A DNA stretch of 64,000 nucleotides from a plasmid: sequence record AP025670.1; one strand, written 5' to 3'. The notes under the pieces are model-generated. The model saw nothing but the letters and a program-made list of their open reading frames with translations, was not told where the DNA came from and made no database searches. Below are positions 1-64,000 of the stretch, one piece after another. Position 1 is the first letter of the stretch; the number at the start of each line of letters is the position of its first letter. The translations under genes were made by a program, and so were the position numbers.

Positions 1-421
1 TTTGAATAGCGACGCTGGATGCCGATTGGTCTGAACGGCCCGGCGATCGCCGGGCATACCATTGGCGCCGGCATCGTGCTGGTAACGACCATATTAGGGC
101 GTTTGAGCAGTTGCCTGGCCTCACGCAGGGAGACTGGATTAACTGACCGCTGACAAAATGCCTGACAATGACAGTCCGTTTTGTGCCAGATATAGTCATT
201 CACACCCTGAGAGTTACACTTTTAAGTGATTCAGGGTATGCGCTTATTGGTTACGAATATTGTGCCAGAATCATGTGATTCGATGATTGCCGCTTTGCTT
301 TCGAGCCAGTAAGTGCTCCACGTTCGCTAACGAATACTCAGGGCATGCAGAAAAACTGCTGACTATATTTCTTTCGAAGAGCGTGGAATGCATACCAATC
401 CCCGATAAAAAGGAGTTGGTG

Positions 422-926
422 ATGACTGCGAAAGATCAGTTTGCTGCTCATGTTGGTTTGGACTGGGCGGATAAAAAACACGATGTCTGCGTTCAGTTTA
501 AAAACGGTGATCGCATATTCCATGTGATTGAACATACGCCTGAGGCACTTGATATCTGGCTCAATGAGTTACACCAGAGGGCGAAAGGCAGGATTGCTAT
601 TGCCGTTGAGCTGAAGAAAGGCCCGGTGGTGTATGCACTCCAGAAGTACCCATTTGTCACAGTTTTTCCAGTACACGCGTTGTCACTGGCCCGCTACCGA
701 CAGGCTTTCTGGCCCAGCGGCGCGAAGGATGATCCGCAGGATGCTGAGCTGGCATTAGACCTGATGCTACGTTATCCCCACAAGATAAAAGCCATTGAAG
801 CCGACAATCCGGATATCCGATTACTCCAGCAATTAGTTGAGCAGCGCCGACTGCTGGTCGAAGACAAGCGTCGCTTTGTTAATCGGCTCATCAATACGCT
901 TAAGCAGTATTACCCTCAGCCCCTGG
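422..926 (+). pseudogene. IS110-family transposase, N-terminal (DEDD-type) part only; 3' end cut by the IS1 terminus at 927
   Basis: The ORF from the ATG at 422 (MTAKDQFAAHVGLDWADKKHDVCV...) has the typical N-terminus of IS110/IS116/IS902-family transposases. The reading frame runs straight into an IS1 inverted repeat, so the C-terminal half is missing. Confidence 0.5.
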
Positions 927-1151
927 GGTAATGCTGCCAACTTACTGATTTAGTGTATGATGGTGATTTTAAGGTGCTTGCGTGGCTTCCATTTCCATCA
1001 GATGTCCTTCCTGCTCCGCTACTGAAGGCGTAGTGCGTAACGGCAAAAGCACTGCCGGACATCAGCGCTATCTCTGCTCTCATTGCCGTAAAACATGGCA
1101 ACTACAGTTCACTTACACCGCCTCTCAGCCCGGTACGCACCAGAAAATCAT
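927..1151 (+). mobile_element. insA: IS1 left-end fragment (IRL plus 5' part of insA), truncated by IS26
   Basis: GGTAATGCTGCCAACTTACTGATTTAGTGTATGATGGTG matches the IS1 left inverted repeat. The ORF at 982 ([56 protein letters not shown]) is the InsA N-terminus. The sequence stops abruptly at the IS26 end. Confidence 0.8.
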
Positions 1152-1971
1152 GGCACTGTTGCAAAGTTAGCGATGAGGCAGCCTTTTGTCTTATTCAAAG
1201 GCCTTACATTTCAAAAACTCTGCTTACCAGGCGCATTTCGCCCAGGGGATCACCATAATAAAATGCTGAGGCCTGGCCTTTGCGTAGTGCACGCATCACC
1301 TCAATACCTTTGATGGTGGCGTAAGCCGTCTTCATGGATTTAAATCCCAGCGTGGCGCCGATTATCCGTTTCAGTTTGCCATGATCGCATTCAATCACGT
1401 TGTTCCGGTACTTAATCTGTCGGTGTTCAACGTCAGACGGGCACCGGCCTTCGCGTTTGAGCAGAGCAAGCGCGCGACCATAGGCGGGCGCTTTATCCGT
1501 GTTGATGAATCGCGGGATCTGCCACTTCTTCACGTTGTTGAGGATTTTACCCAGAAACCGGTATGCAGCTTTGCTGTTACGACGGGAGGAGAGATAAAAA
1601 TCGACAGTGCGGCCCCGGCTGTCGACGGCCCGGTACAGATACGCCCAGCGGCCATTGACCTTCACGTAGGTTTCATCCATGTGCCACGGGCAAAGATCGG
1701 AAGGGTTACGCCAGTACCAGCGCAGCCGTTTTTCCATTTCAGGCGCATAACGCTGAACCCAGCGGTAAATCGTGGAGTGATCGACATTCACTCCGCGTTC
1801 AGCCAGCATCTCCTGCAGCTCACGGTAACTGATGCCGTATTTGCAGTACCAGCGTACGGCCCACAGAATGATGTCACGCTGAAAATGCCGGCCTTTGAAT
1901 GGGTTCATGTGCAGCTCCATCAGCAAAAGGGGATGATAAGTTTATCACCACCGACTATTTGCAACAGTGCC
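1152..1971 (-). mobile_element. IS26 copy 1 (820 bp)
   Basis: 14-bp terminal inverted repeats GGCACTGTTGCAAA at both ends, exactly 820 bp, and an internal 240-aa tnpA (MLMELHMNPFKGRHFQRDIILWAVRWY...). Confidence 0.95.
1204..1926 (-). CDS. tnpA: IS26 transposase Tnp26
   Basis: 240-aa ORF identical to the other two copies, with the IS6-family DDE transposase signature. Confidence 0.95.
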   Translation of the reverse strand: MLMELHMNPFKGRHFQRDIILWAVRWYCKYGISYRELQEMLAERGVNVDHSTIYRWVQRYAPEMEKRLRWYWRNPSDLCPWHMDETYVKVNGRWAYLYRAVDSRGRTVDFYLSSRRNSKAAYRFLGKILNNVKKWQIPRFINTDKAPAYGRALALLKREGRCPSDVEHRQIKYRNNVIECDHGKLKRIIGATLGFKSMKTAYATIKGIEVMRALRKGQASAFYYGDPLGEMRLVSRVFEM

Positions 1972-1973
1972 GA

Positions 1974-2363
1974 TTATTTTTGTGCGGCCACAATAAGCAG
2001 AGATTGCAGGGCAGCTCTGTCAGAGTTTCGGATCGCCCTGTCGAGGATAGTTTCCTGTCCATCATCTGCCCAGGCTTCAACATGATAATTTGACCATACG
2101 TTACGTTCAGTCGAAGGCAGACGGTCATCGGGTTCAATGTGGAGTGTGGGGGTACACTCTATGTCTGAAAGATAGGGCTTTGCGACATCGCCATCCGTAA
2201 TGCCGTTGACCCGTCCACCACAGTGATCAGCAATTACCCGCCCTATATCCAGCATGAAGGCCTGGTGCGCCTCACGGGAGTCAAGTTCACCCAGCAGTTC
2301 AGGTTTAATAAGAAGACCGGTTACGATTTCAGCCAGTTCATTGGGTAATATTTGCTTTGTCAT
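1974..2363 (-). CDS. hypothetical protein; 3' end abuts the IS26 terminus
   Basis: 129-aa ORF whose stop lies 2 bp from the IS26 end. Its start sits only 65 bp below the stop of the 2429..3187 gene, so the two could be co-transcribed. Confidence 0.4.
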   Translation of the reverse strand: MTKQILPNELAEIVTGLLIKPELLGELDSREAHQAFMLDIGRVIADHCGGRVNGITDGDVAKPYLSDIECTPTLHIEPDDRLPSTERNVWSNYHVEAWADDGQETILDRAIRNSDRAALQSLLIVAAQK

Positions 2364-2428
2364 AATGCCTCACAAAATAGACAGATCAGTACAGAAGAGT
2401 GGAGGGAGAATGCCCGGACCAAAGAGAG

Positions 2429-3187
2429 TCACATGACGTTCAGGTACGATTTCATCACCCGGAACTCATCAGGAGTGATTGGTTTCATACTGGATTTTTT
2501 GATGGCAGAGCCAGAACTAAATTGTATCCCTCCTTCGGCATCTTTTTCCCCACCATCGCGATAGTTAAGCTGAATCTCATCATACCTATGCGCTGCATTA
2601 ACGCTGTTCGGGCAACGCAATATAAACGATACTGGATATTCAAGCTCACCGACGACCTCTGTAAATTCACAAAAGAAGTAATTCATCTTCTCGGCGAAAG
2701 CGGTTCGTTCAGCCTCCAGAAAATTGTGTAGACCTGTCCACCGGATGAAATCCTTACTCACGACACAGGCAGCGCCTCCAAACCCGTCAGGCCTTTTTAA
2801 GTTACTGCATGTAAAAGCAATTTTGAACTCTATCAATTCGTTCCTGTCAAATGCAATAAGTGCCGCCTGAGCAAACAGCGCACCATGTTCAGAATTGAAA
2901 TCACCGAGATCACTGTTAATAAGAAAACCTTCAGGGCATTTTTCCCCATCAAAATGCCAGTCCAGGTCTTCAGGAATATCTGCAACATTTCTGAATGGAT
3001 GGTTCAGGACACAGTGACGTACAATAATCTCCATTTCTGACAGGCCGTTTGTGTTATCACATGAAATGAGTTTTTGAATAAAACTATCATCCGGTTCAAA
3101 CAATTCATTCATTGCCTCAAGTAATATATCAGCTTGAGTAGGATTTGCTTCAATAAGACAAGCACATTCTGAATAAAAGTCAGCCAT
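2429..3187 (-). CDS. hypothetical protein
   Basis: 252-aa ORF. The start is taken at MADFY, which has a GAGG ribosome-binding site 6 nt upstream, rather than the first ATG at 3199. Confidence 0.45.
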   Translation of the reverse strand: MADFYSECACLIEANPTQADILLEAMNELFEPDDSFIQKLISCDNTNGLSEMEIIVRHCVLNHPFRNVADIPEDLDWHFDGEKCPEGFLINSDLGDFNSEHGALFAQAALIAFDRNELIEFKIAFTCSNLKRPDGFGGAACVVSKDFIRWTGLHNFLEAERTAFAEKMNYFFCEFTEVVGELEYPVSFILRCPNSVNAAHRYDEIQLNYRDGGEKDAEGGIQFSSGSAIKKSSMKPITPDEFRVMKSYLNVM

Positions 3188-3419
3188 GATAAACCTCATA
3201 TCTGTTTAGATGAGTACGGTCGATTAGGAGTAAGACCATCATACTAAACCAAACCGGCTCATCAAGGGGGTATTTCCACCGGAAGCAATAATAATCAAGG
3301 TCAGATTCATAAATTCTGGATAATAATAGCCACCCCCTTAAATGGTACAAGAAACCCTTGAAAACGGTGAGAAATATTGGGCTTGCAAAATTTAGTTTTT
3401 CTGATTGAAGCTTTGTATT

Positions 3420-4151
3420 CTATCCAGTTTTATATATAAGAGATAATGGTAGCGCCGAAAAACAGACGTTAAACTCCATAATTGTAATAGTGCTAAGAAC
3501 ATAATCAATCTCGTCCAGCAATTCAGCCAGTGTGTAACACCAAATATAGTCCTTTCTGTATGAAGTTATCCAGAATGATGACCACCATTCCTTAATCAGC
3601 AGGTAAATATGATTAGTTGTAAGTCCTTGTCCATGGGTATCGTTTCGCCACTCTTCTAACCAGCGTTTATGTTGACCTGGAACACAGAAAGACAAGTAAA
3701 GCCTGGATTTTGCAACGTTAATTTCAAGTTGATATTTCAATAGGTTAGATTCTTTCTTTGTCAGGCGATCCACCCTTTGATCATGAATCCGGTCACGGTG
3801 TTCGCGGCGCTGAAAAACCCTGTTCTGTAACTCCGGGAACATGGAAACTGCCAGAGACCAGGAAAGAGGGAGAATAAAACACTCTCCACGAGATTCAATC
3901 AGAATATCGATAGCACGCAGGTATTCAACTTTAGTTGCTTCGCCACGAACAAATGGATCGTAACTCGAATCGACCTTTCTCAAGTCATTCGAGCTAATTT
4001 GCGATTTACCTGTAAGTTCTTTAAAAAAGGCTTTGACGTAGGCCAGTTCTCCTGTTTTCCGTCCCAAAGCTCTGCGATTCTCCACAGAAGAAATAGAAGC
4101 CATTGCACATCGCTGGAAAGGGTTAATCGGGACAAGCGTGGAAGATTTCAT
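3420..4151 (-). CDS. PsiA-family protein (plasmid SOS inhibition A-like), paralog of the 16939..17661 gene
   Basis: 243 aa. Its N-terminus (STLVPINPFQRCAMASISSVE...YVKAFFKELTGKSQIS) aligns along its whole length with the 240-aa ORF at 16939..17661 and follows the PsiA N-terminal pattern ALIPL..QQ.AM.AVA...AFFR.FTGKA.IS. Confidence 0.5.
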   Translation of the reverse strand: MKSSTLVPINPFQRCAMASISSVENRRALGRKTGELAYVKAFFKELTGKSQISSNDLRKVDSSYDPFVRGEATKVEYLRAIDILIESRGECFILPLSWSLAVSMFPELQNRVFQRREHRDRIHDQRVDRLTKKESNLLKYQLEINVAKSRLYLSFCVPGQHKRWLEEWRNDTHGQGLTTNHIYLLIKEWWSSFWITSYRKDYIWCYTLAELLDEIDYVLSTITIMEFNVCFSALPLSLIYKTG

Positions 4152-4410
4152 TAATTACCATCCTTAGAGAATAGGAAGCACATAAAGACATATTATCAGT
4201 AATTATTTCACTTGCCAGTACCTATTTATATAATAGTGCTTATGAATAATTTTCAAAAACATTTAATATTTTTCGGAGTCAACTTCAAACATGAGAAAGC
4301 AACTTTTAGCACACCCATAAACTGGAAGCATATAAAAACAGTGAGCAAAGGGAGGGTTAAAGCAATTACTAAGCCTTACATGAAAGGCTTAGTAAAGGAA
4401 ATCAGGGATA

Positions 4411-5013
4411 TTACTTAGTGATACAGCTTTCAACTAGTGAAGCAATGAATTTTCTTTCTGCATAACATCCTTTCATTGATTGCGGATCAAAAACAATATT
4501 ATCAGCTTCGACATAGCGTAGCCTGTGGTATACAGACAAACGCGCTTCATTCCTTTTATGCTCTTCAAGTACCGGGGTGTAATCATGATCGGTCATTCCT
4601 ATAACAAAGAAAGCACAAATGACAGATAGTCCAATGATAAAGAAGGGAGCATGTTCCAGGAAAGAAGACATTGTTTTAGATACGTTTACGTCAAAAATAT
4701 CAACAACAGCATTACTGAATAAGGTAATAATTATAAGTAAAAACATTACACCGATAACACAGGAAATCCGGAGGACCATTTTTGTGTTGTCAGGCTCAGC
4801 AGTAACTTCATCAGGTGGTGCAAAGACAGTGGAACGAGTCGTCTTCTGCATTTCCGAACCGGCATAACCTCCGCCTCCCAGAATAACAGAGTCTCCCGAA
4901 ATGCCGCCCCCCAGTACTGAACCTGATCGTTCAGTGGTTGAAGTTTCCTTCAGATAAAGGGAGTGCAAAGGGATCCCGTCAGTTGGTGAATAATGAACTT
5001 TCATGATAGTCAT
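4411..5013 (-). CDS. membrane protein, hypothetical
   Basis: 200 aa with Gly-rich stretches and two hydrophobic helices. Confidence 0.4.
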   Translation of the reverse strand: MTIMKVHYSPTDGIPLHSLYLKETSTTERSGSVLGGGISGDSVILGGGGYAGSEMQKTTRSTVFAPPDEVTAEPDNTKMVLRISCVIGVMFLLIIITLFSNAVVDIFDVNVSKTMSSFLEHAPFFIIGLSVICAFFVIGMTDHDYTPVLEEHKRNEARLSVYHRLRYVEADNIVFDPQSMKGCYAERKFIASLVESCITK

Positions 5014-5173
5014 AGTAAGGCTCCTGATTATTGATACTTTTATAGTACTGTGAGCCTGAGGACAATTTTTCCTTTAAAAGGGTGAAATCGCTTTTTAACA
5101 ATTTTTTTTACCGGGCACGAAAGGATAAAAACCGTAGTTGTCCTGCAAAAGCATCCAATTATGGAAAAACTAT

Positions 5174-5993
5174 GGCACTGTTGCAAATAGTCGGTGGTGA
5201 TAAACTTATCATCCCCTTTTGCTGATGGAGCTGCACATGAACCCATTCAAAGGCCGGCATTTTCAGCGTGACATCATTCTGTGGGCCGTACGCTGGTACT
5301 GCAAATACGGCATCAGTTACCGTGAGCTGCAGGAGATGCTGGCTGAACGCGGAGTGAATGTCGATCACTCCACGATTTACCGCTGGGTTCAGCGTTATGC
5401 GCCTGAAATGGAAAAACGGCTGCGCTGGTACTGGCGTAACCCTTCCGATCTTTGCCCGTGGCACATGGATGAAACCTACGTGAAGGTCAATGGCCGCTGG
5501 GCGTATCTGTACCGGGCCGTCGACAGCCGGGGCCGCACTGTCGATTTTTATCTCTCCTCCCGTCGTAACAGCAAAGCTGCATACCGGTTTCTGGGTAAAA
5601 TCCTCAACAACGTGAAGAAGTGGCAGATCCCGCGATTCATCAACACGGATAAAGCGCCCGCCTATGGTCGCGCGCTTGCTCTGCTCAAACGCGAAGGCCG
5701 GTGCCCGTCTGACGTTGAACACCGACAGATTAAGTACCGGAACAACGTGATTGAATGCGATCATGGCAAACTGAAACGGATAATCGGCGCCACGCTGGGA
5801 TTTAAATCCATGAAGACGGCTTACGCCACCATCAAAGGTATTGAGGTGATGCGTGCACTACGCAAAGGCCAGGCCTCAGCATTTTATTATGGTGATCCCC
5901 TGGGCGAAATGCGCCTGGTAAGCAGAGTTTTTGAAATGTAAGGCCTTTGAATAAGACAAAAGGCTGCCTCATCGCTAACTTTGCAACAGTGCC
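5174..5993 (+). mobile_element. IS26 copy 2 (820 bp), inverted relative to copy 1
   Basis: GGCACTGTTGCAAA inverted repeats at 5174 and 5980-5993, with an identical tnpA. Confidence 0.95.
5219..5941 (+). CDS. tnpA: IS26 transposase
   Basis: Identical 240-aa ORF. Confidence 0.95.
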   Translation: MLMELHMNPFKGRHFQRDIILWAVRWYCKYGISYRELQEMLAERGVNVDHSTIYRWVQRYAPEMEKRLRWYWRNPSDLCPWHMDETYVKVNGRWAYLYRAVDSRGRTVDFYLSSRRNSKAAYRFLGKILNNVKKWQIPRFINTDKAPAYGRALALLKREGRCPSDVEHRQIKYRNNVIECDHGKLKRIIGATLGFKSMKTAYATIKGIEVMRALRKGQASAFYYGDPLGEMRLVSRVFEM

Positions 5994-6336
5994 TGATTAA
6001 TGCCGCGATAAGCACCAAAGCTATTATTGCTCGTCACTTCCATTCAAATTAATTACGCCACATGTTTCAGTAAATGGGAAAGGCAAGAAAACCAACCCCC
6101 TTCTCTAAACATCACATTCTTTCAGCAAAAGGGACTTACTTAATCTGGATAAGACTGACCAAAGAATTAACGGTGCGAGAAAGTTAGCACCCGATTGCTC
6201 GCCGTTATCTTCAATTCAAAGAGAGAGAAATAAATAACAGATTGATTCCCGCCTCACTATTCGACCCCTTATTCCGCCATGAGACAATTTCATTATCTGA
6301 ACGACACGTTAATGCAATTAAACCGGAGCTAAAACC

Positions 6337-6975
6337 ATGTCCTTATCTGCAAAATATATTTACGCCACTGCCAAAGTTTCTATGTCTCACGTACTGGATC
6401 AGAACGCATTCTTCGACATCGCGTTTAACGAAAACACGGAGTACGTCTACTCGGGCATCAACAAAAGCATCATCGTGAATCTGGACGCTGCCGGGAAAGA
6501 CTGGGAAAGCATTGAGGCCAGACTGCTTAATGACGGATGGAGCACTGAGCGTTTTCCGGGGCTGCTCGGCATCTTTCAATCGCTCGTTGCCCAGCGGATC
6601 GCCTGCGTGGAGTTCCATGAACATCACCCTAAAATGCAGTGGCATAACTGGTTCACCCCGGAGACATTCATGGAAGTAAAACCCATCGGTTACGATAAGC
6701 CTCTCTTTGCCTATAAAGAACTGCCGGACGAACAGCAGAAGCAGGCCAACAAATTAATGGTAGTCGTTTCCCCTGAAACGCTAACCGACAAGGTTTTTGC
6801 GGTCGTAGGCAACGGTCGAGTCGTGAAGGTAGATGGCTTGTACGAGATGGTGCGGGAGCCGGATGAAATTAAACCCGACTATGACCGACTGATTTTTACC
6901 CCAACCAAAGAGCGGCTGGTGCTGAAAGTGAATAAAGATAAAGACACAGTTAACATCGCAATGATTATGAGCTGA
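6337..6975 (+). CDS. hypothetical protein
   Basis: 212-aa ORF. It is preceded at 6257-6300 by a plus-strand copy of the conserved promoter (CTATTCGACCCC ... GACAAT). Confidence 0.5.
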   Translation: MSLSAKYIYATAKVSMSHVLDQNAFFDIAFNENTEYVYSGINKSIIVNLDAAGKDWESIEARLLNDGWSTERFPGLLGIFQSLVAQRIACVEFHEHHPKMQWHNWFTPETFMEVKPIGYDKPLFAYKELPDEQQKQANKLMVVVSPETLTDKVFAVVGNGRVVKVDGLYEMVREPDEIKPDYDRLIFTPTKERLVLKVNKDKDTVNIAMIMS

Positions 6976-7184
6976 TAACCTGTCCCGGCTGTTTGTTGAC
7001 CGATCACACATTTTCATTTCGATACATTCCAAATGAAAACAGAGAGCAATCAGCCCAAGTTTCCGGCACCTGCACATACCGGCTCAATTCGATAAGAATG
7101 ATAACGTTGAGACAGGGACAAACTTGCTTTGTGCCTGTTGAGAGGTTGACCGAGCCGGAGAACGGCGCTGGTAAGATACCCCAC

Positions 7185-7670
7185 CTAACTGATCCGGCTG
7201 ATAGCTACGGACTGACGCAACACGGCCAGCACATCACTGACTGATATCTGCCATGCAGCTGCCTGACGTCGGATAATAAAAACGCCTAACTCAATTCGCT
7301 GATTATGACTAAGCATGTGCTGAATAGTCGTTCCCCCTTCGGAGATGATCAGCATAACGCCTTTAGCATCGTTATTGTGGACTTTCAGACCCTTGTTTTT
7401 TTTCGTACCGTGATAGCTCACATCAAGCGTTTTTTGCAGGCCAAAAAGCAACTCGCATAGCCCGGTCAGTTCATCCTTCGAGAGCTGGAGATAGATTTTG
7501 TTTGCCCAGTCTGCCGAGCTGTCGATTATTTTTGCCATCTCAACATTCACGGTCAGTTCACTGGTTTTTTCTTTTTTAGTGTACTGCACACTGAGGGCAG
7601 TACATTTGCTTGCGTCACGCTGATTATCCCCATAAAACTTAATGGCTTCTTCGAATTTATTTTCGCCCAT
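7185..7670 (-). CDS. hypothetical protein
   Basis: 161-aa ORF between the replicon and the 6337 gene. Confidence 0.45.
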   Translation of the reverse strand: MGENKFEEAIKFYGDNQRDASKCTALSVQYTKKEKTSELTVNVEMAKIIDSSADWANKIYLQLSKDELTGLCELLFGLQKTLDVSYHGTKKNKGLKVHNNDAKGVMLIISEGGTTIQHMLSHNQRIELGVFIIRRQAAAWQISVSDVLAVLRQSVAISRIS

Positions 7671-7824
7671 TTTCTTTACTCCTTTACCGTTTTGTGTCTA
7701 TTTTCCCACACAGACATGTCATACCGAACGCCTTTGCCGAGTGTTCTAAGCTAAATTCATGAATAATATGGGATTGCCTATTTTTTTTCGGGGCTATCTT
7801 TTGCTGGTGGATTGCGGATCAAAA

Positions 7825-8416
7825 GGTGTCTGCTGAGGGGAAGGTATGTCATTCATTACTCCCACGGAACAGTAGAAGAGGATTTATCCTTCATTTTTCC
7901 CCGTAAAAGGTGTCCGCTGAGGGGAAACTCGTCGGAAATACCCCGATTTTGTCCTCTTTTTTTCTGTTTGAGCATTATTTAATCGAATCTTCCCCCCAGC
8001 ACACACCGCAAATTTAGTTAGTCATTGATTTATATAGACTTTACTAAACAACAATATTTGAGGCAAGTCCGACGAGCAGGACGAAAAACCCCCCTGACAC
8101 ACACCATTCACGATCCGGGTAATGCACAGCGCACAGAAATGTTTAAAAAAGAAGCAAATTAGGAGGGGGATTTATCAGGAATTCCCGTCAAACCCCTTGG
8201 CACACACCGAACGAAAGCCAATTCCTTCCCCCTGACACACACTTTACCGGTGATAATTACGCCCCGTGATACTCACTCGGAGGGAAAACCACCAATTTTC
8301 CCCCTGACGCACACCTTGCCAGTGGCATTCCCCCCTGACACACACCTTGCCAGAGAGGCGATCAGTTCCCCCTGACACACACCTTTGCAATGACTGTTAA
8401 CCCCCCTGACACACAC
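7825..8416. repeat. incA-like iteron array downstream of repA: about 10 copies of a 19-bp iteron (core GGTGTGTGYCAGGGGG), two of them inverted
   Basis: Copies lie at about 7825, 7909, 7991, 8088, 8191, 8226, 8298, 8328, 8366 and 8398. The core matches the P1/RepFIB iteron (GTGTGCTGGAGGG). Confidence 0.8.
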
Positions 8417-8446
8417 TTTTCATTGACAGCCAAACCACAGGCACAC

Positions 8447-9313
8447 TTATTCGTTGATTACACTTAGCTTTGGACTTCGCTTGTGAATGATGAGGTAATT
8501 CTCTTGTCCTTTTTTCACCATAGAAGCGTCCAAATAGCCGATATCTATCAGCTTAGTAATCGCTTTTTTGATGATTCGATTCTGTTCTTTAACCTGACTG
8601 ATCAGAGACAACCTTTCACGTAGGCGTTCAAAAGAGATAGGAGCCGGGTTACTTGGAAGGCTTGCAAGGAAGGTATACAGGGCTTGTGCAACTTCTAGAC
8701 GTGGAAGGGCTTTTATTGCATGTAGTTGAAGAACAACACGATAATCAAAGTAGTATAACTCCCATAATCGCTCGTCTGCTTCCAGTTCCACAACGTCTGT
8801 ATCGGCATTGAAATAGGCTATCTTTATGAGGCCGGTATGATATGCAGATTGTGAATCTTTGCCTCGCTTAAATGAGATCGATTTCCCCCTGATTTTACGA
8901 AGCGATTCATCTATATGCGCTCTCAGTTTCTTGTCCAGTTTTTTACCGGGGAAACCACAATCTTTTGCGAACTCAGAAAACTTTAGTTTGATGCGGTTTG
9001 ACGAAATCCCGTACTTGCTGAACGCTTTGACTATGCCGATCCACACCTTGAAATCAGTATCCATATCAAGACGTTCACCAGTGATTTTTATGTCAGTAAA
9101 CCCCTCAAGTCTTGCAAATTCAAAGGTAGAACTTAATTCACTGACATCAATCATCGGGCTGTAGTCAGATGACCTTGATGGTTTAGGCACAAACAGGCCA
9201 AGGCGCATAAAGGCCACTGGTTGAATTGTATTCAGTTCATTAACTGTTAATGGTTTTTGTTTTTCTTCCGTGTTACCAAATAACACATCAGATATAACTA
9301 GTTGAGTTTCCAT
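8447..9313 (-). CDS. repA: replication initiator RepA (P1/RepFIB family, iteron-binding)
   Basis: METQLVISDVLFGNTEEKQKPLTVNELNTIQPVAFMRLGLFVPKPS...DIKITGERLDMDTDFKVWIG...NRIIKKAI aligns colinearly with P1 RepA (286 aa). The start is taken at METQ (ATG at 9313). The upstream CAEGKKV repeats in the longer ORF are translated iterons. Confidence 0.85.
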   Translation of the reverse strand: METQLVISDVLFGNTEEKQKPLTVNELNTIQPVAFMRLGLFVPKPSRSSDYSPMIDVSELSSTFEFARLEGFTDIKITGERLDMDTDFKVWIGIVKAFSKYGISSNRIKLKFSEFAKDCGFPGKKLDKKLRAHIDESLRKIRGKSISFKRGKDSQSAYHTGLIKIAYFNADTDVVELEADERLWELYYFDYRVVLQLHAIKALPRLEVAQALYTFLASLPSNPAPISFERLRERLSLISQVKEQNRIIKKAITKLIDIGYLDASMVKKGQENYLIIHKRSPKLSVINE

Positions 9314-9364
9314 AATAAAATAATTCCCCCCCACGTAAATGCTACGATTGTGGAAAAGTATCAC

Positions 9365-9595
9365 ATTTTCCCCGTGACGCCCACCTTTTTTCCCCTCAGC
9401 ACACACCCAAATCCCCGTAACACACACTTTCTTCCCCTCAGCACACACCTTTTTCCCCTCAGCACACACCGAAAAACGTTGTAAGCCTTGTGGCAGTAAG
9501 GCTACAGACCACGGGGATCTTTTTGGTTTTATCTGGATCTCTCTATGGATCTATTATTGGATCTACACGGTGGATATGTGGATAACTTTAAATGA
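9365..9595. other. P1-type vegetative origin (oriR): 5 incC-like iterons (9368-9470), four GATC-containing short repeats (9514-9565) and tandem DnaA boxes (TGTGGATAA at 9577-9585)
   Basis: The iteron is TCCCCTCAGCACACACC, repeated 5 times. GGATCT occurs 4 times at roughly 16-bp spacing. A consensus DnaA box lies at 9577-9585. This is the P1 oriR architecture. Confidence 0.75.
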
Positions 9596-9692
9596 TGGTA
9601 ATGTGGAGGAATATCTGACGCGCTACGCTTGTCCAACCGCTGCCGGGCAATGAAAGGTAAACCCATTCATTACCCGACAACGGTTCCCGGAA

Positions 9693-9971
9693 CTACCCCA
9701 AAGCCATCGGTTCTAACCGTAAGTATACAGTTTCATAGATAAATTTAAGAAGTCCGTTGAAGTATACGCGTTGATGCTTATCTGCTGCCCCTGTAGCCTG
9801 ATCGATTAATACCTCCAGACCGTTCTTAGGCTGATTAAGTGAGACATTATTTAGTAGATTATATTGCTCAACGAATCCATCTGTACCAATAGCCTCTATC
9901 ACTATCAATCTGAAAGCAGGATCTCTCAACAGAGCCAGTTCATGAGGTGTATAGATTTTGATGATTTTCAT
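9693..9971 (-). CDS. hypothetical protein
   Basis: The ORF is shortened to start at MKIIKIY; the longer version has no ribosome-binding site. Confidence 0.35.
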   Translation of the reverse strand: MKIIKIYTPHELALLRDPAFRLIVIEAIGTDGFVEQYNLLNNVSLNQPKNGLEVLIDQATGAADKHQRVYFNGLLKFIYETVYLRLEPMALG

Positions 9972-10217
9972 CTGAGTTTGTTCCCTTTCTGGTAAGACAG
10001 GTTTATCGAACCGCATCAGAATACATCTGATAAGCTTTGTCTTCTGGTAGTTCAGCCAGAAAAACAAGGATACCTCCGTTTTTCTTCCAAATATTTTTAT
10101 AAATATTTGATTTATCGGCTATAGAATTTAAGTCTTTAACGTTAATGTGAATAGCGAGGCAGGAGATGAGAGGCTATAGCGCGATCCTTCGGTAAACGCT
10201 CTGTTTGCCTGTCATGA

Positions 10218-10874
10218 TTATTTCAAAACGCTACTCAGGAAATGAATAGCCGGACGGTACACAGGGAATGACATAGCCCACAAGGCCGCGCACATACAGA
10301 AGAACGAGACAAAATACGATATCTTTGTCCAGTAGGTGAAAACCACCAGCGCCTGACGCCCTCTGCCCTTTACAACGAATCGCAGCAGGCTAACAGCGGT
10401 TGTGACAATGAGAAAAATAACTTCCGGCAGAGAGAACAGCGTCAGACCCAGCAACAACATGTCGCTTTTCGTATCATAAAAAAGCAATTTTGCCATTTTA
10501 GGGTCAACATCTACCAGTTTCCCATAAACAGGTTCATTAGCCACAGAAGCCTCTGTATCGCTCTGTATGAGGCGCTTTAGATCTTCCCTACCCATACCTG
10601 CTAAATCAGCTGTCATGTACTCTATGTAGCGCATATGCGCCTTATCGTTCGTTCCGGGCACGTTAACCAGTAATGCCGTGGTATCCGGCTTTTCCCTGTC
10701 CCGTATCACAGATACCCAGTTGGTATTGTAAGGGGCGACCCGAGAGGCCATGAGGTAGACACGTAAATCATCACTACGAGTGACGGCCTGACTACCTATA
10801 ACTGCGATGAACACCATGACTATCAGTGTTAGCCAGTAGCTCCAGAAAAACCATTTAGATAATCTTGATGCCAT
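10218..10874 (-). CDS. membrane protein, hypothetical
   Basis: 218 aa with 4-5 hydrophobic segments. Confidence 0.45.
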   Translation of the reverse strand: MASRLSKWFFWSYWLTLIVMVFIAVIGSQAVTRSDDLRVYLMASRVAPYNTNWVSVIRDREKPDTTALLVNVPGTNDKAHMRYIEYMTADLAGMGREDLKRLIQSDTEASVANEPVYGKLVDVDPKMAKLLFYDTKSDMLLLGLTLFSLPEVIFLIVTTAVSLLRFVVKGRGRQALVVFTYWTKISYFVSFFCMCAALWAMSFPVYRPAIHFLSSVLK

Positions 10875-10891
10875 TCCATTCCCCGACAGTT

Positions 10892-11254
10892 TTAGCGGTG
10901 TGCGTACTGGTTGTTCACCCTCTTTTTGTTGGTGCTTTTAGCGAGTTTCTTCCTGTATTTCACATGAGAATTTCGGGATATGCAGGTGATCAGCGTTGAT
11001 TGACATACAACAAATATAAACCAATTAGTGAAGAAATATTTTCTCTCTTCTTTGCACTCATAATACATTGACGTGACGCGCATAAACTCAGTGAGGATAA
11101 TATCCACCCCCCTCACCTCTTCGGTGAAGAGCTGCGCCTTTGATAATTCTTCCAGTAATCCATAGGTGCCACGGAAACCACGCTCTTTCCATCGTTCCTG
11201 AGCGTGCCGGGTAATGACGAGTGTATTGACATCGAGAAAGCTATTTTCGTGCAT
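10892..11254 (-). CDS. hypothetical protein (N-terminal ITRHAQERWKERG motif; C-terminal third is low complexity)
   Basis: 120-aa ORF. It is preceded at 11281-11325 by a conserved promoter copy of the TTAGCC sub-class. Confidence 0.35.
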   Translation of the reverse strand: MHENSFLDVNTLVITRHAQERWKERGFRGTYGLLEELSKAQLFTEEVRGVDIILTEFMRVTSMYYECKEERKYFFTNWFIFVVCQSTLITCISRNSHVKYRKKLAKSTNKKRVNNQYAHR

Positions 11255-11406
11255 GAATGAACCCTCTTAACGTGTAGTAATGATTAAAAGGCTAACACCG
11301 CACGGAAAGGGGTCGAATAGGATATCGGTTAAAAAATATACAGTTAAGAGTTAAAGAAAAACCGCCGATTAAGCGGTCTTGTTTGGGTATCTTTAGGATA
11401 GGGAGT

Positions 11407-11664
11407 CTATGCCTTTTTTCGTTCTTCAATAACGAATTCAGCGGCACATACCAGCGTTTCATGAGTGATACCATAGTTAGCATCATGTGAGCTGATCGCA
11501 TGTTTCAGGGCATCACGAGCAATTTCATCACTAATCTCTTCATTGTTAAAATCTTGTACAGCAGCTTTGACATCATCGGAATGCCAGATAATTGTACCAA
11601 TCTGTTCATCTTGATTTTTGTATTGAGAAAGATGAGCGATGATTTCTTTAACTGTACCGTACAT
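11407..11664 (-). CDS. small acidic hypothetical protein
   Basis: The start is taken at MYGTVKE, which has an AGGAG ribosome-binding site 7 nt upstream. A promoter copy lies at 11773-11785. Confidence 0.45.
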   Translation of the reverse strand: MYGTVKEIIAHLSQYKNQDEQIGTIIWHSDDVKAAVQDFNNEEISDEIARDALKHAISSHDANYGITHETLVCAAEFVIEERKKA

Positions 11665-11790
11665 AGTGATCTCCTGATTTTTCATTTAGGACAGCGGTTG
11701 CGTTTAGCTCTGGCTGTCATTGATTGTTTGTATCAGTCTTGCTGATGTAGTTATTTTCCCACGGAGGTAAGGGCGGTCGAATAGTCAAAA

Positions 11791-11830
11791 GCAAAATAGT
11801 TTTATAAAAAAAAACCGCATTGGGCGGGCT
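11791..11830 (-). terminator. rho-independent terminator
   Basis: On the minus strand, the GCCCGCCCAATGCGG hairpin is followed by a run of 9 U, just downstream of the 11856..12368 gene. Confidence 0.45.
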
Positions 11831-11855
11831 TATTTTTGGTGCTGTAGGAATGTAG

Positions 11856-12368
11856 TCAGAAGGTTTTCATGACAGACCCACAGCACGGGCATATCTTGCT
11901 TTGTCCTTCCTCAGTTAATACCCTTAAAAGTATTTTTCTCAAAATCCCCCATAGGCACAGACGAACGAGAGTAATGGAGATTGCAAAGCATCCGCCGTAC
12001 CCTACCGCCGCGTTAGTGATAACAGAGTAGTATTCCTCCCCTATTACCTCTTTTGCCAGTGGCTCCGCTTTCAGGGCGTTAACAGTAACCATGTAAAAAA
12101 AGCGCAGGTGTTCGGCAAGGTACACAGCAGTAACAAAAATGATAATTGTTACCGTGGCCTGAACGAACACGAGCCGGTTAATGCCGTGGCGAAGTTCCAT
12201 TATCAGCGCCAGCATGAGCGATCCAGAAAAGGCCAACTCAAGCGGAAAGGGCTTTTGCAATCCTGAAAGGTAGATGGTCAGCTCATGAAAGAAAAGGGCG
12301 CAGCCTCCCGCGCTTAACCCCACCAGCAGAAAACCACGCCAATATGCTTTAAATGAAAAATTCTTCAT
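11856..12368 (-). CDS. membrane protein, hypothetical
   Basis: 170 aa, multi-pass hydrophobic. Confidence 0.4.
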   Translation of the reverse strand: MKNFSFKAYWRGFLLVGLSAGGCALFFHELTIYLSGLQKPFPLELAFSGSLMLALIMELRHGINRLVFVQATVTIIIFVTAVYLAEHLRFFYMVTVNALKAEPLAKEVIGEEYYSVITNAAVGYGGCFAISITLVRLCLWGILRKILLRVLTEEGQSKICPCCGSVMKTF

Positions 12369-12378
12369 AGGCTCAGGC

Positions 12379-13029
12379 TCAATTGCTGAGAGAGTTAATC
12401 GTTACTTCGGGTTCATCGCCCAGTTCAATCATATTACCGAAGCCGTTCAGCAGGACAGGTCTGCCGTTCTGAATGGTGGCATGGGTTCGCCACCCTTCCC
12501 CGCCGTTCTCCCCCCAGCGGGCTAACCCCTCCGAGTCCATCTCTTGCTCACTGGCAAAGAAGGTTGCGCCGGGCAGCTTTTCAGCTGACAGATTAATGGT
12601 TGGATCAGCCAGCACACAGATACCGTTTTGCGTCATGAAGTACATGAGGCGTTCTGCCTTTTGCTCACAGCTGATAACAAAGCCGTTAGGCATGAGACGC
12701 GTTGTTTTGCTCGTGACGCAGATCAGATTATCCACCTTCTCACACCCTGCCATTAGCAGTATTTTCACATCAGCGGAAACATACACCTCGAGCAGCGCAG
12801 ACAGTACATCTGCTTGCTCAGGGATGTTGGCAGTAAGTGTTTTGGTTTTCCCGGCCACATCGGTATCGACAGAGGAATGGGTCATAATCTCTCTCAGTAC
12901 CACGCTGCCCGGCGATTCTGGGTCAATCCATGAATCGGACGGGTTAGGCCGTGACAGAGCGCTTATCCATGCTGAGGGAGCGTTACCGTCAAAAGTGAAG
13001 GTGAGGGTTGCCGTGCTATTAGAAGACAT
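12379..13029 (-). CDS. hypothetical protein
   Basis: 216-aa ORF, 11 bp upstream of the 11856..12368 gene. A promoter copy lies at 13098-13135. Confidence 0.45.
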   Translation of the reverse strand: MSSNSTATLTFTFDGNAPSAWISALSRPNPSDSWIDPESPGSVVLREIMTHSSVDTDVAGKTKTLTANIPEQADVLSALLEVYVSADVKILLMAGCEKVDNLICVTSKTTRLMPNGFVISCEQKAERLMYFMTQNGICVLADPTINLSAEKLPGATFFASEQEMDSEGLARWGENGGEGWRTHATIQNGRPVLLNGFGNMIELGDEPEVTINSLSN

Positions 13030-13140
13030 AGTGATTTCCTCCAGTGTGGATGCTGCGAGCTATTACGATTAGCCTCGATATGATTACAAGGTGTTATGCG
13101 ATAAAAATTATCCCATGAGCACCATAGGGGTCGAAGATTT

Positions 13141-13250
13141 TGAGAGATGAAATTCGAAAGAGATTTACAGGATTTCAAGATGAAATCTAGCCTTGTTAAT
13201 CACTAAAATCAGTAACTTAAACGAAAAGTCATTACAGGATAATTAGAGAT
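13141..13250. repeat. parS: parS-like centromere copy A: palindrome GATTTCA-AGA-TGAAATC in an AT-rich context
   Basis: It contains the P1 box-A heptamer ATTTCAC/ATTTCAA in inverted orientation, as in the P1 parS core (ATTTCAAGGTGAAAT). It lies just downstream of parB. Confidence 0.55.
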
Positions 13251-13254
13251 AAAA

Positions 13255-13282
13255 AAACCCGGATTAACCGGGTTTAGAAGGT
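13255..13282 (-). terminator. hairpin terminator after parB
   Basis: AAACCCGGATTAACCGGGTTT stem-loop with a T-run on the minus strand. Confidence 0.45.
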
Positions 13283-13299
13283 TTCCAAAATCAGACAGG

Positions 13300-14286
13300 T
13301 TAACTATCTTCTTCGATGACAGACCGGATAAACGCGTCAATTTTTTCATGGGCTTCTTTGCTGATGCGACTGAACTCATACGTAAACTTTCGCGCTCTGG
13401 TATCTGATTTTTTACGCGCGTATTTACGCTTATCGTCATACTCTTTTAGCGTTTCAAAAACAGGTTTTTCTATTACCGGCTTGTTTTCCAGCGTTGAGAA
13501 ATTGCTTTCAAAAAGCTTCATAACGCGTTCTTTGTAAAGGTCTGGTTGCAGGGACTCTTTTTCTAATTCTTTTGCTGCAAGAACGACATTCGCTACGAGG
13601 GTATCTATATCAATCTTTTTTTTCTCTGCCTGAATAGAAATATTCAGAAGAATTTTATAATCAGCGAATACCAGCAACGACTGAATAGGGAAAACAGAAA
13701 CCATCTTTTCGGGAACTGTTGCAGCCTGAATGGCACGGGAAACGGCAGCGGTAGACATGTTTTGCCGTTCCGCAATATCCTTCTGCGTTATACCCTGATC
13801 ACGCATAGCGATGAGAGTCATCCCTACTTCACGGATGTTATGCTCTTTTGCTGTCTGTATCTCAGCTGCGAGCTGGCGGGCTTCTTCGGCGGTCATCTCA
13901 CTTTTAGTGTACATAACCCGGAGGCCAACACCACAAAGTAATGCAGCTGCACGACGGCGTGACCCATCAAGGATTTCAATCCGCCCTTCCACCAGCCGAC
14001 CAATGGCAGGAAAGAACTGTTGGTTTTGCAGTGTACTGGTGATGTCTGCAAGGGATTCCTGTGTCAGAGCGTTTTGGTCACGCCCGTTAATTTTGGGGTC
14101 AACGTAGGTGCGAGTTTCAACCTGCTCGGCTGTGATAGTCTCAGTTTGAAACATAACCTTTCTGCCTGATTTCAGGACAAAGCGGAGACTCTCGCCAGAG
14201 GCAGCGGATAATGGAACGTTAATCCCGGAAAGAGGTGATTCGCTAAATGTTCTTCCGAGAACTTCTCTTGGTTTTTTCTGGGTCAT
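13300..14286 (-). CDS. parB: partition protein ParB (P1 type Ia centromere-binding protein)
   Basis: 328 aa. The block NGRDQNALTQESLADITSTLQNQQFFPAIGRLVEGRIEILDGSRRRAAAL matches P1 ParB (NGRDQASLTPKSLKSIRSTIKHQQFYPAIG...KIEILDGSRRRASAIL), and the C-terminal ...RKFTYEFSRISKE matches P1 ...RAFSYEFNRLSKE. Confidence 0.85.
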   Translation of the reverse strand: MTQKKPREVLGRTFSESPLSGINVPLSAASGESLRFVLKSGRKVMFQTETITAEQVETRTYVDPKINGRDQNALTQESLADITSTLQNQQFFPAIGRLVEGRIEILDGSRRRAAALLCGVGLRVMYTKSEMTAEEARQLAAEIQTAKEHNIREVGMTLIAMRDQGITQKDIAERQNMSTAAVSRAIQAATVPEKMVSVFPIQSLLVFADYKILLNISIQAEKKKIDIDTLVANVVLAAKELEKESLQPDLYKERVMKLFESNFSTLENKPVIEKPVFETLKEYDDKRKYARKKSDTRARKFTYEFSRISKEAHEKIDAFIRSVIEEDS

Positions 14287-15488
14287 GCGGCACCCCTCAA
14301 TAGCTCAATACGGTCAAACACGGCACGGGAAAAGTCCTCAGCTGCAACACGGGCGGCTCTTAGTGCATCCTGACTGCCTGCATACGTTTGAGGGTTCGCG
14401 CTGATTACGGTGTCAAATGATTCTCCGCAGCGTTCAAACCCCTCCAGACGAGGGAGTGTGGCATCGAGCATATCCGCGCCAAAAACATCTCTCGCAAAAC
14501 TATGTGTCTTTTTGTGGTCATCTTTATTTGAGACTTTCGACATATAGCCGACATTGGCGATAATTTTGCTTGGTAAACCGGAGTCCTCCAGCATCTGAAT
14601 CAGCTCAGGCAGTCGAGTGAGGTATTTCAGTGTTGAGTGGAAATCCACTTGCGGAGGCGGTACAGGGGTCATCAGCATGTGACTTGCCGCTAAAGTATTA
14701 ATCAGGAACGGATCTAAATGAGGGCCGGTATCCACAAAAATGAAATCGTAGTCGTCGCTGATTTTGTCGATGATATTCTCATTTAGAACGTTGTGCTCGT
14801 TCATGCCCGGAAGGTACTGGCTGCATAGAGATGACCAGCGAGAGGCGATAAACGCATCTTCTATTGATGCAGGGATGATATCAACGCCCGGCACGATAGA
14901 AGGCTTAACGAACTCATTCAGAATTTCTTCACGGGTCAGGTCTTTATTGAGCATGGCCTGAGCACTGGAATTATCGACAGTACCGATACTATGGTGATGG
15001 TTCAGGAACATGGTTGAGGACGATTGAGGGTCGAGGTCAATAACAAGGATGCGCAAGTTTTCATGCAGCAAGGTGGGATGGGTACGCATACCATGCGCCA
15101 TCGTCACGGTGGATACGGTTTTTGAAACCCCGCCTTTCAGGTTAACAACAAAAATAACGAACGCTTTTCCGCGCTTTTCCCGGTAGGTTTTTATACCCCG
15201 GTGCGCATAGATATCGCTGATGTTCTGAATGGTCATAGCATACTGAGTGGCAACGCCCCCATGACGTTTTCCGAACTGATAACCATTTGCCTCCATTTCC
15301 TCAACGGCATTATCTACAGCGCGTTTGGTCAGGTGCGGCATTTTTACGACGGCGGCTTTTGAATACGTTTTATAGAACTCCGTCTGGTCAAGCTCATCCC
15401 TTTTAGATTGGATCTGGTCGGTGAGCCAGTTAAGCATGATGCTGGCACGCTTACCCGTGTCCAACAATCTGTCAAAATTATCTGACAT
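14283..15488 (-). CDS. parA: partition ATPase ParA (type Ia, long N-terminal HTH extension)
   Basis: Walker A motif VVNLKGGVSKTVSTV and a length of about 400 aa, like P1 ParA or F SopA. It overlaps parB by 4 bp. The start is taken at MSDNFDRLL. Confidence 0.85.
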   Translation of the reverse strand: MSDNFDRLLDTGKRASIMLNWLTDQIQSKRDELDQTEFYKTYSKAAVVKMPHLTKRAVDNAVEEMEANGYQFGKRHGGVATQYAMTIQNISDIYAHRGIKTYREKRGKAFVIFVVNLKGGVSKTVSTVTMAHGMRTHPTLLHENLRILVIDLDPQSSSTMFLNHHHSIGTVDNSSAQAMLNKDLTREEILNEFVKPSIVPGVDIIPASIEDAFIASRWSSLCSQYLPGMNEHNVLNENIIDKISDDYDFIFVDTGPHLDPFLINTLAASHMLMTPVPPPQVDFHSTLKYLTRLPELIQMLEDSGLPSKIIANVGYMSKVSNKDDHKKTHSFARDVFGADMLDATLPRLEGFERCGESFDTVISANPQTYAGSQDALRAARVAAEDFSRAVFDRIELLRGAA

Positions 15489-15639
15489 ATGAACCCCTTT
15501 GATGTGTTGTTTTTTTAGGATTATATCAGAAATATCGACACGTTCTAGTTTTTGCAAAACTACAAACAACATCATACGCAGGAAAAACGGTCATTCAGAT
15601 GTTATACAACCATCATTAGAGGCTTATATAACATCTATT

Positions 15640-15735
15640 TAAGTGTCATTTGAATGTCATTTGAGTGTCATTAAAGGGTGATATGAGCTTTGTTTGACTG
15701 TCATTCGGATGTCAATTAGACGTCATTCAGACGCA
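15640..15735. promoter_or_regulatory. six direct repeats of about 11 bp (TGTCATTTGAA x3, then TGTCATTCGGA / TGTCAATTAGA / CGTCATTCAGA) in the parA upstream region
   Basis: Read directly from the sequence. The period of about 10.5 bp puts the sites on one face of the helix; this is a candidate par operon operator. Confidence 0.4.
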
Positions 15736-15883
15736 AAATCGAACATCCGTTAAGTGCTATTGATAAGCAAACCATGAGTAATGGTATGATTTTGTTTGCT
15801 ATTTGTTGTGATATGTTCTTTCTGTGTGCTGCTACTTCTATCCCTTGCCTTTCTGGTAAAACTGATATTTTAAGGCGTAGCAT

Positions 15884-16207
15884 TCACGCCTGAAAGAATG
15901 CTTTCTTTAAGAACAGGTAAAAACGTCCACCAGCATCAAACATGCACAGATTTTCTTCAATGAATTTTTCAACTTTTTCCGTTGGTGCGGTCTGATAATG
16001 ACGGATCAGACGCAGCTTATTTGAGAGCGCACGTATGCGGTTTGGGTTATGGCTGATGCGAGAATGAATACTGCTGGTTGCAGCACAGGACACCGCGAGA
16101 GCCAATTCGGTCTTATAGGCAGCTGCTTCACAGGCGACAACCTGAGTACGGGCAGTAGCCTTTGCTGAGGGGCTGAGGTCTTGATAGTAATTAAGTGTAT
16201 CAATCAT
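15884..16207 (-). CDS. hypothetical protein
   Basis: 107-aa ORF upstream of the par promoter region. Confidence 0.35.
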   Translation of the reverse strand: MIDTLNYYQDLSPSAKATARTQVVACEAAAYKTELALAVSCAATSSIHSRISHNPNRIRALSNKLRLIRHYQTAPTEKVEKFIEENLCMFDAGGRFYLFLKKAFFQA

Positions 16208-16380
16208 TATTTATTTTTCCTTAACCAGAAACCATGTTGTGACAATCCACTCGGGTATTGCATTTTTTCTTGGATTGATTTTATCACTGGCAAAGAGATG
16301 CCGAAGCGAACAGGGGGATAGAGTGCTTAACAGAGATGGCTGTATGCGTTGTGATGTGACCGGGGATATGTTCAGGCACA

Positions 16381-16520
16381 AAAAAACCCGATACGGGATC
16401 GGGTTAATTTGTCTCTAAATGAGAGGGATAAAATTATTTCATCTGCAATGTACTGGTGAGGTAATTGCTGATGTTTACTACGTACTGTCAGTACCTGCCA
16501 ACTGATTAAAGATTACCCCC
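16381..16520 (-). ncRNA. candidate antisense sRNA (IstR/Sok-like) antitoxin
   Basis: On the minus strand, -35 TTGACA (plus-strand 16534-16539), 17 nt, then GTAATC. The transcript would carry the reverse complement of 16485-16504, which is complementary (1-2 mismatches) to 16695-16713 inside the divergent toxin mRNA leader. It ends at the hairpin plus T7 terminator at 16381-16410. Confidence 0.25.
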
Positions 16521-16548
16521 TTATCGTTATTTATGTCAACCGAAATAC

Positions 16549-16576
16549 TTCGAGGGGGGAGCGGGCAAGGTATAAT
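16549..16576 (+). promoter_or_regulatory. sigma70-like promoter for the toxin mRNA (TTCGAG, 16 nt, TATAAT)
   Basis: A perfect -10 TATAAT at 16571-16576. Confidence 0.4.
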
Positions 16577-16787
16577 ATTCTCAGTAGGCAGATTGTGTAT
16601 CTGCGGTATGTCTCAGGTTTGATGGGTTACGACGCAGGTTTCCATCCCGATCAGAAACAGGTGGTGCTGTCTGATTTGCTTCAACCTGAGAGTGCTGTCA
16701 GTTCCTGCCAACTACAGGTGCGCGGGGTGATGGGAAACCCAAAAGCAATCGCTCCGATGGCACACTCTCCATCAAAGGAGAGAACGA

Positions 16788-16883
16788 GTGGTAACTCTGG
16801 CAACTATCCTGCTGGTTTTGCAGATTGTGCATATCAGCTTGCAGATTATCGTTGTGATCAAGCAACTGACCCGTAGCCGGTAG
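16788..16883 (+). CDS. candidate type I toxin peptide, 31 aa (TisB/DinQ-like): VVTLATILLVLQIVHISLQIIVVIKQLTRSR
   Basis: GTG start 7 nt after a strong SD (AAGGAG at 16775-16780). The product is a single hydrophobic helix with a basic tail. A rho-independent terminator follows at 16899-16932. The locus is in the position that hok/flm occupies after psiA in F-like plasmids. Confidence 0.4.
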   Translation: MVTLATILLVLQIVHISLQIIVVIKQLTRSR

Positions 16884-16898
16884 TGATGGTGAAGGGAA

Positions 16899-16932
16899 CT
16901 TGAAACAAGGCAGAGGCTGACCCCCTCTGCCT
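16899..16932 (+). terminator. rho-independent terminator
   Basis: GGCAGAGGCTGACCCCCTCTGCC hairpin followed by TTTTTCG. Confidence 0.55.
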
Positions 16933-16938
16933 TTTTCG

Positions 16939-17661
16939 TTATGCCGGTAGTGCCAGAGGAAGGGCTGAGCGACACAGGCACAGGTCGCGCTCGCTAGATG
17001 TGCTTATCACGTAATCCAGTTCATTAAGCAGGTCATACAGGGTATCGCACCAGCGCCAGTCTGTAGGGGCAGAAGCAATCCAGAATGCACCCCACCAGCG
17101 AACCAGTATATTTCTAAGTTCCCAGTCACTGACACCAGCCATTTCTAATTCGTCTCGCCAGTGAGCCAGCCACGCCTTATGTTCCCCCGGCAGGCAAAAT
17201 TGCAAACCTACCCATACCGCACTTTGGGCATTTTCAGACGCAGACATTTCTTCGCGTTTTTGTTTTTGCTCGCGGCGGGCACTCCGGGCAGTGGCGATTT
17301 TCTCCCGATGACTTATTCGCTGATGCTCACCAGACTGGACAGCCGGGAACATAGCAGTGATAACCGCTTTTGACAGGGGGATGATCCACGTTTTCCCCCT
17401 GCTTTCTATTATCGTGTCGATAGCCCGTATGTAGTCGGTCTTTGTGGCTTCTCCCCGGTAGCTGGGGTTATATGCCGGGTCAACCTGTCGCACATGAGCG
17501 GACGTGATCCCCGCCTTCCCCGTGAACTCACGGAAAAAGGCTTTTGCATAGGGATATTCGCCTAGTGAACGCCCGGCTTCTGTCCGGGCTTCAATGTAGG
17601 CAATGGCAGACATGGCGCACTGCTGGAGTCGGTTTAGAGGTACAAGCGCGGTGGAAGCCAT
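16939..17661 (-). CDS. psiA: PsiA-family protein
   Basis: 240 aa with an N-terminal MASTALVPLNRLQQCAMSAIAYIE...YAKAFFREFTGKAGITS pattern, as in F PsiA (239 aa). Its start overlaps the stop of the upstream psiB-like gene (ATGA), as in psiB-psiA operons. Confidence 0.55.
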   Translation of the reverse strand: MASTALVPLNRLQQCAMSAIAYIEARTEAGRSLGEYPYAKAFFREFTGKAGITSAHVRQVDPAYNPSYRGEATKTDYIRAIDTIIESRGKTWIIPLSKAVITAMFPAVQSGEHQRISHREKIATARSARREQKQKREEMSASENAQSAVWVGLQFCLPGEHKAWLAHWRDELEMAGVSDWELRNILVRWWGAFWIASAPTDWRWCDTLYDLLNELDYVISTSSERDLCLCRSALPLALPA

Positions 17662-18176
17662 TACGACACCACTGATTCATTTTTGCGGTTAGCAGTGGCA
17701 GATTCCCCGCGCCCTGCTCTGCCGGGCGGAACGTCTGTGGCAAGATGCCCGTGACCTGAGCGCGAAAGCAGTTCCAGAAAGTCAGTGTCAAACGTCGTGT
17801 CTACTCGGATATTTGTTAAAAACTCCAGACGGAAAGTTTCGTTCTTATAATCGCCCGCACATAAAAACCCGCCTTCCTGTATCAAGAATCTTGTCTGGCA
17901 ATTCAGGTCTTGCTGTCCCTCAATGAACAAGGACAGATCCGAAGGGATGTAGACAGGAAGCCCGAGCCACTCAGAAACAAAGCAGCGCCCTTTCAGCCCA
18001 TAGGTATTGTGTGGTCTGTAGAAGAACGGGAATAGCTTTTGTACTAACTCGCCGGTACGCGGGTCGTTAAATGTCAGGAACACACCAAAAGGCCCGGATT
18101 TAAGTACCTCGATAGCCTCCAGCATTGTCAGGGATACAACGTGCTGAGGATAATTCAGGCGGATGGTGTTAGTCAT
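17661..18176 (-). CDS. PsiB-like protein (tentative)
   Basis: 171-aa ORF immediately upstream of psiA and translationally coupled to it. Its sequence similarity to F PsiB is weak. Confidence 0.35.
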   Translation of the reverse strand: MTNTIRLNYPQHVVSLTMLEAIEVLKSGPFGVFLTFNDPRTGELVQKLFPFFYRPHNTYGLKGRCFVSEWLGLPVYIPSDLSLFIEGQQDLNCQTRFLIQEGGFLCAGDYKNETFRLEFLTNIRVDTTFDTDFLELLSRSGHGHLATDVPPGRAGRGESATANRKNESVVS

Positions 18177-18447
18177 TGCTGATGTGCTCCTGAGTGGTGT
18201 AACTCTTTTTTTCGCCGGGGATTGTATCGAGCTTGTTTAGCTCTGCATCGTAGATAATCGCATCACCGGTCGCTGATTCGTGACTACTGATAAGGCTGTA
18301 GCCGACCGTCTGTAACTCTTCGTACCGATAGTCAGCTATATGCTGTGAGTAGGCTGTTCCCCACGAACTATTGTTGCGCTCTTCAAAGCGTGAGGCGCGG
18401 TAGTGCTGTTTTAGAAATTCGTAATGCTGTTCTGGCGTAACCATCAT
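18169..18447 (-). CDS. hypothetical protein
   Basis: 92 aa. A promoter copy lies at 18481-18512. Confidence 0.4.
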   Translation of the reverse strand: MMVTPEQHYEFLKQHYRASRFEERNNSSWGTAYSQHIADYRYEELQTVGYSLISSHESATGDAIIYDAELNKLDTIPGEKKSYTTQEHISND

Positions 18448-18521
18448 TCCCCCCGGAGATGTCTGTTTTATCTGAGATGAATTATCTCACGGGGGTAAAG
18501 GGGGTCGAATAGAGAGGGGAG

Positions 18522-18947
18522 TTAAAAAATCATGACGGGCAAATCTGGATCAGCGACAAACATCTCAACGACGAGTTTCATTGCATCCTCACGCACAGGA
18601 CACCACGGCGTATCTGTCGGGGTAATGTAGTATTCAGGCTTCCCATCATCTGACCACAGGATGTGCTCGATATGCGCGGTCGTGTAATGATTCTGGTATG
18701 TGCCGAAGCAATGGACGTGATCCCCGACTTTAAATTTTGTTTCTGTCCCTGCTGGTGGGAATTGAGCAAGCACAAGATTATTAGCGGGATACCACTCATC
18801 ATCACAGTCAGCCCGCGTCACCCGGTACATATCAAGCCCATTTTCCTGAACTATCTCTACAACTGTTTTCAGGCCATAGCAACGGCCAACATAACGCTCT
18901 CTCAGGTAACAAAAGACCAGACTGCCTATCTCTATTTTCTCGTTCAT
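18522..18947 (-). CDS. hypothetical protein
   Basis: 141 aa. A promoter copy lies at 18984-19013. Confidence 0.45.
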   Translation of the reverse strand: MNEKIEIGSLVFCYLRERYVGRCYGLKTVVEIVQENGLDMYRVTRADCDDEWYPANNLVLAQFPPAGTETKFKVGDHVHCFGTYQNHYTTAHIEHILWSDDGKPEYYITPTDTPWCPVREDAMKLVVEMFVADPDLPVMIF

Positions 18948-19044
18948 TCACCCTTCCTTCTCTGCTTGTTCTGTTACAACAGATTATCTCATCCAAAGTA
19001 AGGGGGTCGAACAGGTGAAGGGATCATAAACAGAAAGTTAAAGT

Positions 19045-19740
19045 TCAGTCTTCAAAGCGACGAACGTATTCAGGACAATCCCAGTGAGCGCATCCGTCGA
19101 AATCATAGGGATTTAATTGCCAGTGGATTTTGCCACATCCCGGACAGTTCCATCGAACCTTACCCGTGAAGTTCGCTTTGCGGCGATTCTCACGCTTTAA
19201 CCACCCCGGCATAACCAACCCTTTAGACTGAATCATCGTCCGGCGGTTAAGGGCATCCACCGCAAACGTCCGGCGCTTAACGACATCTGCAACGGTAAAG
19301 GGTAGCCAGATAGTATCATCGCGGCTCAGGTCAGGCTTACTGTAGATTTTGGCGCGTTCAAAGTCTGTTACTGGGGCACCATCAGCACACAACCAGTACA
19401 GGTCATTACCATCCCAGCGGGATTTTTTAAAGCCAACATATTGCTCGCATCCTTCCACCAGCATTGTTTCAGCCGGGACGTTCTGGCAATCAACGTGATA
19501 AACAGAAAGGGCGCTTATACAGTGCAGGGATACGGGTAAATCAAACGAGCGGGCATGATCCCAATACTTCTGCGCCTCTTCCTTAGTGAACGTGTGCGCT
19601 TTATCAATATTAGTGGTGTAACCTGCGCCATCAACACAATGAAACGACATATTGCTGCCCACGGTGTCTCGCAGCGAAGCCATTAAAAACGTATGGTTGC
19701 CCATTTCCCCATCCTTACATTTGTTCTGAATTTGAGTCAT
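19045..19740 (-). CDS. hypothetical protein with C-terminal Cys4 zinc-ribbon (CPGCG...CAHWDC)
   Basis: 231-aa ORF. A promoter copy at 19744-19773 abuts the first ATG, so the real start may be an internal Met (MGNHTF or MASLRD). Confidence 0.45.
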   Translation of the reverse strand: MTQIQNKCKDGEMGNHTFLMASLRDTVGSNMSFHCVDGAGYTTNIDKAHTFTKEEAQKYWDHARSFDLPVSLHCISALSVYHVDCQNVPAETMLVEGCEQYVGFKKSRWDGNDLYWLCADGAPVTDFERAKIYSKPDLSRDDTIWLPFTVADVVKRRTFAVDALNRRTMIQSKGLVMPGWLKRENRRKANFTGKVRWNCPGCGKIHWQLNPYDFDGCAHWDCPEYVRRFED

Positions 19741-20127
19741 TGATTATGGCATCCGTTGATAACGGGTCGAAGACGCTAAACGATAAAAGACTCATCGCAA
19801 TGATTCTTGGAACCCTAAAGGGGTGGCGGTCGCGTCAACCTTTTCCCCGAAAATTAAACCCCCCGACCGGGAAACAACCGACCTCGCCACTTGGCGCAGG
19901 TCAAAAGAAAAATAAAAGGGTAATGTTTTTGTTCCCATTACCCTGAACGATCAGCGTCGTGGACGCGTGTCGTTGTCCCATGCCGAAGGTTATCACCTCG
20001 GCTATGAGAACATCGTTATCACGACATTGCTACGCACTTTCGGAATGACACAATCTCGCTTTTAAAAGGCAAAAAAAAACAGAACGCTTTGCCCTGTTTT
20101 TGCATTTATTTCTGACGGGTGTTTTTC

Positions 20128-20493
20128 TTAGTAACGACGGCGATTAACCCATGCAATGATGAAACCACTCAGGATTATCACGAGAAAGATAAGGAATTGA
20201 TAACTTCCCTCCCCATACCAAGGACGTTCAGAGAACATTCTCATTTGACGCGCAGCCCCGACAACAGAGCCGAACTGTTCTTTGTCAGCCGCATAGTTGA
20301 GAAGGGGAAGTAACCCAATATAGGCTAACGCTGCTGTTACTGTGTTAACGACTGCTGGAGATAAAAAATCATTTAAAAATGAGTGTCTGCTCATGTGATA
20401 GTAGACGAACAGAGCAATAGCAGCCCCCCAGATAACAATCGAGAAGATTGTTGCGGTGTAAAATTTCATATTATCAATAAGGTTGTCGAACAT
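20128..20493 (-). CDS. small membrane protein
   Basis: 121 aa with 3 hydrophobic helices. Confidence 0.4.
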   Translation of the reverse strand: MFDNLIDNMKFYTATIFSIVIWGAAIALFVYYHMSRHSFLNDFLSPAVVNTVTAALAYIGLLPLLNYAADKEQFGSVVGAARQMRMFSERPWYGEGSYQFLIFLVIILSGFIIAWVNRRRY

Positions 20494-20529
20494 GTGTTTT
20501 CCTTCTCCAATTTTAAAACCAAGTAAATG

Positions 20530-20823
20530 TCAGTCGTTTTCTGCTGCTTTTGCTATGCAGGATTCATGTGCATAAACCCCGCCGTAGGTATGCTCAATGT
20601 AGACAGTACCATTGGCGCGTACCATTTCCCTCCCCACGCGGGAATGAAAAGCTTCCGTCATATGCTGATCGCAAATCTCACAGTTACCGAGATGAGCGCT
20701 GCTTAGCCGGGTAGTTCTGGTGATACGAACGAGTTTCCCAGTATGGCGCGGCACCATCCGGCGCACAGAGGGCAGGGTAGAGGTATTATCGGTCGAGATT
20801 ATTGGGGCGTTAGGCGTTGTCAT
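20530..20823 (-). CDS. hypothetical protein
   Basis: 97-aa ORF, 5 bp downstream of the 20829..21206 gene. Confidence 0.4.
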   Translation of the reverse strand: MTTPNAPIISTDNTSTLPSVRRMVPRHTGKLVRITRTTRLSSAHLGNCEICDQHMTEAFHSRVGREMVRANGTVYIEHTYGGVYAHESCIAKAAEND

Positions 20824-20828
20824 TACTC

Positions 20829-21206
20829 TTATCCTTCTTTTGCTTCTTCTGCTGCGATCTCATCATCAATTTTCATGAGTATTCTGGCGAACTCCCTTTC
20901 AAGCTCACGGCGCAATGCACCCAGAGCACGCTTACGACTGGAGTATAGAGAGATACCATCACGAGACACGCCACCAAACGTGTTCGCTGGTGGTGGGGCT
21001 TTGCCCTCGCCATGCTTTGACCGGGTAGACCATGCTGTTTTAATCGAAATCATGCTTTCAGTAAAAGATGGTTTTCTGTAATCGTACCCAGTTATCAACT
21101 CGCTTCCCGGTGCCAGATCCTTAGAAGTAGGATGGTCAGTGAAGCGCAGGGCGCGATAGCTCCGGGCTTCTTCAAACGCTTCTTTCTCTTTCTTATTCAT
21201 TGCCAT
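20829..21206 (-). CDS. hypothetical protein
   Basis: The start is taken at MAMNKKEKE, which follows a GGGGGGAG ribosome-binding site. A promoter copy lies at 21241-21272. Confidence 0.4.
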   Translation of the reverse strand: MAMNKKEKEAFEEARSYRALRFTDHPTSKDLAPGSELITGYDYRKPSFTESMISIKTAWSTRSKHGEGKAPPPANTFGGVSRDGISLYSSRKRALGALRRELEREFARILMKIDDEIAAEEAKEG

Positions 21207-21280
21207 GACAGGCTCCCCCCCATCGTCTGTAAAGTACAGAAAGGCTAACATGTCAACGAAGGGGGCCGAAGCGTTTCAGA

Positions 21281-21380
21281 GGAAATAACAGGTGAAATTT
21301 ACAGGATTTCACGATGAAATCCGATAGATTAATTACTTTAAATCAGTTAGTTACGATTGTTTTCATTACAGGATAAATCA
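21281..21380. repeat. parS-like centromere copy B: palindrome GGATTTCA-CGA-TGAAATCC
   Basis: This is a homolog of copy A at 13141-13250 and shares the flanking ATTTACAGGATTTCA...TTAAT.ACT.AAATCAGT...TCATTACAGGATAA. It lies about 8 kb from parAB and about 20 bp above (plus-strand) the promoter copy at 21265-21270. Confidence 0.5.
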
Positions 21381-21404
21381 TCGCGTCAATTACGGCATAG
21401 TCAG

Positions 21405-21686
21405 TCATGGCCGATCCTTCATTTCATCCGGGTCTTCAATAGCAGCAAGTTGTTGCGGTGTTCTGTAGTCGCCACTCCATCCTATCCAGACAGATGGATC
21501 CCCTTCATTGGTCAACTCTTTGTTTCCATCTAAGCTGTCAGGAGAACGACGCTGTACAGTTTTACATGCTTTCACCAGATCAGCTTCTGCAACGTATGCC
21601 GAACATATGGTTTCATACCCGGCGATAACAACCTCTGAATCCTGATCATAATCTTGCAATAATTTAATAAGTTCTTTTACTTTCAT
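21405..21686 (-). CDS. small acidic hypothetical protein
   Basis: The start is taken at MKVKELIK, which has an AAGG ribosome-binding site. About 20% of residues are Asp or Glu. Confidence 0.4.
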   Translation of the reverse strand: MKVKELIKLLQDYDQDSEVVIAGYETICSAYVAEADLVKACKTVQRRSPDSLDGNKELTNEGDPSVWIGWSGDYRTPQQLAAIEDPDEMKDRP

Positions 21687-21767
21687 TGCCTTAACCTTTC
21701 TCGATATTTGATGCATTAATAAGTTGTGTCTGCTCAACACAGTCTATAACGAATATTTTTGTCCATG

Positions 21768-22511
21768 TTAGTTATTGATGTACCGGTTAAGATCGGCGCG
21801 GGTAATGGAGTAGATATACTGCCATCCCTCGCCGTGGGCTGTAGCATAATCCAACTCAGGCAATACGGCATACCTTGAGTTGAATTGCAGGAAGTGTGCC
21901 AGCTCATGAGCCACCAGCGCTTTGACATGATTTAGGCGGTTCAGCGAAAAGAAACAGCCTATTAAGGGGGATTGGCGAACGTGCTGGTACTCCCAAAAGG
22001 TGTATCCGAAGTAGTCGGACTCAGGGCGATACAGATATCCCGGCGAAATGGTTATCCGGTTACGACTACCCCATGAAGTTTTTGTGTGCCAGCGTGTCCT
22101 GATTTTCGGGGCCGGGCCAGTGTACTGATGACTCTTGCGAAATCGCGACAGCAGGTGCCCGGCGTAAAACTCCACCAGCGACTCTACATGCTCAATTCTC
22201 TTTTGCCCGAAGTTCGCTATGACTGCATCCCGCGCCTCTCTCGCACCATTGCTTTTCAGTGGTACAGCTGGTGGCATTTTGAGGTCGATAACATCGAAGT
22301 GAAATTCATCTTCAAAGTCACCTTCCGGGGTATCAAGGTGAACGATCACCTCGTTAAGCGGCCCGTAGCGCTCAAGCAGGGCTGGGATACTCTTCACCTC
22401 CCGGCTATCAAGCAAATCATCCGCGCCGGGCACATCGAGCCAGAGAAAGCTGCCTTTCGGGATTGTTCTGTACTGCCTGATGTTGCTGGCAATAGCCTGA
22501 TGGATACTCAT
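21768..22511 (-). CDS. putative Zn-metallopeptidase (HExxH; SprT/ImmA-like)
   Basis: 247 aa with a C-terminal VAHELAHFLQF motif. Confidence 0.45.
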   Translation of the reverse strand: MSIHQAIASNIRQYRTIPKGSFLWLDVPGADDLLDSREVKSIPALLERYGPLNEVIVHLDTPEGDFEDEFHFDVIDLKMPPAVPLKSNGAREARDAVIANFGQKRIEHVESLVEFYAGHLLSRFRKSHQYTGPAPKIRTRWHTKTSWGSRNRITISPGYLYRPESDYFGYTFWEYQHVRQSPLIGCFFSLNRLNHVKALVAHELAHFLQFNSRYAVLPELDYATAHGEGWQYIYSITRADLNRYINN

Positions 22512-22514
22512 GAA

Positions 22515-22943
22515 TTAGTTCTCCGGTGTTGCTGACAGACTATCAGCAGGCCAGCATTCATCAATGCGCTCATGCAGGCAGATAAACACACTGTTATCTG
22601 CCATTAGCACAAAATCCAATTCGTTAGCAGTATCCTCTTTAGTCAAAACACGTTTGAGAAACACTGGTTCGCCATTGAACATGACTAACGTCCGAGTCGG
22701 CATATCGATCTGCTTTTCATAACCGACAATAGCGACCTGACTCGTCTGAGGAATACGTGCAACTTCCTCACGGATACCTTGCGGCTGATAATCTTCATTA
22801 TCCGTTAACGACAGGATATTGAAGTAATCGGGATCGCTTGTCAGCTTTTCGTTTGTGGTACTCAAAAAAACAAATGCAGTTGCAATGAGCAGTACAACAC
22901 TGAGAACAAATGACCATTCCTTGATGTTTTTTTTCATGCTCAA
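22515..22943 (-). CDS. membrane-anchored/exported hypothetical protein
   Basis: 142 aa with an N-terminal hydrophobic anchor. Confidence 0.4.
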   Translation of the reverse strand: MSMKKNIKEWSFVLSVVLLIATAFVFLSTTNEKLTSDPDYFNILSLTDNEDYQPQGIREEVARIPQTSQVAIVGYEKQIDMPTRTLVMFNGEPVFLKRVLTKEDTANELDFVLMADNSVFICLHERIDECWPADSLSATPEN

Positions 22944-23368
22944 TCCCTTATCTGCATTGTCTTTGCTGCTGATTTCCCGGCATCAGTTAGTTTAACCGGG
23001 TAGAAAGTGGTTCGGCTTTTCTCACCCTCGCAGGCGTATGCCACCAGCCCGAGACGCAAAAGCACAGGGATAGACGGTGCGGCGATGTCATTTGTTACGA
23101 ACCGGGTTCTGATACATGGCCTACACTCCAAAGCCTTTTTACCGTCCCCCCTTAGCTTGTACGACGCCCCACTGGATAGACGACGCAGCGTGTAAATTTG
23201 CGCGTTACTCAGCTGTTTCACGGATAAGCCTCTGGATTTCTTTTTTAGCCAGCTGGCGAGCACGATGCTTGTCTGCACGCATGACATCACCGTAGGCATT
23301 GCCTTTTCGGTATCCGCGACGACGGCACTTATGACAGGTACAGCCATTAACAGAATAGGATTGACCAA
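22940..23368 (-). CDS. hypothetical protein (uncertain frame; an alternative 57-aa zinc-ribbon ORF, MEPFGQSYSVNGCTCHKCRRRGYRKGNAYGDVMRADKHRARQLAKKEIQRLIRETAE, starts at the ATG at 23368)
   Basis: The listed 142-aa ORF starts at a TTG. The overlapping ATG-initiated small ORF looks more protein-like. Confidence 0.25.
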   Translation of the reverse strand: MVNPILLMAVPVISAVVADTEKAMPTVMSCVQTSIVLASWLKKKSRGLSVKQLSNAQIYTLRRLSSGASYKLRGDGKKALECRPCIRTRFVTNDIAAPSIPVLLRLGLVAYACEGEKSRTTFYPVKLTDAGKSAAKTMQIRD

Positions 23369-23442
23369 ATGGTTCCATGTTTACCCCCCGATTAACATGA
23401 CAGGCTGGTGGAGCGGTTCAGGCCACCAGCCATAGGACTGTT

Positions 23443-23961
23443 TTAGTCCTGATTGAAATTATGTTGCAGCCCGTAAGTTTCCCGCAGGAATTGAAGTTGC
23501 GCTTCCAGATCATTAATGCGCTTTTGTTGCACGTTCCACGCCAACCCGACGTTGGTACACACATCCGGGTCTTTAGCGTGGCAATGCGGGCAATGTATGC
23601 CGTATTCATCACTGACTTGGTTTCCTTCATAGGATTCATAGCTGGGATACACGGCAAGGCAGCTGGGGCACTCAACGATATGGGCCTCTCCCTTATAATC
23701 ATCAGACACATAGCGATGTAAAAACCCTGCATTGGTATTGCGCTTCTCAAAATCGTTTTGCGTATCGCTTTCAGATTTAGACTTAGCTTCTCCTTCTCCG
23801 GGCTTGAATGCTTTCCTCAGTACCTGCAACGGAGGAAGGACAGCCGCAGAGTCAGAGTTATCTTCATCGTTATCAAAAATGATATCGGTGCCCTGATCAA
23901 CGTTAGCGTTTAGCCAGTCGATCATCACATCCAGCGCTTGTAATGGGGTTAATGCAGACAT
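23443..23961 (-). CDS. hypothetical protein with CPSC...CPHCH zinc-finger
   Basis: 172 aa. A promoter copy lies at 23987-24023. Confidence 0.45.
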   Translation of the reverse strand: MSALTPLQALDVMIDWLNANVDQGTDIIFDNDEDNSDSAAVLPPLQVLRKAFKPGEGEAKSKSESDTQNDFEKRNTNAGFLHRYVSDDYKGEAHIVECPSCLAVYPSYESYEGNQVSDEYGIHCPHCHAKDPDVCTNVGLAWNVQQKRINDLEAQLQFLRETYGLQHNFNQD

Positions 23962-24054
23962 CTTTTGCCTCTCAATTCGTCGTTTAATAAAACTATTAAA
24001 ACATCCGTTCCGGGGAGGCCGAAGTCATCCGGGGGTAAAAAATCTCACACAGGG

Positions 24055-24609
24055 TCATTTATTTTTCATTCGCCAGAACAGGGCCGCGAGGCAACGAAGG
24101 TTGTCGTGTTGCCTTGTCAGCTTCTTGGCGTAACGACGATGGTGGGGAGCGCTTTGCTGGATAAGCCCGCTCTCAATGAGCCGGATGATGAGGCGGCATT
24201 TCCATACAGAATGTATCGCGTTGGTAATGATGGCCATCCCTGATACGACCACTAGCACAAGGCCCGAAAGTTCCGGGTACACAGGGCACACCACCGCATA
24301 GACGAAAAACAGTTTTAGGTTCGTCACTCCAGCAGAGTACAGTACCACCGCAGGCTCACTGACCGACGCGCTGAGCGCGTGACTGTCTGCATTCAATATC
24401 TGTCTTAACGTCAGAAGTACCGAAGGGATCACGCAGAAGAGCATTAGGCCCGCGCCTGTAAAAATGAGAGCAATAGATTGCCCGAGGAATCCATTCATGA
24501 TTAACCCATACATAACGTCAAATTCGCTGCATACAGAGTTAACACAGGGTAGGGCAAGGTCGAAGTATCTGGCTGGTGGGTGAGGCCGTACCGGGCGATA
24601 CAGCCTCAT
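24055..24609 (-). CDS. membrane protein, hypothetical
   Basis: 184 aa with 4-5 transmembrane segments. Confidence 0.4.
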   Translation of the reverse strand: MRLYRPVRPHPPARYFDLALPCVNSVCSEFDVMYGLIMNGFLGQSIALIFTGAGLMLFCVIPSVLLTLRQILNADSHALSASVSEPAVVLYSAGVTNLKLFFVYAVVCPVYPELSGLVLVVVSGMAIITNAIHSVWKCRLIIRLIESGLIQQSAPHHRRYAKKLTRQHDNLRCLAALFWRMKNK

Positions 24610-24620
24610 TTAAAGGGGTA

Positions 24621-24950
24621 CTACGACTGGTCTGCGATTTCCTCAGCCAATTCGGTTGCCGCGATCAGGGCATCTTCAAGGTTATTGGTGTTATCAGAGA
24701 TAACGTCCCAGCCGCTATTGCCGTAAACGAGATGTACCCAGCCTACATGCTTACCATCACTGTCGTAGGCGTAAAGAAACTCTTCATCAGTAGAGAACAT
24801 TGCTTCCATGATGCTGCTAACGTTGTCTGTTACCTCCGTTACCAGTTCTTCACCGTCATAAACGGCGATACCGAATCCGGCATCCACCAGCCCCTGAGCC
24901 GCAGTTTCTACAATCCGGCGTTCAACAATTTGTTTTTCCTGAATATCCAT
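24621..24950 (-). CDS. very acidic small protein (109 aa, about 25% D/E, 4 basic residues)
   Basis: Composition was read from the translation. It lies downstream of the ParB-like gene in the same operon. Confidence 0.5.
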   Translation of the reverse strand: MDIQEKQIVERRIVETAAQGLVDAGFGIAVYDGEELVTEVTDNVSSIMEAMFSTDEEFLYAYDSDGKHVGWVHLVYGNSGWDVISDNTNNLEDALIAATELAEEIADQS

Positions 24951-25051
24951 TGCTGCATCCTTTGATGTCAGTTAGTGAGTCGGTGAAACTTTTTACGCGA
25001 TGACAAATCCCCCCTACCTGTTAGGCAGTAAGGGGGGGAGGGGATAGGGAT

Positions 25052-26119
25052 TCAAGCCGCTCCTGTTTCGGTGGCTGTGTTATCTTCGCCAGCATCAGCA
25101 TCAGCATCAGTATCTGTTTTCTGATTTGCTTCATACTGCTCAAGGATAGCCAGCAGCATTCGGGCAGCATCAGCCGGGATATTAATGCTCACATCATCCG
25201 GGTCTTTCGTGTCTTCCGTTTTCACACGTTCGATCTGCAAACGGATTTGATTGCTGGCTGGCAGCAGAGAGGTGAAGGTTTCACGGATAGCCTTTGGTTT
25301 CACGGTGACTTTTTTAGACTTCACAAAACGCGCCGTAACCTTGTCCTTACCTGCTTTCTTCGCTTCACCCAGAGAGGCCATCAGCTCTTCGTAAACGTTA
25401 CGCTCAGTGCCCTTGCACTCCACCAGCAGGTTGATAGCGACGTCAGCAGAAACTTTGTCCTCGCGAACCAACTCCTTAACGTTTTCCTCTGCCTCAACCA
25501 GAATTAGAGAGCGGCGAACGGTCTGGATGTTATTACCTGAGCCCGCCGCTATTTCTTCAATGGAGAGATTCCAGCCACGAAGACGACGGAAACCTTCTGC
25601 ACGTTCGATAGGTTTCAGAGCCAGTCCCTGAGCGCTCTTGAGCATCTCAAACACTTCACCGGCAGAGTTACCTGTGTATTCTTCAATCGGCAGTGAAGCA
25701 ATCTTCGCACCAGCTTGAATCGCAGCCATCAGGCCAGCAAAACGGTGGTGCCCGTCAATGATCTTGAGTCGCGTCACGCCATTAAGAATAACGGCTTTAA
25801 CCAAGATTGGTGGGATTCGATCCCCACGCATCCACATCCCTTTGAACATTTCCACCTGCTCAAGATTGAGGTTGCGCAGGTTAAAACCGACTTCAACATA
25901 CAGCCATGCAGGAGAAACGTTGTACCCGTTGTTACGTCCCACACTGGCCTCATCAAACAGAACGGTAGAATTTTCCTTTTTCACTTTCGCCAACAAATCG
26001 CTGATCTGACGAAGTGAAGTAGGTTTTTTTTCCATTTCCGCCATTTTTACTGCCAGCTCACCCAAAGCTGAGTTGTCCTGAGATTTAACAAAAATTTCCT
26101 GTACGTTGATGTCGCTCAT
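25052..26119 (-). CDS. ParB-like nuclease-domain protein (ParB/Srx N-terminal domain, not part of the parAB module)
   Basis: 355 aa with the ParB/Srx-fold signature LKIIDGHHRFAGLMAA. It is a paralog of the 43040..44086 gene. A promoter copy lies at 26196-26201. Confidence 0.6.
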   Translation of the reverse strand: MSDINVQEIFVKSQDNSALGELAVKMAEMEKKPTSLRQISDLLAKVKKENSTVLFDEASVGRNNGYNVSPAWLYVEVGFNLRNLNLEQVEMFKGMWMRGDRIPPILVKAVILNGVTRLKIIDGHHRFAGLMAAIQAGAKIASLPIEEYTGNSAGEVFEMLKSAQGLALKPIERAEGFRRLRGWNLSIEEIAAGSGNNIQTVRRSLILVEAEENVKELVREDKVSADVAINLLVECKGTERNVYEELMASLGEAKKAGKDKVTARFVKSKKVTVKPKAIRETFTSLLPASNQIRLQIERVKTEDTKDPDDVSINIPADAARMLLAILEQYEANQKTDTDADADAGEDNTATETGAA

Positions 26120-26394
26120 TGTCTTGCCTCCGATGCGGTTAAAAAATGTTTTGTGTGTGTTGCTGTAGTTCTAGTAAACCACGCTGCCGACAGAGGTCGA
26201 ATAGCAAAACTGAAAAAAAACGTTTTTTATTCACTTTTTTTTCAATCCCAGAAGCGACGGGCTCAACAGGCAGATTTGATGAAGAAAAAGCGAAAATGGC
26301 GATAAAAAAAAGACCGCTATCAAAAAAGAAAGCGATCTCAATGAATAAAAACTGTTTTTCTAACCCCGCAACAATGACACGCTGGGGATACACT

Positions 26395-26685
26395 TTACTT
26401 TTCTTTCTGCATCATAACGGCAAGTTGTCGCACTACAGCACGCAGGGCCGCATCATCAGCGATCACCGGGGGAAGGCCAGCCACAATACTGTCAGAGGCG
26501 TAGATGTTGCCGTGCCACTCAAGCTGGTGGCCTGACACCTGATAGCTGAATAGCCACTCGCTTTCCTCTTCAAGTTCCCAGAAGCACAGCAATGTCCCAT
26601 CATCATGCCCGATGCCTTCGGAAAAGGTCAGATCGATACCCCGGCTTTTTGCCATATTGTGAGTCGTTTTGCTGATAGTGAACAT
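26395..26685 (-). CDS. hypothetical protein
   Basis: 96 aa. A promoter copy lies at 26711-26741. Confidence 0.4.
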   Translation of the reverse strand: MFTISKTTHNMAKSRGIDLTFSEGIGHDDGTLLCFWELEEESEWLFSYQVSGHQLEWHGNIYASDSIVAGLPPVIADDAALRAVVRQLAVMMQKEK

Positions 26686-26874
26686 GCTTTACCCCGTACT
26701 GTGAGCTACTGTTTGATAAAACAATTATCTCACGCTTTCGGGAGTGTCGAAGTCTAAGGAAAACCATCAAGATGAGGGGGAGGGAGTGGGGTAGATACCG
26801 AGGGGGCGAACATAAAGTGATGTACGCCCTTTGAGTATTATGCGTATTCTAACAGCTTCAATAACACTTTTTCG

Positions 26875-27189
26875 TTAAGCGCCCATAGAACGTTCATAGG
26901 CTTGTTCTCTTCTCAGTTCATTTTCAATACGCGCATCTCTACGCAGTTCCACAAGCTTACGTTTCTCCGCAAAGTTCATACGGGACACGTCCGGCAGTTT
27001 AACCGACCCACGGCCTTTACAGACGCTACAAGTGACATCAAACCGACCATCCATGTAGTTCTGACGGTCTTCAAGATCCCATTCGTTCCACTCGCTTGCC
27101 GTAATGCCATTAGCAAACGCCTCATGGCCCGTTTTGCCTTCGCCATCGCAGTTACCGCAGATAGCCCAATAGTAGTGAGAAAACTCCAT
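26875..27189 (-). CDS. zinc-ribbon hypothetical protein (CGNCDG...CSVCKGRG)
   Basis: 104 aa. A promoter copy lies at 27313-27338. Confidence 0.4.
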   Translation of the reverse strand: MEFSHYYWAICGNCDGEGKTGHEAFANGITASEWNEWDLEDRQNYMDGRFDVTCSVCKGRGSVKLPDVSRMNFAEKRKLVELRRDARIENELRREQAYERSMGA

Positions 27190-27496
27190 ACAACCCCCAT
27201 AGAAACGTTATCTGAGCAATACCTTTACTTTGGCACGTATGTCTGCCAGTTCGTTTACACTGACCGTGGACGTCATGGTGGATTCGACAACCCCACCAGC
27301 AGGGAAACTATTCTATGACTATTCAGAGGAAGGCCGAAGCCCGGTAATACCTACAATAAGGTAAATATCCACGGATCTGAATACTGTAAGTTAAGGCAAA
27401 GGTGCGCTGAATAGCAAAGAGGGAGTATTCAATACCCCAGAGTCAGGGGAAGAAGCACCGCCAATTGAGGGCCAGACAGGATAAAGAGGAAGTCGG

Positions 27497-28012
27497 TTAT
27501 TCTAATCCCTGCGAGTACAGCTGATATCTGCATTCACGTTTGAAGTGCTCAGGCTCACCGAGATAAATAAACCATGCACGGCTTATCTTTAGTTCACTGG
27601 CTACGCTGATAGCGTCATCCAGTCTTTGTATCGCAAAAGCCACGCCGCGATTTTTGAACTCATCAGCACACGCTAAGAGACTGTCTTTGTCGAAATATAT
27701 TGTCTCGTCTATACCCACTGGGCCAGCAGGCACATATTCGGTACTGAACATAGCGGGCATTTCCCAGTCCTGAGCAACCATCAGCTCTCGTGCATCGGTC
27801 ACGCGTCCGGGAAGGGCACTGTTCAGCATGAGTGATTTACCCACCCCCGGCTGTCCAACCAGAAACACCGGGATACCCATTCGCACAGAAAACCGGATAG
27901 CGATATCTAGCAAGCGACGTTTCAGCGCCATCTTGTTGCTGAACTGCTTGTAATTTACCCGTGGCATGTTCACCACATGGAATTTCGCATCTTTCACACA
28001 AATTGTACGCAT
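27497..28012 (-). CDS. P-loop NTPase (GTPase-like, GQPGVGKSLMLNSAL)
   Basis: Walker A / G1 motif. The start is taken at MRTICVK, which follows a GAGGGG ribosome-binding site. Confidence 0.4.
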   Translation of the reverse strand: MRTICVKDAKFHVVNMPRVNYKQFSNKMALKRRLLDIAIRFSVRMGIPVFLVGQPGVGKSLMLNSALPGRVTDARELMVAQDWEMPAMFSTEYVPAGPVGIDETIYFDKDSLLACADEFKNRGVAFAIQRLDDAISVASELKISRAWFIYLGEPEHFKRECRYQLYSQGLE

Positions 28013-28291
28013 CGCAAAACACCCCTCTGACAGTATCGCCCGCCACCGTTCTCGTGGGCCGCATGGTAAAACGAGATATTTTACCTTAATGAGAACCCTA
28101 ACGACAGACATCCAGCCCTTATCACTGTTTACCAACACACTACCGATGCACGGTAAGTGCGGTATGTACGACTGACGCGCTACGCTTGTCCAACCGCTGC
28201 CGGGCAATGAAAGATGATTCCATTCATTACCCGTCAACGGTTCCCTAATTACCCCTCAATCAACCCGCGCATACCCGCAACGTAAGCTTTT

Positions 28292-29014
28292 TCAGCCTTG
28301 ATCAGTTTCATCAGTCACCTTCTGATTAAGTCCCAGAACGGCATCAGCCAGTACCCGTGGGTCTGCACCGCGCTGGTGGAGCATCATGGCAAAAACGGCA
28401 ATGTCTTCAAACGTACCCGCGTTACCTTTCAGCAAATGAGCCACCAGCTGCTCTGCCAGCAGCGTATCACTGCAATGCGTCCGGGACTCCCAGCCACCGC
28501 GCCCCTTAGCCCGTGACTTTGCCAGCTTCGCCTTACATGCCATAGCAAACGCATCAAAACAGATATCATCGCTATGCTGTACCCGGCGAGTAACACCATC
28601 AGAAGTTACTGTGTCACTTTTTGAATTCGAGATAATCGTTAGCAAACGCGAGATAACCGCAGAAGAACGGGCCGCATATTCAGAAACCGAGACATCAGTA
28701 CCGGTGTCCATGCCATCGAGCTCAAAACGCAGGTCGATTGTGTCACAGTCAATGTCACCATGATCGAGACTGCCTATCTGTTCCAAAACAAACAGGCATT
28801 GTCGGGCTTCATTCAGACACGCCAAATCAAGGGCTGGTGGAGGGGCATAAGCTGTCTTTACCAGAATGCGCTTTTCCCACTTCTCCGGGTCATGCAGGGG
28901 AGTATGAAACTCCGCCTCGCTCACCTCGACCCATTCAGCCTGTTCTTTAGAGCCATCAAGAAGGCGCACCTGAAAAACAGCACCAGCCACAGACTCAATT
29001 TTTTGTTCAGTCAT
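28292..29014 (-). CDS. hypothetical protein
   Basis: 240-aa ORF, 18 bp downstream of the 29032..29469 gene. Confidence 0.4.
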   Translation of the reverse strand: MTEQKIESVAGAVFQVRLLDGSKEQAEWVEVSEAEFHTPLHDPEKWEKRILVKTAYAPPPALDLACLNEARQCLFVLEQIGSLDHGDIDCDTIDLRFELDGMDTGTDVSVSEYAARSSAVISRLLTIISNSKSDTVTSDGVTRRVQHSDDICFDAFAMACKAKLAKSRAKGRGGWESRTHCSDTLLAEQLVAHLLKGNAGTFEDIAVFAMMLHQRGADPRVLADAVLGLNQKVTDETDQG

Positions 29015-29031
29015 ATCCCCCCCGGATAAAA

Positions 29032-29469
29032 CTATTTTTCAGTGGTGATCGCTATAACGAAAGGTACATCGGGCGTGCCTTTAGTTTCTGAGTTCTCAAT
29101 GACAAACCCAGTTTCCCACACGCCATTTGCGCCGTATTCGCGCTCACTGCTCTCGTCTTCCGGCAGCACCTTAAAAACGCCCCGCGCCAGCTCTTCCTGT
29201 TCCTCAGTAAGAGCAACGTAGCAGTTGTTCTCATGGATACATAAGCTGCCATCTGCATGACGCAGGATTACCATGTCTGATCCGAACTGACCGACCTTAC
29301 GACGCACCTGCACACAGAACCCCACCCGGTTACTTACTGGCAAGCTGTTTGGCCCGGTAATGACAAACTGCCCAAAAGCTGGATGAGATGACGTGCGTAT
29401 CATCCGGCTCCAGTCCATATTCGCGCCAATACTGGTAAGAATGTTCACAGCATCCTCGTTATCCATCAT
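29032..29469 (-). CDS. hypothetical protein
   Basis: 145-aa ORF. Confidence 0.4.
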   Translation of the reverse strand: MMDNEDAVNILTSIGANMDWSRMIRTSSHPAFGQFVITGPNSLPVSNRVGFCVQVRRKVGQFGSDMVILRHADGSLCIHENNCYVALTEEQEELARGVFKVLPEDESSEREYGANGVWETGFVIENSETKGTPDVPFVIAITTEK

Positions 29470-29702
29470 TCTGATTTCCCCCCCATTTTATATCTTAGTC
29501 ACTGCCAAAAGCATCGTAGTAGGCGACGTCTACAGGCGTACCTGCATTGTAGGTATCTTCCCAGCCGCTACTTTCACCCACGCTGTCACCGTTAAGCTCA
29601 GCAATCAGGCTCAGCTGCTCAAACCATTCCTCAAAAGAGCTCGTGGCTTTTGTCGATGCAAAATCAGCCATATACTTTCTCTCTCGTTTTGTTGGGCCAG
29701 TG

Positions 29703-30623
29703 TCAGACAGACACCAGCGTTTTCACTTCTTCTTTCCCGAAAGCCTTGCACGTCAGCTCAGCTGATTCGCCAGCAAGAGCCGGGGCTTTCCATTTGATGA
29801 ACACGGTATTACCACGCGTTAAGATCTCAGCACCTTCCAGTTTGCATTCCGGTGCCTTAGTTTCACCACTGCGGGTAGCCTTTACCGTAAAGACCCATGC
29901 CACACCAGCGGTCAGGTTTTTCGGCATGTCATAGCGAAACTCTACTGGTGGGCTATCACTGGCCTGTACATCAGAAATATCAACTCCGGCTGATTTCAGC
30001 TCGTTCAGGGCCACTTCCCGGCTTTCACCCACACTTTCCTGCTCATGGATTTGCTGCTGGATCCACGCTTTATCACTTGAGGACAGAGATGAGGCATGAC
30101 TATTACTGCTGCTCAACATCCAGTACATCATCGCGAGCGTTGTCCAGTCAGTACCGCTACGCTTGCGCTCATCAATTATGGAGCTCACTTTCTCAGGTGG
30201 GGCTTTTGTCCCGATGTACGAAGCACTTCGCCCCGACGTACCGGAAAACTTTTGAGAAGAATTATCTCGGGCTGAAAATGCGGCCGGATTTTCTTTTGTG
30301 CCAATTTTGCCTTTGTTCTCCACCAGCTTCGCGCCACTGATGCTTTTCTTCGCCACCGGACTGCTTGCGGCTGAGGGCTCATTCTTTACGCCGCTTCCCG
30401 TCGCTGTAGATTCGGCACTGGTTTTATTGCTGCTGCTGGCGTTGTTTTTGCTGCTGGAGCTGCTGCTGGGCGAGGATGAAGGTTTGCTATAGCTGGATGA
30501 CGATTTGTAGGATGAACGATACGAACTCTTGTAGCTGGATTTATAGCCAGCCTCCACTGAGAAGGATAGAGCCAATAACAAACTGAAAAGACCGATCACC
30601 ATTTTGCTGATTTTGCCGTACAT
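29703..30623 (-). CDS. secreted Ser-rich repeat protein (signal peptide; SYKSSYKSSYRSSYK repeats; long poly-Ser linker; C-terminal folded domain)
   Basis: The signal peptide is MYGKISKMVIGLFSLLLALSFSVEA, followed by low-complexity S/Y/K repeats. A promoter copy lies at 30671-30708. Confidence 0.5.
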   Translation of the reverse strand: MYGKISKMVIGLFSLLLALSFSVEAGYKSSYKSSYRSSYKSSSSYSKPSSSPSSSSSSKNNASSSNKTSAESTATGSGVKNEPSAASSPVAKKSISGAKLVENKGKIGTKENPAAFSARDNSSQKFSGTSGRSASYIGTKAPPEKVSSIIDERKRSGTDWTTLAMMYWMLSSSNSHASSLSSSDKAWIQQQIHEQESVGESREVALNELKSAGVDISDVQASDSPPVEFRYDMPKNLTAGVAWVFTVKATRSGETKAPECKLEGAEILTRGNTVFIKWKAPALAGESAELTCKAFGKEEVKTLVSV

Positions 30624-30822
30624 GATTTCTCTCTCATTTCGTGGGCGCTGGTGCCCGTTAGTCTATGCAATGATTAAAACGCTAACACCCGGTGGCACCA
30701 TGTCGAATAGCATAATAAACAATTATTTTCGCAGCGCAGGCCACAGAAACAGGGGGGGGAAGGTAACAGAAACCCGCGCTGGTGGCGGGTAGATGGATGG
30801 CTGCATAACTGCATAATACGGC

Positions 30823-31191
30823 TCAGACGGTTAAAAGTGTTTTCGTCCAGTGCTTATCCGGTTGAACATTACTGACGATAAGGCACATCCTTGAATCAGC
30901 CACCAGCGAACCATACCAGATAGTGTGGCCGCACTTTGGATGATCACGAAAACCCCACCAGTCAAAATTTGAATCAGCTACGACAAAATTCACCCATGCA
31001 GGAATTGAATAGGCTACACCTTGGATACAGACCTGCTTCTTACCTTCTGAAATGCGAAGCGGCGTTTTCTCGCCGGGGCAATCATCAGATCGACAAGCAG
31101 CCTCATCATCATAGACACGACCACAATGCTCGCAGGTAAAGGGTAAGATAGGTGCAGACTCAAGAATTTCAGTGGTCAGTGGCTGGTTCAT
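30823..31191 (-). CDS. hypothetical protein (Cys-rich)
   Basis: The start is taken at MNQPLTTE, which follows an AAGGAG ribosome-binding site. The longer ORF lacks one. Confidence 0.4.
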   Translation of the reverse strand: MNQPLTTEILESAPILPFTCEHCGRVYDDEAACRSDDCPGEKTPLRISEGKKQVCIQGVAYSIPAWVNFVVADSNFDWWGFRDHPKCGHTIWYGSLVADSRMCLIVSNVQPDKHWTKTLLTV

Positions 31192-31449
31192 CGGTGATAG
31201 CTCCTTAATCATATAGTGTATGATTAAGATAGCATGAGCCCGCAATACCTCGAAGAGTGAGCAAAGGCTATACGGGCCAAAGTTAGTACGGCATACCCAT
31301 AGGGTAAGGGTAGTTTGGTAGTAAACGACTATGAGGGTAAGGGTAAGCTTGTAAGAAATCACCCGGAGGGTAAGAGAAAGTTGGCAGGATAAAGCTATTA
31401 GGGCTCAGGGTAGCTGATGCAAGGCTGGTGGCCTCGCATCAGAAATTAA

Positions 31450-31764
31450 TTAATGCTCTTGCGCGTTCTGCTGCTGTTCGTTCGACTCACCGTACAAGAC
31501 GATCCCGGATGTATCGATTTGGTTTTCTAACTGGCGCAGATCATAATTGCTCTGTAGCCGTAACCAAAACTCAGGCGTACTCCCCAGTGCCGCAGCAATA
31601 CGAATCGAAAGAGAAGGGGTCAACGCAGTTTTCCCCGCAAGTAGACGGGATACGGTTGCTGGTGTAACACCAATATTGTGAGCAAAACGACGACCACTCA
31701 CTCCCATATCCTCTAAATCGCGGGCTATCATCTCACCCGGATGTGAAACCTTGAATTGTCTCAT
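31450..31764 (-). CDS. higA: HigA antitoxin (XRE HTH)
   Basis: 104 aa with the [39 protein letters not shown]. Its start overlaps the stop of the upstream RelE-like toxin by 1 nt. Confidence 0.75.
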
Positions 31765-32042
31765 TAGTGATAATCCTCATAATTTAAAATGTAAGCATCA
31801 CCGTTAATGAACTGAAAAGTAATGCGCCAATTCGCCCGGACAGTGATAGACCAGTAACCTTCCCGATCCCCCTTTAATGGATGTAATTTGTAAATCTGGC
31901 GGTTTAGTTCACCAATCTCTGTCGCTGTATCGATGGCCTGCAAACGGTCATTGATTCTGTCTACATCTTGCGCAGGCACACCAGAAGTAACACCCTTTTC
32001 AAAAAGCAGTTTCAATCCTTTGTGCTTGAAAGATTTTATCAT
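31764..32042 (-). CDS. higB: HigB toxin (RelE/ParE superfamily, plasmid maintenance killer)
   Basis: 92 aa ([17 protein letters not shown]...), in toxin-first order with a HigA-type antitoxin. Confidence 0.7.
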
Positions 32043-32180
32043 CGGCCATCTCTGTATTACATGGTGTGTAATACTATACCGCGATATTACACGATGTGCA
32101 ATACAGAGGTATATGGATAGTGGGGGGAGTTGATAAGAAACTTGAGGGGTCAGGGTAGATCGTAGCCTGCAAAAGAAAAA

Positions 32181-32212
32181 CCCGGCTTAGCCGGGCTCTA
32201 TGGTGATCTTAC
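32181..32212 (-). terminator. rho-independent terminator
   Basis: On the minus strand, an AGCCCGGCTAAGCCGGG hairpin plus TTTTTCTTTT. Confidence 0.5.
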
Positions 32213-32542
32213 TCAGCGGCACTTTCCACCTAAAATCTCAGTCCAAGATGCTCGACATTGCTGCCCGACATTACTGCCCGCAGTCATAATTGCTTCTTCC
32301 ACCTCTTGAGGGCAAAGATATTTCTCACCTTCTTCACAGGATGTCTGGTAGGTTCCCGGCAGGTAGAACGTCACTTCAACACCTTGCTTAATCTCTTGCC
32401 GAGCTCTCTCCACCAGCTCATTCACGCTATCACGGTCAAAACCCGGCATAGATGGCAACGGAACGTCGGAAGGTACTGCGTCAATCCATTCCAGTGCGTC
32501 GATCAAAGCGGCCAGTGTTTCCTGATGAGTGGTCATGTTCAT
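32213..32542 (-). CDS. hypothetical protein
   Basis: 109-aa ORF. Confidence 0.4.
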   Translation of the reverse strand: MNMTTHQETLAALIDALEWIDAVPSDVPLPSMPGFDRDSVNELVERARQEIKQGVEVTFYLPGTYQTSCEEGEKYLCPQEVEEAIMTAGSNVGQQCRASWTEILGGKCR

Positions 32543-32979
32543 GCTCCTGTTAAGTTCGGCTAAAACACCTTATTCATACACTATATGAATAAGGTATCAT
32601 GAACAAGAACGGTCACCAAGAGCCCGCCGAAACGAAAAACTGTTTTACACTGGTGTCCTGCCAGCCCATCAAGATCCCTTACACTGAATCCCTTTTCAGT
32701 CCTGTACCTTGATCCTGAATGCGAAACTGCATAGGGGCATCAGCCGAAGCCGTTACCGGTACTACCGGTTCCTCAGAAAAGAAAAACCCGCGCAAGGCGG
32801 GTATGATATAGATAGGCAACCGTGCTGCTGGTGGCTGGGGAGGGCGCAGTAAACCCCAGATCACTACACAAAAAAACCAGCACTAAGGCCAGTAACTCGG
32901 AACATCTTTTCATTTATTTTTTTCGTTGAAGCTTTGCCACATGATAATCAACTTTCATCACAAGAGTACGGAAATGAAA

Positions 32980-33222
32980 TTACTCCCCGGAACGAGGCAA
33001 AAACCTAACGTTCTCACCTTCTTCTGACAGTAGCACGCTCACTACACCGCTTTCATCAAGCAGTAACGTTGCCGTGTCTTCTAAGCCATCATCTCTACGC
33101 ACCAGCACATTGACTCGGCCAAGCTCAGGCAACAGAACAATGATGCGAGAAAGACTACTAACCAGCGTCAGGTTCCTCGCAGCAAGAGCTTCACGAACTT
33201 TATCTATAACGCTTTGCGTCAC
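32980..33222 (-). CDS. hypothetical small protein
   Basis: 80-aa ORF. Confidence 0.3.
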   Translation of the reverse strand: MTQSVIDKVREALAARNLTLVSSLSRIIVLLPELGRVNVLVRRDDGLEDTATLLLDESGVVSVLLSEEGENVRFLPRSGE

Positions 33223-34262
33223 CAGCTGATCTCCATTGCTTCGCGTCGAAACATCTCGACGTGAAAATTATGGCACAGTTTTCAGGCGCTGAATATTTGA
33301 ATGAAAATGACGGTTTTTTGATGAGAACGTGGATTGCGATTTTATGACCGAATTTAGGACGAAAAAAAAGGCCGATTAACGGCCTAAAACATTTAATCAC
33401 ATTGGGCTCGTTTTTTTAGAGACTCTCACTCTAAAAAACAGAACACGTACTATCAGTGAATTTGCAGCATCAGAAAGCAGGGTTATTACCACTTCGTAAA
33501 TTGTGCCGTCTCTTACTTCCCCCTCGACAGCAATCAATCCAAAAACAACCCACCTAACATTTTACAGCAAACATCGTAATAACCGAAAATACCACTACAA
33601 AAAGTACCACTATATCGAGCTTTTTTTATCGGACTGCCCTCCGGCAGTTTACTACGCCACACCACTTAACAGCGCTTGTAGTTAATTCAACTACACGGGA
33701 CGTAGATTATCATGAAGTGACTAAATGGTGAAATTTATTAATGAGTTTTATTGTAATGTGCTATCGAATGGGGGTTGCAACAGCGCGTGTAACAATATAA
33801 TTAAACTCAGGCCATCCGGCCAGTAATGGCTGTGTCATACTTTCGTTTAAGCTTTCGTGTCTTATTATCAAAAAAAACGGGCCAATTGTCCGGGAACAAC
33901 CACCCAGTGTCATAAACAAAAGTGTAAAGGGAAAGGCGGGGCATTTTCACAGCATACGCTCATGAAACCTGACACACTCGGCAACCTTACCATCCAGATC
34001 AGGATTCGCTACCGCCATGCGCTCACGAACTGAACGCGGGAAATGCCGTAGTACACTTACGCGGGTCGCTCCTATACCCCAAAACCATCCCTAACATGTC
34101 GCCTTCATTAATCTGGTTAAGTTATCAACACCATTCTTTATGACTGATAAACCTAACCGAGTAACCAAAGCTCCCAGTCGGCTAACTATCCCAACTGCAA
34201 TCAACTCATCATTAGAGAAAAAAAAACCGGCATAAGCCGGTCTTGGAATATTTGATTAACCA

Positions 34263-34715
34263 TTATTTCAGATGAGGCGAGCTGCCAACATCTTCGGGGT
34301 TATACATAGAGTCCTCTTCTGCCTTATCTGCTGGTGGCTCTTCGATACCCAATCGACCGATCACAATCGAACGGCCAAGACTAAAAGACACGATGCCAGT
34401 AAGAACGACACTCATTACCCCAGAGAACGAAATTGGCTTTTCAAAGACATACGTTTGAGTATCACACATGATCAGAATGAATAGGGAGTATACGAGAAAT
34501 CCCTTTGGTGTCCTGATGACGCCCTGAGCACTCACCAATGGATACCGCATACCCAGAACGGTCATAACCACCAGCGCGATAAGGACAAACGTAATTGCAA
34601 AGCTCCCAGACTCAAGCGCCATGAACGAGGTCACGACCAAAAACAGAAACGAGATATTGAACCAGTACAGCGCCCCCGGTGCCTTGATTGGCAACCCAAA
34701 CATTCCATCATTCAT
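34263..34715 (-). CDS. membrane protein
   Basis: 150 aa with 4 transmembrane segments. A terminator hairpin lies at 34222-34250. Confidence 0.4.
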   Translation of the reverse strand: MNDGMFGLPIKAPGALYWFNISFLFLVVTSFMALESGSFAITFVLIALVVMTVLGMRYPLVSAQGVIRTPKGFLVYSLFILIMCDTQTYVFEKPISFSGVMSVVLTGIVSFSLGRSIVIGRLGIEEPPADKAEEDSMYNPEDVGSSPHLK

Positions 34716-35041
34716 AGTACCCCCCCGGTACGACCTGATAGTAAATAAACACGATTTTCTACGAGTAACATCTTTACACCCACAACAGTAAAAAAGTCTG
34801 GATTCAGCACGAATACCGAATCACCGATAGCCCCACCAGCTGCCGCTAAGACTCGCCCATGCAGTATATCAAGATCACGTCGTTCCAGCCCTGAAACAAT
34901 GAACACCCCTGCATAGTTTTCACCAAACCACTTCAGGCAAAACCAACCAAGCAGAGCCCCCCTCAACAACCGAAGAACTCTAACTGCAAAAACCATTATG
35001 AAAAGCGAGGCGATAAGAGAGGGGATTAAGTAGGCTGGCAT
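34712..35041 (-). CDS. membrane protein
   Basis: 109 aa. It overlaps the downstream gene by 4 bp. Confidence 0.4.
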   Translation of the reverse strand: MPAYLIPSLIASLFIMVFAVRVLRLLRGALLGWFCLKWFGENYAGVFIVSGLERRDLDILHGRVLAAAGGAIGDSVFVLNPDFFTVVGVKMLLVENRVYLLSGRTGGVL

Positions 35042-35232
35042 GGCACCGCCTCTTTTTTGACAAGCGTCAGTCGGAAATTGAAAATAGGAACCTTGTTCTT
35101 GATGCTATATGTGATTTTAACATTGCGACCGTACCTGTTTCTCAGTTGCTGAGCATGAAGAAAAGCATTGCCCGGCTCATAGTTCCGCATCACTACATCA
35201 ATTAATCTCAAACCATCTTTCTGCTTCAACAT
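35026..35232 (-). CDS. small hypothetical protein
   Basis: 68 aa. A promoter copy lies at 35262-35294. Confidence 0.3.
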   Translation of the reverse strand: MLKQKDGLRLIDVVMRNYEPGNAFLHAQQLRNRYGRNVKITYSIKNKVPIFNFRLTLVKKEAVPCQPT

Positions 35233-35326
35233 AACCCCCCCGGCTGCTCTTGATAATAAGATAAATTATCCCACGCACTCCAAGGGGGTCGAATAGCTTG
35301 ACGCTTAATTATTACTCACATGCACA

Positions 35327-36225
35327 CTACAACACACTCGAAAGCCACTTGCTTTCACCCGCAGCGTTCCAGTTAAAATCCATTTTCATATCGATAGACT
35401 GCAAAACGTTTTCATCGAATTGATGTTCGTCTTGTGCTGTTATAATTACACGGACATTCTTCTTTATTGATTTTTTTAGAAATATGAGTAGGTATTCATT
35501 ATCCAAGCAATGCCCATCATCCAAAATAAGTGTCTTCTTTTTTTTGTGTGGATATTCATTAGACCAAAACAAGATAACTCTACGCCCAGAACCTTTTAAA
35601 TGCCCATGAGGCATTAGCTTTATAAAATGACATTCCCCTGGAGTTATTGCCTTCAAATATCCTGTACAGAAACTCTTTCCCGTTCCCGGCATCCCATAAA
35701 CCAGTACATGACCATTTGTATTAACCATTTGCTCTTTAAACAGTTTCGCCAACAAAAACATTTGGCTCAACTCTTCCGAACTAACCAATTTCAAATCGTT
35801 AAACTTCCCGTCAATTTCCTTGTCGTGATACACACCATCTCGAATCGTCTCCAACTCAACACGGATTACCGTTCCACGCGTGGAAAGACCAAGCATTATC
35901 AGATAACGGATTTTCTCACTGAAAGTCTCTAACTTACGCTTGCCTTCTACTGAGCACTCGACAACTTCCGGTACATCATTCGCTATTGCTCGTTCCAGCG
36001 CACGAGGTATTCGGATCTGATAGGCTCCCCCCCCTGATATCGTAATGGCCTCATCCTGTGACATTACCAGAGGATCTGTCAGTGAGTACCCCGGCGTATA
36101 CTTCATATCGATTATCGACTCTTCAAGCAAAGCCACAAGCTCTGCATTCCGCGTGCGCCCAGTCGATAAAGCTTCCGCATCCAGCCTAATGACCAAATCA
36201 TCAGGGATTCGGACGCTCTTTGTAA
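35327..36225 (-). pseudogene. P-loop ATPase gene (Walker A GMPGTGKSF, Walker B LILDD; RHH-like N-terminal segment), 5' end interrupted by IS26 copy 3
   Basis: The reading frame continues without a stop into the IS26 inverted repeat at 36226, so the native start has been displaced. Confidence 0.5.
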
Positions 36226-37045
36226 GGCACTGTTGCAAATAGTCGGTGGTGATAAACTTATCATCCCCTTTTGCTGATGGAGCTGCACATGAACCCATTC
36301 AAAGGCCGGCATTTTCAGCGTGACATCATTCTGTGGGCCGTACGCTGGTACTGCAAATACGGCATCAGTTACCGTGAGCTGCAGGAGATGCTGGCTGAAC
36401 GCGGAGTGAATGTCGATCACTCCACGATTTACCGCTGGGTTCAGCGTTATGCGCCTGAAATGGAAAAACGGCTGCGCTGGTACTGGCGTAACCCTTCCGA
36501 TCTTTGCCCGTGGCACATGGATGAAACCTACGTGAAGGTCAATGGCCGCTGGGCGTATCTGTACCGGGCCGTCGACAGCCGGGGCCGCACTGTCGATTTT
36601 TATCTCTCCTCCCGTCGTAACAGCAAAGCTGCATACCGGTTTCTGGGTAAAATCCTCAACAACGTGAAGAAGTGGCAGATCCCGCGATTCATCAACACGG
36701 ATAAAGCGCCCGCCTATGGTCGCGCGCTTGCTCTGCTCAAACGCGAAGGCCGGTGCCCGTCTGACGTTGAACACCGACAGATTAAGTACCGGAACAACGT
36801 GATTGAATGCGATCATGGCAAACTGAAACGGATAATCGGCGCCACGCTGGGATTTAAATCCATGAAGACGGCTTACGCCACCATCAAAGGTATTGAGGTG
36901 ATGCGTGCACTACGCAAAGGCCAGGCCTCAGCATTTTATTATGGTGATCCCCTGGGCGAAATGCGCCTGGTAAGCAGAGTTTTTGAAATGTAAGGCCTTT
37001 GAATAAGACAAAAGGCTGCCTCATCGCTAACTTTGCAACAGTGCC
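36226..37045 (+). mobile_element. IS26 copy 3 (820 bp), direct orientation relative to copy 2
   Basis: GGCACTGTTGCAAA termini, with tnpA at 36271..36993. Confidence 0.95.
36271..36993 (+). CDS. tnpA: IS26 transposase
   Basis: Identical 240-aa ORF. Confidence 0.95.
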   Translation: MLMELHMNPFKGRHFQRDIILWAVRWYCKYGISYRELQEMLAERGVNVDHSTIYRWVQRYAPEMEKRLRWYWRNPSDLCPWHMDETYVKVNGRWAYLYRAVDSRGRTVDFYLSSRRNSKAAYRFLGKILNNVKKWQIPRFINTDKAPAYGRALALLKREGRCPSDVEHRQIKYRNNVIECDHGKLKRIIGATLGFKSMKTAYATIKGIEVMRALRKGQASAFYYGDPLGEMRLVSRVFEM

Positions 37046-37105
37046 TCTTATTTCTAGAAAACGTATGATTGTTGTTTTCCAATCAATTGATTATTGGAGT
37101 GATTT

Positions 37106-38332
37106 TTGAGTAGTTATTTTCGTTTTATGAGCCAAGAATGGCCGCTTTTAAGCTTTGGCTTTATTACTGTTTTTATCGGTAATATTGGCCAATCATTTTT
37201 TTTGAGTTGGTATGGCGCAGATATTCAACAATCACTTAACATTTCTGCTGAGGACTATGGTTTCATTTATGCCATTGCCACGTTGTGCAGTAGTGCCGTC
37301 ATTTTTATGGTTGGCGGCCTTGTTGACCGTTGGGCTTTGCATAAAGTGGTTATTGTCGTGTCATTTTTACTTTGTGTTTCCTGTTTATTAATGGCGAACA
37401 TTCAAACTGTGTGGATGTTATTTTTTGCATTTTGGGGACTGAGGCTCGCTGGACAAGGACTCTTTCCACATACCGCGCAAACAACCATGCTTCGAGTTTA
37501 CACTCACCAAAGGGGGAAAGCGCTTAGCCTTTCTGCTAGCGGAGTTGCCTTCGGTGAAATGGTGCTTCCCATAATTTTAATGACGACTATCGCTTTGCTT
37601 GGTTGGAGGTGGAGTTGGTTGATGTTGGCATTGATAGTCATGATTATTTATTTACCAATGGCTTTAACTTTATTAAAAAAGTCGAATACATCTGATAAGA
37701 AAAAACCTTTGGAACCCAAAAGCACAAAAACACAAGAGCAAGGGCGTAGAGATGTCGTGAAAGATTGGCGATTTTGGTCGATTATTCCTGCCGTTTTATC
37801 CGCTCCATTTATTGTGACGGCCGTATTTATTCAACAAAATTACTTACTGGAACAAAAGGGATGGCCTGCAAGTTTATTAGCGAGTAGTTTCGTTGCATAT
37901 GGTTTTTTACATTGGGCAAGTTCTATGGTCTCTGGCTCTTTGATTGATCGTTTTCAAGCTAAATCTTTATTACCATTTCTTCCATTACCTTTAATTGCCG
38001 GTTTATTAGTCTTAACGTTATTGGATAATTACTGGGCTGCACCTCTATTTATGTCCTTATTTGGTCTAGGCATTGGTAGTTCCAGTCCTGTTATTAGTGC
38101 ATTATGGGTAGAGATTTATGGGACTCAGCATATTGGAGCAATCCGCTCTATGGTGACCTCAATGATGATCTTTTCTACAGCAGCTGCCCCATGGATATTT
38201 GGGATATTTATTGAAAAAGGCTGGACAGCTTCCACTCTATTTGGTTTGTTTAGCGGCCTAACTATGATCGGATTATTACTTCTTATACCTGCTTATCAGT
38301 CCTTTAAAGATAAACAGTGTCATAGTGACTAA
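37106..38332 (+). CDS. MFS transporter
   Basis: About 400 aa with 12 predicted transmembrane segments and a typical MFS loop, GLRLAGQGLFPHTAQT. Confidence 0.65.
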   Translation: MSSYFRFMSQEWPLLSFGFITVFIGNIGQSFFLSWYGADIQQSLNISAEDYGFIYAIATLCSSAVIFMVGGLVDRWALHKVVIVVSFLLCVSCLLMANIQTVWMLFFAFWGLRLAGQGLFPHTAQTTMLRVYTHQRGKALSLSASGVAFGEMVLPIILMTTIALLGWRWSWLMLALIVMIIYLPMALTLLKKSNTSDKKKPLEPKSTKTQEQGRRDVVKDWRFWSIIPAVLSAPFIVTAVFIQQNYLLEQKGWPASLLASSFVAYGFLHWASSMVSGSLIDRFQAKSLLPFLPLPLIAGLLVLTLLDNYWAAPLFMSLFGLGIGSSSPVISALWVEIYGTQHIGAIRSMVTSMMIFSTAAAPWIFGIFIEKGWTASTLFGLFSGLTMIGLLLLIPAYQSFKDKQCHSD

Positions 38333-38687
38333 AAGAGTGTTAAAGATTAATTCATCTAATGATGAAGTGAAAAACCGTTTCTTTTTTGTTCTTACCATAT
38401 AGACCTTTTGTGATATTCGTGTAACAATTCACACATTATTAATTTTAAAAGGATTGTAAGTTGCATATTACGCCGCCTTAGGCTACCCACCTCTTTCTTC
38501 AAAATTGTCACCATTTTGCGTGACTATTATGCCGTTTGCCGGCAGGTACCTTAGTACCATTTATTCTATTAATTTCATTAAATACAATTTCAAAGCAGCA
38601 TAGTGCGTTCACTAAATTATCTTAGGCTAAATCTGCCTATAGGATCTTGTGTGCATCGATGTCGCTTTCTTTTATGATAGGATTTTC

Positions 38688-40175
38688 ATGTTAGAAAAAA
38701 TAAAACTTGAATGGTTTTCGAATGTTCGTGGCGATTTGCTCGCGGGTATTGTTGTGGCTTTAGCTCTGATCCCAGAAGCTATTGCTTTTTCTATTATTGC
38801 AGGTGTTGACCCTAAAGTTGGTCTTTACGCTTCTTTTTGTATCACTTTCATTATCTCTATTGTGGGTGGCCGCCCCGGAATGATTTCGGCTGCAACGGGT
38901 GCGATGGCGTTACTTATGGTCACTTTGGTTAAAGACCACGGTTTAGAGTATTTGTTAGCGGCAACTATGTTAACAGGGGTATTCCAAATCATAGCCGGAT
39001 ATTTAAAACTCGGCAGCTTAATGCGTTTTGTATCACGCTCTGTCGTGACGGGGTTTGTTAATGCATTAGCAATTCTTATCTTTATGGCTCAATTGCCCGA
39101 GTTAACCAATGTAACTTGGCATGTTTACGCGATGACAGCAGCAGGGTTAGGAATTGTTTATTTATTCCCATATGTTCCTGCTATCGGTAAAGCGATCCCA
39201 TCTCCTTTGATTTGCATCATCGTTTTGACAATTGTAGCAAGCGTCTCTGGAATGGATATACGAACTGTTGGTGATATGGGGCAACTTCCCGATACGCTGC
39301 CTATTTTCTTATGGCCAGAAGTTCCACTTAATCTTGAAACTTTATTCATTATTTTACCTTATTCATTGGGCCTCGCTATGGTTGGTCTGTTGGAATCAAT
39401 GATGACCGCCACGATTGTGGATGACCTTACGGATACCAAAAGTAATCGTAATCAAGAGTGTAAGGGACAAGGTATTGCTAACATTGGTGCAGGCTTAATG
39501 GGCGGTATGGCTGGTTGTGCCATGATTGGCCAGTCAATTATTAATATTAAATCTGGCGGACGTGGACGATTATCCACCTTAAGCTCCGGTATTTATCTTA
39601 TCATCATGGTAGTTTTTCTAGATGAATGGCTTAAGCAAATCCCGATGGCAGCGTTAGTTGCAGTAATGATTATGGTAGCAATTGGTACCTTTTCTTGGAG
39701 TTCAATTAGAGATCTTAAAAAGCACCCATTATCAACAAATATTGTGATGATAACGACCGTTGTTGTGGTTGTGGCAACGCATAACTTAGCAATTGGTGTT
39801 TTTGTCGGGGTGTTATTAGCGACGTTATTCTTTGCCAATAAAATTGGTCGTTTTATGGTGGTAAAAACAGAGTCACCAGTAGATGCAAGCCGAACTTATC
39901 AAGTTATGGGACAAGTCTTTTTTGCATCATCAGAGCAATTTATTGAATCATTTGATTTTAAAGAGGTGGTGAATAAAGTTGTGATTGATCTCACTCATGC
40001 TCACTTTTGGGATATTACTTCAGTATCATCACTTGATAAGGTGGTGATTAAATTCCGACGCGAAGGAACAGATGTTGAAATTATTGGGATGAGTGAAGCA
40101 ACAGAAACCATCGTTGATAAGTTTGGTGTGCATAATGATCCTAAAGAAGTCGAAAAGCTCATGGCAGGCCACTAA
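38688..40175 (+). CDS. SulP-family anion (sulfate/bicarbonate) permease with C-terminal STAS domain
   Basis: [24 protein letters not shown] is the SulP signature, and the C-terminal region is an STAS domain. Confidence 0.75.
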
Positions 40176-40186
40176 GGAGAAAGTAA

Positions 40187-41037
40187 TGAATAACGTAATT
40201 ACCTGTATTGATGGCTCAATCTATGCTGATTCCACTTGCCGTGCTGGCATTTGGGCATCGAATAAATTGAATAAAAAATTGTTGTTGTTACACGCAATTG
40301 AGAAAACACCATCAACCCAAGCCGAAGATCTTAGTGGTGCTATTGGCTTAGGCGCTCGTTCATCTTTATTAACTGAAATGGCCAGTTTAGATGAACAAAA
40401 AAGCAAATTAGCCTTGGAGTTAGGTAAAGAGATGCTGGAACATGCTTCTCAATTAGCGCAAGCACAAGGTTGTCACACAATTGAAAAAATGCAACGACAT
40501 AGCGGTATCGTTGAAGCCATTTATGATCTGGAAGAAGAGGCTCGTTTAATTGTGATTGGACGCTCTGGTGAAAGCCATGGTGATAATTTCAATGTGGTGG
40601 GCTCTCACATTGAGCAAATTATTCGTCAAGTTCATACTCCTGTTGTTATTGCCAATAAAGAGTTTGCAGCCCCTAAAAGTTTTATGTTGGCTTATGATGG
40701 GCGTGAAACCGCAGATAAAGCGGTGAAAACTATTATTGAAGGAGGCTTACTTCATGGTTTGACATGTCATCTTGTCAGTGTGAAAAACAATCAACCTAAA
40801 CAACAAGAAAAGTTTCAGCAAACCGAAGCTATGCTGAAAGAGAATGGATTTGAAGTATGTTCGAGTTTATTGGAAGGCAATGTATTTAATTCATTGATGG
40901 AATATAAATCGAGTCATGATGTTGAAATGCTTGTGATGGGCGCATTTTCACGCTCTAAGCTGGCACAGGTTTTCCTTGGCAGTAATACACTTAAAATGAT
41001 GGAAAGTACTCAACTACCAATGGTAATTCTTCGCTAA
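40187..41037 (+). CDS. tandem universal stress protein (UspE-like)
   Basis: Two Usp domains. The start is taken at MNNVITCIDGS after AAGGAG. USP genes are commonly paired with SulP transporters. Confidence 0.65.
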
Positions 41038-41039
41038 GA

Positions 41040-41085
41040 AATTTTATTGGTTGTACTATTAGTCCAGCACAATTGAGTGCTGGTC
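41040..41085 (+). terminator. rho-independent terminator
   Basis: CCAGCACAATTGAGTGCTGG hairpin plus TCTTTTTTG. Confidence 0.5.
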
Positions 41086-41620
41086 TTTTTTGTCAAATTA
41101 AGTGTGATATACCTTATCCCTCCTTAATTCTGGTTCAGAAAATCTTTCCACAGAAGTTTCTGTGCGTTTATTGATGACTCAAGTATCAATGAACAACATG
41201 TAAAAATCCGAAGTGCAGTGACACTATTTGCCCCTCAATATCAAGAGTACTTGGTTAAAACGAAAAGGCTAACTCGCAACTCTTGGAATGATCCTGTAAT
41301 GGCTGCTCTATAAGTTACTGGGTATCAAATGTTTGAGTCTAGTACAGTGAAAGTTGCACGCAGGGTTCTCAAGAAGACGGCTTTTAATAACAAATGTCGT
41401 CCACCCGACAAAGTGAATTGTGTTGGTGCTGAGTGAAGATTGTACATTCGATCCCTCGGTACTAAACTTAGTACATCTTAGTAATCCAATTGGTAAAAAT
41501 TAGACATGTTGATGAATACTTACTATTAAAAATAGACAGCTGATTAAGCTCGGTGATTTTTTTAATATTAGATACTATCAACCTATGAAAGGTAATGGTT
41601 AATCGCTTACTTATCTATCT

Positions 41621-42688
41621 TTGACAGGAATTCTTAGCCAACTGTACGTACTTTATGCTGACATCAGCAACCGAGTCATGGACACACTATCTGATTTTGC
41701 CCCAAGAGTAGAAACGTATAGTATCGACGAGCAGTATCTAGATATGACCGGCATGTCTAGAAACTTTCCATTAGAAGATTACGGTCGCAAGATACAACAA
41801 CGAATTTTGCAGATAGCTCATGTACCGGTCGGTGTTGGTTTTGCTCAAACTAAAACACTGGCTAAACTGGCAAACCATGCTGCTAAAACATGGACCAAAA
41901 CAGGCGGTGTAGTCGATTTGAGTGCTACTTCACGCCAGAAACGGCTCATGTCCCTTGTGCCTGTTAATGAAGTATGGGGTGTGGGTAGAAAAATAAGTAA
42001 CCGGCTAAATGCTATGGGGATAGTTACAGCGCTTGATTTGGCTAGGGCTGAAACAACCATGATCCGTAAAACATTCGGTGTGGTTGTAGAACGCACTGTG
42101 AGAGAGCTGAACGGTGAATCTTGCATCGAGCTTGAAGAAGTAGCAAAAACTAAAGAGCAAATCATTTGTTCACGTTCATTTGGAAAAAAAATTGAGCTCT
42201 ATGAGCATATGCATCAGGCTATCTGCGAGTATTCAGAGAGAGCAGCAGAGAAACTTCGAGCTGAAAAACGAGTCTGTTCCTTTGTTTCTGTTTTTATCCA
42301 AACCAGCCATTACGCCAGCGGACCTCAATACTACAACCACCGTTCTGAACGGTTAGAATATCCAAGTGCTGATACAAGAGACATTATCAATGCAGCAGTG
42401 CGTCTGTTAAAGACCATCTGGAAATCGGGAGTTAAATATCACAAAGCTGGCATCATGCTCACTGATTTTTCTGATCCATCAGTTACTCAACTTAATTTAT
42501 TTTCTGATAGTAAACCCTACAAAGGAAGTGAACAATTGATGAAAACCTTGGACCAGATAAATAATCGAGGTGTTAGCAAAATATGGTTCGCTGGAAAGGG
42601 AATGGACACAAACTGGCGCATGAAGCGAGAAATGCTTTCACCGGCATACACTACGAGAATTTCAGATCTTCCCGTAGTGAAGATTTAG
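41621..42688 (+). pseudogene. umuC: Y-family DNA polymerase V subunit (UmuC/MucB-like), missing about 80 N-terminal codons; no umuD partner
   Basis: LYADISNRVMDTLSDFAPRVETYSIDE...GVGFAQTKTLAKLANHAAKTW...GGVVDL...MLSPAYTTRISDLPVVKI is colinear with E. coli UmuC from about residue 75 to its C-terminus. Confidence 0.7.
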
Positions 42689-43039
42689 AGGAAATCCACC
42701 AGCGTATTCAGCAGGATTCACCGCAATCCTACAATTGCTTCAACCAGTATACCTAAATTGAGAACGTCTTTCGTTTAGAATTATATTCATATTTCTGAAC
42801 ATTATTAAGATAATGAAACAATCATTATCAATTTATGATTGTTGCGATATGTCATTGATATGATTATCTTTAACACTTTTACCCTCTGGAGTTGTTCGCC
42901 TTTAACTAATTGATAGCAATGCACATAAATCGAAATGATGCCGTTTTCCTTATGTAACTAAGGAAAATAGAAAATCCTGTGTGATAGCCTTACGTCGAAT
43001 AAAAATAATACCTAGTTACACAATGACAAGGCGAGGACT

Positions 43040-44086
43040 ATGAATACTAACGCAGCAATTTCAACGAATAGCAGTCAACAAAATTCGAATATGAGCAAGG
43101 TACTTCTCAATGACCTACCCTACCCTACTCTGAAGAAAAATACTGAAGCGCACAATATCTCAACATTACGCAAAATGTCTGATGCCTTTGAGGAAAAGGT
43201 GTGTTCGCGTGGTGATATTTATCGCGTTAACGTTGAGTTACTGTACGTACAGGAAGGTTTCAATCTTCGGGAGATTGATACTGAACATGCTGGACGAATC
43301 AAGAATTCGTATGTATCAGGTGTTTATGTTCCACCTATCGTTGTGAAAGTTATAACGGTTGATAATCTGCCACGCTTACAGATTATTGATGGACACCACA
43401 GATATTGCGCTCTACGCATGGCAATGGAAGAAGGATGCACGATTAAAGGCGTATACGTCACGGAGTTCTCAGGCAGTCAGCAACTTGAGATCGTCAATAT
43501 GCTGACATCTTCAGAAGGAAAACCTTTAGCTCCGTTAGAAAAAGCTGATGGTTTCCATCGTTTACTTAGTATGGGATGGGAAAAAAAGGAAATTGCACGA
43601 TATACGAACACAAGTGTTGTTACGATCAACAGATTATTACGCTTGTTCCGAGCAGATTACAGAATCACTGATCTTGTCAGAAAGAACCTGATTACTTCAG
43701 ATTTAGCCATAGAAATACTGCTTGAGTGTGAAGAAACTAATCAAGAGGCATATGATGTGATCATTGCAGGATTGCAGAAGGCGACTGACAGCGGCAAAAA
43801 TAAAGTCACACGGAAATTTGTACCTTCAGCGAAGAAAGTACCTTTTTCAAAAAAAGAAATACATTCCGTGTTTTCACAATTAAGTGAAATCCGCACAACA
43901 ATTCACGACAAAGTTGCTGATATTCAAGAAAATGATGAAACAGTGACTGTCGAAATGCCGGTAACAATTGTGACCCTGCTTAATGATGTTCTTCAGAAGT
44001 TTGCGAATGATGAATCCGCCGCATCTAATGATGATGAGAACGAACCGAGCAAAACCGAATCCAACACTGAAGCTATTCAGGCTTAA
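43040..44086 (+). CDS. ParB-like nuclease-domain protein (leading-region type), paralog of the 25052..26119 gene
   Basis: LQIIDGHHRYCALRMA ParB/Srx motif. It is immediately followed by an ssb-like gene. Confidence 0.6.
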   Translation: MNTNAAISTNSSQQNSNMSKVLLNDLPYPTLKKNTEAHNISTLRKMSDAFEEKVCSRGDIYRVNVELLYVQEGFNLREIDTEHAGRIKNSYVSGVYVPPIVVKVITVDNLPRLQIIDGHHRYCALRMAMEEGCTIKGVYVTEFSGSQQLEIVNMLTSSEGKPLAPLEKADGFHRLLSMGWEKKEIARYTNTSVVTINRLLRLFRADYRITDLVRKNLITSDLAIEILLECEETNQEAYDVIIAGLQKATDSGKNKVTRKFVPSAKKVPFSKKEIHSVFSQLSEIRTTIHDKVADIQENDETVTVEMPVTIVTLLNDVLQKFANDESAASNDDENEPSKTESNTEAIQA

Positions 44087-44088
44087 CT

Positions 44089-44433
44089 ATGGAATTACTT
44101 AACAAGGTGCAACTGATCGCACGATTAGGTTCGTCCCCGAAAGATAATCTGAAGTATTCAGAACGTAACGGTGAGGCAATGACCTACTTCTCTGTTGCAA
44201 TTAACCGGCATGACTCGAAAGGAAACCCGATAACAGATTGGTTTAACATTAGTGCATACGGAAAAATAGCAGAAATAGCAGCTAATTTTGGTCAGAAAGG
44301 ACAACTTGTTTACATCGAAGCAAGGCTACAACCGACTAATAATTCCTGTTCTATAATAATGAATTACCAGACAGGTGTGTTTAGAGTATTACCTAATAGT
44401 AAAAATACAAATGCAGGAGAGCAGAATGGCTAA
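44089..44433 (+). CDS. ssb: short SSB-like OB-fold protein (no acidic C-terminal tail)
   Basis: N-terminal KVQLIARLGSSPK ... MTYFSVAINR, as in the SSB N-terminus (KVILVGNLGQDPE...). Confidence 0.5.
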   Translation: MELLNKVQLIARLGSSPKDNLKYSERNGEAMTYFSVAINRHDSKGNPITDWFNISAYGKIAEIAANFGQKGQLVYIEARLQPTNNSCSIIMNYQTGVFRVLPNSKNTNAGEQNG

Positions 44434-44848
44434 GGCAGACCAAATTTCAAATTGTAACGTTCAAAATCCTAATTATGTGATGGCAGAAATGAAACGAGAT
44501 CAAACAGTTCTAAACTATGCCCTATTTAAAGCGCGTGAGAAGCTACACGAGCTCAAACACCTAATGAATACGTCACAGTGCAGTGAAAGTGAAATTTTGC
44601 GCTATAACGGGGTTTTGGAGATGCTGGATAGCATATTTTCATCAGATGAAAAGGAACGTCAGAACTTATATCACTCTATGATCATGTCTGGTGTACAAAT
44701 CATGTCCGGTAAGTTAAGTGGTGAGAATAGACAAGCCGTATTAGAAGCAACGACACCAGATCAGTTGGATGAGGTTTTAAAAGCCTCGGAAAATGAGGTA
44801 TGGACTGAGTTGCAACTGCTATGTGAACAGCAGAACAACCTAAACTAA
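44426..44848 (+). CDS. hypothetical protein
   Basis: The start is taken at MAKADQ after CAGGAGAG. Confidence 0.4.
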   Translation: MAKADQISNCNVQNPNYVMAEMKRDQTVLNYALFKAREKLHELKHLMNTSQCSESEILRYNGVLEMLDSIFSSDEKERQNLYHSMIMSGVQIMSGKLSGENRQAVLEATTPDQLDEVLKASENEVWTELQLLCEQQNNLN

Positions 44849-44857
44849 GAATCCAAA

Positions 44858-45250
44858 ATGAAACTGACAATATCCTTGCCTTTCATTCTGATAACTACGC
44901 TGATCTCAGTGCCAGCGTTGGGTAATAGTTATTCTGCAATGGAAGGGATTGAAGGACAGCGATATTCTGATTTAGAGAAATACAAAGCCAACTGTCCAGC
45001 TTGTATGAGTGTTGTACAAAACATTAAAGATATCCGCTATCGGGCATGTGCACAATCAGTCACGGCAGATGATGTGATAATTAGGGACCCATTATATGGC
45101 TATTTGAATAGTTTGAAATTCATGTTGAATGATGATGCTTATAAACAGGTATTGACAATCATTGGTCATGAGAAGGATTGTTCTAATAGTATGAATTGGC
45201 TAGAAAAGGCTAATTCAAAGATCGAGCCACAGCTAAACAAGACATATTGA
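44858..45250 (+). CDS. secreted hypothetical protein (signal peptide)
   Basis: N-terminal MKLTISLPFILITTLISVPALG, with 4 Cys in the mature part. Confidence 0.45.
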   Translation: MKLTISLPFILITTLISVPALGNSYSAMEGIEGQRYSDLEKYKANCPACMSVVQNIKDIRYRACAQSVTADDVIIRDPLYGYLNSLKFMLNDDAYKQVLTIIGHEKDCSNSMNWLEKANSKIEPQLNKTY

Positions 45251-45410
45251 CGGCTATGTGCTGCGCTTTGTACCTCTATTTTTCTGCCCTGCCAAAATGA
45301 CAGCCAAAAAAAAACGCCACAATGTGGCGTTATAACCCTAGTGTTGGTACTTATTATAATCATATAACGTATGGCAAAACTAATTATACACATAAACACC
45401 CATGTGTATA

Positions 45411-45470
45411 TGTGTTAATGTGTATTTGTGTGTGATTCGTCACATATACACATATGTGTTAATGTGTGTA
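45411..45470. repeat. TGTGTTAATGTGT repeat cluster 1
   Basis: Two copies in about 60 bp. Confidence 0.5.
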
Positions 45471-45591
45471 CGCACATATAAAAATATTTTAGGCTTTATA
45501 GGTAATCAATCTAAAATCTAAGTGAAGAATTAAATCACAGGTACAATAATAAAAAGCAAAAACACTACCAGTTAAAGTAGAGGACCGGAGC

Positions 45592-45960
45592 ATGTTTGTT
45601 TTTAATGAAGAAACGTTCCAACGGAACCCCAGTAATCCATGTCCAGATAATGAATTCAATAGTGACGTGATTGATTTTATAAAGGAAATAAGAAAGTTTT
45701 ATCCTGAGTTAGAACATTGGAGCAATACCGGTGTACTGTTTGCTTGGGAAGGATATCTGCAAGATGTATACGCGGTCGGTTGGACTGAATTGGTACGCAA
45801 GAGAGAGAACGGCTTTCTCGCATACTGCTACATATCGCAGTTACGACCATGCTTTGATTTTGGTGGAACAGGGACATACAACACTGAAGTTTGGGATCTT
45901 GGAGAGCAAGAGCCGTGGAAAAAACAACTATTGCCAAAACTACCAGATTGGCTCGAATAA
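45592..45960 (+). CDS. hypothetical protein
   Basis: 122-aa ORF. Confidence 0.4.
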   Translation: MFVFNEETFQRNPSNPCPDNEFNSDVIDFIKEIRKFYPELEHWSNTGVLFAWEGYLQDVYAVGWTELVRKRENGFLAYCYISQLRPCFDFGGTGTYNTEVWDLGEQEPWKKQLLPKLPDWLE

Positions 45961-46057
45961 TTGAGCATGAGGCACTTTTGTTTTGAATGTTACCTAGTGA
46001 AATTGAGATAAAAGTACAATAAAAAGGGATGAAATATCATCCCTATAAAACCACTAC

Positions 46058-46285
46058 CTATTCATTTTCCTTTAGCCACTGATGAACATAATCTGATATT
46101 ACATCTTTCATTGTGGTGTTTCGTTTGACACATGCAGCTTTGAATCGAATTTGAGTATCTTCGTCAAGATCTACATTAATGCGTTTGGTTTTTGTACTTT
46201 TATCAAGAATTTTATCTAAGTCTCTGTTTTCACCGAATTTCATTTTCTGTGAATTTGCTGATTCGTTAACTTTTTTAAGTGCCAT
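46058..46285 (-). CDS. parG: ParG (RHH centromere-binding partition protein)
   Basis: KMKFGENRDLDKIL...KRINVDLDEDTQIRFKAACVKRNTTMKDVISDYVHQWLKENE closely matches TP228 ParG. Confidence 0.8.
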   Translation of the reverse strand: MALKKVNESANSQKMKFGENRDLDKILDKSTKTKRINVDLDEDTQIRFKAACVKRNTTMKDVISDYVHQWLKENE

Positions 46286-46319
46286 AAAGTATCTCTTTTA
46301 ATTTCAAAACACATATGCG

Positions 46320-46390
46320 CTTATGTGTTTTAGCGCACACGTGTAGATACACGTTCGTGTTAATGTGTTAATGTGTGAATACACATTATG
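46320..46390. repeat. TGTGTTAATGTGT repeat cluster 2 (between parF and parG)
   Basis: CGTGTTAATGTGTTAATGTGTGAATACACATTATG. Confidence 0.5.
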
Positions 46391-47009
46391 ACTCAAAAAT
46401 AGTCAAAATTTCTCTGGTTAGTATTTCTATCTCGCCTTTTGCATTTCCATCATTAGTTTCAAAAATACTCTTACCATCTAGAATAGATTTGATATAGCTC
46501 TGCCGTTGAGAAATAGCTGTTTTGAAAGAAGGCAAGCCAGTATCTTTGAGGTTGTCTTTTAATACTTGCAACATAGTTGTTTGGTCAATTTTACGAGTAA
46601 TCAGAAATCTAGCTTCTACTTTACGGCTGTATGCTTGAGCTTCGAGGACCGATGTAACACTACCGGCTGCGGAAAAATCAAGAGGGCTTGGCGAGACTGG
46701 AATTATAACTAGATCACTAACCATAACTGCTGCTGATGTAATGACAGAAAGTGAACCAGCTCCATCTACAATGACAAAATCATAATCACTTAGATCTTTA
46801 CGGATGCTATAAACGTCTTTCTCACTGGCGGCGGTGAAAACATCATAATCACAGTTCCCTTCTTTAGACCAGTTAGATAGGCTCATTTGAGGATCTGTAT
46901 CTACAACTGCTAATAAATAACCTGCTTTCTGCATAGCAGTAGCAACATTTATGACGGTGGTTGTTTTTCCAGAGCCGCCTTTCGGATTTAAAAAAGAAAT
47001 TACTTTCAC
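46386..47009 (-). CDS. parF: ParF (type Ib partition ATPase)
   Basis: MKVISFLNPKGGSGKTT...DTDPQMSL.NWSK...SVITSAAVMVSDLVIIPV.PSPLDFSAAGSV is near-colinear with TP228 ParF (206 aa). Confidence 0.85.
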   Translation of the reverse strand: MKVISFLNPKGGSGKTTTVINVATAMQKAGYLLAVVDTDPQMSLSNWSKEGNCDYDVFTAASEKDVYSIRKDLSDYDFVIVDGAGSLSVITSAAVMVSDLVIIPVSPSPLDFSAAGSVTSVLEAQAYSRKVEARFLITRKIDQTTMLQVLKDNLKDTGLPSFKTAISQRQSYIKSILDGKSIFETNDGNAKGEIEILTREILTIFES

Positions 47010-47070
47010 TGGAAAACCTCATATGTTTGTTTGTGTTTTTTTCATTATCTAAGGAAGCCAAAAAATAATC

Positions 47071-47207
47071 AATGTGTATTTGTGTTAATGTGTATTTAAG
47101 CAAAAACACATTAAATTATAAGAAAAACATACCTGACCTGTGAAATCAGTTAGTTACACACGCGATAATGTGTTTATGTGTTTATGTGTTTAGTCACATT
47201 AACACAA
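47071..47207. repeat. repeat cluster 3 upstream of parF: candidate centromere/operator (ATGTGTATTTGTGTTAATGTGT and ATGTGTTTATGTGTTTATGTGTTT)
   Basis: Read directly from the sequence. Confidence 0.5.
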
Positions 47208-47278
47208 TCAACAATGTTGATACATTTAAATTAGAGTGCTACTATTAAAACTCGGACGTTGAATTGTAGAGGTGATAA

Positions 47279-47524
47279 ATGGCTCAGGTCACAGTAAAAA
47301 AATGGGGCAATAGCCCGTCTGTACGGCTTCCTGTTGCAATCATGCAAAAAGCGGCACTTAGCGTTGATGATACGGTTGAAATAGCGGTAGAAGAAGGTCG
47401 TATCATCATTACGCCAGTTAAAGCAGTAGAATACTCATTAGAAAATTTGTTAGCCGGTATCACGCCGGAGAATATTCATGAGAAAGTAGACTTCGGAGCT
47501 CGAACAGGTAAGGAATTAATTTAA
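47279..47524 (+). CDS. mazE: MazE/PemI-family antitoxin
   Basis: VKKWGNSPSVRLPVAIMQKAALSVDDTVEIAVEEGRIIITP is a SpoVT/AbrB-type swapped-hairpin antitoxin. Confidence 0.7.
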   Translation: MAQVTVKKWGNSPSVRLPVAIMQKAALSVDDTVEIAVEEGRIIITPVKAVEYSLENLLAGITPENIHEKVDFGARTGKELI

Positions 47525-47856
47525 TGGTATCTCGATACGTTCCTGATTCTGGCGATTTGATTTGGATTGACTTTGATCCAGTTGAAGGACATGAGCAGGG
47601 CGGTCATCGTCCAGCAGTTGTCCTCAGCCCATTTGCATACAATAATAAAGTAGGGCTCTTATTATGCGTACCATGTACAACTAAGGGCAAAGGCTATCCA
47701 TTTGAATGCGAACTCTCGAACGAAAGAGACAGCTACGCATTAGCGGATCAAGTTACATGTGTTGACTGGAGAGCTCGTAAGGTTACTAAAAAGGGCAAAG
47801 TGGAGGCATCAGAACTGGCAGAGATAAAAGCTAAAGCAAAGGCGTTAATAGGTTAG
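47524..47856 (+). CDS. mazF: MazF/PemK-family endoribonuclease toxin
   Basis: MVSRYVPDSGDLIWIDFDPVEGHEQGGHRPAVVLSPFAYNNKVGLLLCVPCTTKGKGYPFE is near-identical in pattern to E. coli MazF. Confidence 0.85.
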   Translation: MVSRYVPDSGDLIWIDFDPVEGHEQGGHRPAVVLSPFAYNNKVGLLLCVPCTTKGKGYPFECELSNERDSYALADQVTCVDWRARKVTKKGKVEASELAEIKAKAKALIG

Positions 47857-47886
47857 ATATAATAATTATAAGGGTTATGGGATAGA

Positions 47887-48267
47887 ATGGAAAATGAAAC
47901 ACTACACACAGCAACAGGTAATCAAACTCCTTTAGATAATGCTATATCATCATTAAGCTCTATTTTAGATGTTATTTTCACAGTAAATGATTATGTTTTG
48001 TTTTTTATAATTTTAATAATGATTTTCGCTAAATCGAAATCAAGACTATTCAAATTGGCATTTGGTTATTCTGGTATATCAGTTGTATTTTTACTCTCTA
48101 GCTATTTTATCAGGGATGATTTACTGTTTGATATTAATAATACACCGCGATTCGGATTATTAATGATCAATATAGGCATGATTACAACAGCATTATATTT
48201 AATATACTGGCTTATCTATCTATTCAACGAAAGTGGTATGATTGATAGCAAAAAGAGTGAACCATAG
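47887..48267 (+). CDS. small membrane protein
   Basis: 126 aa with 3 transmembrane segments, very AT-rich. Confidence 0.35.
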   Translation: MENETLHTATGNQTPLDNAISSLSSILDVIFTVNDYVLFFIILIMIFAKSKSRLFKLAFGYSGISVVFLLSSYFIRDDLLFDINNTPRFGLLMINIGMITTALYLIYWLIYLFNESGMIDSKKSEP

Positions 48268-48352
48268 CTAACCGAAAAAGGGTGCTTGTATCACCAATCC
48301 TTCGTAATCTATAAAAGAGAAAATGTGGGGGTTTCCCCCCACAAGAGCAACA

Positions 48353-48496
48353 TTACTTATCACAAGATAGCGTAGCTTGAACCACTGTGCCTCCGCTTGT
48401 GAAATTTAGTGAACATAAGCGATCACGCATTAACAATGAGAAGCACAGAACTGTGATGCACACAGCAATCAGCCCAATCAGGGCAAATTTGCTCAT
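48353..48496 (-). CDS. Hok/Gef-family type I toxin (SrnB/PndA-like), 47 aa
   Basis: MSKFALIGLIAVCITVLCFSLLMRDRLCSLNFTSGGTVVQATLSCDK matches SrnB (ALIGLLAVCATVLCFSLIFRERLCELNIHRGNTVVQVTLAYE). It was not in the ORF track because it is under 60 aa. Confidence 0.7.
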   Translation of the reverse strand: MSKFALIGLIAVCITVLCFSLLMRDRLCSLNFTSGGTVVQATLSCDK

Positions 48497-48860
48497 TTCT
48501 CTTGACTCCTTGAGTAAAAGGAGACAGAATCAAATTGCGAAGTTTGTAGACTGCCTCGAATTAAGGGTTATACCTGATTCGGGGCTTTCGTCTTTTTGGC
48601 TCGTATCAATGCTCGAACCAAAATGATTCAAGCACCCAAAACGATATTAGCAGATTATTATTAATTGCAATACTATTTATTATTAATAATATTTGTTTGT
48701 TTTTATGATATTTCTTTAAGTATTTTAATATAAATGGCTCATACTAACTTGAATTGAATAATATCAATTATATATTTAAATATTCTATGAAATCACCATA
48801 TATTAGTGGTGGGTATAATTTTATTTACACCCACATGTTATTAATACCTTTCAATAAACC

Positions 48861-49691
48861 TTAATAGCTACCTTTGTAGCAAGTAGAGATGAATTGTAAT
48901 TCTCCGTTATTAGATATTTTTGAGTGTAGCACATCAATGCTATATTTAATCATAAAATCTGAAATCTCTTTTGTACAAAAGCTATTCTTCCATTTAGATA
49001 TTCTTGATATGTTTTGTTCAAAAGCAAACGCATCAACATCTGCATTTTTAAGAGAGAGTAACTTTTTATCTGTGGTATCAAAATTTAGCATATAAGTATT
49101 AACCGGACTAGACATCGTTTGTGTAACACCAATATATTTAACATCCCACGCATTAGTTTTATTGAATGAATTGGTTATGTACTCATCTAGCCAGATGTTT
49201 ATCTTATCCATTTCATCCTTAGATGTTTCCTTCTTGTCAATAAAATCATTTCTACTAAATATATATGTTTTTAAGGTTTCTCCGTTAACAACATCTCTTA
49301 TAGTTAGCACATTGTTTGCCGTAGAGAAAAATATCTGTGGTTCAGACAGATCAGCACCATACCAACGAGCATTGGGTAAGTTTTCGTCAAAGAAACTTAG
49401 TCTGTTTGTTGACTCTTTTCTACACAGATATGAAAAGAGTTTACCATCTTGGCTTCTTATGTATCTAATTCTACTGATATTATTTGAAATTTCCGTCGAT
49501 TGCATTATATCTATATCACGATCATATATGGTAGATAATCCTGCTTTACAAATTTCTGATAGTGAAAATGACATTTGACTTTCAGCGGAAATCGCATTTT
49601 GGATATGTGTGATACTCAATGATAAGACTGCAAATAAAATTAATTTATTGGCTTTCACATTTTTTCCTTTATTTTTACTATAAATTAGCAC
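48861..49691 (-). CDS. exported hypothetical protein
   Basis: 276 aa with an N-terminal signal-like segment, very AT-rich. Confidence 0.4.
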   Translation of the reverse strand: MLIYSKNKGKNVKANKLILFAVLSLSITHIQNAISAESQMSFSLSEICKAGLSTIYDRDIDIMQSTEISNNISRIRYIRSQDGKLFSYLCRKESTNRLSFFDENLPNARWYGADLSEPQIFFSTANNVLTIRDVVNGETLKTYIFSRNDFIDKKETSKDEMDKINIWLDEYITNSFNKTNAWDVKYIGVTQTMSSPVNTYMLNFDTTDKKLLSLKNADVDAFAFEQNISRISKWKNSFCTKEISDFMIKYSIDVLHSKISNNGELQFISTCYKGSY

Positions 49692-50060
49692 TTATAGAAT
49701 TATAAAAATTTATAATTATAGCTACATGGTAGCTATTCAATTGATTCTGATATTACCAAAAAAAGGAAATCACTAATCAGTGTATTAAACCTACTTTCTA
49801 CCCACAAATTCATAATACAAGTTACATTATGGATTTTAATCATCAATAATGTGCAATATATCACCGAGTATTGTTATATTTGCAATAATATCTATGTTTT
49901 AACTTTTGGATGATAAATCCTTGTGTTACTCTTTACTCGGTTAAATATACGTTTAATGTAGTAACTTTTTTTATTTTATGATTTATGGTTAATGATGCTA
50001 TTTGATGCACCAGAATTCACCACAATTTTCACACCAATTTTCAGCACCAAGGAGGCACTG

Positions 50061-51017
50061 ATGGGAGAGTTAATTTTACGTGACACCGTAACAGATATTG
50101 TTGATGTAAATAACATGACGAAAAACACCAACAATCCAGCAACCAGCTACTTGCTACGGCTCCGTTCCAAACAAAGTCAAAAGACAATGCGATCCTGTCT
50201 AGTGTCAGTGGTGAAATTGTTTCGTGCTATGGACCCGTTTACTTTCGATTGGTCAATCATGGATCGAGATGCCGTTCAATTGGTACTTCAGAAATTAATA
50301 CTGGAGAAAAAGACCCCAAATAGTATCAACTTGATATTGAGTGCCATTAAAGGGGTGGCTGAAGAAGCCAGAGCATCACGAGTCATAGATAGTGATACAT
50401 ATCAGGATATTAGAAGCATACGCCGGATTCGTGGGAACCGTATTGGTCGAGGGCGTTCACTGAGTAGTAGTGAAATAACGCACATTTATCAGCATCTTGA
50501 TAGCATAAATACCGCAGTCTCGGTACGTGATGCAGCGATTGTATCATTAATGCTTGGCTGTGGTTTGCGCCGTGCTGAAGTCACTTTGTTGGATATGGAA
50601 GATATCAATTTTGATAATTACTCCATTAAAATCATGGGTAAAGGAAACAAAGAAAGAACTAACTTCATGCCAAGTGACACGCTCCGTCGTATTCGCTTAT
50701 GGATAGAAACTGTAAGAGGGGATCATACCGGTGCAGTTTTTACCCGCATACGTAAAAATGATGATGTAACTTGCGATAGAATAACAACCGATGGTTTACG
50801 GTATATTATTGATAAATTGGTGAAAGATTCAGACTCAGATTCATTTACACCGCATGATTGCCGACGAACCTATGCCACTAAGTTGTTAGAACTAGGTGAG
50901 GACCTACTTACTGTCAGAGAAGCTATGGGACACAGTAGTGTCGCTACTACACAGCGATATGATAAACGAGGTGTAACACGCTTAGAGGCTGCTGCACGTA
51001 ATCTGCAATATTATTAG
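50061..51017 (+). CDS. tyrosine site-specific recombinase (integrase/Xer-like)
   Basis: The C-terminal catalytic motifs are LRRAEV, HDCRRTYATKLL and LGHSSVATTQRYDKRG (R..H..R..Y). The start is at MGELIL after AAGGAGG. Confidence 0.75.
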   Translation: MGELILRDTVTDIVDVNNMTKNTNNPATSYLLRLRSKQSQKTMRSCLVSVVKLFRAMDPFTFDWSIMDRDAVQLVLQKLILEKKTPNSINLILSAIKGVAEEARASRVIDSDTYQDIRSIRRIRGNRIGRGRSLSSSEITHIYQHLDSINTAVSVRDAAIVSLMLGCGLRRAEVTLLDMEDINFDNYSIKIMGKGNKERTNFMPSDTLRRIRLWIETVRGDHTGAVFTRIRKNDDVTCDRITTDGLRYIIDKLVKDSDSDSFTPHDCRRTYATKLLELGEDLLTVREAMGHSSVATTQRYDKRGVTRLEAAARNLQYY

Positions 51018-51030
51018 AGATATAACACAA

Positions 51031-51870
51031 ATGAGATCACAATCGCATTTTGTAGAAACTGAAGCTATAAAGATAGTCCACAATCAGATACCCAGTAAAA
51101 ATTGGGTGTTACGTTCCATTGGTGAAAGAGATTACGGCTCAGATTTCATGATTGAGCTTTTTGATAATAAAGAATCAACTGGTGATTGTTTTTTTGTACA
51201 ATCCAAAGGCACTGAAAAAACATTTACAGAAGATGTAAAAATCAGCTTTCCTGTTAACACTATAAAATATGCAATGCTATTTAACGTACCATTTTTTTTG
51301 TTTTATACGTCTATCACTTCAAAGCAAACAAAATTTATTTGGTTACAAAAATATACTAACTTAGTGCTTAATGAAAAAAATTGGGAAGATAAAAAGTCAA
51401 TAACAATCTATTTTCCAGAAGAAAATGACCTCTCTAAAAATAGAGAAAAAATAATCAAATTACTTGCAAATAGCCGTGCAGTTAATGATTTTATATCATT
51501 TAAGCATACAATCGAAAATTTGAAATTTTGGGGTGAAATGGTCATATATAACAATGATTATTATCATGGCAGTAAATGCATAGAATTATGTCACAAAATC
51601 AATGACATGAAAAATGTAATTTTATATGCATCTGAACTATATGTTGATGATAGTTGCCCTTTTGAAATGAGAACTCAGTATCAGAAACTTAGAATTAATA
51701 AAATGATTTCCACATTTAATAAATTCATTAAATATAAAAAAACAACAAATAAAAAGATTAACTTTATTAAAAAACAATTTGAAATATTAGATTGCATTTG
51801 TAATGACATTATTTCTTCATCAGAATTAGAAAGATGGGGTTATGAGTCTGAAGCCTTAATTCCATTTTAA
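51031..51870 (+). CDS. PD-(D/E)xK-like (DUF4365-type) N-terminal domain protein
   Basis: E-x-A...V...NW.....GERDYGSDFMIEL...FFVQSKG is the restriction-endonuclease-like D...E/QxK pattern. It overlaps nothing and lies 14 bp after the recombinase gene. Confidence 0.45.
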   Translation: MRSQSHFVETEAIKIVHNQIPSKNWVLRSIGERDYGSDFMIELFDNKESTGDCFFVQSKGTEKTFTEDVKISFPVNTIKYAMLFNVPFFLFYTSITSKQTKFIWLQKYTNLVLNEKNWEDKKSITIYFPEENDLSKNREKIIKLLANSRAVNDFISFKHTIENLKFWGEMVIYNNDYYHGSKCIELCHKINDMKNVILYASELYVDDSCPFEMRTQYQKLRINKMISTFNKFIKYKKTTNKKINFIKKQFEILDCICNDIISSSELERWGYESEALIPF

Positions 51871-51890
51871 TTTATTTTGAGATAATTATA

Positions 51891-52901
51891 ATGAGAAATT
51901 TAACCACATGGACTTGTTCCGAAATAACAAAGTTGATTGGGACTATTGACGAACCATTCTTCATTGAAAAAATATGCAAATTTACCGGACGTAGTGTAAA
52001 TGATGTCCTCTCTAAATTGTTGCACATGGGATTGTGTGAAATAAACTATAAGGATAATAAGATATCTACGGCTAGGAATACAAATTTAAACCATCTCATT
52101 CCTTATTCATCATTTATTCCTAAATTATTAGAACTTGGTTGGATATATGAGTTATTAAATAGGGAGGAATCTCTTAAAGCCCCCAAGTGGTGGGTAAATA
52201 ATGATCAGTTCCCTATAAGTAACACTATCGAATTGAATCGTAATGAAACAGTATGGGTTAATGAGGAAATTCATACAGTTATCTCCATGATACAAAACAA
52301 GATGAACCTAAGCTCAATCGCAAATAAAATACATAGAAATCAATCATCTATTACCGCAATGTTAATAGATCTTGGTATTTTAGAATGCATTGATAAACAA
52401 GAAATCTTTTTGTCTGAAGTTAATGAATTGAAACTTTCAAAGTATACATTTAATAATGCGCTTGTTCTTATTAATCATGGATGGGTTGTTACCAACAATA
52501 ATTTATCTGCGCCTAATTGGTGGCTTGAAAATAACAAGGATAATAAGAATGTTCATAATAGCCACTACGATGAAAGGAAAGAAATAACCGGTAATGATAG
52601 CAGACAATTGTATATGTTTATTAAATCAGAATTAGAGGGCATACTAAACACTATTCATGAAAATAAGCGTATCGAAGAATTGTCAGATGTAACGTATTTA
52701 GGTTATACACTTGCAGATTTAACGACCTACATTGGTATTACTTCAGTTAAGGTAGCAGGGCAGGTCACAAAGAACAATAAAACCCACATGAGCTATTTTA
52801 TGGATAAACCTTATAATATAAAGAAAATGTTGATTAACTTTGGTTGGAAAGTTTCAGATGATTCATTAGCAGCTCCTGAATGGTGGTCTAATGAAGAATA
52901 A
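51891..52901 (+). CDS. triple-repeat protein: 3 x about 117-aa units, each with an HTH-like segment ending in the L-x-x-GW-x(8-11)-S-L/A-x-AP-x-WW motif
   Basis: LLELGWIYELLNREESLKAPKWW, LINHGWVVTNNNLSAPNWW and LINFGWKVSDDSLAAPEWW lie at about residues 78, 196 and 313. Confidence 0.45.
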   Translation: MRNLTTWTCSEITKLIGTIDEPFFIEKICKFTGRSVNDVLSKLLHMGLCEINYKDNKISTARNTNLNHLIPYSSFIPKLLELGWIYELLNREESLKAPKWWVNNDQFPISNTIELNRNETVWVNEEIHTVISMIQNKMNLSSIANKIHRNQSSITAMLIDLGILECIDKQEIFLSEVNELKLSKYTFNNALVLINHGWVVTNNNLSAPNWWLENNKDNKNVHNSHYDERKEITGNDSRQLYMFIKSELEGILNTIHENKRIEELSDVTYLGYTLADLTTYIGITSVKVAGQVTKNNKTHMSYFMDKPYNIKKMLINFGWKVSDDSLAAPEWWSNEE

Positions 52902-53313
52902 ATACATCTCTTTCATTCAAATTATTTTTTTTACCGTTGCTTGTGTATATCCAGCGTATTTATTAATACGCAGAAAAAACATAATTGATATTTCCATGTT
53001 AATATTTATTGTATTAATTGCAGTAATTGGAGATTTTATTGAGTGCATAACATTAATTGAATTATCTAAGATGTTAGCATCATTCTTTCTTATTGCAATT
53101 TATGTGAATTGCTACCGCAGCTATTTTAAGTACTCTAAAAGTAATATTGATTTAATTAGTTTTAAAGCAGTAGATAATAAGATGGGGTATCTTGTTTTTT
53201 CCAGTGAAACTATATGTTATTTCTTGCCTTTAAAAATAAGTAGCCACTTTAATATGTTATGGTTTTATGGATATTTGAAAGCCATAACCATGCACCTTCA
53301 AAATAGAAAGTGA
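52891..53313 (+). CDS. membrane protein
   Basis: 140 aa with 3-4 transmembrane segments. Confidence 0.35.
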   Translation: MKNKYISFIQIIFFTVACVYPAYLLIRRKNIIDISMLIFIVLIAVIGDFIECITLIELSKMLASFFLIAIYVNCYRSYFKYSKSNIDLISFKAVDNKMGYLVFSSETICYFLPLKISSHFNMLWFYGYLKAITMHLQNRK

Positions 53314-53393
53314 TACTTTTAAGACTGTTTACTAAGAAAAAAGATACCATATAACGGGTACATTGCCTTTTTAATTTCTGAAGGCTGAAGCTC

Positions 53394-54143
53394 ATGAACT
53401 TCATAAGTACCCTTATTCTTGCACTTATCCTACGAATTCTTTACCTCATATATCGAAAACGTAAGCCTAGTTTTTATACTGTTAGCTTGGTAATAATATC
53501 AGTTATTGTGTGGTCCGTTAAATCCTACCTATTGGACTATTACATTATCCCAACATCCTCTATGGCACCGACATTAAAAGCCGGTGATCTCATTTTTGCA
53601 AAGCCGGTTGACACGCAAAAAGAGCAATTGATGCGTGGAGATATCGTGATTTTCCGAGCTCCTGCATTCCCTTCATTCATTTATGTAAAACGCATAATCG
53701 GATTGGCTGGCGATACTATCACTTATGCCGATGATAAGTCAGTCCAGATCAACGGAAGGATGATCGGGCAGCTAAACCATCATAATGACCATACGAGTAC
53801 CTATCAGGCGCTTCAGGAACGTAATGCGCAACAATATGAGTACGTCATTGATAACCGTAAACCATTCGTTAAGCCAATTTATACACAATGGGTAATCCCT
53901 GATGGATATGTTTTTGTTCTTGGCGATAACAGGGATCACTCATGGGATTCACGGTTTTTTGAAAATGCAGTTGGAACTCCAAGGCATTTGCGAGGGCTTG
54001 TTAAAAAGGAACTTTTGATAAGCCGGTATTTAGCCACGGCTTTTACACTTGAGTTTATGAAAAGCGATTTTGATATAGGGGAGAATAGCTTAAAAGTAAT
54101 TTCTGAAGCTCAAACGGCAGAGGGGAATGATGGGGATAAATAG
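53394..54143 (+). CDS. signal peptidase I (S26 family; LepB/TraF-like)
   Basis: Transmembrane anchor, SSMAPTLKAGD (catalytic Ser box), GDIVIFRAP, YVKRIIGLAGD (Lys box) and VLGDNRDHSWDSRFF. Confidence 0.75.
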   Translation: MNFISTLILALILRILYLIYRKRKPSFYTVSLVIISVIVWSVKSYLLDYYIIPTSSMAPTLKAGDLIFAKPVDTQKEQLMRGDIVIFRAPAFPSFIYVKRIIGLAGDTITYADDKSVQINGRMIGQLNHHNDHTSTYQALQERNAQQYEYVIDNRKPFVKPIYTQWVIPDGYVFVLGDNRDHSWDSRFFENAVGTPRHLRGLVKKELLISRYLATAFTLEFMKSDFDIGENSLKVISEAQTAEGNDGDK

Positions 54144-54480
54144 AAGCTGTATCGCATTAGTTTGCTTTTTCTTGTCATCTTGTGGTTCTACCACAGGGGC
54201 GATCACTACACACGAGCATCTTGTGACGCAAGCCACACAAGATAAGCATGTCAGTTCAGGTGGCTTCGACAGAGTAGCTGATACCTATGTACTGGCAAGA
54301 GAGATTACTGGTCTTGAATCCAACGAAATAAAGCAACTCTATGAGGTGAAGGGGAGTGACAACACATTAATAAAAATTGATATGGCATCTATACCATGCT
54401 CGATATTGCTTAAAAAGAACACAAGTCAAAGTAGTGAGATTTGGCTTATAACTGATATGGGTTGCAATGAATATTTATAA
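54127..54480 (+). CDS. lipoprotein
   Basis: Lipobox FLSSCGS after a hydrophobic signal. Confidence 0.5.
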   Translation: MMGINRSCIALVCFFLSSCGSTTGAITTHEHLVTQATQDKHVSSGGFDRVADTYVLAREITGLESNEIKQLYEVKGSDNTLIKIDMASIPCSILLKKNTSQSSEIWLITDMGCNEYL

Positions 54481-55036
54481 AATCTCAGTAATCAGCTCCC
54501 TTTTATTTTCTTCTTTGTCATACAGCAAACCTATTTTTATAGGAGATTCACTTACCTATGAGATAGCTAAAGGGTACAGCACAATCCAAGCTGTTGATGC
54601 TCGATACAAAGTAGGTAGCGGATTATCCACAAAGAATATCCTTGATTGGCAGAGATACGCAGAGCAATTCAGTTTTGAAGAATACGATACCGTTTATGTG
54701 ATTCTCGGTACTAACGACCATGTTCAAATATCAGAAAAAGAAAAGTACACCTCTAAAGTTCGGCATTTTATCCAAACCATAAAAGCCAGAAACCAAAATG
54801 TAATCTGGTTACTTCCTCCAACCCTTAAAGACACCGCCAAAAACAGACTATTAGATAACACTCGGCAAGCCATAATGACGGCTTCGCAGATAGAGGGGAT
54901 CACCACCGTAGATACACGAACGGTTCTTGGTGAAACATACAAGGATGTCATAGATGGGACAACAGTTCGCACAAAGGATGGAATACATATCACTCCAAAC
55001 GGAGCCTTACTTACCGTGACACAGCTACTATTTTAG
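54467..55036 (+). CDS. SGNH/GDSL-family hydrolase (secreted)
   Basis: Signal peptide, then IFIGDSLT (GDSL block I) and DGIHIT (DxxH block V). Confidence 0.6.
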   Translation: MNIYKISVISSLLFSSLSYSKPIFIGDSLTYEIAKGYSTIQAVDARYKVGSGLSTKNILDWQRYAEQFSFEEYDTVYVILGTNDHVQISEKEKYTSKVRHFIQTIKARNQNVIWLLPPTLKDTAKNRLLDNTRQAIMTASQIEGITTVDTRTVLGETYKDVIDGTTVRTKDGIHITPNGALLTVTQLLF

Positions 55037-55053
55037 TAAATTGGAATGTTGTA

Positions 55054-55989
55054 ATGAGAAGAAAGCGTAGATTTAAGAAACGAAATCCCTATGTAACTAA
55101 TATGAATATTGCATTTATATTCTATATGACCACTCTGGTATTTCTTAGATTTGATTCTATTGCGAGAGTTTTAACTTTAGTAATACCTTTATTTGCTGTT
55201 TATATATTGTCACCTAGCAGCAAAATATTGAGGTTACACAAGAGAAAGAAACCTGAATGGGCTTCAGTGGGAATCAAAAGAAATGCCCCTCTATTAAACC
55301 CTCAAGTTGCATTAGTGATAATTGCTGTTACCACAATAACTGTATTTTTTCTTCGTTATGACCATGTAATAACAACGAAAATCATACAACTGATATGGGG
55401 AGATATAAAAACAGCATATGCTGATATTTTCGGGAAAAGCAGTGCGAATAAATTATTCTCTCTGAGGAATATCCCAGTTTGTACATATTATACATTCCAT
55501 ATATTACGTTCATGCGTTGCATTTCTGCTCGTGGCTTATTCAGCAAGTGTCTATTTTCGTTATAAACAACAAACTATGTTTAAAAAGGTACTTTTTAATG
55601 CCACCTATCATGAAGATGCATTGCAATTTATCCGAGAATTATCATGGCGAGAATTTGAGGAATTTATAAGAGAGTTATTCAACAGCCTTGGGTACAGAGC
55701 TACTGTCACTAATTATGGTCCAGATGGTGGGAAAGATATCATTATGGAACGTGATGGAATCAAAGTTTTCGCTCAATGCAAACACTGGAAATCTGACAAT
55801 GTAGGTGTTGCTATCGCCCGTGAAATGGTTGGTGTACTAGAAGCAGAACCCGAATTTAAGCATGTATTTCTAGTCACATCAGGTAAGTTTTCTAACGATG
55901 CAGTTCTATACAGTCACAGAACATCTGACCGTCTGACACTCATGGACGGAAAAATGATAGCCGATAAATTATTGCTGTTAAGAAAGTAA
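55054..55989 (+). CDS. membrane-anchored Mrr-like (PD-(D/E)xK) restriction endonuclease-domain protein
   Basis: N-terminal 4-5 transmembrane segments. The C-terminus FEEFIRELFNSLGY...NYGPDGGKDIIMERDG...FAQCKHW matches the Mrr_cat motif (DGG.D ... QCK). Confidence 0.6.
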   Translation: MRRKRRFKKRNPYVTNMNIAFIFYMTTLVFLRFDSIARVLTLVIPLFAVYILSPSSKILRLHKRKKPEWASVGIKRNAPLLNPQVALVIIAVTTITVFFLRYDHVITTKIIQLIWGDIKTAYADIFGKSSANKLFSLRNIPVCTYYTFHILRSCVAFLLVAYSASVYFRYKQQTMFKKVLFNATYHEDALQFIRELSWREFEEFIRELFNSLGYRATVTNYGPDGGKDIIMERDGIKVFAQCKHWKSDNVGVAIAREMVGVLEAEPEFKHVFLVTSGKFSNDAVLYSHRTSDRLTLMDGKMIADKLLLLRK

Positions 55990-56078
55990 TCCGCTTTTAG
56001 AACCTTTGCGCCCTATTCGTAGGGCGTAATTCTATAACATATATCAGATACACGTAACACAGATTATTGAGGCTCAAA

Positions 56079-57041
56079 ATGACGGATGTTTCTTCCAATG
56101 CAAAAAAAAATGAAAGTAAAAAAGGACTTGGTTTTCTTCTGAATAAAAAATCCATGATTGCAGTTGCAGTTGCAGCAGGTGCAATAGCAGTATTTGTTTT
56201 ACTCAAACCAGCAACAGACACGACAGAAATTGATGTTAATTATTATAGTGACGTTGAAACCTCTATTCCTGTTTTTAACAATCCCAAAGAGGCAGAACCA
56301 GAATCGAACAGTGCCGAGAACGTAACTAAAACCGATTCTCCGGCATCAGAGGTTAAATCCGACTCTGTTACAGGAGATGTTGCTAAGACGCTCTCAGAAG
56401 CAGAACAGGAGCATTCTGACGTAACAGAAACACAGAATCCATCAGATAGCGAACAAAGCATTAATGGCATGCTTGAGCATGTTAGCGAAGCTGCTACTTC
56501 AGTAGTGGAACACACTCAGGCATTAAGTACAAACTTTACAGGTCAACCACCTGCACCGGCAGCTCAGGAGCTCAGTGATGTGTATTACAGCAATCAGGCT
56601 CCAACACAGCAACAAGACTTTAAAAACGTATTTGATGCAGCATTGGAAGAAAGAAACAAACGCCTTGAAAATGACCAAAACCTCGACTATGTAGGGAAGC
56701 AATTAACGATCCCATACGCGCCAAATTCACAAACTAAAGTCTATCTCTACCGTAATTTTGCAGTGAAAATTTTCCTACCTGCACAATCCGAAGCCGTTAA
56801 AGAGCTCAATTACTTCATCAATGGCTCAGACCATGACGATCATTTCGACATCAAATTATTACCAAATAACATTTTGCTCTTATCGAAAAAGCCAAGTTCT
56901 GAAGTGTGGGGCGGCACAGACTTATTCATCACTCATGGTAAACAAAATTATACATTTATATTACTTAGTGCGAAAAACCCTGATGAAAGAACTGATTCTA
57001 TTCATTATGAAAAAGTAAGCGCAAACACAACCAATAAGTGA
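56079..57041 (+). CDS. single-pass membrane protein with acidic low-complexity linker and C-terminal domain, hypothetical
   Basis: The start is MTDVSS after GAGG. It is followed by a hairpin plus T-run terminator at 57047-57085. Confidence 0.45.
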   Translation: MTDVSSNAKKNESKKGLGFLLNKKSMIAVAVAAGAIAVFVLLKPATDTTEIDVNYYSDVETSIPVFNNPKEAEPESNSAENVTKTDSPASEVKSDSVTGDVAKTLSEAEQEHSDVTETQNPSDSEQSINGMLEHVSEAATSVVEHTQALSTNFTGQPPAPAAQELSDVYYSNQAPTQQQDFKNVFDAALEERNKRLENDQNLDYVGKQLTIPYAPNSQTKVYLYRNFAVKIFLPAQSEAVKELNYFINGSDHDDHFDIKLLPNNILLLSKKPSSEVWGGTDLFITHGKQNYTFILLSAKNPDERTDSIHYEKVSANTTNK

Positions 57042-57046
57042 TCGTT

Positions 57047-57085
57047 AACTCTCCAAAACTACCTTACAGCCCCTTTTTGGGGCTT
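57047..57085 (+). terminator. rho-independent terminator
   Basis: AGCCCCTTTTTGGGGCT plus TTTTTGG. Confidence 0.55.
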
Positions 57086-57098
57086 TTTTGGATTCAAA

Positions 57099-57656
57099 AT
57101 GGAAAAATACACGAGTCTGAGAACAATAGCTGACGATATTCAGATGTACCCATATTCATATCTATTATGCCGACAATTATTAAAAAAGGGATACATCGAG
57201 GGCGAGGCTGTGATTGGTATCTATAAGCAAGAACTGGTCCACACTCCGGAGACAGATTTAGCTTACACAAACAGCATTTTGCAATACTCATGGATCGAGA
57301 CAAAGGCTCATACCGTCATAGACCCTTTAATTGATTTTCGCGACGGAAACCGAGAAATTAACCTAATCGAGAGAGACAAAACACCAAATTACCATGCAGG
57401 CGTAAATCCCTTGAAAATTACGAAGGAATTACTTCCAGAACATCGTTGCTCTGATGAAGTGTTTACACTAATGAGAGGGGCTGAATCAGAGGCTATGAGG
57501 CGAATTTTAGGTTTAGAACAAAACCCCAATGGGATCACAATGACTGAAGCGGCTTACATAGCAAATTATCATACGTGTGATTACTTAGGATATGATAGGA
57601 TTATTTTGAATTTTTTTATTAAACACAAATTAACACCAATCATAATAAACGAATAG
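57099..57656 (+). CDS. hypothetical protein
   Basis: 185-aa ORF. Confidence 0.4.
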   Translation: MEKYTSLRTIADDIQMYPYSYLLCRQLLKKGYIEGEAVIGIYKQELVHTPETDLAYTNSILQYSWIETKAHTVIDPLIDFRDGNREINLIERDKTPNYHAGVNPLKITKELLPEHRCSDEVFTLMRGAESEAMRRILGLEQNPNGITMTEAAYIANYHTCDYLGYDRIILNFFIKHKLTPIIINE

Positions 57657-57704
57657 TCGCTGCTTTATTCAAGAGTGAAACATAAACCATATAAGAGATA
57701 AATT

Positions 57705-58019
57705 ATGCCAGATTTAGAATATTACTTACTTTCCCCTGCTTCACACAAAGGTGTAGAAAACGAACATGCAAACTCAGGTAGAATGTTAGACCGATATTTG
57801 AATACTAATGGTCGCTGGAGTGCATTTCCACCCAAGAAGAATATTAGCTTATTATATTGGAGCTCAAGAGAGGAAATATTAAAAGCCGCAGAAATAGCAA
57901 TCAATTCAGGGCGAGATGTGCATATTTGCAAAATATCAACAAATGGAAAAGTAAACCAAGATAGAATGATTAATTACAACGAAAATCATTTACCCTGCCT
58001 AACAGGATATATAAAGTAA
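57705..58019 (+). CDS. hypothetical protein
   Basis: 104-aa ORF. Confidence 0.35.
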   Translation: MPDLEYYLLSPASHKGVENEHANSGRMLDRYLNTNGRWSAFPPKKNISLLYWSSREEILKAAEIAINSGRDVHICKISTNGKVNQDRMINYNENHLPCLTGYIK

Positions 58020-58070
58020 CTACTAGCAAAATTAAATGCAGATATGTGGAATATATCTGCATTTATTTGT

Positions 58071-58508
58071 TTATTTTATAAATTTAAATTTATGCTCATC
58101 TGATTTAGAACAATGTTTTTTATCACAAAACTCTCTTTCTTTGTTTATAAACTCACCTAGATATGTGTAAAATCCATCCGGTTCTTCATTTACAGATTTT
58201 TTTAATTTTTCGTATGCCTCTTGGTTCATCGGCGTATACTTCAATAGCAATTGGTCTAAGTATTCAATTTTATTACTTGCTATTTTTCTGCCAAATACTC
58301 TATATGCTATATATCCAGCTAACAATGATAGAAATAATGATAGCCACAGATTAAATTCAGCTTTCAAAGGTAGAAAAAAAATTAATAAGAAAAATATCAA
58401 GGCTGCGGGTCCATACGATGCTTTTGCCAATTCTCGGTTTACTGTCATTTCATCTAGTTCATAGCATCGTTGAATTTGGTTAAGACTGGTTCTATTTTTC
58501 TTTGACAT
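58071..58508 (-). CDS. membrane protein
   Basis: 145 aa with 2 transmembrane segments. It lies 58 bp downstream of the helicase gene. Confidence 0.4.
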   Translation of the reverse strand: MSKKNRTSLNQIQRCYELDEMTVNRELAKASYGPAALIFFLLIFFLPLKAEFNLWLSLFLSLLAGYIAYRVFGRKIASNKIEYLDQLLLKYTPMNQEAYEKLKKSVNEEPDGFYTYLGEFINKEREFCDKKHCSKSDEHKFKFIK

Positions 58509-58565
58509 ACTAAATCCTCTTACTGCTGATAGTATTATATTAATTACTATTAATGAAAAAGTTGG

Positions 58566-60101
58566 TTAGATTTGTGTTGTACTATTTAAAAAAATGTGTA
58601 GTTCTTCCGGAGTTACTATTGGAATGTTTCTTTTTTTGTCTTTTCTATATTTTATTAATGAAATTATTTCCATAATTACCATTGATACCGATAGAGCTTT
58701 CGTAGCTCTGGTTACTGCAACGTATAACAAATTTAATTCATCATTAATAAATATTAGATTCTGTTTTTGTTTTGGTGTTTTCTCAATATATTCAACTAAT
58801 GAAACATAATCATCATCAATCTCAATATATTCCCATTCAAGTCCTTTCGATGAATGTGCAGTTACAAGCGTTAAATCAGCATCATTGTAATTATTAACTG
58901 CTGCTTCTTTAATTTTATCAACCAGCTCTAGAATATCAGGCTCATTTTCAATTAGGTGTATCGTCCTTTTCAACGTATTGTCGCCTGAGTTCTCTGCAAC
59001 GCTTACAACCCGATCCCAATTTGGATAGTCGTATAAAAATGCTTTTCTCTTAATCATTTTAGTATTGCCGATATACAGATAGTAAAAATCAGCAATATCG
59101 TCTAAAGCATACCTATCAATACCACCTACGAAGAACACTTTTTTACCGTTTCTTCCAGCGTCAATTGCATTGATCAACACAGATAGATTGGTGCGTGAAA
59201 TCACAGTTCTAGGGAAGATATTCTTGATTTCAGCTTTATTTATGAGCTTATCAGTAATACCGGTCGTTTTAAGGCTTACAGTCTCCCCTTTTAACATCAG
59301 TATGGCATTTGCGATAGCTGCTACACATCGTCCAAACCGATATGACGTAGTTAGACGCAATATCTGAGCTCCATCACGTACAGAGGCATCTAGGGCATCA
59401 TTTGCCCCACGCCAGCGGTTGATCATCTGGTGCGTATCACCTACAAAGATTCGTTTGCATTCACATTTATCTAGCATTGCCTTCGTTACTAAGTTGGCAT
59501 CCTGTGCTTCATCAAACAAAATGATATCGAACCATGTATGTAGGGGAGGGGCTACTAACTGAAAATATTTTATGTAAAAGTCAGGGGGAGCAGGGAAGTC
59601 ACTGTTAGGGTCAGCTTGTAATTCAAAAATGAGTTTTGCATTTTCTAATGCGCATTTCCTAACATTTTCAGCATGTTTTTTACCATTCCCTGTGTTCTCT
59701 GTTGGAACGTGATGTATCTGTAACGAATAATCAGCAGACCTATAATAATTATTTAGAGTCTCGATTATGAGAAATTGCAATTGAACAGATGTAATATTTA
59801 GTAGCCGAGCCACATCGAACCCATTGAAATTAAACTTCATTTTGTACTTCAATTTTTTCAAATACCGATATGCCATTGCATGAGTGGTGATCACTTTGGT
59901 ATTAGAAGGAAATTTTTGTGATGCTTCTATCTGTATGCCTTTGTTGTAAGCTAAGTACAAAATACGTTTATCCGGATTACGCTTTGCCAATTGAGTCAAT
60001 ATGAACGTTTTGCCTGAACCTGCATAAGCCTGACAGCAAATATACTTTTCTTCAGAGGCTAAAATGGCTTCTTGTTCTTGAGATAAGATTATCTTTGACA
60101 T
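58566..60101 (-). CDS. UvrD/Rep-like superfamily 1 helicase (orphan, 511 aa)
   Basis: Walker A AYAGSGKTF, motif II ILFDEAQD and C-terminal LLYVAVTRA. It is very AT-rich. Confidence 0.65.
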   Translation of the reverse strand: MSKIILSQEQEAILASEEKYICCQAYAGSGKTFILTQLAKRNPDKRILYLAYNKGIQIEASQKFPSNTKVITTHAMAYRYLKKLKYKMKFNFNGFDVARLLNITSVQLQFLIIETLNNYYRSADYSLQIHHVPTENTGNGKKHAENVRKCALENAKLIFELQADPNSDFPAPPDFYIKYFQLVAPPLHTWFDIILFDEAQDANLVTKAMLDKCECKRIFVGDTHQMINRWRGANDALDASVRDGAQILRLTTSYRFGRCVAAIANAILMLKGETVSLKTTGITDKLINKAEIKNIFPRTVISRTNLSVLINAIDAGRNGKKVFFVGGIDRYALDDIADFYYLYIGNTKMIKRKAFLYDYPNWDRVVSVAENSGDNTLKRTIHLIENEPDILELVDKIKEAAVNNYNDADLTLVTAHSSKGLEWEYIEIDDDYVSLVEYIEKTPKQKQNLIFINDELNLLYVAVTRATKALSVSMVIMEIISLIKYRKDKKRNIPIVTPEELHIFLNSTTQI

Positions 60102-60296
60102 GAAAATGCCTTTATATCATTATGTTACAGTTAACATAACATAATTGCGTAATGGTTTTTAGCGAAAGGGAATGTAATCCTTCCCCAAAGATTACTGTCT
60201 ATTGTTTTTGTGCCCCGCAGATCCTATGCTGATATCCAAGTGGGGTTATGGATACACAAGAGAGTATCCGGATGGTGATTTTAATATCCATTAATA

Positions 60297-60340
60297 TTAC
60301 TCAGATAAAAAAAGCCGTATTCTCATACGGCTTTTCTTTG
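60297..60340 (-). terminator. bidirectional hairpin terminator
   Basis: AAGCCGTATTCTCATACGGCTT flanked by A-run and T-run stretches. Confidence 0.5.
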
Positions 60341-60355
60341 AGTTGCTGCTTTCTA

Positions 60356-60715
60356 CTACAATATCGGTAATGCCGTTGTTACTGCAACAGATGAAGTCAT
60401 GATACCGTTGATGATATCCGGAGCATAGTACAGACCAATTGCCGCACCAACCGCCACTGCAAAGGTCATTAACGACTGACGAACAACCGCCGCAGCAATA
60501 CCAACAACTACAATCAGCCCCACTAACACACGACCTAATGACCCCTGCATATATGCAGTAATTTGCATCCATACTTCTTTGAAACCGGACTGTTCGGTTC
60601 CTTTGCCATAGGCAAACATAACTGCCAGTGCCGCTACACATAACACTGCGAAAACCACGAAAAGCACTTTTTTGGTATCAATTTTCGGCATGGCACATGT
60701 TTTTACTAATTGCAT
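60356..60715 (-). CDS. conjugative pilin-like protein (TraA/TrhA-like prepilin), tentative
   Basis: 119 aa. A long leader is followed by KEVWMQITAYMQGSLG and two hydrophobic helices. The start is at MQLVK after GAAGGG. Confidence 0.35.
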   Translation of the reverse strand: MQLVKTCAMPKIDTKKVLFVVFAVLCVAALAVMFAYGKGTEQSGFKEVWMQITAYMQGSLGRVLVGLIVVVGIAAAVVRQSLMTFAVAVGAAIGLYYAPDIINGIMTSSVAVTTALPIL

Positions 60716-60828
60716 ATCTAACCCTTCTATATTTACAGTATTAAAATGACAGCAAACTACTATCAACGTGGATTTTACATTTACTAATTAATATTTATCT
60801 TTTATAAGGTTACTAAAACGAATTGGTT

Positions 60829-61635
60829 TTATTGTGATTTTTTCATCATAGCTTCGATGGTGTTTACAAACATATCCATTGGTACAGCACCTTCTATCAC
60901 ACGTTTTTCTCCAGTTTTATTATCAACTATTACCGTTGTAGGTGTGCCTGAAACACCAAGAGAACGGCTTTCTGCCTTGTCTTTATCTAAAGTTAACTTT
61001 ACAGAGTCAGTTTTAAGACATGTGTTATACGCAACAGGGTCTAACTCAAACATTCCGATCATATCTGCGGTAGCAAAATCAAATTCATGATTCCCCCACA
61101 TTGAAATGATCTTCCAGTGATTGTCAGTGTTTTGAGCACCAGCACAGAGCATTTTCACGGCATAATCAGTAGCATTTGGCTCGTGGAATGGTAGAGGGCT
61201 GTTTTTCCATTTCCAATTGACTAAACCACCATTCGCCTTATCAACTAGTGTTTTAGGAGTAGATGCGAAACGTTGGCAATATGGACATTGGAAATCCATG
61301 TATGTTACAAGTGAAAATCTCGCATTCTCATTGCCATAAGTTAGTGTGTTGGAATCAAGCTGGACTTGGGAAAGATTGAGATTTGGTTCTTCAGGTTGAG
61401 CTTCAGGCTGTTGGACCGGCTCAGTATTTTCAGACAGAGACAAAATTTTGCTTAAAGACTGGTTTACACCAGCACTTTCTGTTTTTGTAGCATTTTGAAT
61501 AGTAATTGACGAAGCCAATAGTATATTAGTTTGCTTTAGCTCACTTGTGGTTAAATAGGTACTGGTTATTCCTACGCCAACTATTGTAGTTAAAAGTGCA
61601 ATCACTGATTTTTGATACGTTGATAATTTATTCAT
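60829..61635 (-). CDS. thiol:disulfide oxidoreductase (DsbA/DsbC-like, CPYC active site)
   Basis: A transmembrane/signal anchor, then FQCPYCQRF in a thioredoxin fold. This is common in conjugative transfer regions. Confidence 0.65.
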   Translation of the reverse strand: MNKLSTYQKSVIALLTTIVGVGITSTYLTTSELKQTNILLASSITIQNATKTESAGVNQSLSKILSLSENTEPVQQPEAQPEEPNLNLSQVQLDSNTLTYGNENARFSLVTYMDFQCPYCQRFASTPKTLVDKANGGLVNWKWKNSPLPFHEPNATDYAVKMLCAGAQNTDNHWKIISMWGNHEFDFATADMIGMFELDPVAYNTCLKTDSVKLTLDKDKAESRSLGVSGTPTTVIVDNKTGEKRVIEGAVPMDMFVNTIEAMMKKSQ

Positions 61636-61651
61636 AATGAAAAATACCTTT

Positions 61652-62293
61652 CTACTTTATTGCAGGTGATGGTTCGTTTTGGTTATCAATATAGATTTTC
61701 ATTCGATAGTTTTTGAGAGAGTCAGGCTCTCCATTTTGTAAAATAACTAATTCTTCATTAGTTAATTTATACTCTGGATCAGAACAGTATTTTTCTTTGA
61801 TACGAATATATTCATTCCGAGATTTTTTATTCTCAGGCGTTTCCTTCAGAAAATAATTTCGTGAATTTTCACCACAGAACGATGGTAATTCAGGTTTGGT
61901 ATAAACGTTCGATGAACTACTGCGAGCTAAACTACTTATTAACAGGTCTGTATGAAAGCTACGGTCCACAGGAATATGTTTTTTACCTTGGTCGTAGATC
62001 TCGTATGGTGATGCAATTACGTGCCTGTAACCTTGCTGTCGCAATGATGCGCCACCTCTATTCGTATCTTTCCAATTTTCGCGATATGTATAGTCAGCAG
62101 GATAAGTAGCCGTTACTGCTTTTCGAGCAATTTGCTTATCAATTACGTCATTCGCTGTACCGCCATAACCCGATTCAATGCTAATTGTGGATGTTTTTAC
62201 ATAATTTCCACACCCAAATATGGGCTTATCTGCGCTACTACAACCTGATAAGGATGTTGCAAGCAGACAACAAAATATAAATGACTTTTTCAT
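61652..62293 (-). CDS. lipoprotein, hypothetical
   Basis: Lipobox LSGCSS after a signal peptide. Confidence 0.5.
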   Translation of the reverse strand: MKKSFIFCCLLATSLSGCSSADKPIFGCGNYVKTSTISIESGYGGTANDVIDKQIARKAVTATYPADYTYRENWKDTNRGGASLRQQGYRHVIASPYEIYDQGKKHIPVDRSFHTDLLISSLARSSSSNVYTKPELPSFCGENSRNYFLKETPENKKSRNEYIRIKEKYCSDPEYKLTNEELVILQNGEPDSLKNYRMKIYIDNQNEPSPAIK

Positions 62294-62323
62294 CTAAGTT
62301 CCTCACTGAAGATCGTGGTGAGT

Positions 62324-64000
62324 ATGAACTATTTAGGTGCAGTTTTTCCCGATATAACAATGCAAAACGGTTCTAATTATGAAATTGCAAATTTAAAAAC
62401 AGGTAACATTGTTGCATCAAATAATCTTAAAAATTTAGAGAAGCAGGTTCGCCGAATGTTTATAAACTGGTTAAAATCCATACTGAAATCAGGGAAAGAT
62501 CCCTTCTCAGTAGATGTGTCAACATCGCCAGATATGCAGGAATCACAGCATTCCATACTTCAAAAAGGTGAGATTGAAATTCCGGATGATATTAAATCTC
62601 AAATAGAAACATTCAAAATGCCGATTGGATATCCGCCAAAAATTGAAGGATATCCTGCAAGAATCAGCGGAAAACAATTGCTGATTAAAACCCAAGCGGA
62701 AATGATCACAAAAATCAAAAGAGAAATGCAAATCGGTGAGCTATTTGATGAATTGGTCATGCCACTACTATGTAATACTGCTGATTTTATACACTTACTA
62801 CCGGCTTCTGAAGCACATCACCACAGAGCTCAAGGAGGGCTTTTACGACACAGTTTAGAAGTCTGTTACATCGCAGTTAAGCACACAAAGACCACTGACT
62901 TTGATAGCAATGAAACCCCTGAAGAACGGTCTGCTAACGCTTTGAAATGGCGTCTTGCAGTGGCTGTAACAGCATTACTGCACGACATTGGTAAACCAGT
63001 GTCTGACTATGAAATTTGGGATCAGACTGGTGTATATCAGTGGAAACCGAGTGGAAAAAACCTGTTTCATTGGGCTGTTGAACACGATATAGAAAGATAT
63101 TTTTTACAGTGGAACAAGAAAAGGCATAACAATCATAGAATTATAGCACCTTCGCTTATTGAAAAAATTGTTCCTGCGAAAGTGATAGAACTACTTCAGC
63201 AAAATAGTAAAAACCTATATTTCAAAGTTATAGAGGCAATTTCTAACAGCGATAACATGGAACTGGCGGATAAAAAAACAATCAATGGCAATCAGTTGTT
63301 TAATATTCTGTTACTCGCAGACCGAGCCTCTGTTGCAAATGACCTTAAATTGACATCAGGTGATGCGATACGCGCTGCCGGTTCTGGTGTATCAACTATT
63401 CAGCGTCTGGTTGATACTATGCGCCAATTTATATCATCAGGTCGTTGGACCCCAAACGTTCCTCCTAGTCCGATTTGGTCAACGCCAGATGGGGTCTACA
63501 TTATTTGGGCTAGTGCCGCTGAAGAATTATGCAAAGAGATAAAAAACCTTGGAATTTTTATCCCACAATCAGCAGATAGTTTAGGTGAGATACTATTAGC
63601 TCATGATGTAATCATTGAAGCGCCAAGAGGTTCACTCTATTGGAAGATTGCACCAAAAAAGTTACTCAAATCAGCGTCGTTTATAAAAGATCCAGACACG
63701 TTCTTTTACTGCGTGAAATTAGCTTCAGACGAATTACTATTTGGCGAAAATATAAAGCCAACACATGCATCTGTTTATGTCAAAAACGAAACGAGTTGGG
63801 TTAGTTTTGAACCAAAAACAGGAACTAATGTAGAAATCACAGGTGAAAAAACTGAACCAACTATCGTAAACAATGATTTTAAGCATCAACCGATTGATAT
63901 TGTAGATAAAATAATAAATGATACACCTCCAGAATCTGATAATGTAACTAGCATAATGGAAACGCTTGAAGAACTAGCCATTATCGAGCCGGTATGTAAT
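62324..64000 (+). CDS. traI: MOBH-family conjugative relaxase (TraI-like, HD-domain), 5' part; continues beyond the window
   Basis: Open frame from the ATG at 62324 to the window end. It carries the HD phosphohydrolase signature ASEAHHHRAQGGLLRHSLEV ... LLHDIGKP typical of R27/SXT/IncA-C TraI relaxases. Confidence 0.6.
   Translation, partial: MNYLGAVFPDITMQNGSNYEIANLKTGNIVASNNLKNLEKQVRRMFINWLKSILKSGKDPFSVDVSTSPDMQESQHSILQKGEIEIPDDIKSQIETFKMPIGYPPKIEGYPARISGKQLLIKTQAEMITKIKREMQIGELFDELVMPLLCNTADFIHLLPASEAHHHRAQGGLLRHSLEVCYIAVKHTKTTDFDSNETPEERSANALKWRLAVAVTALLHDIGKPVSDYEIWDQTGVYQWKPSGKNLFHWAVEHDIERYFLQWNKKRHNNHRIIAPSLIEKIVPAKVIELLQQNSKNLYFKVIEAISNSDNMELADKKTINGNQLFNILLLADRASVANDLKLTSGDAIRAAGSGVSTIQRLVDTMRQFISSGRWTPNVPPSPIWSTPDGVYIIWASAAEELCKEIKNLGIFIPQSADSLGEILLAHDVIIEAPRGSLYWKIAPKKLLKSASFIKDPDTFFYCVKLASDELLFGENIKPTHASVYVKNETSWVSFEPKTGTNVEITGEKTEPTIVNNDFKHQPIDIVDKIINDTPPESDNVTSIMETLEELAIIEPVCN

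Follow-up and report, generated by a model that had tools for sequence, protein, structure and literature searches.

A lineage-specific family of putative extended -10 promoters with a shared -35 box in IncT (Rts1-type) plasmids

Architecture, orientation, and conservation show that 17 sites in plasmid record AP025670.1, two of them weak variants, belong to one lineage-specific family of putative sigma-70-type, extended -10 promoters. The stretch analyzed (64,000 nucleotides; here, the window) contains this many because it carries a fragment of about 30 kb (positions 5994 to 36225), bounded by IS26, that is 100% identical to the IncT plasmid Rts1. This Rts1-derived part makes up 47% of the window and holds all 12 exact matches to the promoter pattern; an earlier sequence-only reading had assigned the replicon to IncFIB, whereas it is IncT and Rts1 derived. 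The putative box promoters are plasmid-wide, heading small nontransfer backbone operons of IncT (Rts1-type) plasmids. In our preferred reading, to which we give a probability of roughly 0.55, their -35 box would be the operator of a plasmid-encoded factor, in the simplest case a global repressor.

Promoter architecture and sites in the window

An exact match to the pattern TTCGRC-N{13,14}-TGNNANNNT is found at 12 places in the 64-kb window, where 0.67 ± 0.87 would be expected; in 100 shuffles the count never reached 12. These matches span positions 6260 to 35293; 11 are in the minus orientation, and only the one at 6260 reads along the plus strand. A relaxed pattern adds 27338 (TAGAAT, without TG), 26201 (TGGTTTACT), 24023 (TGTTTTAAT), and the strong site 16305, together with two weak variants, 24564 (TTCGACC..TGTTAACT) and 31254 (TTCGAGG..TGCTATCTT), for a total of 17 sites. 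All are intergenic, share the orientation of the next gene, and face its start codon; that codon lies 61 to 149 nt from the -35 box, not 40 to 90 bp as first described. An A/T tract (about -55 to -48) is followed by the box, (g)CTA-TTCGRC-Ccc, at -39 to -27, a nonconserved spacer of 16 to 17 bp, and then TGn plus GATAAT, TAAAAT, or TAGCnT. The sequence-only reading had proposed a promoter family heading small operons; the excess of matches bears this out, and the sites look like one promoter family in their spacing, extended -10, orientation, position, and the A/T tract upstream. The copies are not near-identical, as it had also claimed: they have in common just a -35 block of about 13 nt and a -10 block of about 9 nt, with unrelated spacers and flanks, and a repeat search recovers the family only as 24- to 46-nt matches of 60 to 79% identity.

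Because the collection of sites was anchored on TTCG, the invariance of these four bases is in part built in. On the 5' side of the hexamer, C, T, and A occupy positions -3 to -1 in 37/57, 38/57, and 32/57 sites, and on the 3' side C occupies +6 to +8 in 43/57, 33/57, and 31/57; the conservation reported beyond the hexamer is real, but only moderate. A run of at least five A's or five T's lies upstream in 29 of the 57 sites, compared with 14% of random windows.

The plus-strand site, P6260 (6256 to 6288; ACTA-TTCGAC-C, 17-nt spacer, TGAGACAAT), is an exact match with a PWM score of 33.7 in Rts1 and heads a 212-aa open reading frame (ORF; 6337 to 6975); its counterpart in the Klebsiella plasmid described below, Kp 26009, lies ahead of the orthologous gene. 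The other sites are on the minus strand and, unless stated, have 17-nt spacers; Kp numbers in parentheses denote orthologs. The top PWM score (37.3) belongs to P35293 (35265 to 35297; GCTA-TTCGAC-CCCC, TGGGATAAT; exact match; Kp 156210), at the head of a 68/109/150-aa operon (35232 to 34263). P18509 (18481 to 18513; TCTA-TTCGAC-CCCC, TGAGATAAT; exact match; PWM 37.0) heads the operon of a 92-aa ORF, a 171-aa ORF, and PsiA (18447 to 16939); a four-plasmid alignment finds it conserved only in the T-tract, box, -10, and Shine-Dalgarno sequence. The promoter and 5' untranslated region of P26201 (26173 to 26205; GCTA-TTCGAC-C, TGGTTTACT; PWM 27.8), upstream of the gene for a 355-aa ParB-HTH (KorB-like) protein (26119 to 25052), are nearly invariant when four plasmids are aligned. 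To the TAGC subfamily belong P30707 (30679 to 30711; GCTA-TTCGAC-A, TGTTAGCGT; exact match; Kp 165283), which heads a 306-aa ORF and three more genes, and P11317 (11289 to 11321; CCTA-TTCGAC-C, TGTTAGCCT; exact match; PWM 31.2; Kp 20636), which heads a 120/218-aa operon.

Three further sites precede several genes: P21270 (21242 to 21274; TTCGGCC, TGTTAGCCT; exact match; Kp 8770) heads a 123/97/121-aa operon, P13135 (13107 to 13139; TTCGACC, TGGGATAAT; exact match; ortholog Kp 18287 a variant) a 216/170-aa operon, and P24023 (23995 to 24027; TTCGGCC, TGTTTTAAT; PWM 25.4) a 172-aa ORF (23961 to 23443) with downstream genes. P19771 (19743 to 19775; TTCGACC, TGCCATAAT; exact match; Kp 10804) heads a 219-aa ORF (19704 to 19045), P19011 (18983 to 19015; TTCGACC, TGAGATAAT; exact match; PWM 32.3; Kp 11779) a 141-aa ORF (18947 to 18522), and P11781 (11753 to 11785; ACTA-TTCGAC-C, TGGGAAAAT; exact match; PWM 31.2; Kp 20164) a 92-aa ORF (11685 to 11407). 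P27338 (27310 to 27342; TTCGGCC; PWM 22.4) lies 149 nt upstream of a 104-aa ORF (27189 to 26875), and its ortholog, Kp 173150, is a TTCGGGG variant. Spacers of 16 nt occur in P26751 (26724 to 26755; TTCGAC-A, TGAGATAAT; exact match; PWM 29.3), heading a 96-aa ORF (26685 to 26395), and in P16305 (16278 to 16309; TTCGGC-A, TGATAAAAT; PWM 25.1), which heads a 107-aa ORF (16207 to 15884) and had been overlooked. Membership is less certain for P24564 (24537 to 24568; 16-nt spacer, (TG)TTAACT), upstream of a 152-aa ORF (24513 to 24055), and for P31254 (31226 to 31258; TGCTATCTT then TAATCATAC), upstream of a 129-aa ORF (31212 to 30823), with a similar variant at Kp 164381. The coordinates first reported were correct within 1 nt except for 26736, where GTCGAA is at 26746 to 26751 (off by 10). 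A parS-like 28-nt repeat lies at 21294 to 21321, directly upstream of P21270, and another at 13160 to 13187, upstream of P13135; a terminator (family D4) lies just upstream of P11781.

Distribution and conservation in Rts1 and its relatives

Rts1 carries about 32 gene-proximal copies of the box promoter, one of them upstream of the parM-orf249-slt-setD-setC regulatory operon. About half are in another backbone module, 70 to 130 kb away, which speaks against the earlier view of a leading-region feature; the Rts1 oriT/mobI is separated from the window segment by IS26. A syntenic Klebsiella plasmid (about 67% nucleotide identity) has 27 pattern matches, with about 1 expected. Across 22 orthologous promoter pairs, identity is 0.59 to 1.0 in the boxes versus 0.2 to 0.45 in spacers and flanks; ahead of orthologous genes the motif has thus been kept in otherwise randomized intergenic DNA, as the sequence-only reading would lead one to expect. 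A comparison of the window with pT-OXA-181 finds one difference in 374 box positions and 24 in 1,492 other promoter-region positions (P = 0.026). Box enrichment was absent in the one IncC locus tested (L013) and in pPROV236-1.

Some neighboring genes stand outside the family. Since repA, parAB, and higBA are preceded by separate promoters that lack the box, the array is not the single regulon it had been taken for. In Rts1 and the Klebsiella plasmid, the tra operons also lack the box and carry a distinct SetCD-like motif (CAAAACGnCCnnTTTTTC-like). Pfam did not confirm the "psiB" and "peptidase" named earlier; only PsiA (RefSeq annotation) and the 355-aa protein are recognizable. The latter has a Pfam ParB-HTH match and PDB matches to the ParB family and is unusually conserved (81% identity versus a median of 61%).

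The -35 box as a candidate operator

The roughly 30 recurrences in Rts1 and its Klebsiella relatives suggest a plasmid-wide regulator. Box position 5 is A in 22 and G in 9 Rts1 sites but A in 4 and G in 21 sites of the Klebsiella lineage (P = 5e-5 by Fisher's test), a bias rather than a rule, as both bases occur in both lineages. The switch from A to G is seen in 13 of the 22 orthologous pairs, and more distantly related MOBH plasmids from Moellerella and Citrobacter carry TTCGTC or TTCGTT with identical spacing. This lineage-specific shift favors recognition of the box by a plasmid-encoded factor. Host RNA polymerase would start at the family sites through the extended -10 alone; if that is enough, the invariant, nonconsensus -35 box is most likely the operator of such a factor, acting at about 30 promoters. 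The simplest candidate would be a global repressor overlapping the -35 and keeping the box operons low in established cells; plasmid entry into a repressor-free cell would then release a burst from these operons, following the logic of ArdK and other R388 repressors. Through its copy of the box, parM-orf249-slt-setD-setC, the conjugation master operon, would be linked to the same circuit.

The shared regulator proposed earlier is thus a candidate with indirect support from position 5; searches for a sigma factor, activator, or repressor found none. Searches against Pfam, PHROGs, and PDB gave no DNA-binding regulator among the window's proteins, no KorA/ArdK-type gene is annotated on Rts1, and no KorA/ArdK homologue was detected. 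The box is asymmetric, without a recurrent palindrome in Rts1 or the Klebsiella relative, and what there is of a second repeat arm is weak: 16 of the 57 sites match at 4/6 or more positions at offset -8. Mosaic plasmids that lack the rest of Rts1 also keep the 30-kb fragment, so any regulator has to be located there, unless none is needed.

A possible but clearly less probable explanation does without a dedicated regulator: the sites would be constitutive sigma-70 extended -10 promoters, and the box (TCGACC) this lineage's suboptimal form of the -35 with its flanks; either selection for a given promoter strength would maintain it, or promoter segments copied from operon to operon would have spread it. 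TCGACC matches TTGACA at four of six positions (T, G, A, and C kept) in a 16-bp register, and a generic promoter scan calls four sites in this way. Activity could come from the extended -10 and the upstream A/T tract alone, the failure to find a regulator fits, and some copies have common segments of up to 46 nt (e.g., 11279 to 11324 and 30669 to 30714). Most sites, however, have unrelated spacers and flanks and are therefore not explained by recent copying. Moreover, about 57 promoters in two plasmids diverged at about one-third of their nucleotides keep the same nonconsensus C at the second -35 position. In an unbiased k-mer test 19 to 21 nt upstream of TGNNANNNT, the most enriched 5-mers were TTCGA and TCGAC (Rts1) and TTCGG (Klebsiella plasmid), and TTGAC was absent from the eight most enriched 5-mers listed. 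The Klebsiella orthologous sites prefer TCGGCC, a worse sigma-70 match, more distant relatives have TCGTCA, and conservation of the CTA 5' and CC 3' of the hexamer goes further than a -35 hexamer calls for.

The same lineage-variable position, the placement of an asymmetric box exactly where sigma-70 region 4 would bind, and its pairing with a good sigma-70 -10 would also suit a plasmid-encoded activator or sigma-region-4 replacement (on the T4 MotA-box or monomeric class II model), with promoters silent without the factor. We consider this improbable: TG-extended -10 elements with 5/6 hexamer matches usually need no -35 contact, sigma, AraC-type, and MotA/AsiA-like proteins were neither annotated nor detected, and the fragment persists in mosaic plasmids lacking most of Rts1. 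It is very unlikely that the box is a DNA-level site, such as a Tus-like protein target or another replication or segregation signal, found upstream of genes by chance. Tus-like proteins are monomers that bind asymmetric sites; they are encoded by Rts1 and its relatives, where E. coli-type Ter cores are not above chance, and the box is asymmetric and strand biased. Yet all 17 CTATTCGRC sequences in Rts1 have a -10 element at a fixed 16 to 17 bp and a gene downstream, and IncC plasmids, which often carry Tus-like genes (about 44% identity), showed no box enrichment at the one locus tested. Hardly more credible is membership in the Rts1 SetCD (FlhDC-like) conjugation regulon, even though the SetC/SetD homologues are required for conjugation (PMC10838148) and one box precedes the setD-setC operon itself. 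Known AcaCD/SetCD boxes lie directly upstream of poor -35/-10 elements and differ in sequence (GCCCTAAAAGGGC for AcaCD; PMC4605294, PMC4344509), and the tra operons share their own motif instead of the box.

Comparison with known systems

Like other extended -10 (TGn) sigma-70 promoters, the family has TG one base 5' of a -10 hexamer whose second base is A and whose sixth is T, 16 to 17 bp to the -35-region element, and an A/T tract upstream; it differs in its invariant nonconsensus -35 motif, conserved 3 nt to either side, which is unexpected where -35 recognition is not needed. The CUP (conserved upstream) repeats of the IncN pKM101 leading region, which Delver and Belogurov are said to have described in 1997, are reportedly long homologous repeats. 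They too are repeated elements with promoters, set before numerous small genes of a single co-oriented array, but homology within the box family is limited to two short boxes, and the family is not confined to the oriT-adjacent region. In the kor regulon of IncP-1 plasmids (RK2/RP4), operators for KorA (OA), KorB (OB), and KorC lie in backbone promoters. The resemblance lies in cis-elements reiterated plasmid-wide in strong sigma-70 promoters, in backbone operons that would thereby be co-regulated, and in the ParB/KorB-like protein (355 aa) encoded here. Kor operators, however, are palindromic and lie at the -10 or just upstream of the -35 (for the KorA operator position in IncP-1, as cited in PMC9723621).

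ArdK binds repeats overlapping the -35 of five establishment promoters in IncW R388 and IncN pKM101 (PMC9723621), and in R388, transfer is followed by an overshoot of strong promoters subject to negative feedback (PMC3937220). In both that regulon and the box family, a short, reiterated, nonpalindromic element overlaps the -35 of several strong plasmid promoters heading small genes of maintenance, establishment, or unknown function; by analogy, negative feedback with a posttransfer burst is predicted for the box family. ArdK operators are clear direct repeats with TTGACA-like arms at 5 promoters, and the regulator gene is known, whereas the box family comprises about 30 promoters with an asymmetric CTATTCGRCC. 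Frpo/ssi leading-region promoters, which are long single-stranded DNA (ssDNA) hairpins mimicking a duplex -35 and -10 (PMC11541004), have likewise been linked to proposed early expression of gene arrays containing psi-type genes; unlike Frpo, the five family promoter regions folded showed no common ssDNA hairpin (z-scores of +0.15 to -2.8). SetCD/AcaCD of SXT/R391 and IncC come from the same MOBH/FlhDC-type plasmid superfamily and also have a reiterated box adjoining the -35 (PMC4344509, PMC4605294), but there the box differs in sequence and position, the core promoters are poor, and the Rts1 tra operons have their own distinct motif.

A conserved promoter family heads non-transfer backbone operons

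We describe a conserved, lineage-specific family of promoters that has about 30 members per plasmid and heads non-transfer backbone operons. Positions 5994-36225 of the window are 99.99 to 100% identical to the IncT plasmid Rts1 (NC_003905, 190581-217182 plus 1-3630), and the remainder matches other DNA of the mosaic Providencia plasmid p.BML2526; the family is therefore a matter of an Rts1 fragment. IS26 copies at 5171-5994 and 36225-37046 bound this segment (a further copy lies at 1152-1972), whose cargo is about 40 small genes along with repA and its iterons, parAB, higBA, and psiA. The replicon, assigned to IncFIB in the sequence-only reading, is actually IncT, with MOBH/MPF_F relatives.

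The pattern TTCGRC-N13/14-TGNNANNNT (R being A or G) occurred 12 times in the window, against a shuffle expectation of 0.67 (largest shuffle count, 4), and all 12 matches lay inside the Rts1 segment. By listing every TTCGRC with its best -10 and checking the remaining intergenic gaps, we arrived at 17 sites, named here by their box coordinates, of which 12 match TGNNANNNT exactly. The spacer between the -35 element and the -10 hexamer is 17 bp in 14 sites and 16 bp in 3. Every site is intergenic and on the same strand as the next gene, with the start codon 61 to 149 nt downstream. Thirteen positions of the earlier site list were right to within 1 nt; the site it put at 26736 is really at 26746-26751, 10 nt away, and it missed a strong site at 16305 (two further sites, 24564 and 31254, are weak variants). 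About 26 minus-strand genes have upstream gaps of at least 74 bp, and 16 of these gaps contain a site. Among the remaining window gaps checked, those upstream of repA (iterons and a DnaA box), parA (AATGAC repeats), and higBA had other promoter contexts and no family box.

Using the window sites, we built a two-block weight matrix; a scan of Rts1 with it gave extra copies on the plus strand at 70882, 71422, 73178, 74016, 86189, 88858, 92760, 96448, 96952, and 100538 and on the minus strand at 111972, 127875, and 188314. In Rts1, CTATTCGRC occurs 17 times, each time with a -10 at the right distance. The array had been likened to leading-region or establishment genes, and in Rts1 it begins next to mobI/oriT (annotation; PMC10838148). 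However, copies occur plasmid-wide, including 70 to 130 kb away from the array, and no family box was found at the Rts1 tra operons, so the family marks the non-transfer backbone instead. In this mosaic plasmid, the IS26 at 36225 truncates an AAA-like ORF (the intact Rts1 gene, annotated at 302 aa, ends at Rts1 191479) and removes the adjoining mobI/oriT side of Rts1, so the array no longer lies beside the IncT oriT. The Rts1 site at 188314 is upstream of parM-orf249-slt-setD-setC, which encodes the conjugation regulators of Rts1, the negative Orf249 and the positive SetC/SetD homologues (PMC10838148). Rts1 also has paralogous backbone modules at 17-50 kb and 70-104 kb (SPFH, dam, rdgC, DUF1064, DUF2726, and DUF4942). 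Of the two, the one at 70-104 kb alone has the promoter box; at 17-50 kb, there was neither a box copy nor an alternative enriched -35 word. This suggests that the two modules come from lineages with different transcription control.

Around 475 PLSDB records, mostly from Klebsiella, match the region at ~67% nucleotide identity. Among them, the Klebsiella plasmid pMH15-269M_2 (NZ_AP023339) shows synteny with Rts1 along the entire backbone (median protein identity, 61%) and has 27 pattern matches versus ~1 in shuffles. For 22 Rts1 sites, we found a counterpart upstream of the orthologous gene. Identity between paired sites in gapless register was 0.59 to 0.77 at CTA, 0.91 at C5, 0.73 to 0.91 at the TG, A, and T of the -10, and 0.2 to 0.45 everywhere else; the conservation upstream of orthologous genes in related plasmids that the sequence-only reading called for is thus borne out. 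Four-plasmid alignments of two promoters showed conservation in the same islands. Between the window and pT-OXA-181 (98% identity), an IncT resistance plasmid of the Rts1 lineage, 1 of 374 box positions differed versus 24 of 1,492 other promoter-region positions (one-sided P = 0.026). At this spacing, the more distant MOBH plasmids of Moellerella and Citrobacter carry TTCGTC or TTCGTT: a 41-kb stretch contained five, each upstream of a gene, and one further such site lay in backbone DNA. There was no box enrichment in one locus of an IncC plasmid or in pPROV236-1. Among species-representative genomes, a protein scan found no relatives, and a DNA-motif scan found 75 single matches in unrelated taxa, consistent with chance.

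Anatomy of the promoters

We derived the anatomy from 57 gene-proximal sites of the two plasmids, Rts1 and the Klebsiella relative, aligned on the TTCG core. A stretch 20 to 13 nt upstream of TTCG is 67 to 89% A+T, and a run of at least five A's or T's is found upstream in 29 of the 57 sites (14% of random windows); in several cases, the run is the tail of a preceding terminator (repeat family D4). The bases preceding TTCG are C (37/57), T (38/57), and A (32/57), and TTCG-R-C is followed by C-c-c (43/57, 33/57, and 31/57), after which the next ~10 nt of the aligned sites show no conservation. The extended -10 consists of (g)TG, with T in 42 and G in 43 of the 57 sites, one base, and a hexamer, commonly GATAAT or TAAAAT, that has A at position 2 in 49/57 and T at position 6 in 51/57. 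Apart from the invariant nonconsensus word at -35, these elements are arranged as in a sigma-70 extended -10 promoter preceded by an A/T tract. Because TTCG is the alignment anchor, its invariance is partly by construction. In an anchor-free check, we counted 5-mers 19 to 21 nt upstream of every TGNNANNNT. The top 5-mers were TCGAC (26 observed) and TTCGA (28) in Rts1, against ~4 expected, and TTCGG in the Klebsiella relative (33 versus 5 expected); TTGAC was absent from the eight most enriched 5-mers listed. We predict from these sequence features that the sites are very probably functional sigma-70 promoters.

One subfamily of -10s reads TAGCnT followed by TTAATCAT. In the window, TG-T-TAGC(C/G)T replaces GATAAT at 11289-11300, 21242-21250, 30679-30690, and 31226-31240. 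In three of these four sites and in their Klebsiella counterparts, TAGC(C/G)T is followed by TTTTAATCAT or TTAATCATAC; the site at 21270 has TTCTGTACT. The word may act as a second control element, one specific to this subfamily that overlaps the predicted start site. Many array genes have a run of 5 to 7 G's (CCGGGGGGG and GGGGGGGAA) instead of AGGAGG as their ribosome-binding region (35233-35245, 34716-34730, 29470-29485, 29015-29030, 18448-18460, and others). In a single-strand fold of the promoter at 35293, base pairing is possible between the G-run and the C-run of the -35 box (z = -2.8), a feature that the sites do not share consistently.

A possible reader of the -35 box

With an extended -10, a promoter should be able to do without -35 recognition; even so, no part of these promoters is better conserved than the -35 word and its flanks. 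The match of the word to sigma-70 is poor: TCGACC has 4/6 in the 16-bp register, and TCGGCC, preferred in the Klebsiella lineage, has 3/6. Position 5 of TTCGRC also differs between lineages: 22 A to 9 G in Rts1 but 4 A to 21 G in the Klebsiella plasmid (Fisher P = 5e-5). In 13 of the 22 orthologous pairs, Rts1 has A where the relative has G, and T is seen in a third lineage. The G+C contents of the two plasmids are nearly equal (45.7% and 44.6%), and Enterobacterales differ little in region 4 of sigma-70. If the box had coevolved with a plasmid-encoded reader, many sites would be expected to shift in concert. Together, the conservation of the word despite the extended -10, the poor sigma-70 match, and the lineage shift argue for a reader other than sigma-70, and we give the existence of such a plasmid-encoded reader a probability of roughly 0.55.

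Several observations speak against a dedicated reader: A and G both occur at position 5 in both plasmids, the protein searches described below yielded no candidate, and the box is asymmetric. Apart from IS copies, no 6+6 palindrome (gap of 0 to 4) recurs at least three times in Rts1, and in the Klebsiella plasmid the only one is the parS-like ATTTCG-N3-CGAAAT. A second arm, matching TTCGRC at 4/6 or better at offset -8, is weak (16 of 57 sites; other offsets were at background); one site in the Klebsiella plasmid, TTCGGCTATTCGGCC, has a perfect second arm. That there is no regulator at all we consider unlikely.

We searched for the regulator using Pfam on 42 proteins (37 encoded in the window and 5 Rts1 loci outside it), PHROGs on 10, and PDB sequences on 5. 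Only a ParB-HTH protein and the FlhC-like SetC homologue, the latter encoded on Rts1 outside the window, were recognizable as DNA-binding; no other DNA-binding regulator appeared in these searches, and the PHROGs matches were to families of unknown function only. No KorA/TrfB-type repressor was found by Pfam in the 37 window proteins, in PDB, or in the Rts1 RefSeq annotation; remote homologues may have escaped these searches. The ParB-HTH protein (355 aa) is unusually conserved (81% identity versus the 61% median), and both the box-type promoter of its gene and the 5'UTR are nearly invariant. Proteins with ParB-type HTHs, however, bind palindromes. A homologue search with the basic 68-aa protein encoded downstream of the best promoter returned only 2 near-identical proteins. 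Orf249 is a possible candidate because it is encoded behind one family promoter, outside the window, and is a reported negative regulator. The Tus-like proteins that the plasmid encodes are unlikely readers: Tus-like genes are common on IncC plasmids, yet the one IncC locus tested lacks box enrichment. The Escherichia coli Ter core word TGTTGTAAC does occur at 18967-18976, just downstream of the -10 of the promoter at 19011; GTTGTAAY is at chance frequency only in Rts1 and its Klebsiella relative, so this is probably a coincidence.

Reiterated cis-elements in plasmid backbone promoters are of a known kind (IncP-1 kor and IncN/IncW ArdK), but for each named family (kor, ArdK, CUP, Frpo, and SetCD/AcaCD), at least one defining feature fails or stays undecided here. 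ArdK of R388 and pKM101 binds nonpalindromic repeats overlapping the -35 of five establishment promoters (PMC9723621), as part of a network whose strong promoters are held by negative feedback and overshoot once the plasmid has been transferred (PMC3937220). ArdK is the closest worked example for repress-then-burst logic; its regulon includes a KorA-family gene, whereas none was detected here, and the repeat arms are weak. The IncP-1 kor operators (OA/OB/OC) are palindromic, in contrast to our box. CUP elements (IncN) are long homologous promoter repeats, whereas the repeats here are 24 to 46 nt with 60 to 79% identity and flanks at background. Frpo/ssi is a stable long hairpin with the -35 and -10 in the duplex stem; single-stranded DNA folds of five 141-nt promoter regions had no common structure (z = 0.15, -1.1, -2.8, -2.3, and -0.8), and no such hairpin was found among them. 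In the literature searched, which leaves out the Rts1 genome paper (Murata 2002), the box sequence was not described in a plasmid context.

The promoters could alternatively form a SetCD regulon, in line with the SetC/SetD homologues encoded by Rts1. SetCD/AcaCD activators bind a box of the GCCCTAAAAGGGC type directly upstream of a poor -35/-10 (PMC4605294 and PMC4344509). Our box differs in sequence and sits at -35 with a strong -10, which speaks against its identity with the AcaCD/SetCD box. Moreover, the transfer operons of Rts1 and the Klebsiella relative share a different, CAAAACGnCCnnTTTTTC-like upstream motif that is conserved between both (e.g., GGGCAAAACGTCCTGTTTTTTC and CCCCAAAACGTCCCCTTTTTC). 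It lies outside the window, upstream of orf136642, mobH/orf200, orf146678, dsbC 152192, and orf174428, and at the same places in NZ_AP023339; the SetC/SetD homologues probably bind to it. A SetCD regulon is thus very improbable, and we regard a nontranscriptional role of the box as similarly remote. Two promoter classes are separated in this way, backbone operons with the box and transfer operons with the SetCD-like motif.

Returning to a plasmid-encoded reader, host RNA polymerase would use the extended -10 while the protein, in the simplest case a repressor, occupied the -35 box. Expression would then be low at steady state, with a burst upon entry into a naive cell. By analogy with ArdK, repression is a tentative assignment with slightly less than an even chance, and an activator is improbable. 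In its fullest form, our reading would make CTATTCGRCC the operator of an unrecognized plasmid protein acting on the -35 region of ~30 promoters, its specificity coevolved with the box (A, G, or T at position 5 in three lineages) and its action gating parM-orf249-setDC. The protein, either a repressor or a substitute for region 4 of sigma-70, would fit no annotated family and would exert this control in IncT plasmids and in the large family of related Klebsiella, Citrobacter, Escherichia, and Serratia plasmids. We advance this combination with some reserve, at a little under even odds. If true, the gating of parM-orf249-setDC would link establishment functions to the decision to conjugate.

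Nearly all genes behind the family promoters are of unknown function, and 30 consecutive array proteins gave one Pfam match above the curated cutoff. The backbone is carried by IncT resistance plasmids (Rts1, pT-OXA-181, and p.BML2526-type mosaics) and occurs in the ~475 PLSDB records of large conjugative plasmids. A single cis-element marking ~30 transcription units offers a ready operon map, and the box, used as bait, is a handle for finding the regulator. It also allows a direct test of whether IncT plasmids use R388-type repress-then-burst logic. The result is a clean regulon prediction that can be put to the test, for a clinically widespread backbone in which almost every gene is uncharacterized.

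Other elements in and around the array

Two copies of a 74-nt element (93% identical; 9615-9688 and 28172-28245) form a hairpin of at least 20 bp, whose minus-strand fold (-21.6 kcal/mol, z = -4.8) is more stable than its plus-strand fold (-15.9). The first of the two sites to consider borders the region of the repA origin, and its partner is located in a gap of 279 nt that precedes a 171-aa ORF; family promoters are absent from both gaps. The element could be a single-strand initiation or single-stranded DNA signal.

A 28-nt repeat (93% identical; 13160-13187 and 21294-21321) with inverted ATTTCA heptamers (GATTTCATCnTGAAATC) lies directly upstream of the promoters at 13135 and 21270, with one copy just downstream of parB. 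At matching places, the Klebsiella relative has its ATTTCG-N3-CGAAAT, three times. The repeat resembles the P1-type parS box A and may be a centromere doubling as a silencer of the adjoining promoters. Upstream of parA (15560-15760), about eight spaced AATGAC/AATTGAC words (TCTGAATGACGTCTAATTGACATCCGAATGACAG...AAATGACACTCAAATGACATTCAAATGACAC), with no family box, are predicted to be the ParA/ParB autoregulatory operator, probably.

The fragment retains an intact IncT origin, with repA flanked at 7990-8417 and 9362-9475 by two clusters of ~21-nt RepA iterons (TTCCCCTCAGCACACACC type). The region upstream of repA (9500-9600) contains a DnaA box (TTATCCACA) and a GATC cluster. All of this is expected for Rts1. 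In the non-IncT part, Rfam matched an ordinary sok antitoxin RNA on the minus strand at 48486-48637 (74.8 bits), beside an annotated Hok/Gef gene.

What the first reader, a model, noticed from the sequence alone, without database searches (positions are those of the whole stretch)
16381..16935. Candidate tisB/istR-like type I toxin-antitoxin locus at the position hok/flm occupies next to psiA
A plus-strand promoter (TTCGAG, 16 nt, TATAAT at 16571-16576) is followed by an untranslated leader of about 190 nt and a strong SD (AAGGAG at 16775-16780). A GTG-initiated 31-codon ORF follows at 16788-16883, encoding VVTLATILLVLQIVHISLQIIVVIKQLTRSR. This is a single amphipathic/hydrophobic helix with a basic tail, like TisB or DinQ. 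A GC hairpin plus T-run terminator lies at 16899-16932. A 19-20 nt element (CTGTCAGTACCTGCCAACTG at 16485-16504) recurs inside the mRNA leader (CTGTCAGTTCCTGCCAACT at 16695-16713). A divergent minus-strand promoter (TTGACA, 17 nt, GTAATC) followed by a terminator at 16381-16410 would produce an sRNA of about 130 nt. That sRNA would be antisense to the leader copy, which matches the IstR-1/tisB standby-site arrangement. In F-like plasmids the hok-type flm locus sits exactly here, downstream of psiA.
Basis: partly seen in the sequence, partly recalled or inferred. Interest (0 to 1): 0.65.

Follow-up and report, generated by a model that had tools for sequence, protein, structure and literature searches.

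The report
Unannotated type I toxin-antitoxin on Rts1
Next to psiA on the IncT plasmid Rts1 there is very probably a small plasmid-addiction module that current annotation misses: a 31-residue membrane peptide toxin whose mRNA is silenced by a divergently transcribed small RNA, a distant relative of the E. coli dinQ/agrB, dqlB/agrB and tisB/istR-1 systems.

Summary
No transcript or toxicity data exist.

The window is Rts1-like IncT DNA.

About 30 diverged copies (roughly 70-77% nucleotide identity) occur in plasmids of Pantoea, Erwinia, Mixta, Serratia and Klebsiella, and in a few chromosomes.
- Sixteen distinct sequences keep a GTG-started ORF of exactly 31 codons. pN/pS is 0.55 in that frame, against 0.92 and 1.51 in the other two.
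- The overlapping 93-aa ORF, which PGAP annotates as an 84-aa CDS, is broken in most copies and has no homologs outside IncT.
- Every intact copy has a 17-25 nt direct repeat. One copy is the 5' end of a minus-strand sRNA. The other lies in the mRNA leader, 89-100 nt before the start codon.
- Five different repeat sequences exist, and the two copies always change together.
- The sRNA and mRNA secondary structures show compensatory base changes.

A covariance model of the sRNA finds E. coli IstR-1, AgrB and AgrA, and pOXA-48 agrB, at their annotated positions. The leader hairpin motif (GGUGGUGC) is shared with dqlB, dinQ and tisB.

The peptide matches no TisB, DinQ or DqlB model. I class it as a new member family of a known kind.

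The parts
16379..16504 (-). Predicted antitoxin sRNA gene, about 125 nt. It has a single-stranded 5' seed, a central hairpin, an IncT-specific extra hairpin and an intrinsic terminator.
   Evidence: The covariance model R1 scores 47.7 bits at 16380-16504 on the minus strand. The family alignment and consensus fold show 94.1% of cells paired against 25-48% when partners are slid. Eight pairs have compensatory changes, and 0 of 500 shuffles reach the covariation score. The single-sequence fold has z = -3.8.
16510..16539 (-). sRNA promoter: -35 TTGACA (16539-16534), 18-nt spacer, -10 TAATCT (16515-16510). The predicted start is about 16503.
   Evidence: A TTGACN -35 is present in 16 of 16 homologs examined, and a TAAnAT-like -10 in most of them. 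The seed begins 5-7 nt after the -10.
16482..16503 (-). sRNA seed (repeat copy 1). Its transcript is complementary to the leader site at 16692-16713.
   Evidence: Repeat D1 is 22 nt with 91% identity. The seed-target duplex is -39.6 kcal/mol, against -19.6 +/- 2.6 for shuffled seeds. The repeat co-varies in every intact homolog.
16412..16444 (-). Insertion of 31 nt in the sRNA body, unique to the IncT copy. It forms an extra small hairpin.
   Evidence: All other family members have a gap here in alignment A2. The MFE fold places a hairpin here.
16379..16405 (-). Intrinsic terminator of the sRNA.
   Evidence: The terminator scan finds an 8-bp stem followed by TTTTTTT. Helix 3 of A2 has compensatory changes.
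16549..16576 (+). Toxin mRNA promoter: weak -35 TTCGAG, 16-nt spacer, consensus -10 TATAAT. The predicted start is about 16583.
   Evidence: A TATAAT or TATACT hexamer sits at the aligned position in 15 of 17 homologs.
16583..16937 (+). Predicted toxin mRNA, about 355 nt: a leader of about 205 nt, the ORF and a terminator.
   Evidence: MFE is -133.7 kcal/mol with z = -4.0. In the family consensus structure 95% of cells are paired against 37-46% when partners are slid. Twenty-eight pairs have compensatory changes against 11.2 +/- 2.1 in shuffles.
16603..16607 (+). 5' element that pairs with the start of the sRNA target (16694-16698). It is a candidate lock on the full-length transcript.
   Evidence: Helix 1 of A3 is 97% paired, with one-sided changes only. 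The locking role is an inference by analogy with +1 dinQ and +1 tisB.
16649..16676 (+). Conserved leader hairpin with a GGUGGUG loop (AACAGGUGGUGCUGU).
   Evidence: Helix 2 of A3 has 6 of 10 pairs with compensatory change. The same motif occurs in the leaders of pOXA-48 dqlB, E. coli dinQ and tisB.
16692..16713 (+). sRNA target site (repeat copy 2), 75-96 nt upstream of the GTG. It is largely unpaired in the consensus structure.
   Evidence: Most differences between the two repeat copies are transitions that keep G-U pairing in the RNA duplex.
16716..16762 (+). Long hairpin between the target site and the SD.
   Evidence: Helix 4 of A3 has 7 of 13 pairs with compensatory change.
16765..16782 (+). 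SD-sequestering hairpin: CUCUCC / AUCAAA / GGAGAG.
   Evidence: MFE fold. A CUCC...GGAG hairpin is kept in all homologs.
16788..16883 (+). Toxin ORF: GTG start, 31 codons, peptide (M)VTLATILLVLQIVHISLQIIVVIKQLTRSR.
   Evidence: Sixteen distinct homologous sequences all have a GTG start and exactly 31 codons. pN/pS is 0.55, against 0.92 and 1.51 in the other frames. AlphaFold2 predicts a single helix over residues 2-30 with pLDDT 93.8. Hydrophobicity is like TisB and DinQ.
16907..16937 (+). Intrinsic terminator of the toxin mRNA.
   Evidence: The terminator scan finds a 10-bp stem. Helix 13 of A3 has 5 compensatory pairs.
16595..16876 (+). The 93-aa ORF, annotated by PGAP as an 84-aa CDS at 16622-16876. 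It is not a real gene.
   Evidence: Its only homologs are near-identical IncT copies in a database of 5.8 billion proteins. The frame is interrupted in most homologs. pN/pS is 1.51 over the overlap. It has no Pfam or NCBIfam match.

Best explanation
This is a type I toxin-antitoxin module of the class with a divergent, non-overlapping sRNA.

The plus strand gives a highly structured mRNA of about 355 nt from a promoter with a weak -35 and a consensus -10. Its long leader ends in a hairpin that buries the Shine-Dalgarno sequence. The GTG start codon is paired with conserved downstream sequence. The mRNA encodes a 31-residue hydrophobic helix with a polar stripe and a basic tail, which I infer is an inner-membrane toxin.

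The minus strand gives an sRNA of about 125 nt from a near-consensus promoter. Its unpaired 5' end of about 22 nt base-pairs with a site in the leader about 95 nt upstream of the start codon.

By analogy with IstR-1/tisB and AgrB/dinQ/dqlB, pairing blocks translation from a distance. It could do so by occupying a ribosome standby site, or by preventing the target region from pairing with the anti-SD so that the SD hairpin stays closed. It probably also triggers RNase III cleavage. The full-length mRNA is probably inert until its 5' end is processed.

On a low-copy conjugative plasmid the likely biological role is post-segregational killing. Cells that lose the plasmid lose the labile sRNA first, and the stable mRNA is then translated.

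Shown by computation: the conserved ORF, the conserved sRNA gene and its structure, co-variation of seed and target, the conserved mRNA structure, and RNA-level similarity to known systems.

Inferred: transcription start sites, toxicity, membrane target, 5' processing, standby versus structural-switch mechanism, and the addiction role.
For: - **Origin and annotation.** The window matches Rts1 at 100% identity. Only an 84-aa hypothetical CDS is annotated here.
- **Homologs.** There are 15 diverged plasmid loci and 11 further intact loci from genome contigs, unannotated in all 11 plasmid records inspected.
- **Coding frame.** The ORF is always GTG-started and 31 codons long, with an SD 8-10 nt upstream. 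The codon-position pattern and pN/pS favour this frame.
- **Rival ORF.** The 93-aa ORF is not conserved.
- **Seed and target.** They co-vary in five classes. Cognate duplexes are -34 to -49 kcal/mol. Non-cognate duplexes are -7 to -31 kcal/mol.
- **sRNA.** Structural covariation is significant against shuffles and slid partners. The promoters are conserved.
- **mRNA.** Structural covariation is significant, and the SD and start codon are sequestered.
- **Similarity to known antitoxin sRNAs.** Model R1 hits IstR-1 (25.9 bits, E 9e-5), AgrB (21.4 bits) and AgrA (19.0 bits) within 2-3 nt of their annotated 3' ends; the IstR-1 match starts 10 nt upstream of the annotated 5' end. It also hits the sRNA region upstream of dqlB on pOXA-48 (21.3 bits).
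- **Similarity to known toxin mRNAs.** The leader hairpin and the 3' sequence are shared with dqlB, dinQ and tisB.
- **Experimental precedent.** DqlB-agrB of pOXA-48 has the same layout and a 31-aa toxin. It was shown to be toxic, to be repressed by base-pairing (compensatory mutants), and to act as an addiction module (PMC12365149).
- **Peptide.** It is predicted to be a single helix with hydrophobicity like TisB.
Against: - There are no experimental data for this locus: no transcript mapping, no toxicity test and no stability assay.
- Both transcription starts are predicted from hexamers. The toxin promoter's -35 is poor, and the simple scanner missed both promoters.
- The IncT seed-target duplex carries one U-U mismatch and one G-U pair within 22 bp.
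- The peptide has no significant similarity to any known toxin family.
- The alternative helix between the target and the anti-SD can form in 93% of cells but shows no covariation. A tisB-like GGUGG/CCACC pseudoknot is not supported in the IncT copy. The exact mode of repression is therefore open.
- E-values from model R1 are rough, and part of each score comes from the terminator.
Confidence: 0.88

Rival explanations
1. The region encodes the 84/93-aa protein that PGAP annotates (16595/16622-16876, plus strand). Under this reading the small ORF and the repeats are incidental.
For: RefSeq annotation of the IncT plasmids calls this CDS. One database cluster of identical or near-identical proteins exists.
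Against: There is no homolog outside IncT among 5.8 billion proteins. The frame is broken by stop codons in most diverged loci. pN/pS is 1.51 over the overlap. There is no domain match. PGAP calls nothing at the homologous place in the 11 other plasmids inspected.
Confidence: 0.03
2. The locus is a hok/sok-type module, like flm of F. The long ORF would act as a mok-like leader frame, translationally coupled to the toxin, with a cis-overlapping antisense RNA.
For: The position next to psiA mirrors flm/hok in F. A longer ORF overlaps the toxin ORF in the IncT copy.
Against: There is no Hok Pfam or NCBIfam match. There is no Rfam hok or sok match. The overlapping frame is not conserved. The antisense gene does not overlap the mRNA and instead pairs through a repeated 22-nt element.
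Confidence: 0.02
3. The conserved RNAs are real, but the module is not an addiction system. It would be a regulated stress or dormancy toxin, as proposed for chromosomal tisB and dinQ. Alternatively it would be a leading-region function expressed transiently on entry into a recipient.
For: The RNA scaffold is shared with the SOS-regulated tisB and dinQ. One chromosomal relative (L024) carries a near-consensus LexA box. The IncT copy lies beside psiA, and a ParB-HTH protein gene lies further along the same strand.
Against: The IncT and other plasmid copies have no LexA box. Most copies are on plasmids in varied contexts, typical of a selfish stabilising cassette. The closest validated plasmid relative is an addiction module.
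Confidence: 0.1
4. The two repeat copies are DNA-level sites, such as protein-binding or recombination sites, rather than an RNA-RNA pairing pair.
For: They are direct repeats about 210 nt apart. A decayed locus (L013) looks like the product of recombination between them.
Against: Copy 1 sits exactly at the 5' end of a promoter-to-terminator unit with covarying RNA structure. Most differences between the copies keep G-U pairing in the RNA duplex. The repeat sequence is free to change as long as both copies change, which fits pairing better than a protein-recognition motif. Homologous systems act by RNA pairing.
Confidence: 0.02

Closest known systems
dqlB/agrB (DinQ-like B) of plasmid pOXA-48 and of other IncL/M, IncI1, IncB/O/K/Z and IncX plasmids (Kristiansen 2016, PMC5066626; PMC12365149, 2025)
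   Same: - Both are plasmid-borne.
- The sRNA gene is divergent and does not overlap the mRNA.
- A repeated element forms the sRNA seed and a leader target about 91-97 nt before the start codon.
- The leader hairpin AACAGGUGGUGCUGU is identical in its core.
- Both have an SD hairpin.
- Both toxins are 31 codons long.
- The 3' sequence ACUGACCGGA...AAAGGCGGGG and the terminator are shared.
- Model R1 hits the sRNA region upstream of dqlB on pOXA-48.
   Different: - The peptide is unrelated by sequence. DqlB scores 73.5 bits on NF041473, while the family members score nothing. The hhalign probability is 1%.
- The start codon is GTG here and ATG in dqlB.
- The shared ACUGACC is read in a different frame: it contains the stop codon in dqlB and encodes Leu-Thr here.
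- The pOXA-48 study reports 35 nt of complementarity; the ungapped repeat search here found 22 nt. Here it is about 22 nt.
- IncT was not among the plasmid groups reported to carry dqlB.
dinQ/agrB (with agrA) of E. coli K-12
   Same: - The architecture is the same.
- Both use a GTG start.
- The leader motif is ACGGGUGGUGCCGU.
- The target lies 107 nt before the start codon.
- AgrB and AgrA are found by model R1 at their annotated coordinates.
- Rfam AgrB gives a weak match (26 bits, gathering score 40) to one family member's sRNA.
- The four-element alternative pairing proposed for dinQ can also be drawn here.
   Different: - dinQ is chromosomal and LexA-regulated, and the sRNA gene is duplicated.
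- The toxin is 27 aa and unrelated by HMM.
- No blastn similarity was detected across 5,426 E. coli genomes.
tisB/istR-1 of E. coli
   Same: - The sRNA is divergent, and its 5' 22 nt pair with a site 123 nt before the start codon.
- The IstR-1 hairpin GCGGUUACCAGCCGC is identical to the central hairpin of some family sRNAs.
- IstR-1 is the best non-family hit of model R1, at 25.9 bits.
- The leader motif GAAACGGGUGGUGCCGUC matches.
- The RBS is sequestered.
- The peptide has polar residues at positions 12, 19 and 26, as TisB has K12, Q19 and K26.
   Different: - tisB is chromosomal, SOS-controlled through a LexA box, and has an upstream untranslated tisA ORF.
- TisB is 29 aa with an ATG start.
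- The TisB HMMs are not matched. Only the chromosomal variant L024 gives 11.6 bits, against a cut-off of 38.
- No Rfam family, and so no IstR model, matches the window or the other loci searched.
zorO/orzO of E. coli O157
   Same: - It belongs to the same organisational class: a long leader, and a divergent sRNA pairing about 100 nt upstream.
- Fozo's group noted similarity between the zor 5' UTR and the UTRs of plasmid dinQ-like genes (PMC11264685).
   Different: - No direct sequence comparison was made here.
- The Rfam OrzO-P match to the window scores only 19.6 bits against a gathering score of 60, and it is carried by the terminator.
hok/sok (flm) of F
   Same: - It is also a type I addiction module.
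- It occupies the same neighbourhood in F, just past psiB where psiA is expected.
   Different: - The toxin belongs to a different family.
- The antisense RNA is cis-encoded and overlapping.
- Translation is coupled to mok.
- No sequence or model match was found.

Membership tests
Type I toxin-antitoxin (generic) | A small hydrophobic peptide ORF under purifying selection | tested here: met
   The 31-codon ORF is kept in 16 distinct sequences. pN/pS is 0.55, against 0.92 and 1.51 in the other frames. A single helix is predicted.
Type I toxin-antitoxin (generic) | An antisense RNA gene whose product can base-pair with the toxin mRNA | tested here: met
   The promoter, seed, hairpin and terminator are conserved and the structure covaries. 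Seed and target co-vary in five classes.
Type I toxin-antitoxin (generic) | The peptide is toxic when overproduced, and the RNA neutralises it | not testable with these tools
   This needs an expression experiment. It has been shown for the related DqlB-agrB module (PMC12365149).
tisB/istR-1 | The toxin matches the TisB models (TIGR04459, NF011340, PF13939) | tested here: not met
   The window peptide gives no hit. One of 17 members (L024) scores 11.6 bits against a cut-off of 38. The TisB positive control scores 60-70 bits.
tisB/istR-1 | A divergent, non-overlapping sRNA whose 5' end pairs about 100 nt upstream of a sequestered RBS | tested here: met
   The target is at -96 to -75 in the window and starts at -89 to -100 in the homologs. 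The SD hairpin and the paired start codon are conserved.
tisB/istR-1 | The sRNA is homologous to IstR-1 | tested here: inconclusive
   Model R1 hits IstR-1 at 25.9 bits (E 9e-5), ending within 2 nt of its annotated 3' end and starting 10 nt upstream of its 5' end. The hairpin GCGGUUACCAGCCGC is identical in some members. No Rfam IstR match was obtained.
tisB/istR-1 | A LexA box at the toxin promoter (SOS control) | tested here: not met
   There is no CTGT-N8-ACAG at the promoter of the IncT copy or of 15 other copies. It is present only in the chromosomal copy L024.
dinQ/agrB and dql (DinQ-like) | The toxin matches the DinQ or DqlB models (NF041472, NF041473) | tested here: not met
   None of the 17 members gives a hit. 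The DqlB control scores 73.5 bits. The hhalign probability is 1-8%.
dinQ/agrB and dql (DinQ-like) | 5' UTR sequence similarity to dinQ or dql, which is the criterion Kristiansen et al. used | tested here: met
   The hairpin core (A/C)(A/G)GGUGGUGC(U/C)GU lies upstream of the target in this family, in dqlB, in dinQ and in tisB. The 3' block is shared with dqlB. The similarity is limited to short blocks, and blastn finds nothing.
dinQ/agrB and dql (DinQ-like) | An AgrB-like sRNA | tested here: inconclusive
   Model R1 hits AgrB (21.4 bits), AgrA (19.0 bits) and pOXA-48 agrB (21.3 bits) at the right places. Rfam AgrB reaches only 26 bits against a gathering score of 40 on one member, and does not match the window.
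dinQ/agrB and dql (DinQ-like) | Mutually exclusive pairings among four leader elements (1:2, 2:3, 3:4) | tested here: inconclusive
   Pairing 1:2 (helix 1) and pairing 3:4 (the SD hairpin) are conserved. Pairing 2:3 can form in 93% of cells but shows no covariation.
hok/sok | A Hok-family toxin, a conserved overlapping mok frame, and a cis-overlapping Sok RNA | tested here: not met
   There is no Hok HMM hit and no Rfam hit. The overlapping frame is not conserved. The sRNA gene does not overlap the mRNA.
zorO/orzO | An OrzO-like sRNA or a ZorO toxin | tested here: not met
   Rfam OrzO-P scores 19.6 bits against a gathering score of 60, on the terminator only. The ZorO peptide and its leader were not compared directly.

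The most novel reading that the evidence does not exclude
tisB/istR-1, dinQ/agrB, dqlB/agrB and this family may all descend from one ancestral RNA chassis. The chassis would comprise an sRNA with a free 5' seed and an ACCA-loop hairpin, a leader hairpin with a GGUGGUG loop, a target about 100 nt upstream of a locked RBS, and a conserved 3' end. On that chassis the toxin ORF has been replaced or has drifted beyond recognition. The seed-target pair is swapped freely, which creates orthogonal specificity classes so that several such modules can coexist in one cell. The literature treats these systems as non-homologous but similarly organised, so this would revise that view. It would also make this family the link between the plasmid-borne and the chromosomal SOS-controlled members.
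Probability: 0.45. Interest if true: 0.6.

Novelty: new member of a known kind. Interest (0 to 1): 0.45.

Why it matters
**Annotation.** Rts1 is the IncT prototype, and its relatives now carry carbapenemase genes in Providencia and Proteus. They appear to hold a stability module that annotation pipelines miss or mis-call as an 84-aa protein. The same cassette is unannotated in dozens of plasmids of Pantoea, Erwinia, Serratia and Klebsiella.

**Plasmid curing.** Knowing about the module matters for curing strategies, because the sRNA could be supplied in trans to rescue cured cells.

**Incompatibility and coexistence.** Five seed classes exist, which bears on how related modules can share one cell.

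**Evolution of type I systems.** The family also gives comparative evidence that the regulatory RNAs of tisB, dinQ, dqlB and this module share conserved parts although their toxins do not. This bears on the open question of how type I systems originate and diversify.

Tried and rejected
- **Rfam.** The window and nine homologous loci gave nothing above gathering scores. The weak Betaproteobacteria_toxic_sRNA, Trp_leader and OrzO-P matches are driven by the terminator.
- **Protein family libraries.** Pfam, NCBIfam and PADLOC gave no family for the peptides.
- **Protein database searches.** The search for homologous proteins refuses queries under 40 aa. The search of 1.84 billion representative proteins with the 31-aa peptide found nothing.
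- **DinQ on plasmids.** tblastn of DinQ against the plasmid collection found no match, probably because of low-complexity masking. I took dqlB from the pOXA-48 record instead.
- **Phages.** No blastn match was found. The single viral-contig pattern match lies inside a long ORF and is chance. Most of the 35 pattern matches in genome contigs were also chance, and 13 were real.
- **Pseudoknot.** A tisB-like pairing between loop GUGG and downstream CCAC can be drawn in most members. It is invariant, so it is untestable by covariation, and it is broken in the IncT copy (CAACC). I did not claim it.
- **SOS control.** A LexA box is absent in the IncT copy. Its only CTG-N10-CAG is at +30, is a poor match and is not conserved.
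- **Frameshift origin.** The idea that the peptide is a frameshifted DqlB was rejected, because the other frames are full of stop codons.
- **Neighbouring genes.** A Pfam scan of ten ORFs at 19-31 kb gave only a ParB-HTH hit, so the leading-region context rests on psiA and that hit.
- **Full-length duplex.** The sRNA-mRNA duplexfold result (-76 kcal/mol) ignores intramolecular structure and was disregarded.
Full report
**1. Where we are**

The 761 bases around the finding are 100% identical to Proteus vulgaris plasmid Rts1 (IncT) and to a dozen Providencia IncT plasmids. The region lies between a 107-aa hypothetical gene (15884-16207, minus strand) and psiA (16939-17661, minus strand; Pfam PsiA, E 6.8e-19). 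RefSeq annotates only an 84-aa hypothetical protein there, at window 16622-16876 on the plus strand.

**2. The observation**

Reading the sequence and running the mechanical scans confirms every element at the stated coordinates.
- Plus-strand promoter: TTCGAG, 16 nt, TATAAT (16549-16576).
- AAGGAG at 16775-16780.
- A GTG-started ORF of 31 codons at 16788-16883.
- A plus-strand terminator at 16907-16933.
- A minus-strand terminator at 16405-16385.
- TTGACA on the minus strand at 16539-16534.
- A 22-nt direct repeat at 16482-16503 and 16692-16713, with 20 of 22 bases identical.

The sRNA -10 is better read as TAATCT after an 18-nt spacer. The leader is about 205 nt.

**3. Relatives elsewhere**

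blastn (word size 11) and tblastn with the peptide found 15 further plasmids at 69-77% nucleotide identity. They come from Serratia, Mixta, Pantoea, Erwinia and Klebsiella. No feature is annotated under any of those matches. The surrounding genes all differ: parM, rep, umuC, ABC transporters and integrases. The unit therefore behaves as an autonomous cassette.

A pattern scan of one genome per species added 13 real loci. Nearly all are Erwiniaceae, some on very large contigs that may be chromosomal. Thirty-one of 5,426 complete E. coli genomes carry a truncated copy in a chromosomal island. No phage carries it.

**4. Which ORF is real**

Sixteen distinct sequences, from 22 intact loci, start with GTG. 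Each has an SD 8-10 nt upstream and is exactly 31 codons long.
- Variable sites per codon position are 22, 12 and 22. This is the pattern expected for a hydrophobic peptide with Ile/Leu/Val exchanges.
- Pooled pN/pS is 0.55 in this frame.
- It is 0.92 and 1.51 in the other two frames. The 1.51 value belongs to the 93-aa ORF.

The long ORF is interrupted in most loci. It has no homolog beyond near-identical IncT copies among 5.8 billion proteins.

The peptide is predicted to be one helix over residues 2-30 (pLDDT 93.8). Its hydrophobicity is like that of TisB and DinQ. Polar residues fall at positions 12, 19 and 26, the same positions as K12, Q19 and K26 of TisB.

**5. The antisense partner**

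In every intact locus the best direct repeat joins two places. One is 180-236 nt upstream of the other. The downstream copy starts 89-100 nt before the start codon. The repeat sequence falls into five classes.

| Class | Repeat sequence | Where found |
|---|---|---|
| A | CTGTCAGTWCCTGCCAACT | IncT |
| B | GTGCTGCTTGTACCTGCTAACT | most Erwiniaceae plasmids, Serratia |
| C | GGGTRCTGCATGTATCGACTCG | Klebsiella, P. ananatis and others |
| D | GTGCYACAGRCAATTTCAGCAAGA | Erwinia sp. E602 |
| E | GCTCAGCATTCCTCACA | [Erwinia] mediterraneensis |

The two copies always change together. Within class B, a T-to-C variant is present in both copies of L046 and of L026. Most differences between copies are transitions that leave a G-U pair in the RNA duplex.

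Cognate seed-target duplexes are -34 to -49 kcal/mol. Non-cognate ones are -7 to -31 kcal/mol. The IncT seed gives -39.6 kcal/mol against -19.6 +/- 2.6 for shuffled seeds.

The upstream copy sits 5-7 nt downstream of a minus-strand promoter. Its -35 TTGACN is present in 16 of 16 loci, and its -10 is TAAnAT-like in most of them. It is followed by a hairpin and a terminator.

On an alignment of 17 distinct sRNAs, 94.1% of cells pair, against 25-48% when the partners are slid. Eight of 16 pairs show compensatory changes. No shuffle out of 500 reaches the covariation score. This is strong comparative evidence for a functional sRNA of about 95 nt. The IncT version is about 125 nt because of a 31-nt insertion. 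Its free 5' end pairs with the leader.

**6. The mRNA**

A TATAAT or TATACT hexamer lies at the aligned position in 15 of 17 loci. The IncT mRNA folds with z = -4.0.

On 14 diverged mRNAs the consensus structure has 73 pairs and 95% of cells paired, against 37-46% when partners are slid. Twenty-eight pairs have compensatory changes, against 11.2 +/- 2.1 in shuffles (0 of 500).

The main features in window coordinates are:
- a 5' element (16603-16607) paired with the start of the target;
- a hairpin with an invariant GGUGGUG loop (16649-16676);
- the largely unpaired target (16692-16713);
- a long hairpin (16716-16762);
- the SD hairpin (16765-16782);
- the start codon paired with invariant sequence inside and after the ORF;
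- the terminator.

**7. How it most likely works**

Shown in silico: a conserved toxin ORF whose SD and start codon are locked in structure, and an abundant-looking sRNA that pairs about 95 nt upstream.

Inferred from the characterised relatives: the primary transcript is inert. 5' processing frees the target region. Ribosomes then reach the RBS in one of two ways. The first is from a standby site, which is the tisB model (PMC7708055). The second is that the freed region pairs with the anti-SD, which is the dinQ model (PMC5066626).

The sRNA would compete for that region and probably recruit RNase III. The pairing between target and anti-SD can form in 93% of cells but is invariant, so covariation cannot test it. 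I therefore leave the choice between standby and switch open.

The biological role is most likely post-segregational killing. This was shown for DqlB-agrB on pOXA-48 through toxicity, rescue, compensatory seed mutations and rescue of CRISPR-cured cells (PMC12365149).

**8. Comparison with known systems**

*Peptide level.* There is no membership in any known family. No Pfam, NCBIfam or PADLOC family is matched. The positive controls behave as expected: DqlB scores 73.5 bits and TisB 60-70 bits. Only the chromosomal variant L024 gives a sub-threshold TisB hit of 11.6 bits. hhalign probabilities are 1-8%.

*RNA level.* There is clear similarity.
- A covariance model built only from this family's sRNAs finds E. 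coli IstR-1 at 25.9 bits, E 9e-5; AgrB at 21.4 bits; and AgrA at 19.0 bits. Each match ends within 2-3 nt of the annotated 3' end, and the IstR-1 match starts 10 nt upstream of the annotated 5' end.
- It also finds the sRNA region upstream of dqlB on pOXA-48 at 21.3 bits.
- The IstR-1 hairpin GCGGUUACCAGCCGC is identical to that of some members.
- The leader hairpin core AACAGGUGGUGCUGU is identical in dqlB. It reads ACGGGUGGUGCCGU in dinQ and tisB. In each case it lies upstream of the sRNA target.
- dqlB is also 31 codons long. It shares the 3' block ACUGACCGGA...AAAGGCGGGG, although that block is read in another frame.

By contrast, blastn sees no similarity to any locus that is universal in E. 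coli. Rfam models stay below threshold.

The literature calls tisB, zor and shoB "non-homologous but similarly organised". It notes only recently that plasmid dinQ-like UTRs resemble the zor UTR. IncT is not among the plasmid groups reported to carry dqlB.

I could not see the dqlA sequences of Kristiansen et al. I therefore cannot exclude that this family overlaps with their dqlA group. Their stated criterion of DinQ signature residues is not met here.

**9. The psiA position**

In F, a Hok-family toxin gene lies about 1 kb downstream of psiB, in the position where psiA is expected. The PLSDB table for that record does not list psiA. In IncT the toxin gene is convergent with psiA. In all other plasmids the cassette sits elsewhere. 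The analogy is therefore one of position, not of descent.

**10. Verdict**

This is a real feature that is unannotated, or mis-annotated as an 84-aa CDS. It is a new toxin family on a known regulatory chassis, so I class it as a new member of a known kind.

Confidence that it is a type I toxin-antitoxin locus is about 0.88. Confidence in the addiction role and in the exact repression mechanism is lower.

Interest is moderate at 0.45. The kind is well known, and a plasmid relative was validated in 2025. The family does add a clean case of seed-target co-variation. It also adds evidence for shared ancestry of regulatory RNAs across toxin families that are currently treated as unrelated.

Noticed in passing
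L013:2335-2660 (Erwinia sp. HDF1-3R plasmid): This is a decayed copy. The sRNA body (model R1, 53 bits) runs straight into the leader downstream of the repeat. Both promoters and the 5' leader are missing, as expected from recombination between the two direct repeats. The toxin ORF carries an in-frame stop codon.
   Followed up: partly
L049:2001-2278 and L050:2001-2249 (E. coli chromosomes; 31 of 5,426 genomes): This is a 5'-truncated homolog encoding a 28-aa variant, VITLTTVLLVMQIMLAGLVAIKQLTGRP. It lies in an island beside a GTPase-family gene and Ag43. Neither a cognate sRNA gene nor a homologous promoter was found. It may be a remnant or an orphan toxin gene.
   Followed up: partly
L024:~3640-4040 ([Erwinia] mediterraneensis, 3.87-Mb contig): This is a chromosomal variant with an ATG start and a 29-aa peptide, MELIKLVLDIIRIILQIIVALMQLTGHAC. 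It has its own seed class. A near-consensus LexA box, CTGTATGCTTATACAG, lies immediately after the -10. It is the only member with a weak TisB HMM hit. It could be a bridge between the plasmid cassettes and the SOS-controlled tisB and dinQ.
   Followed up: partly
L019 compared with L008: The toxin peptides differ at one residue of 31, but the seed-target classes differ (C in L019, B in L008). This suggests modular exchange of the specificity region by recombination.
   Followed up: no
window 16622-16876 (+): PGAP annotates an 84-aa hypothetical protein (WP_172691630.1) across the leader and toxin ORF in IncT plasmids. The evidence here indicates that this is a mis-call.
   Followed up: yes
window 16412-16444 (-): The IncT sRNA carries a 31-nt insertion that forms an extra small hairpin, absent from all other family members. 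Its significance is unknown.
   Followed up: no
L051:1083-1116, L052 (reverse complement) about 1070-1105, L054:4535-4570: The leaders of tisB, dinQ and dqlB share a hairpin core, (A/C)(A/G)GGUGGUGC(C/U)GU, just upstream of their sRNA targets. In tisB it lies at the 5' end of the active +42 mRNA, where the published standby pseudoknot maps. The papers read here treat tisB and dinQ as similar but distinct systems.
   Followed up: partly
window 16541-16558 and 16921-16938: This is an 18-nt imperfect inverted repeat (72% complementary) joining the promoter region to the mRNA terminator. The first arm lies upstream of the predicted transcription start, so it is probably chance.
   Followed up: no
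window 13300-15575 (-) and 25052-26119 (-): A ParA/ParB-type partition pair lies just upstream of the locus. A second ParB-HTH protein gene lies among a long run of minus-strand hypothetical genes beyond psiA. This resembles the ParB-like gene in the leading region of F.
   Followed up: no
window 60306-60365 (-) and 32173-32280 (-): Model R1 gives weak hits here (16.5 bits, E about 0.05). The first is only a terminator hairpin with an A/T-rich flank; the second was not inspected. Neither was treated as a second sRNA copy.
   Followed up: partly
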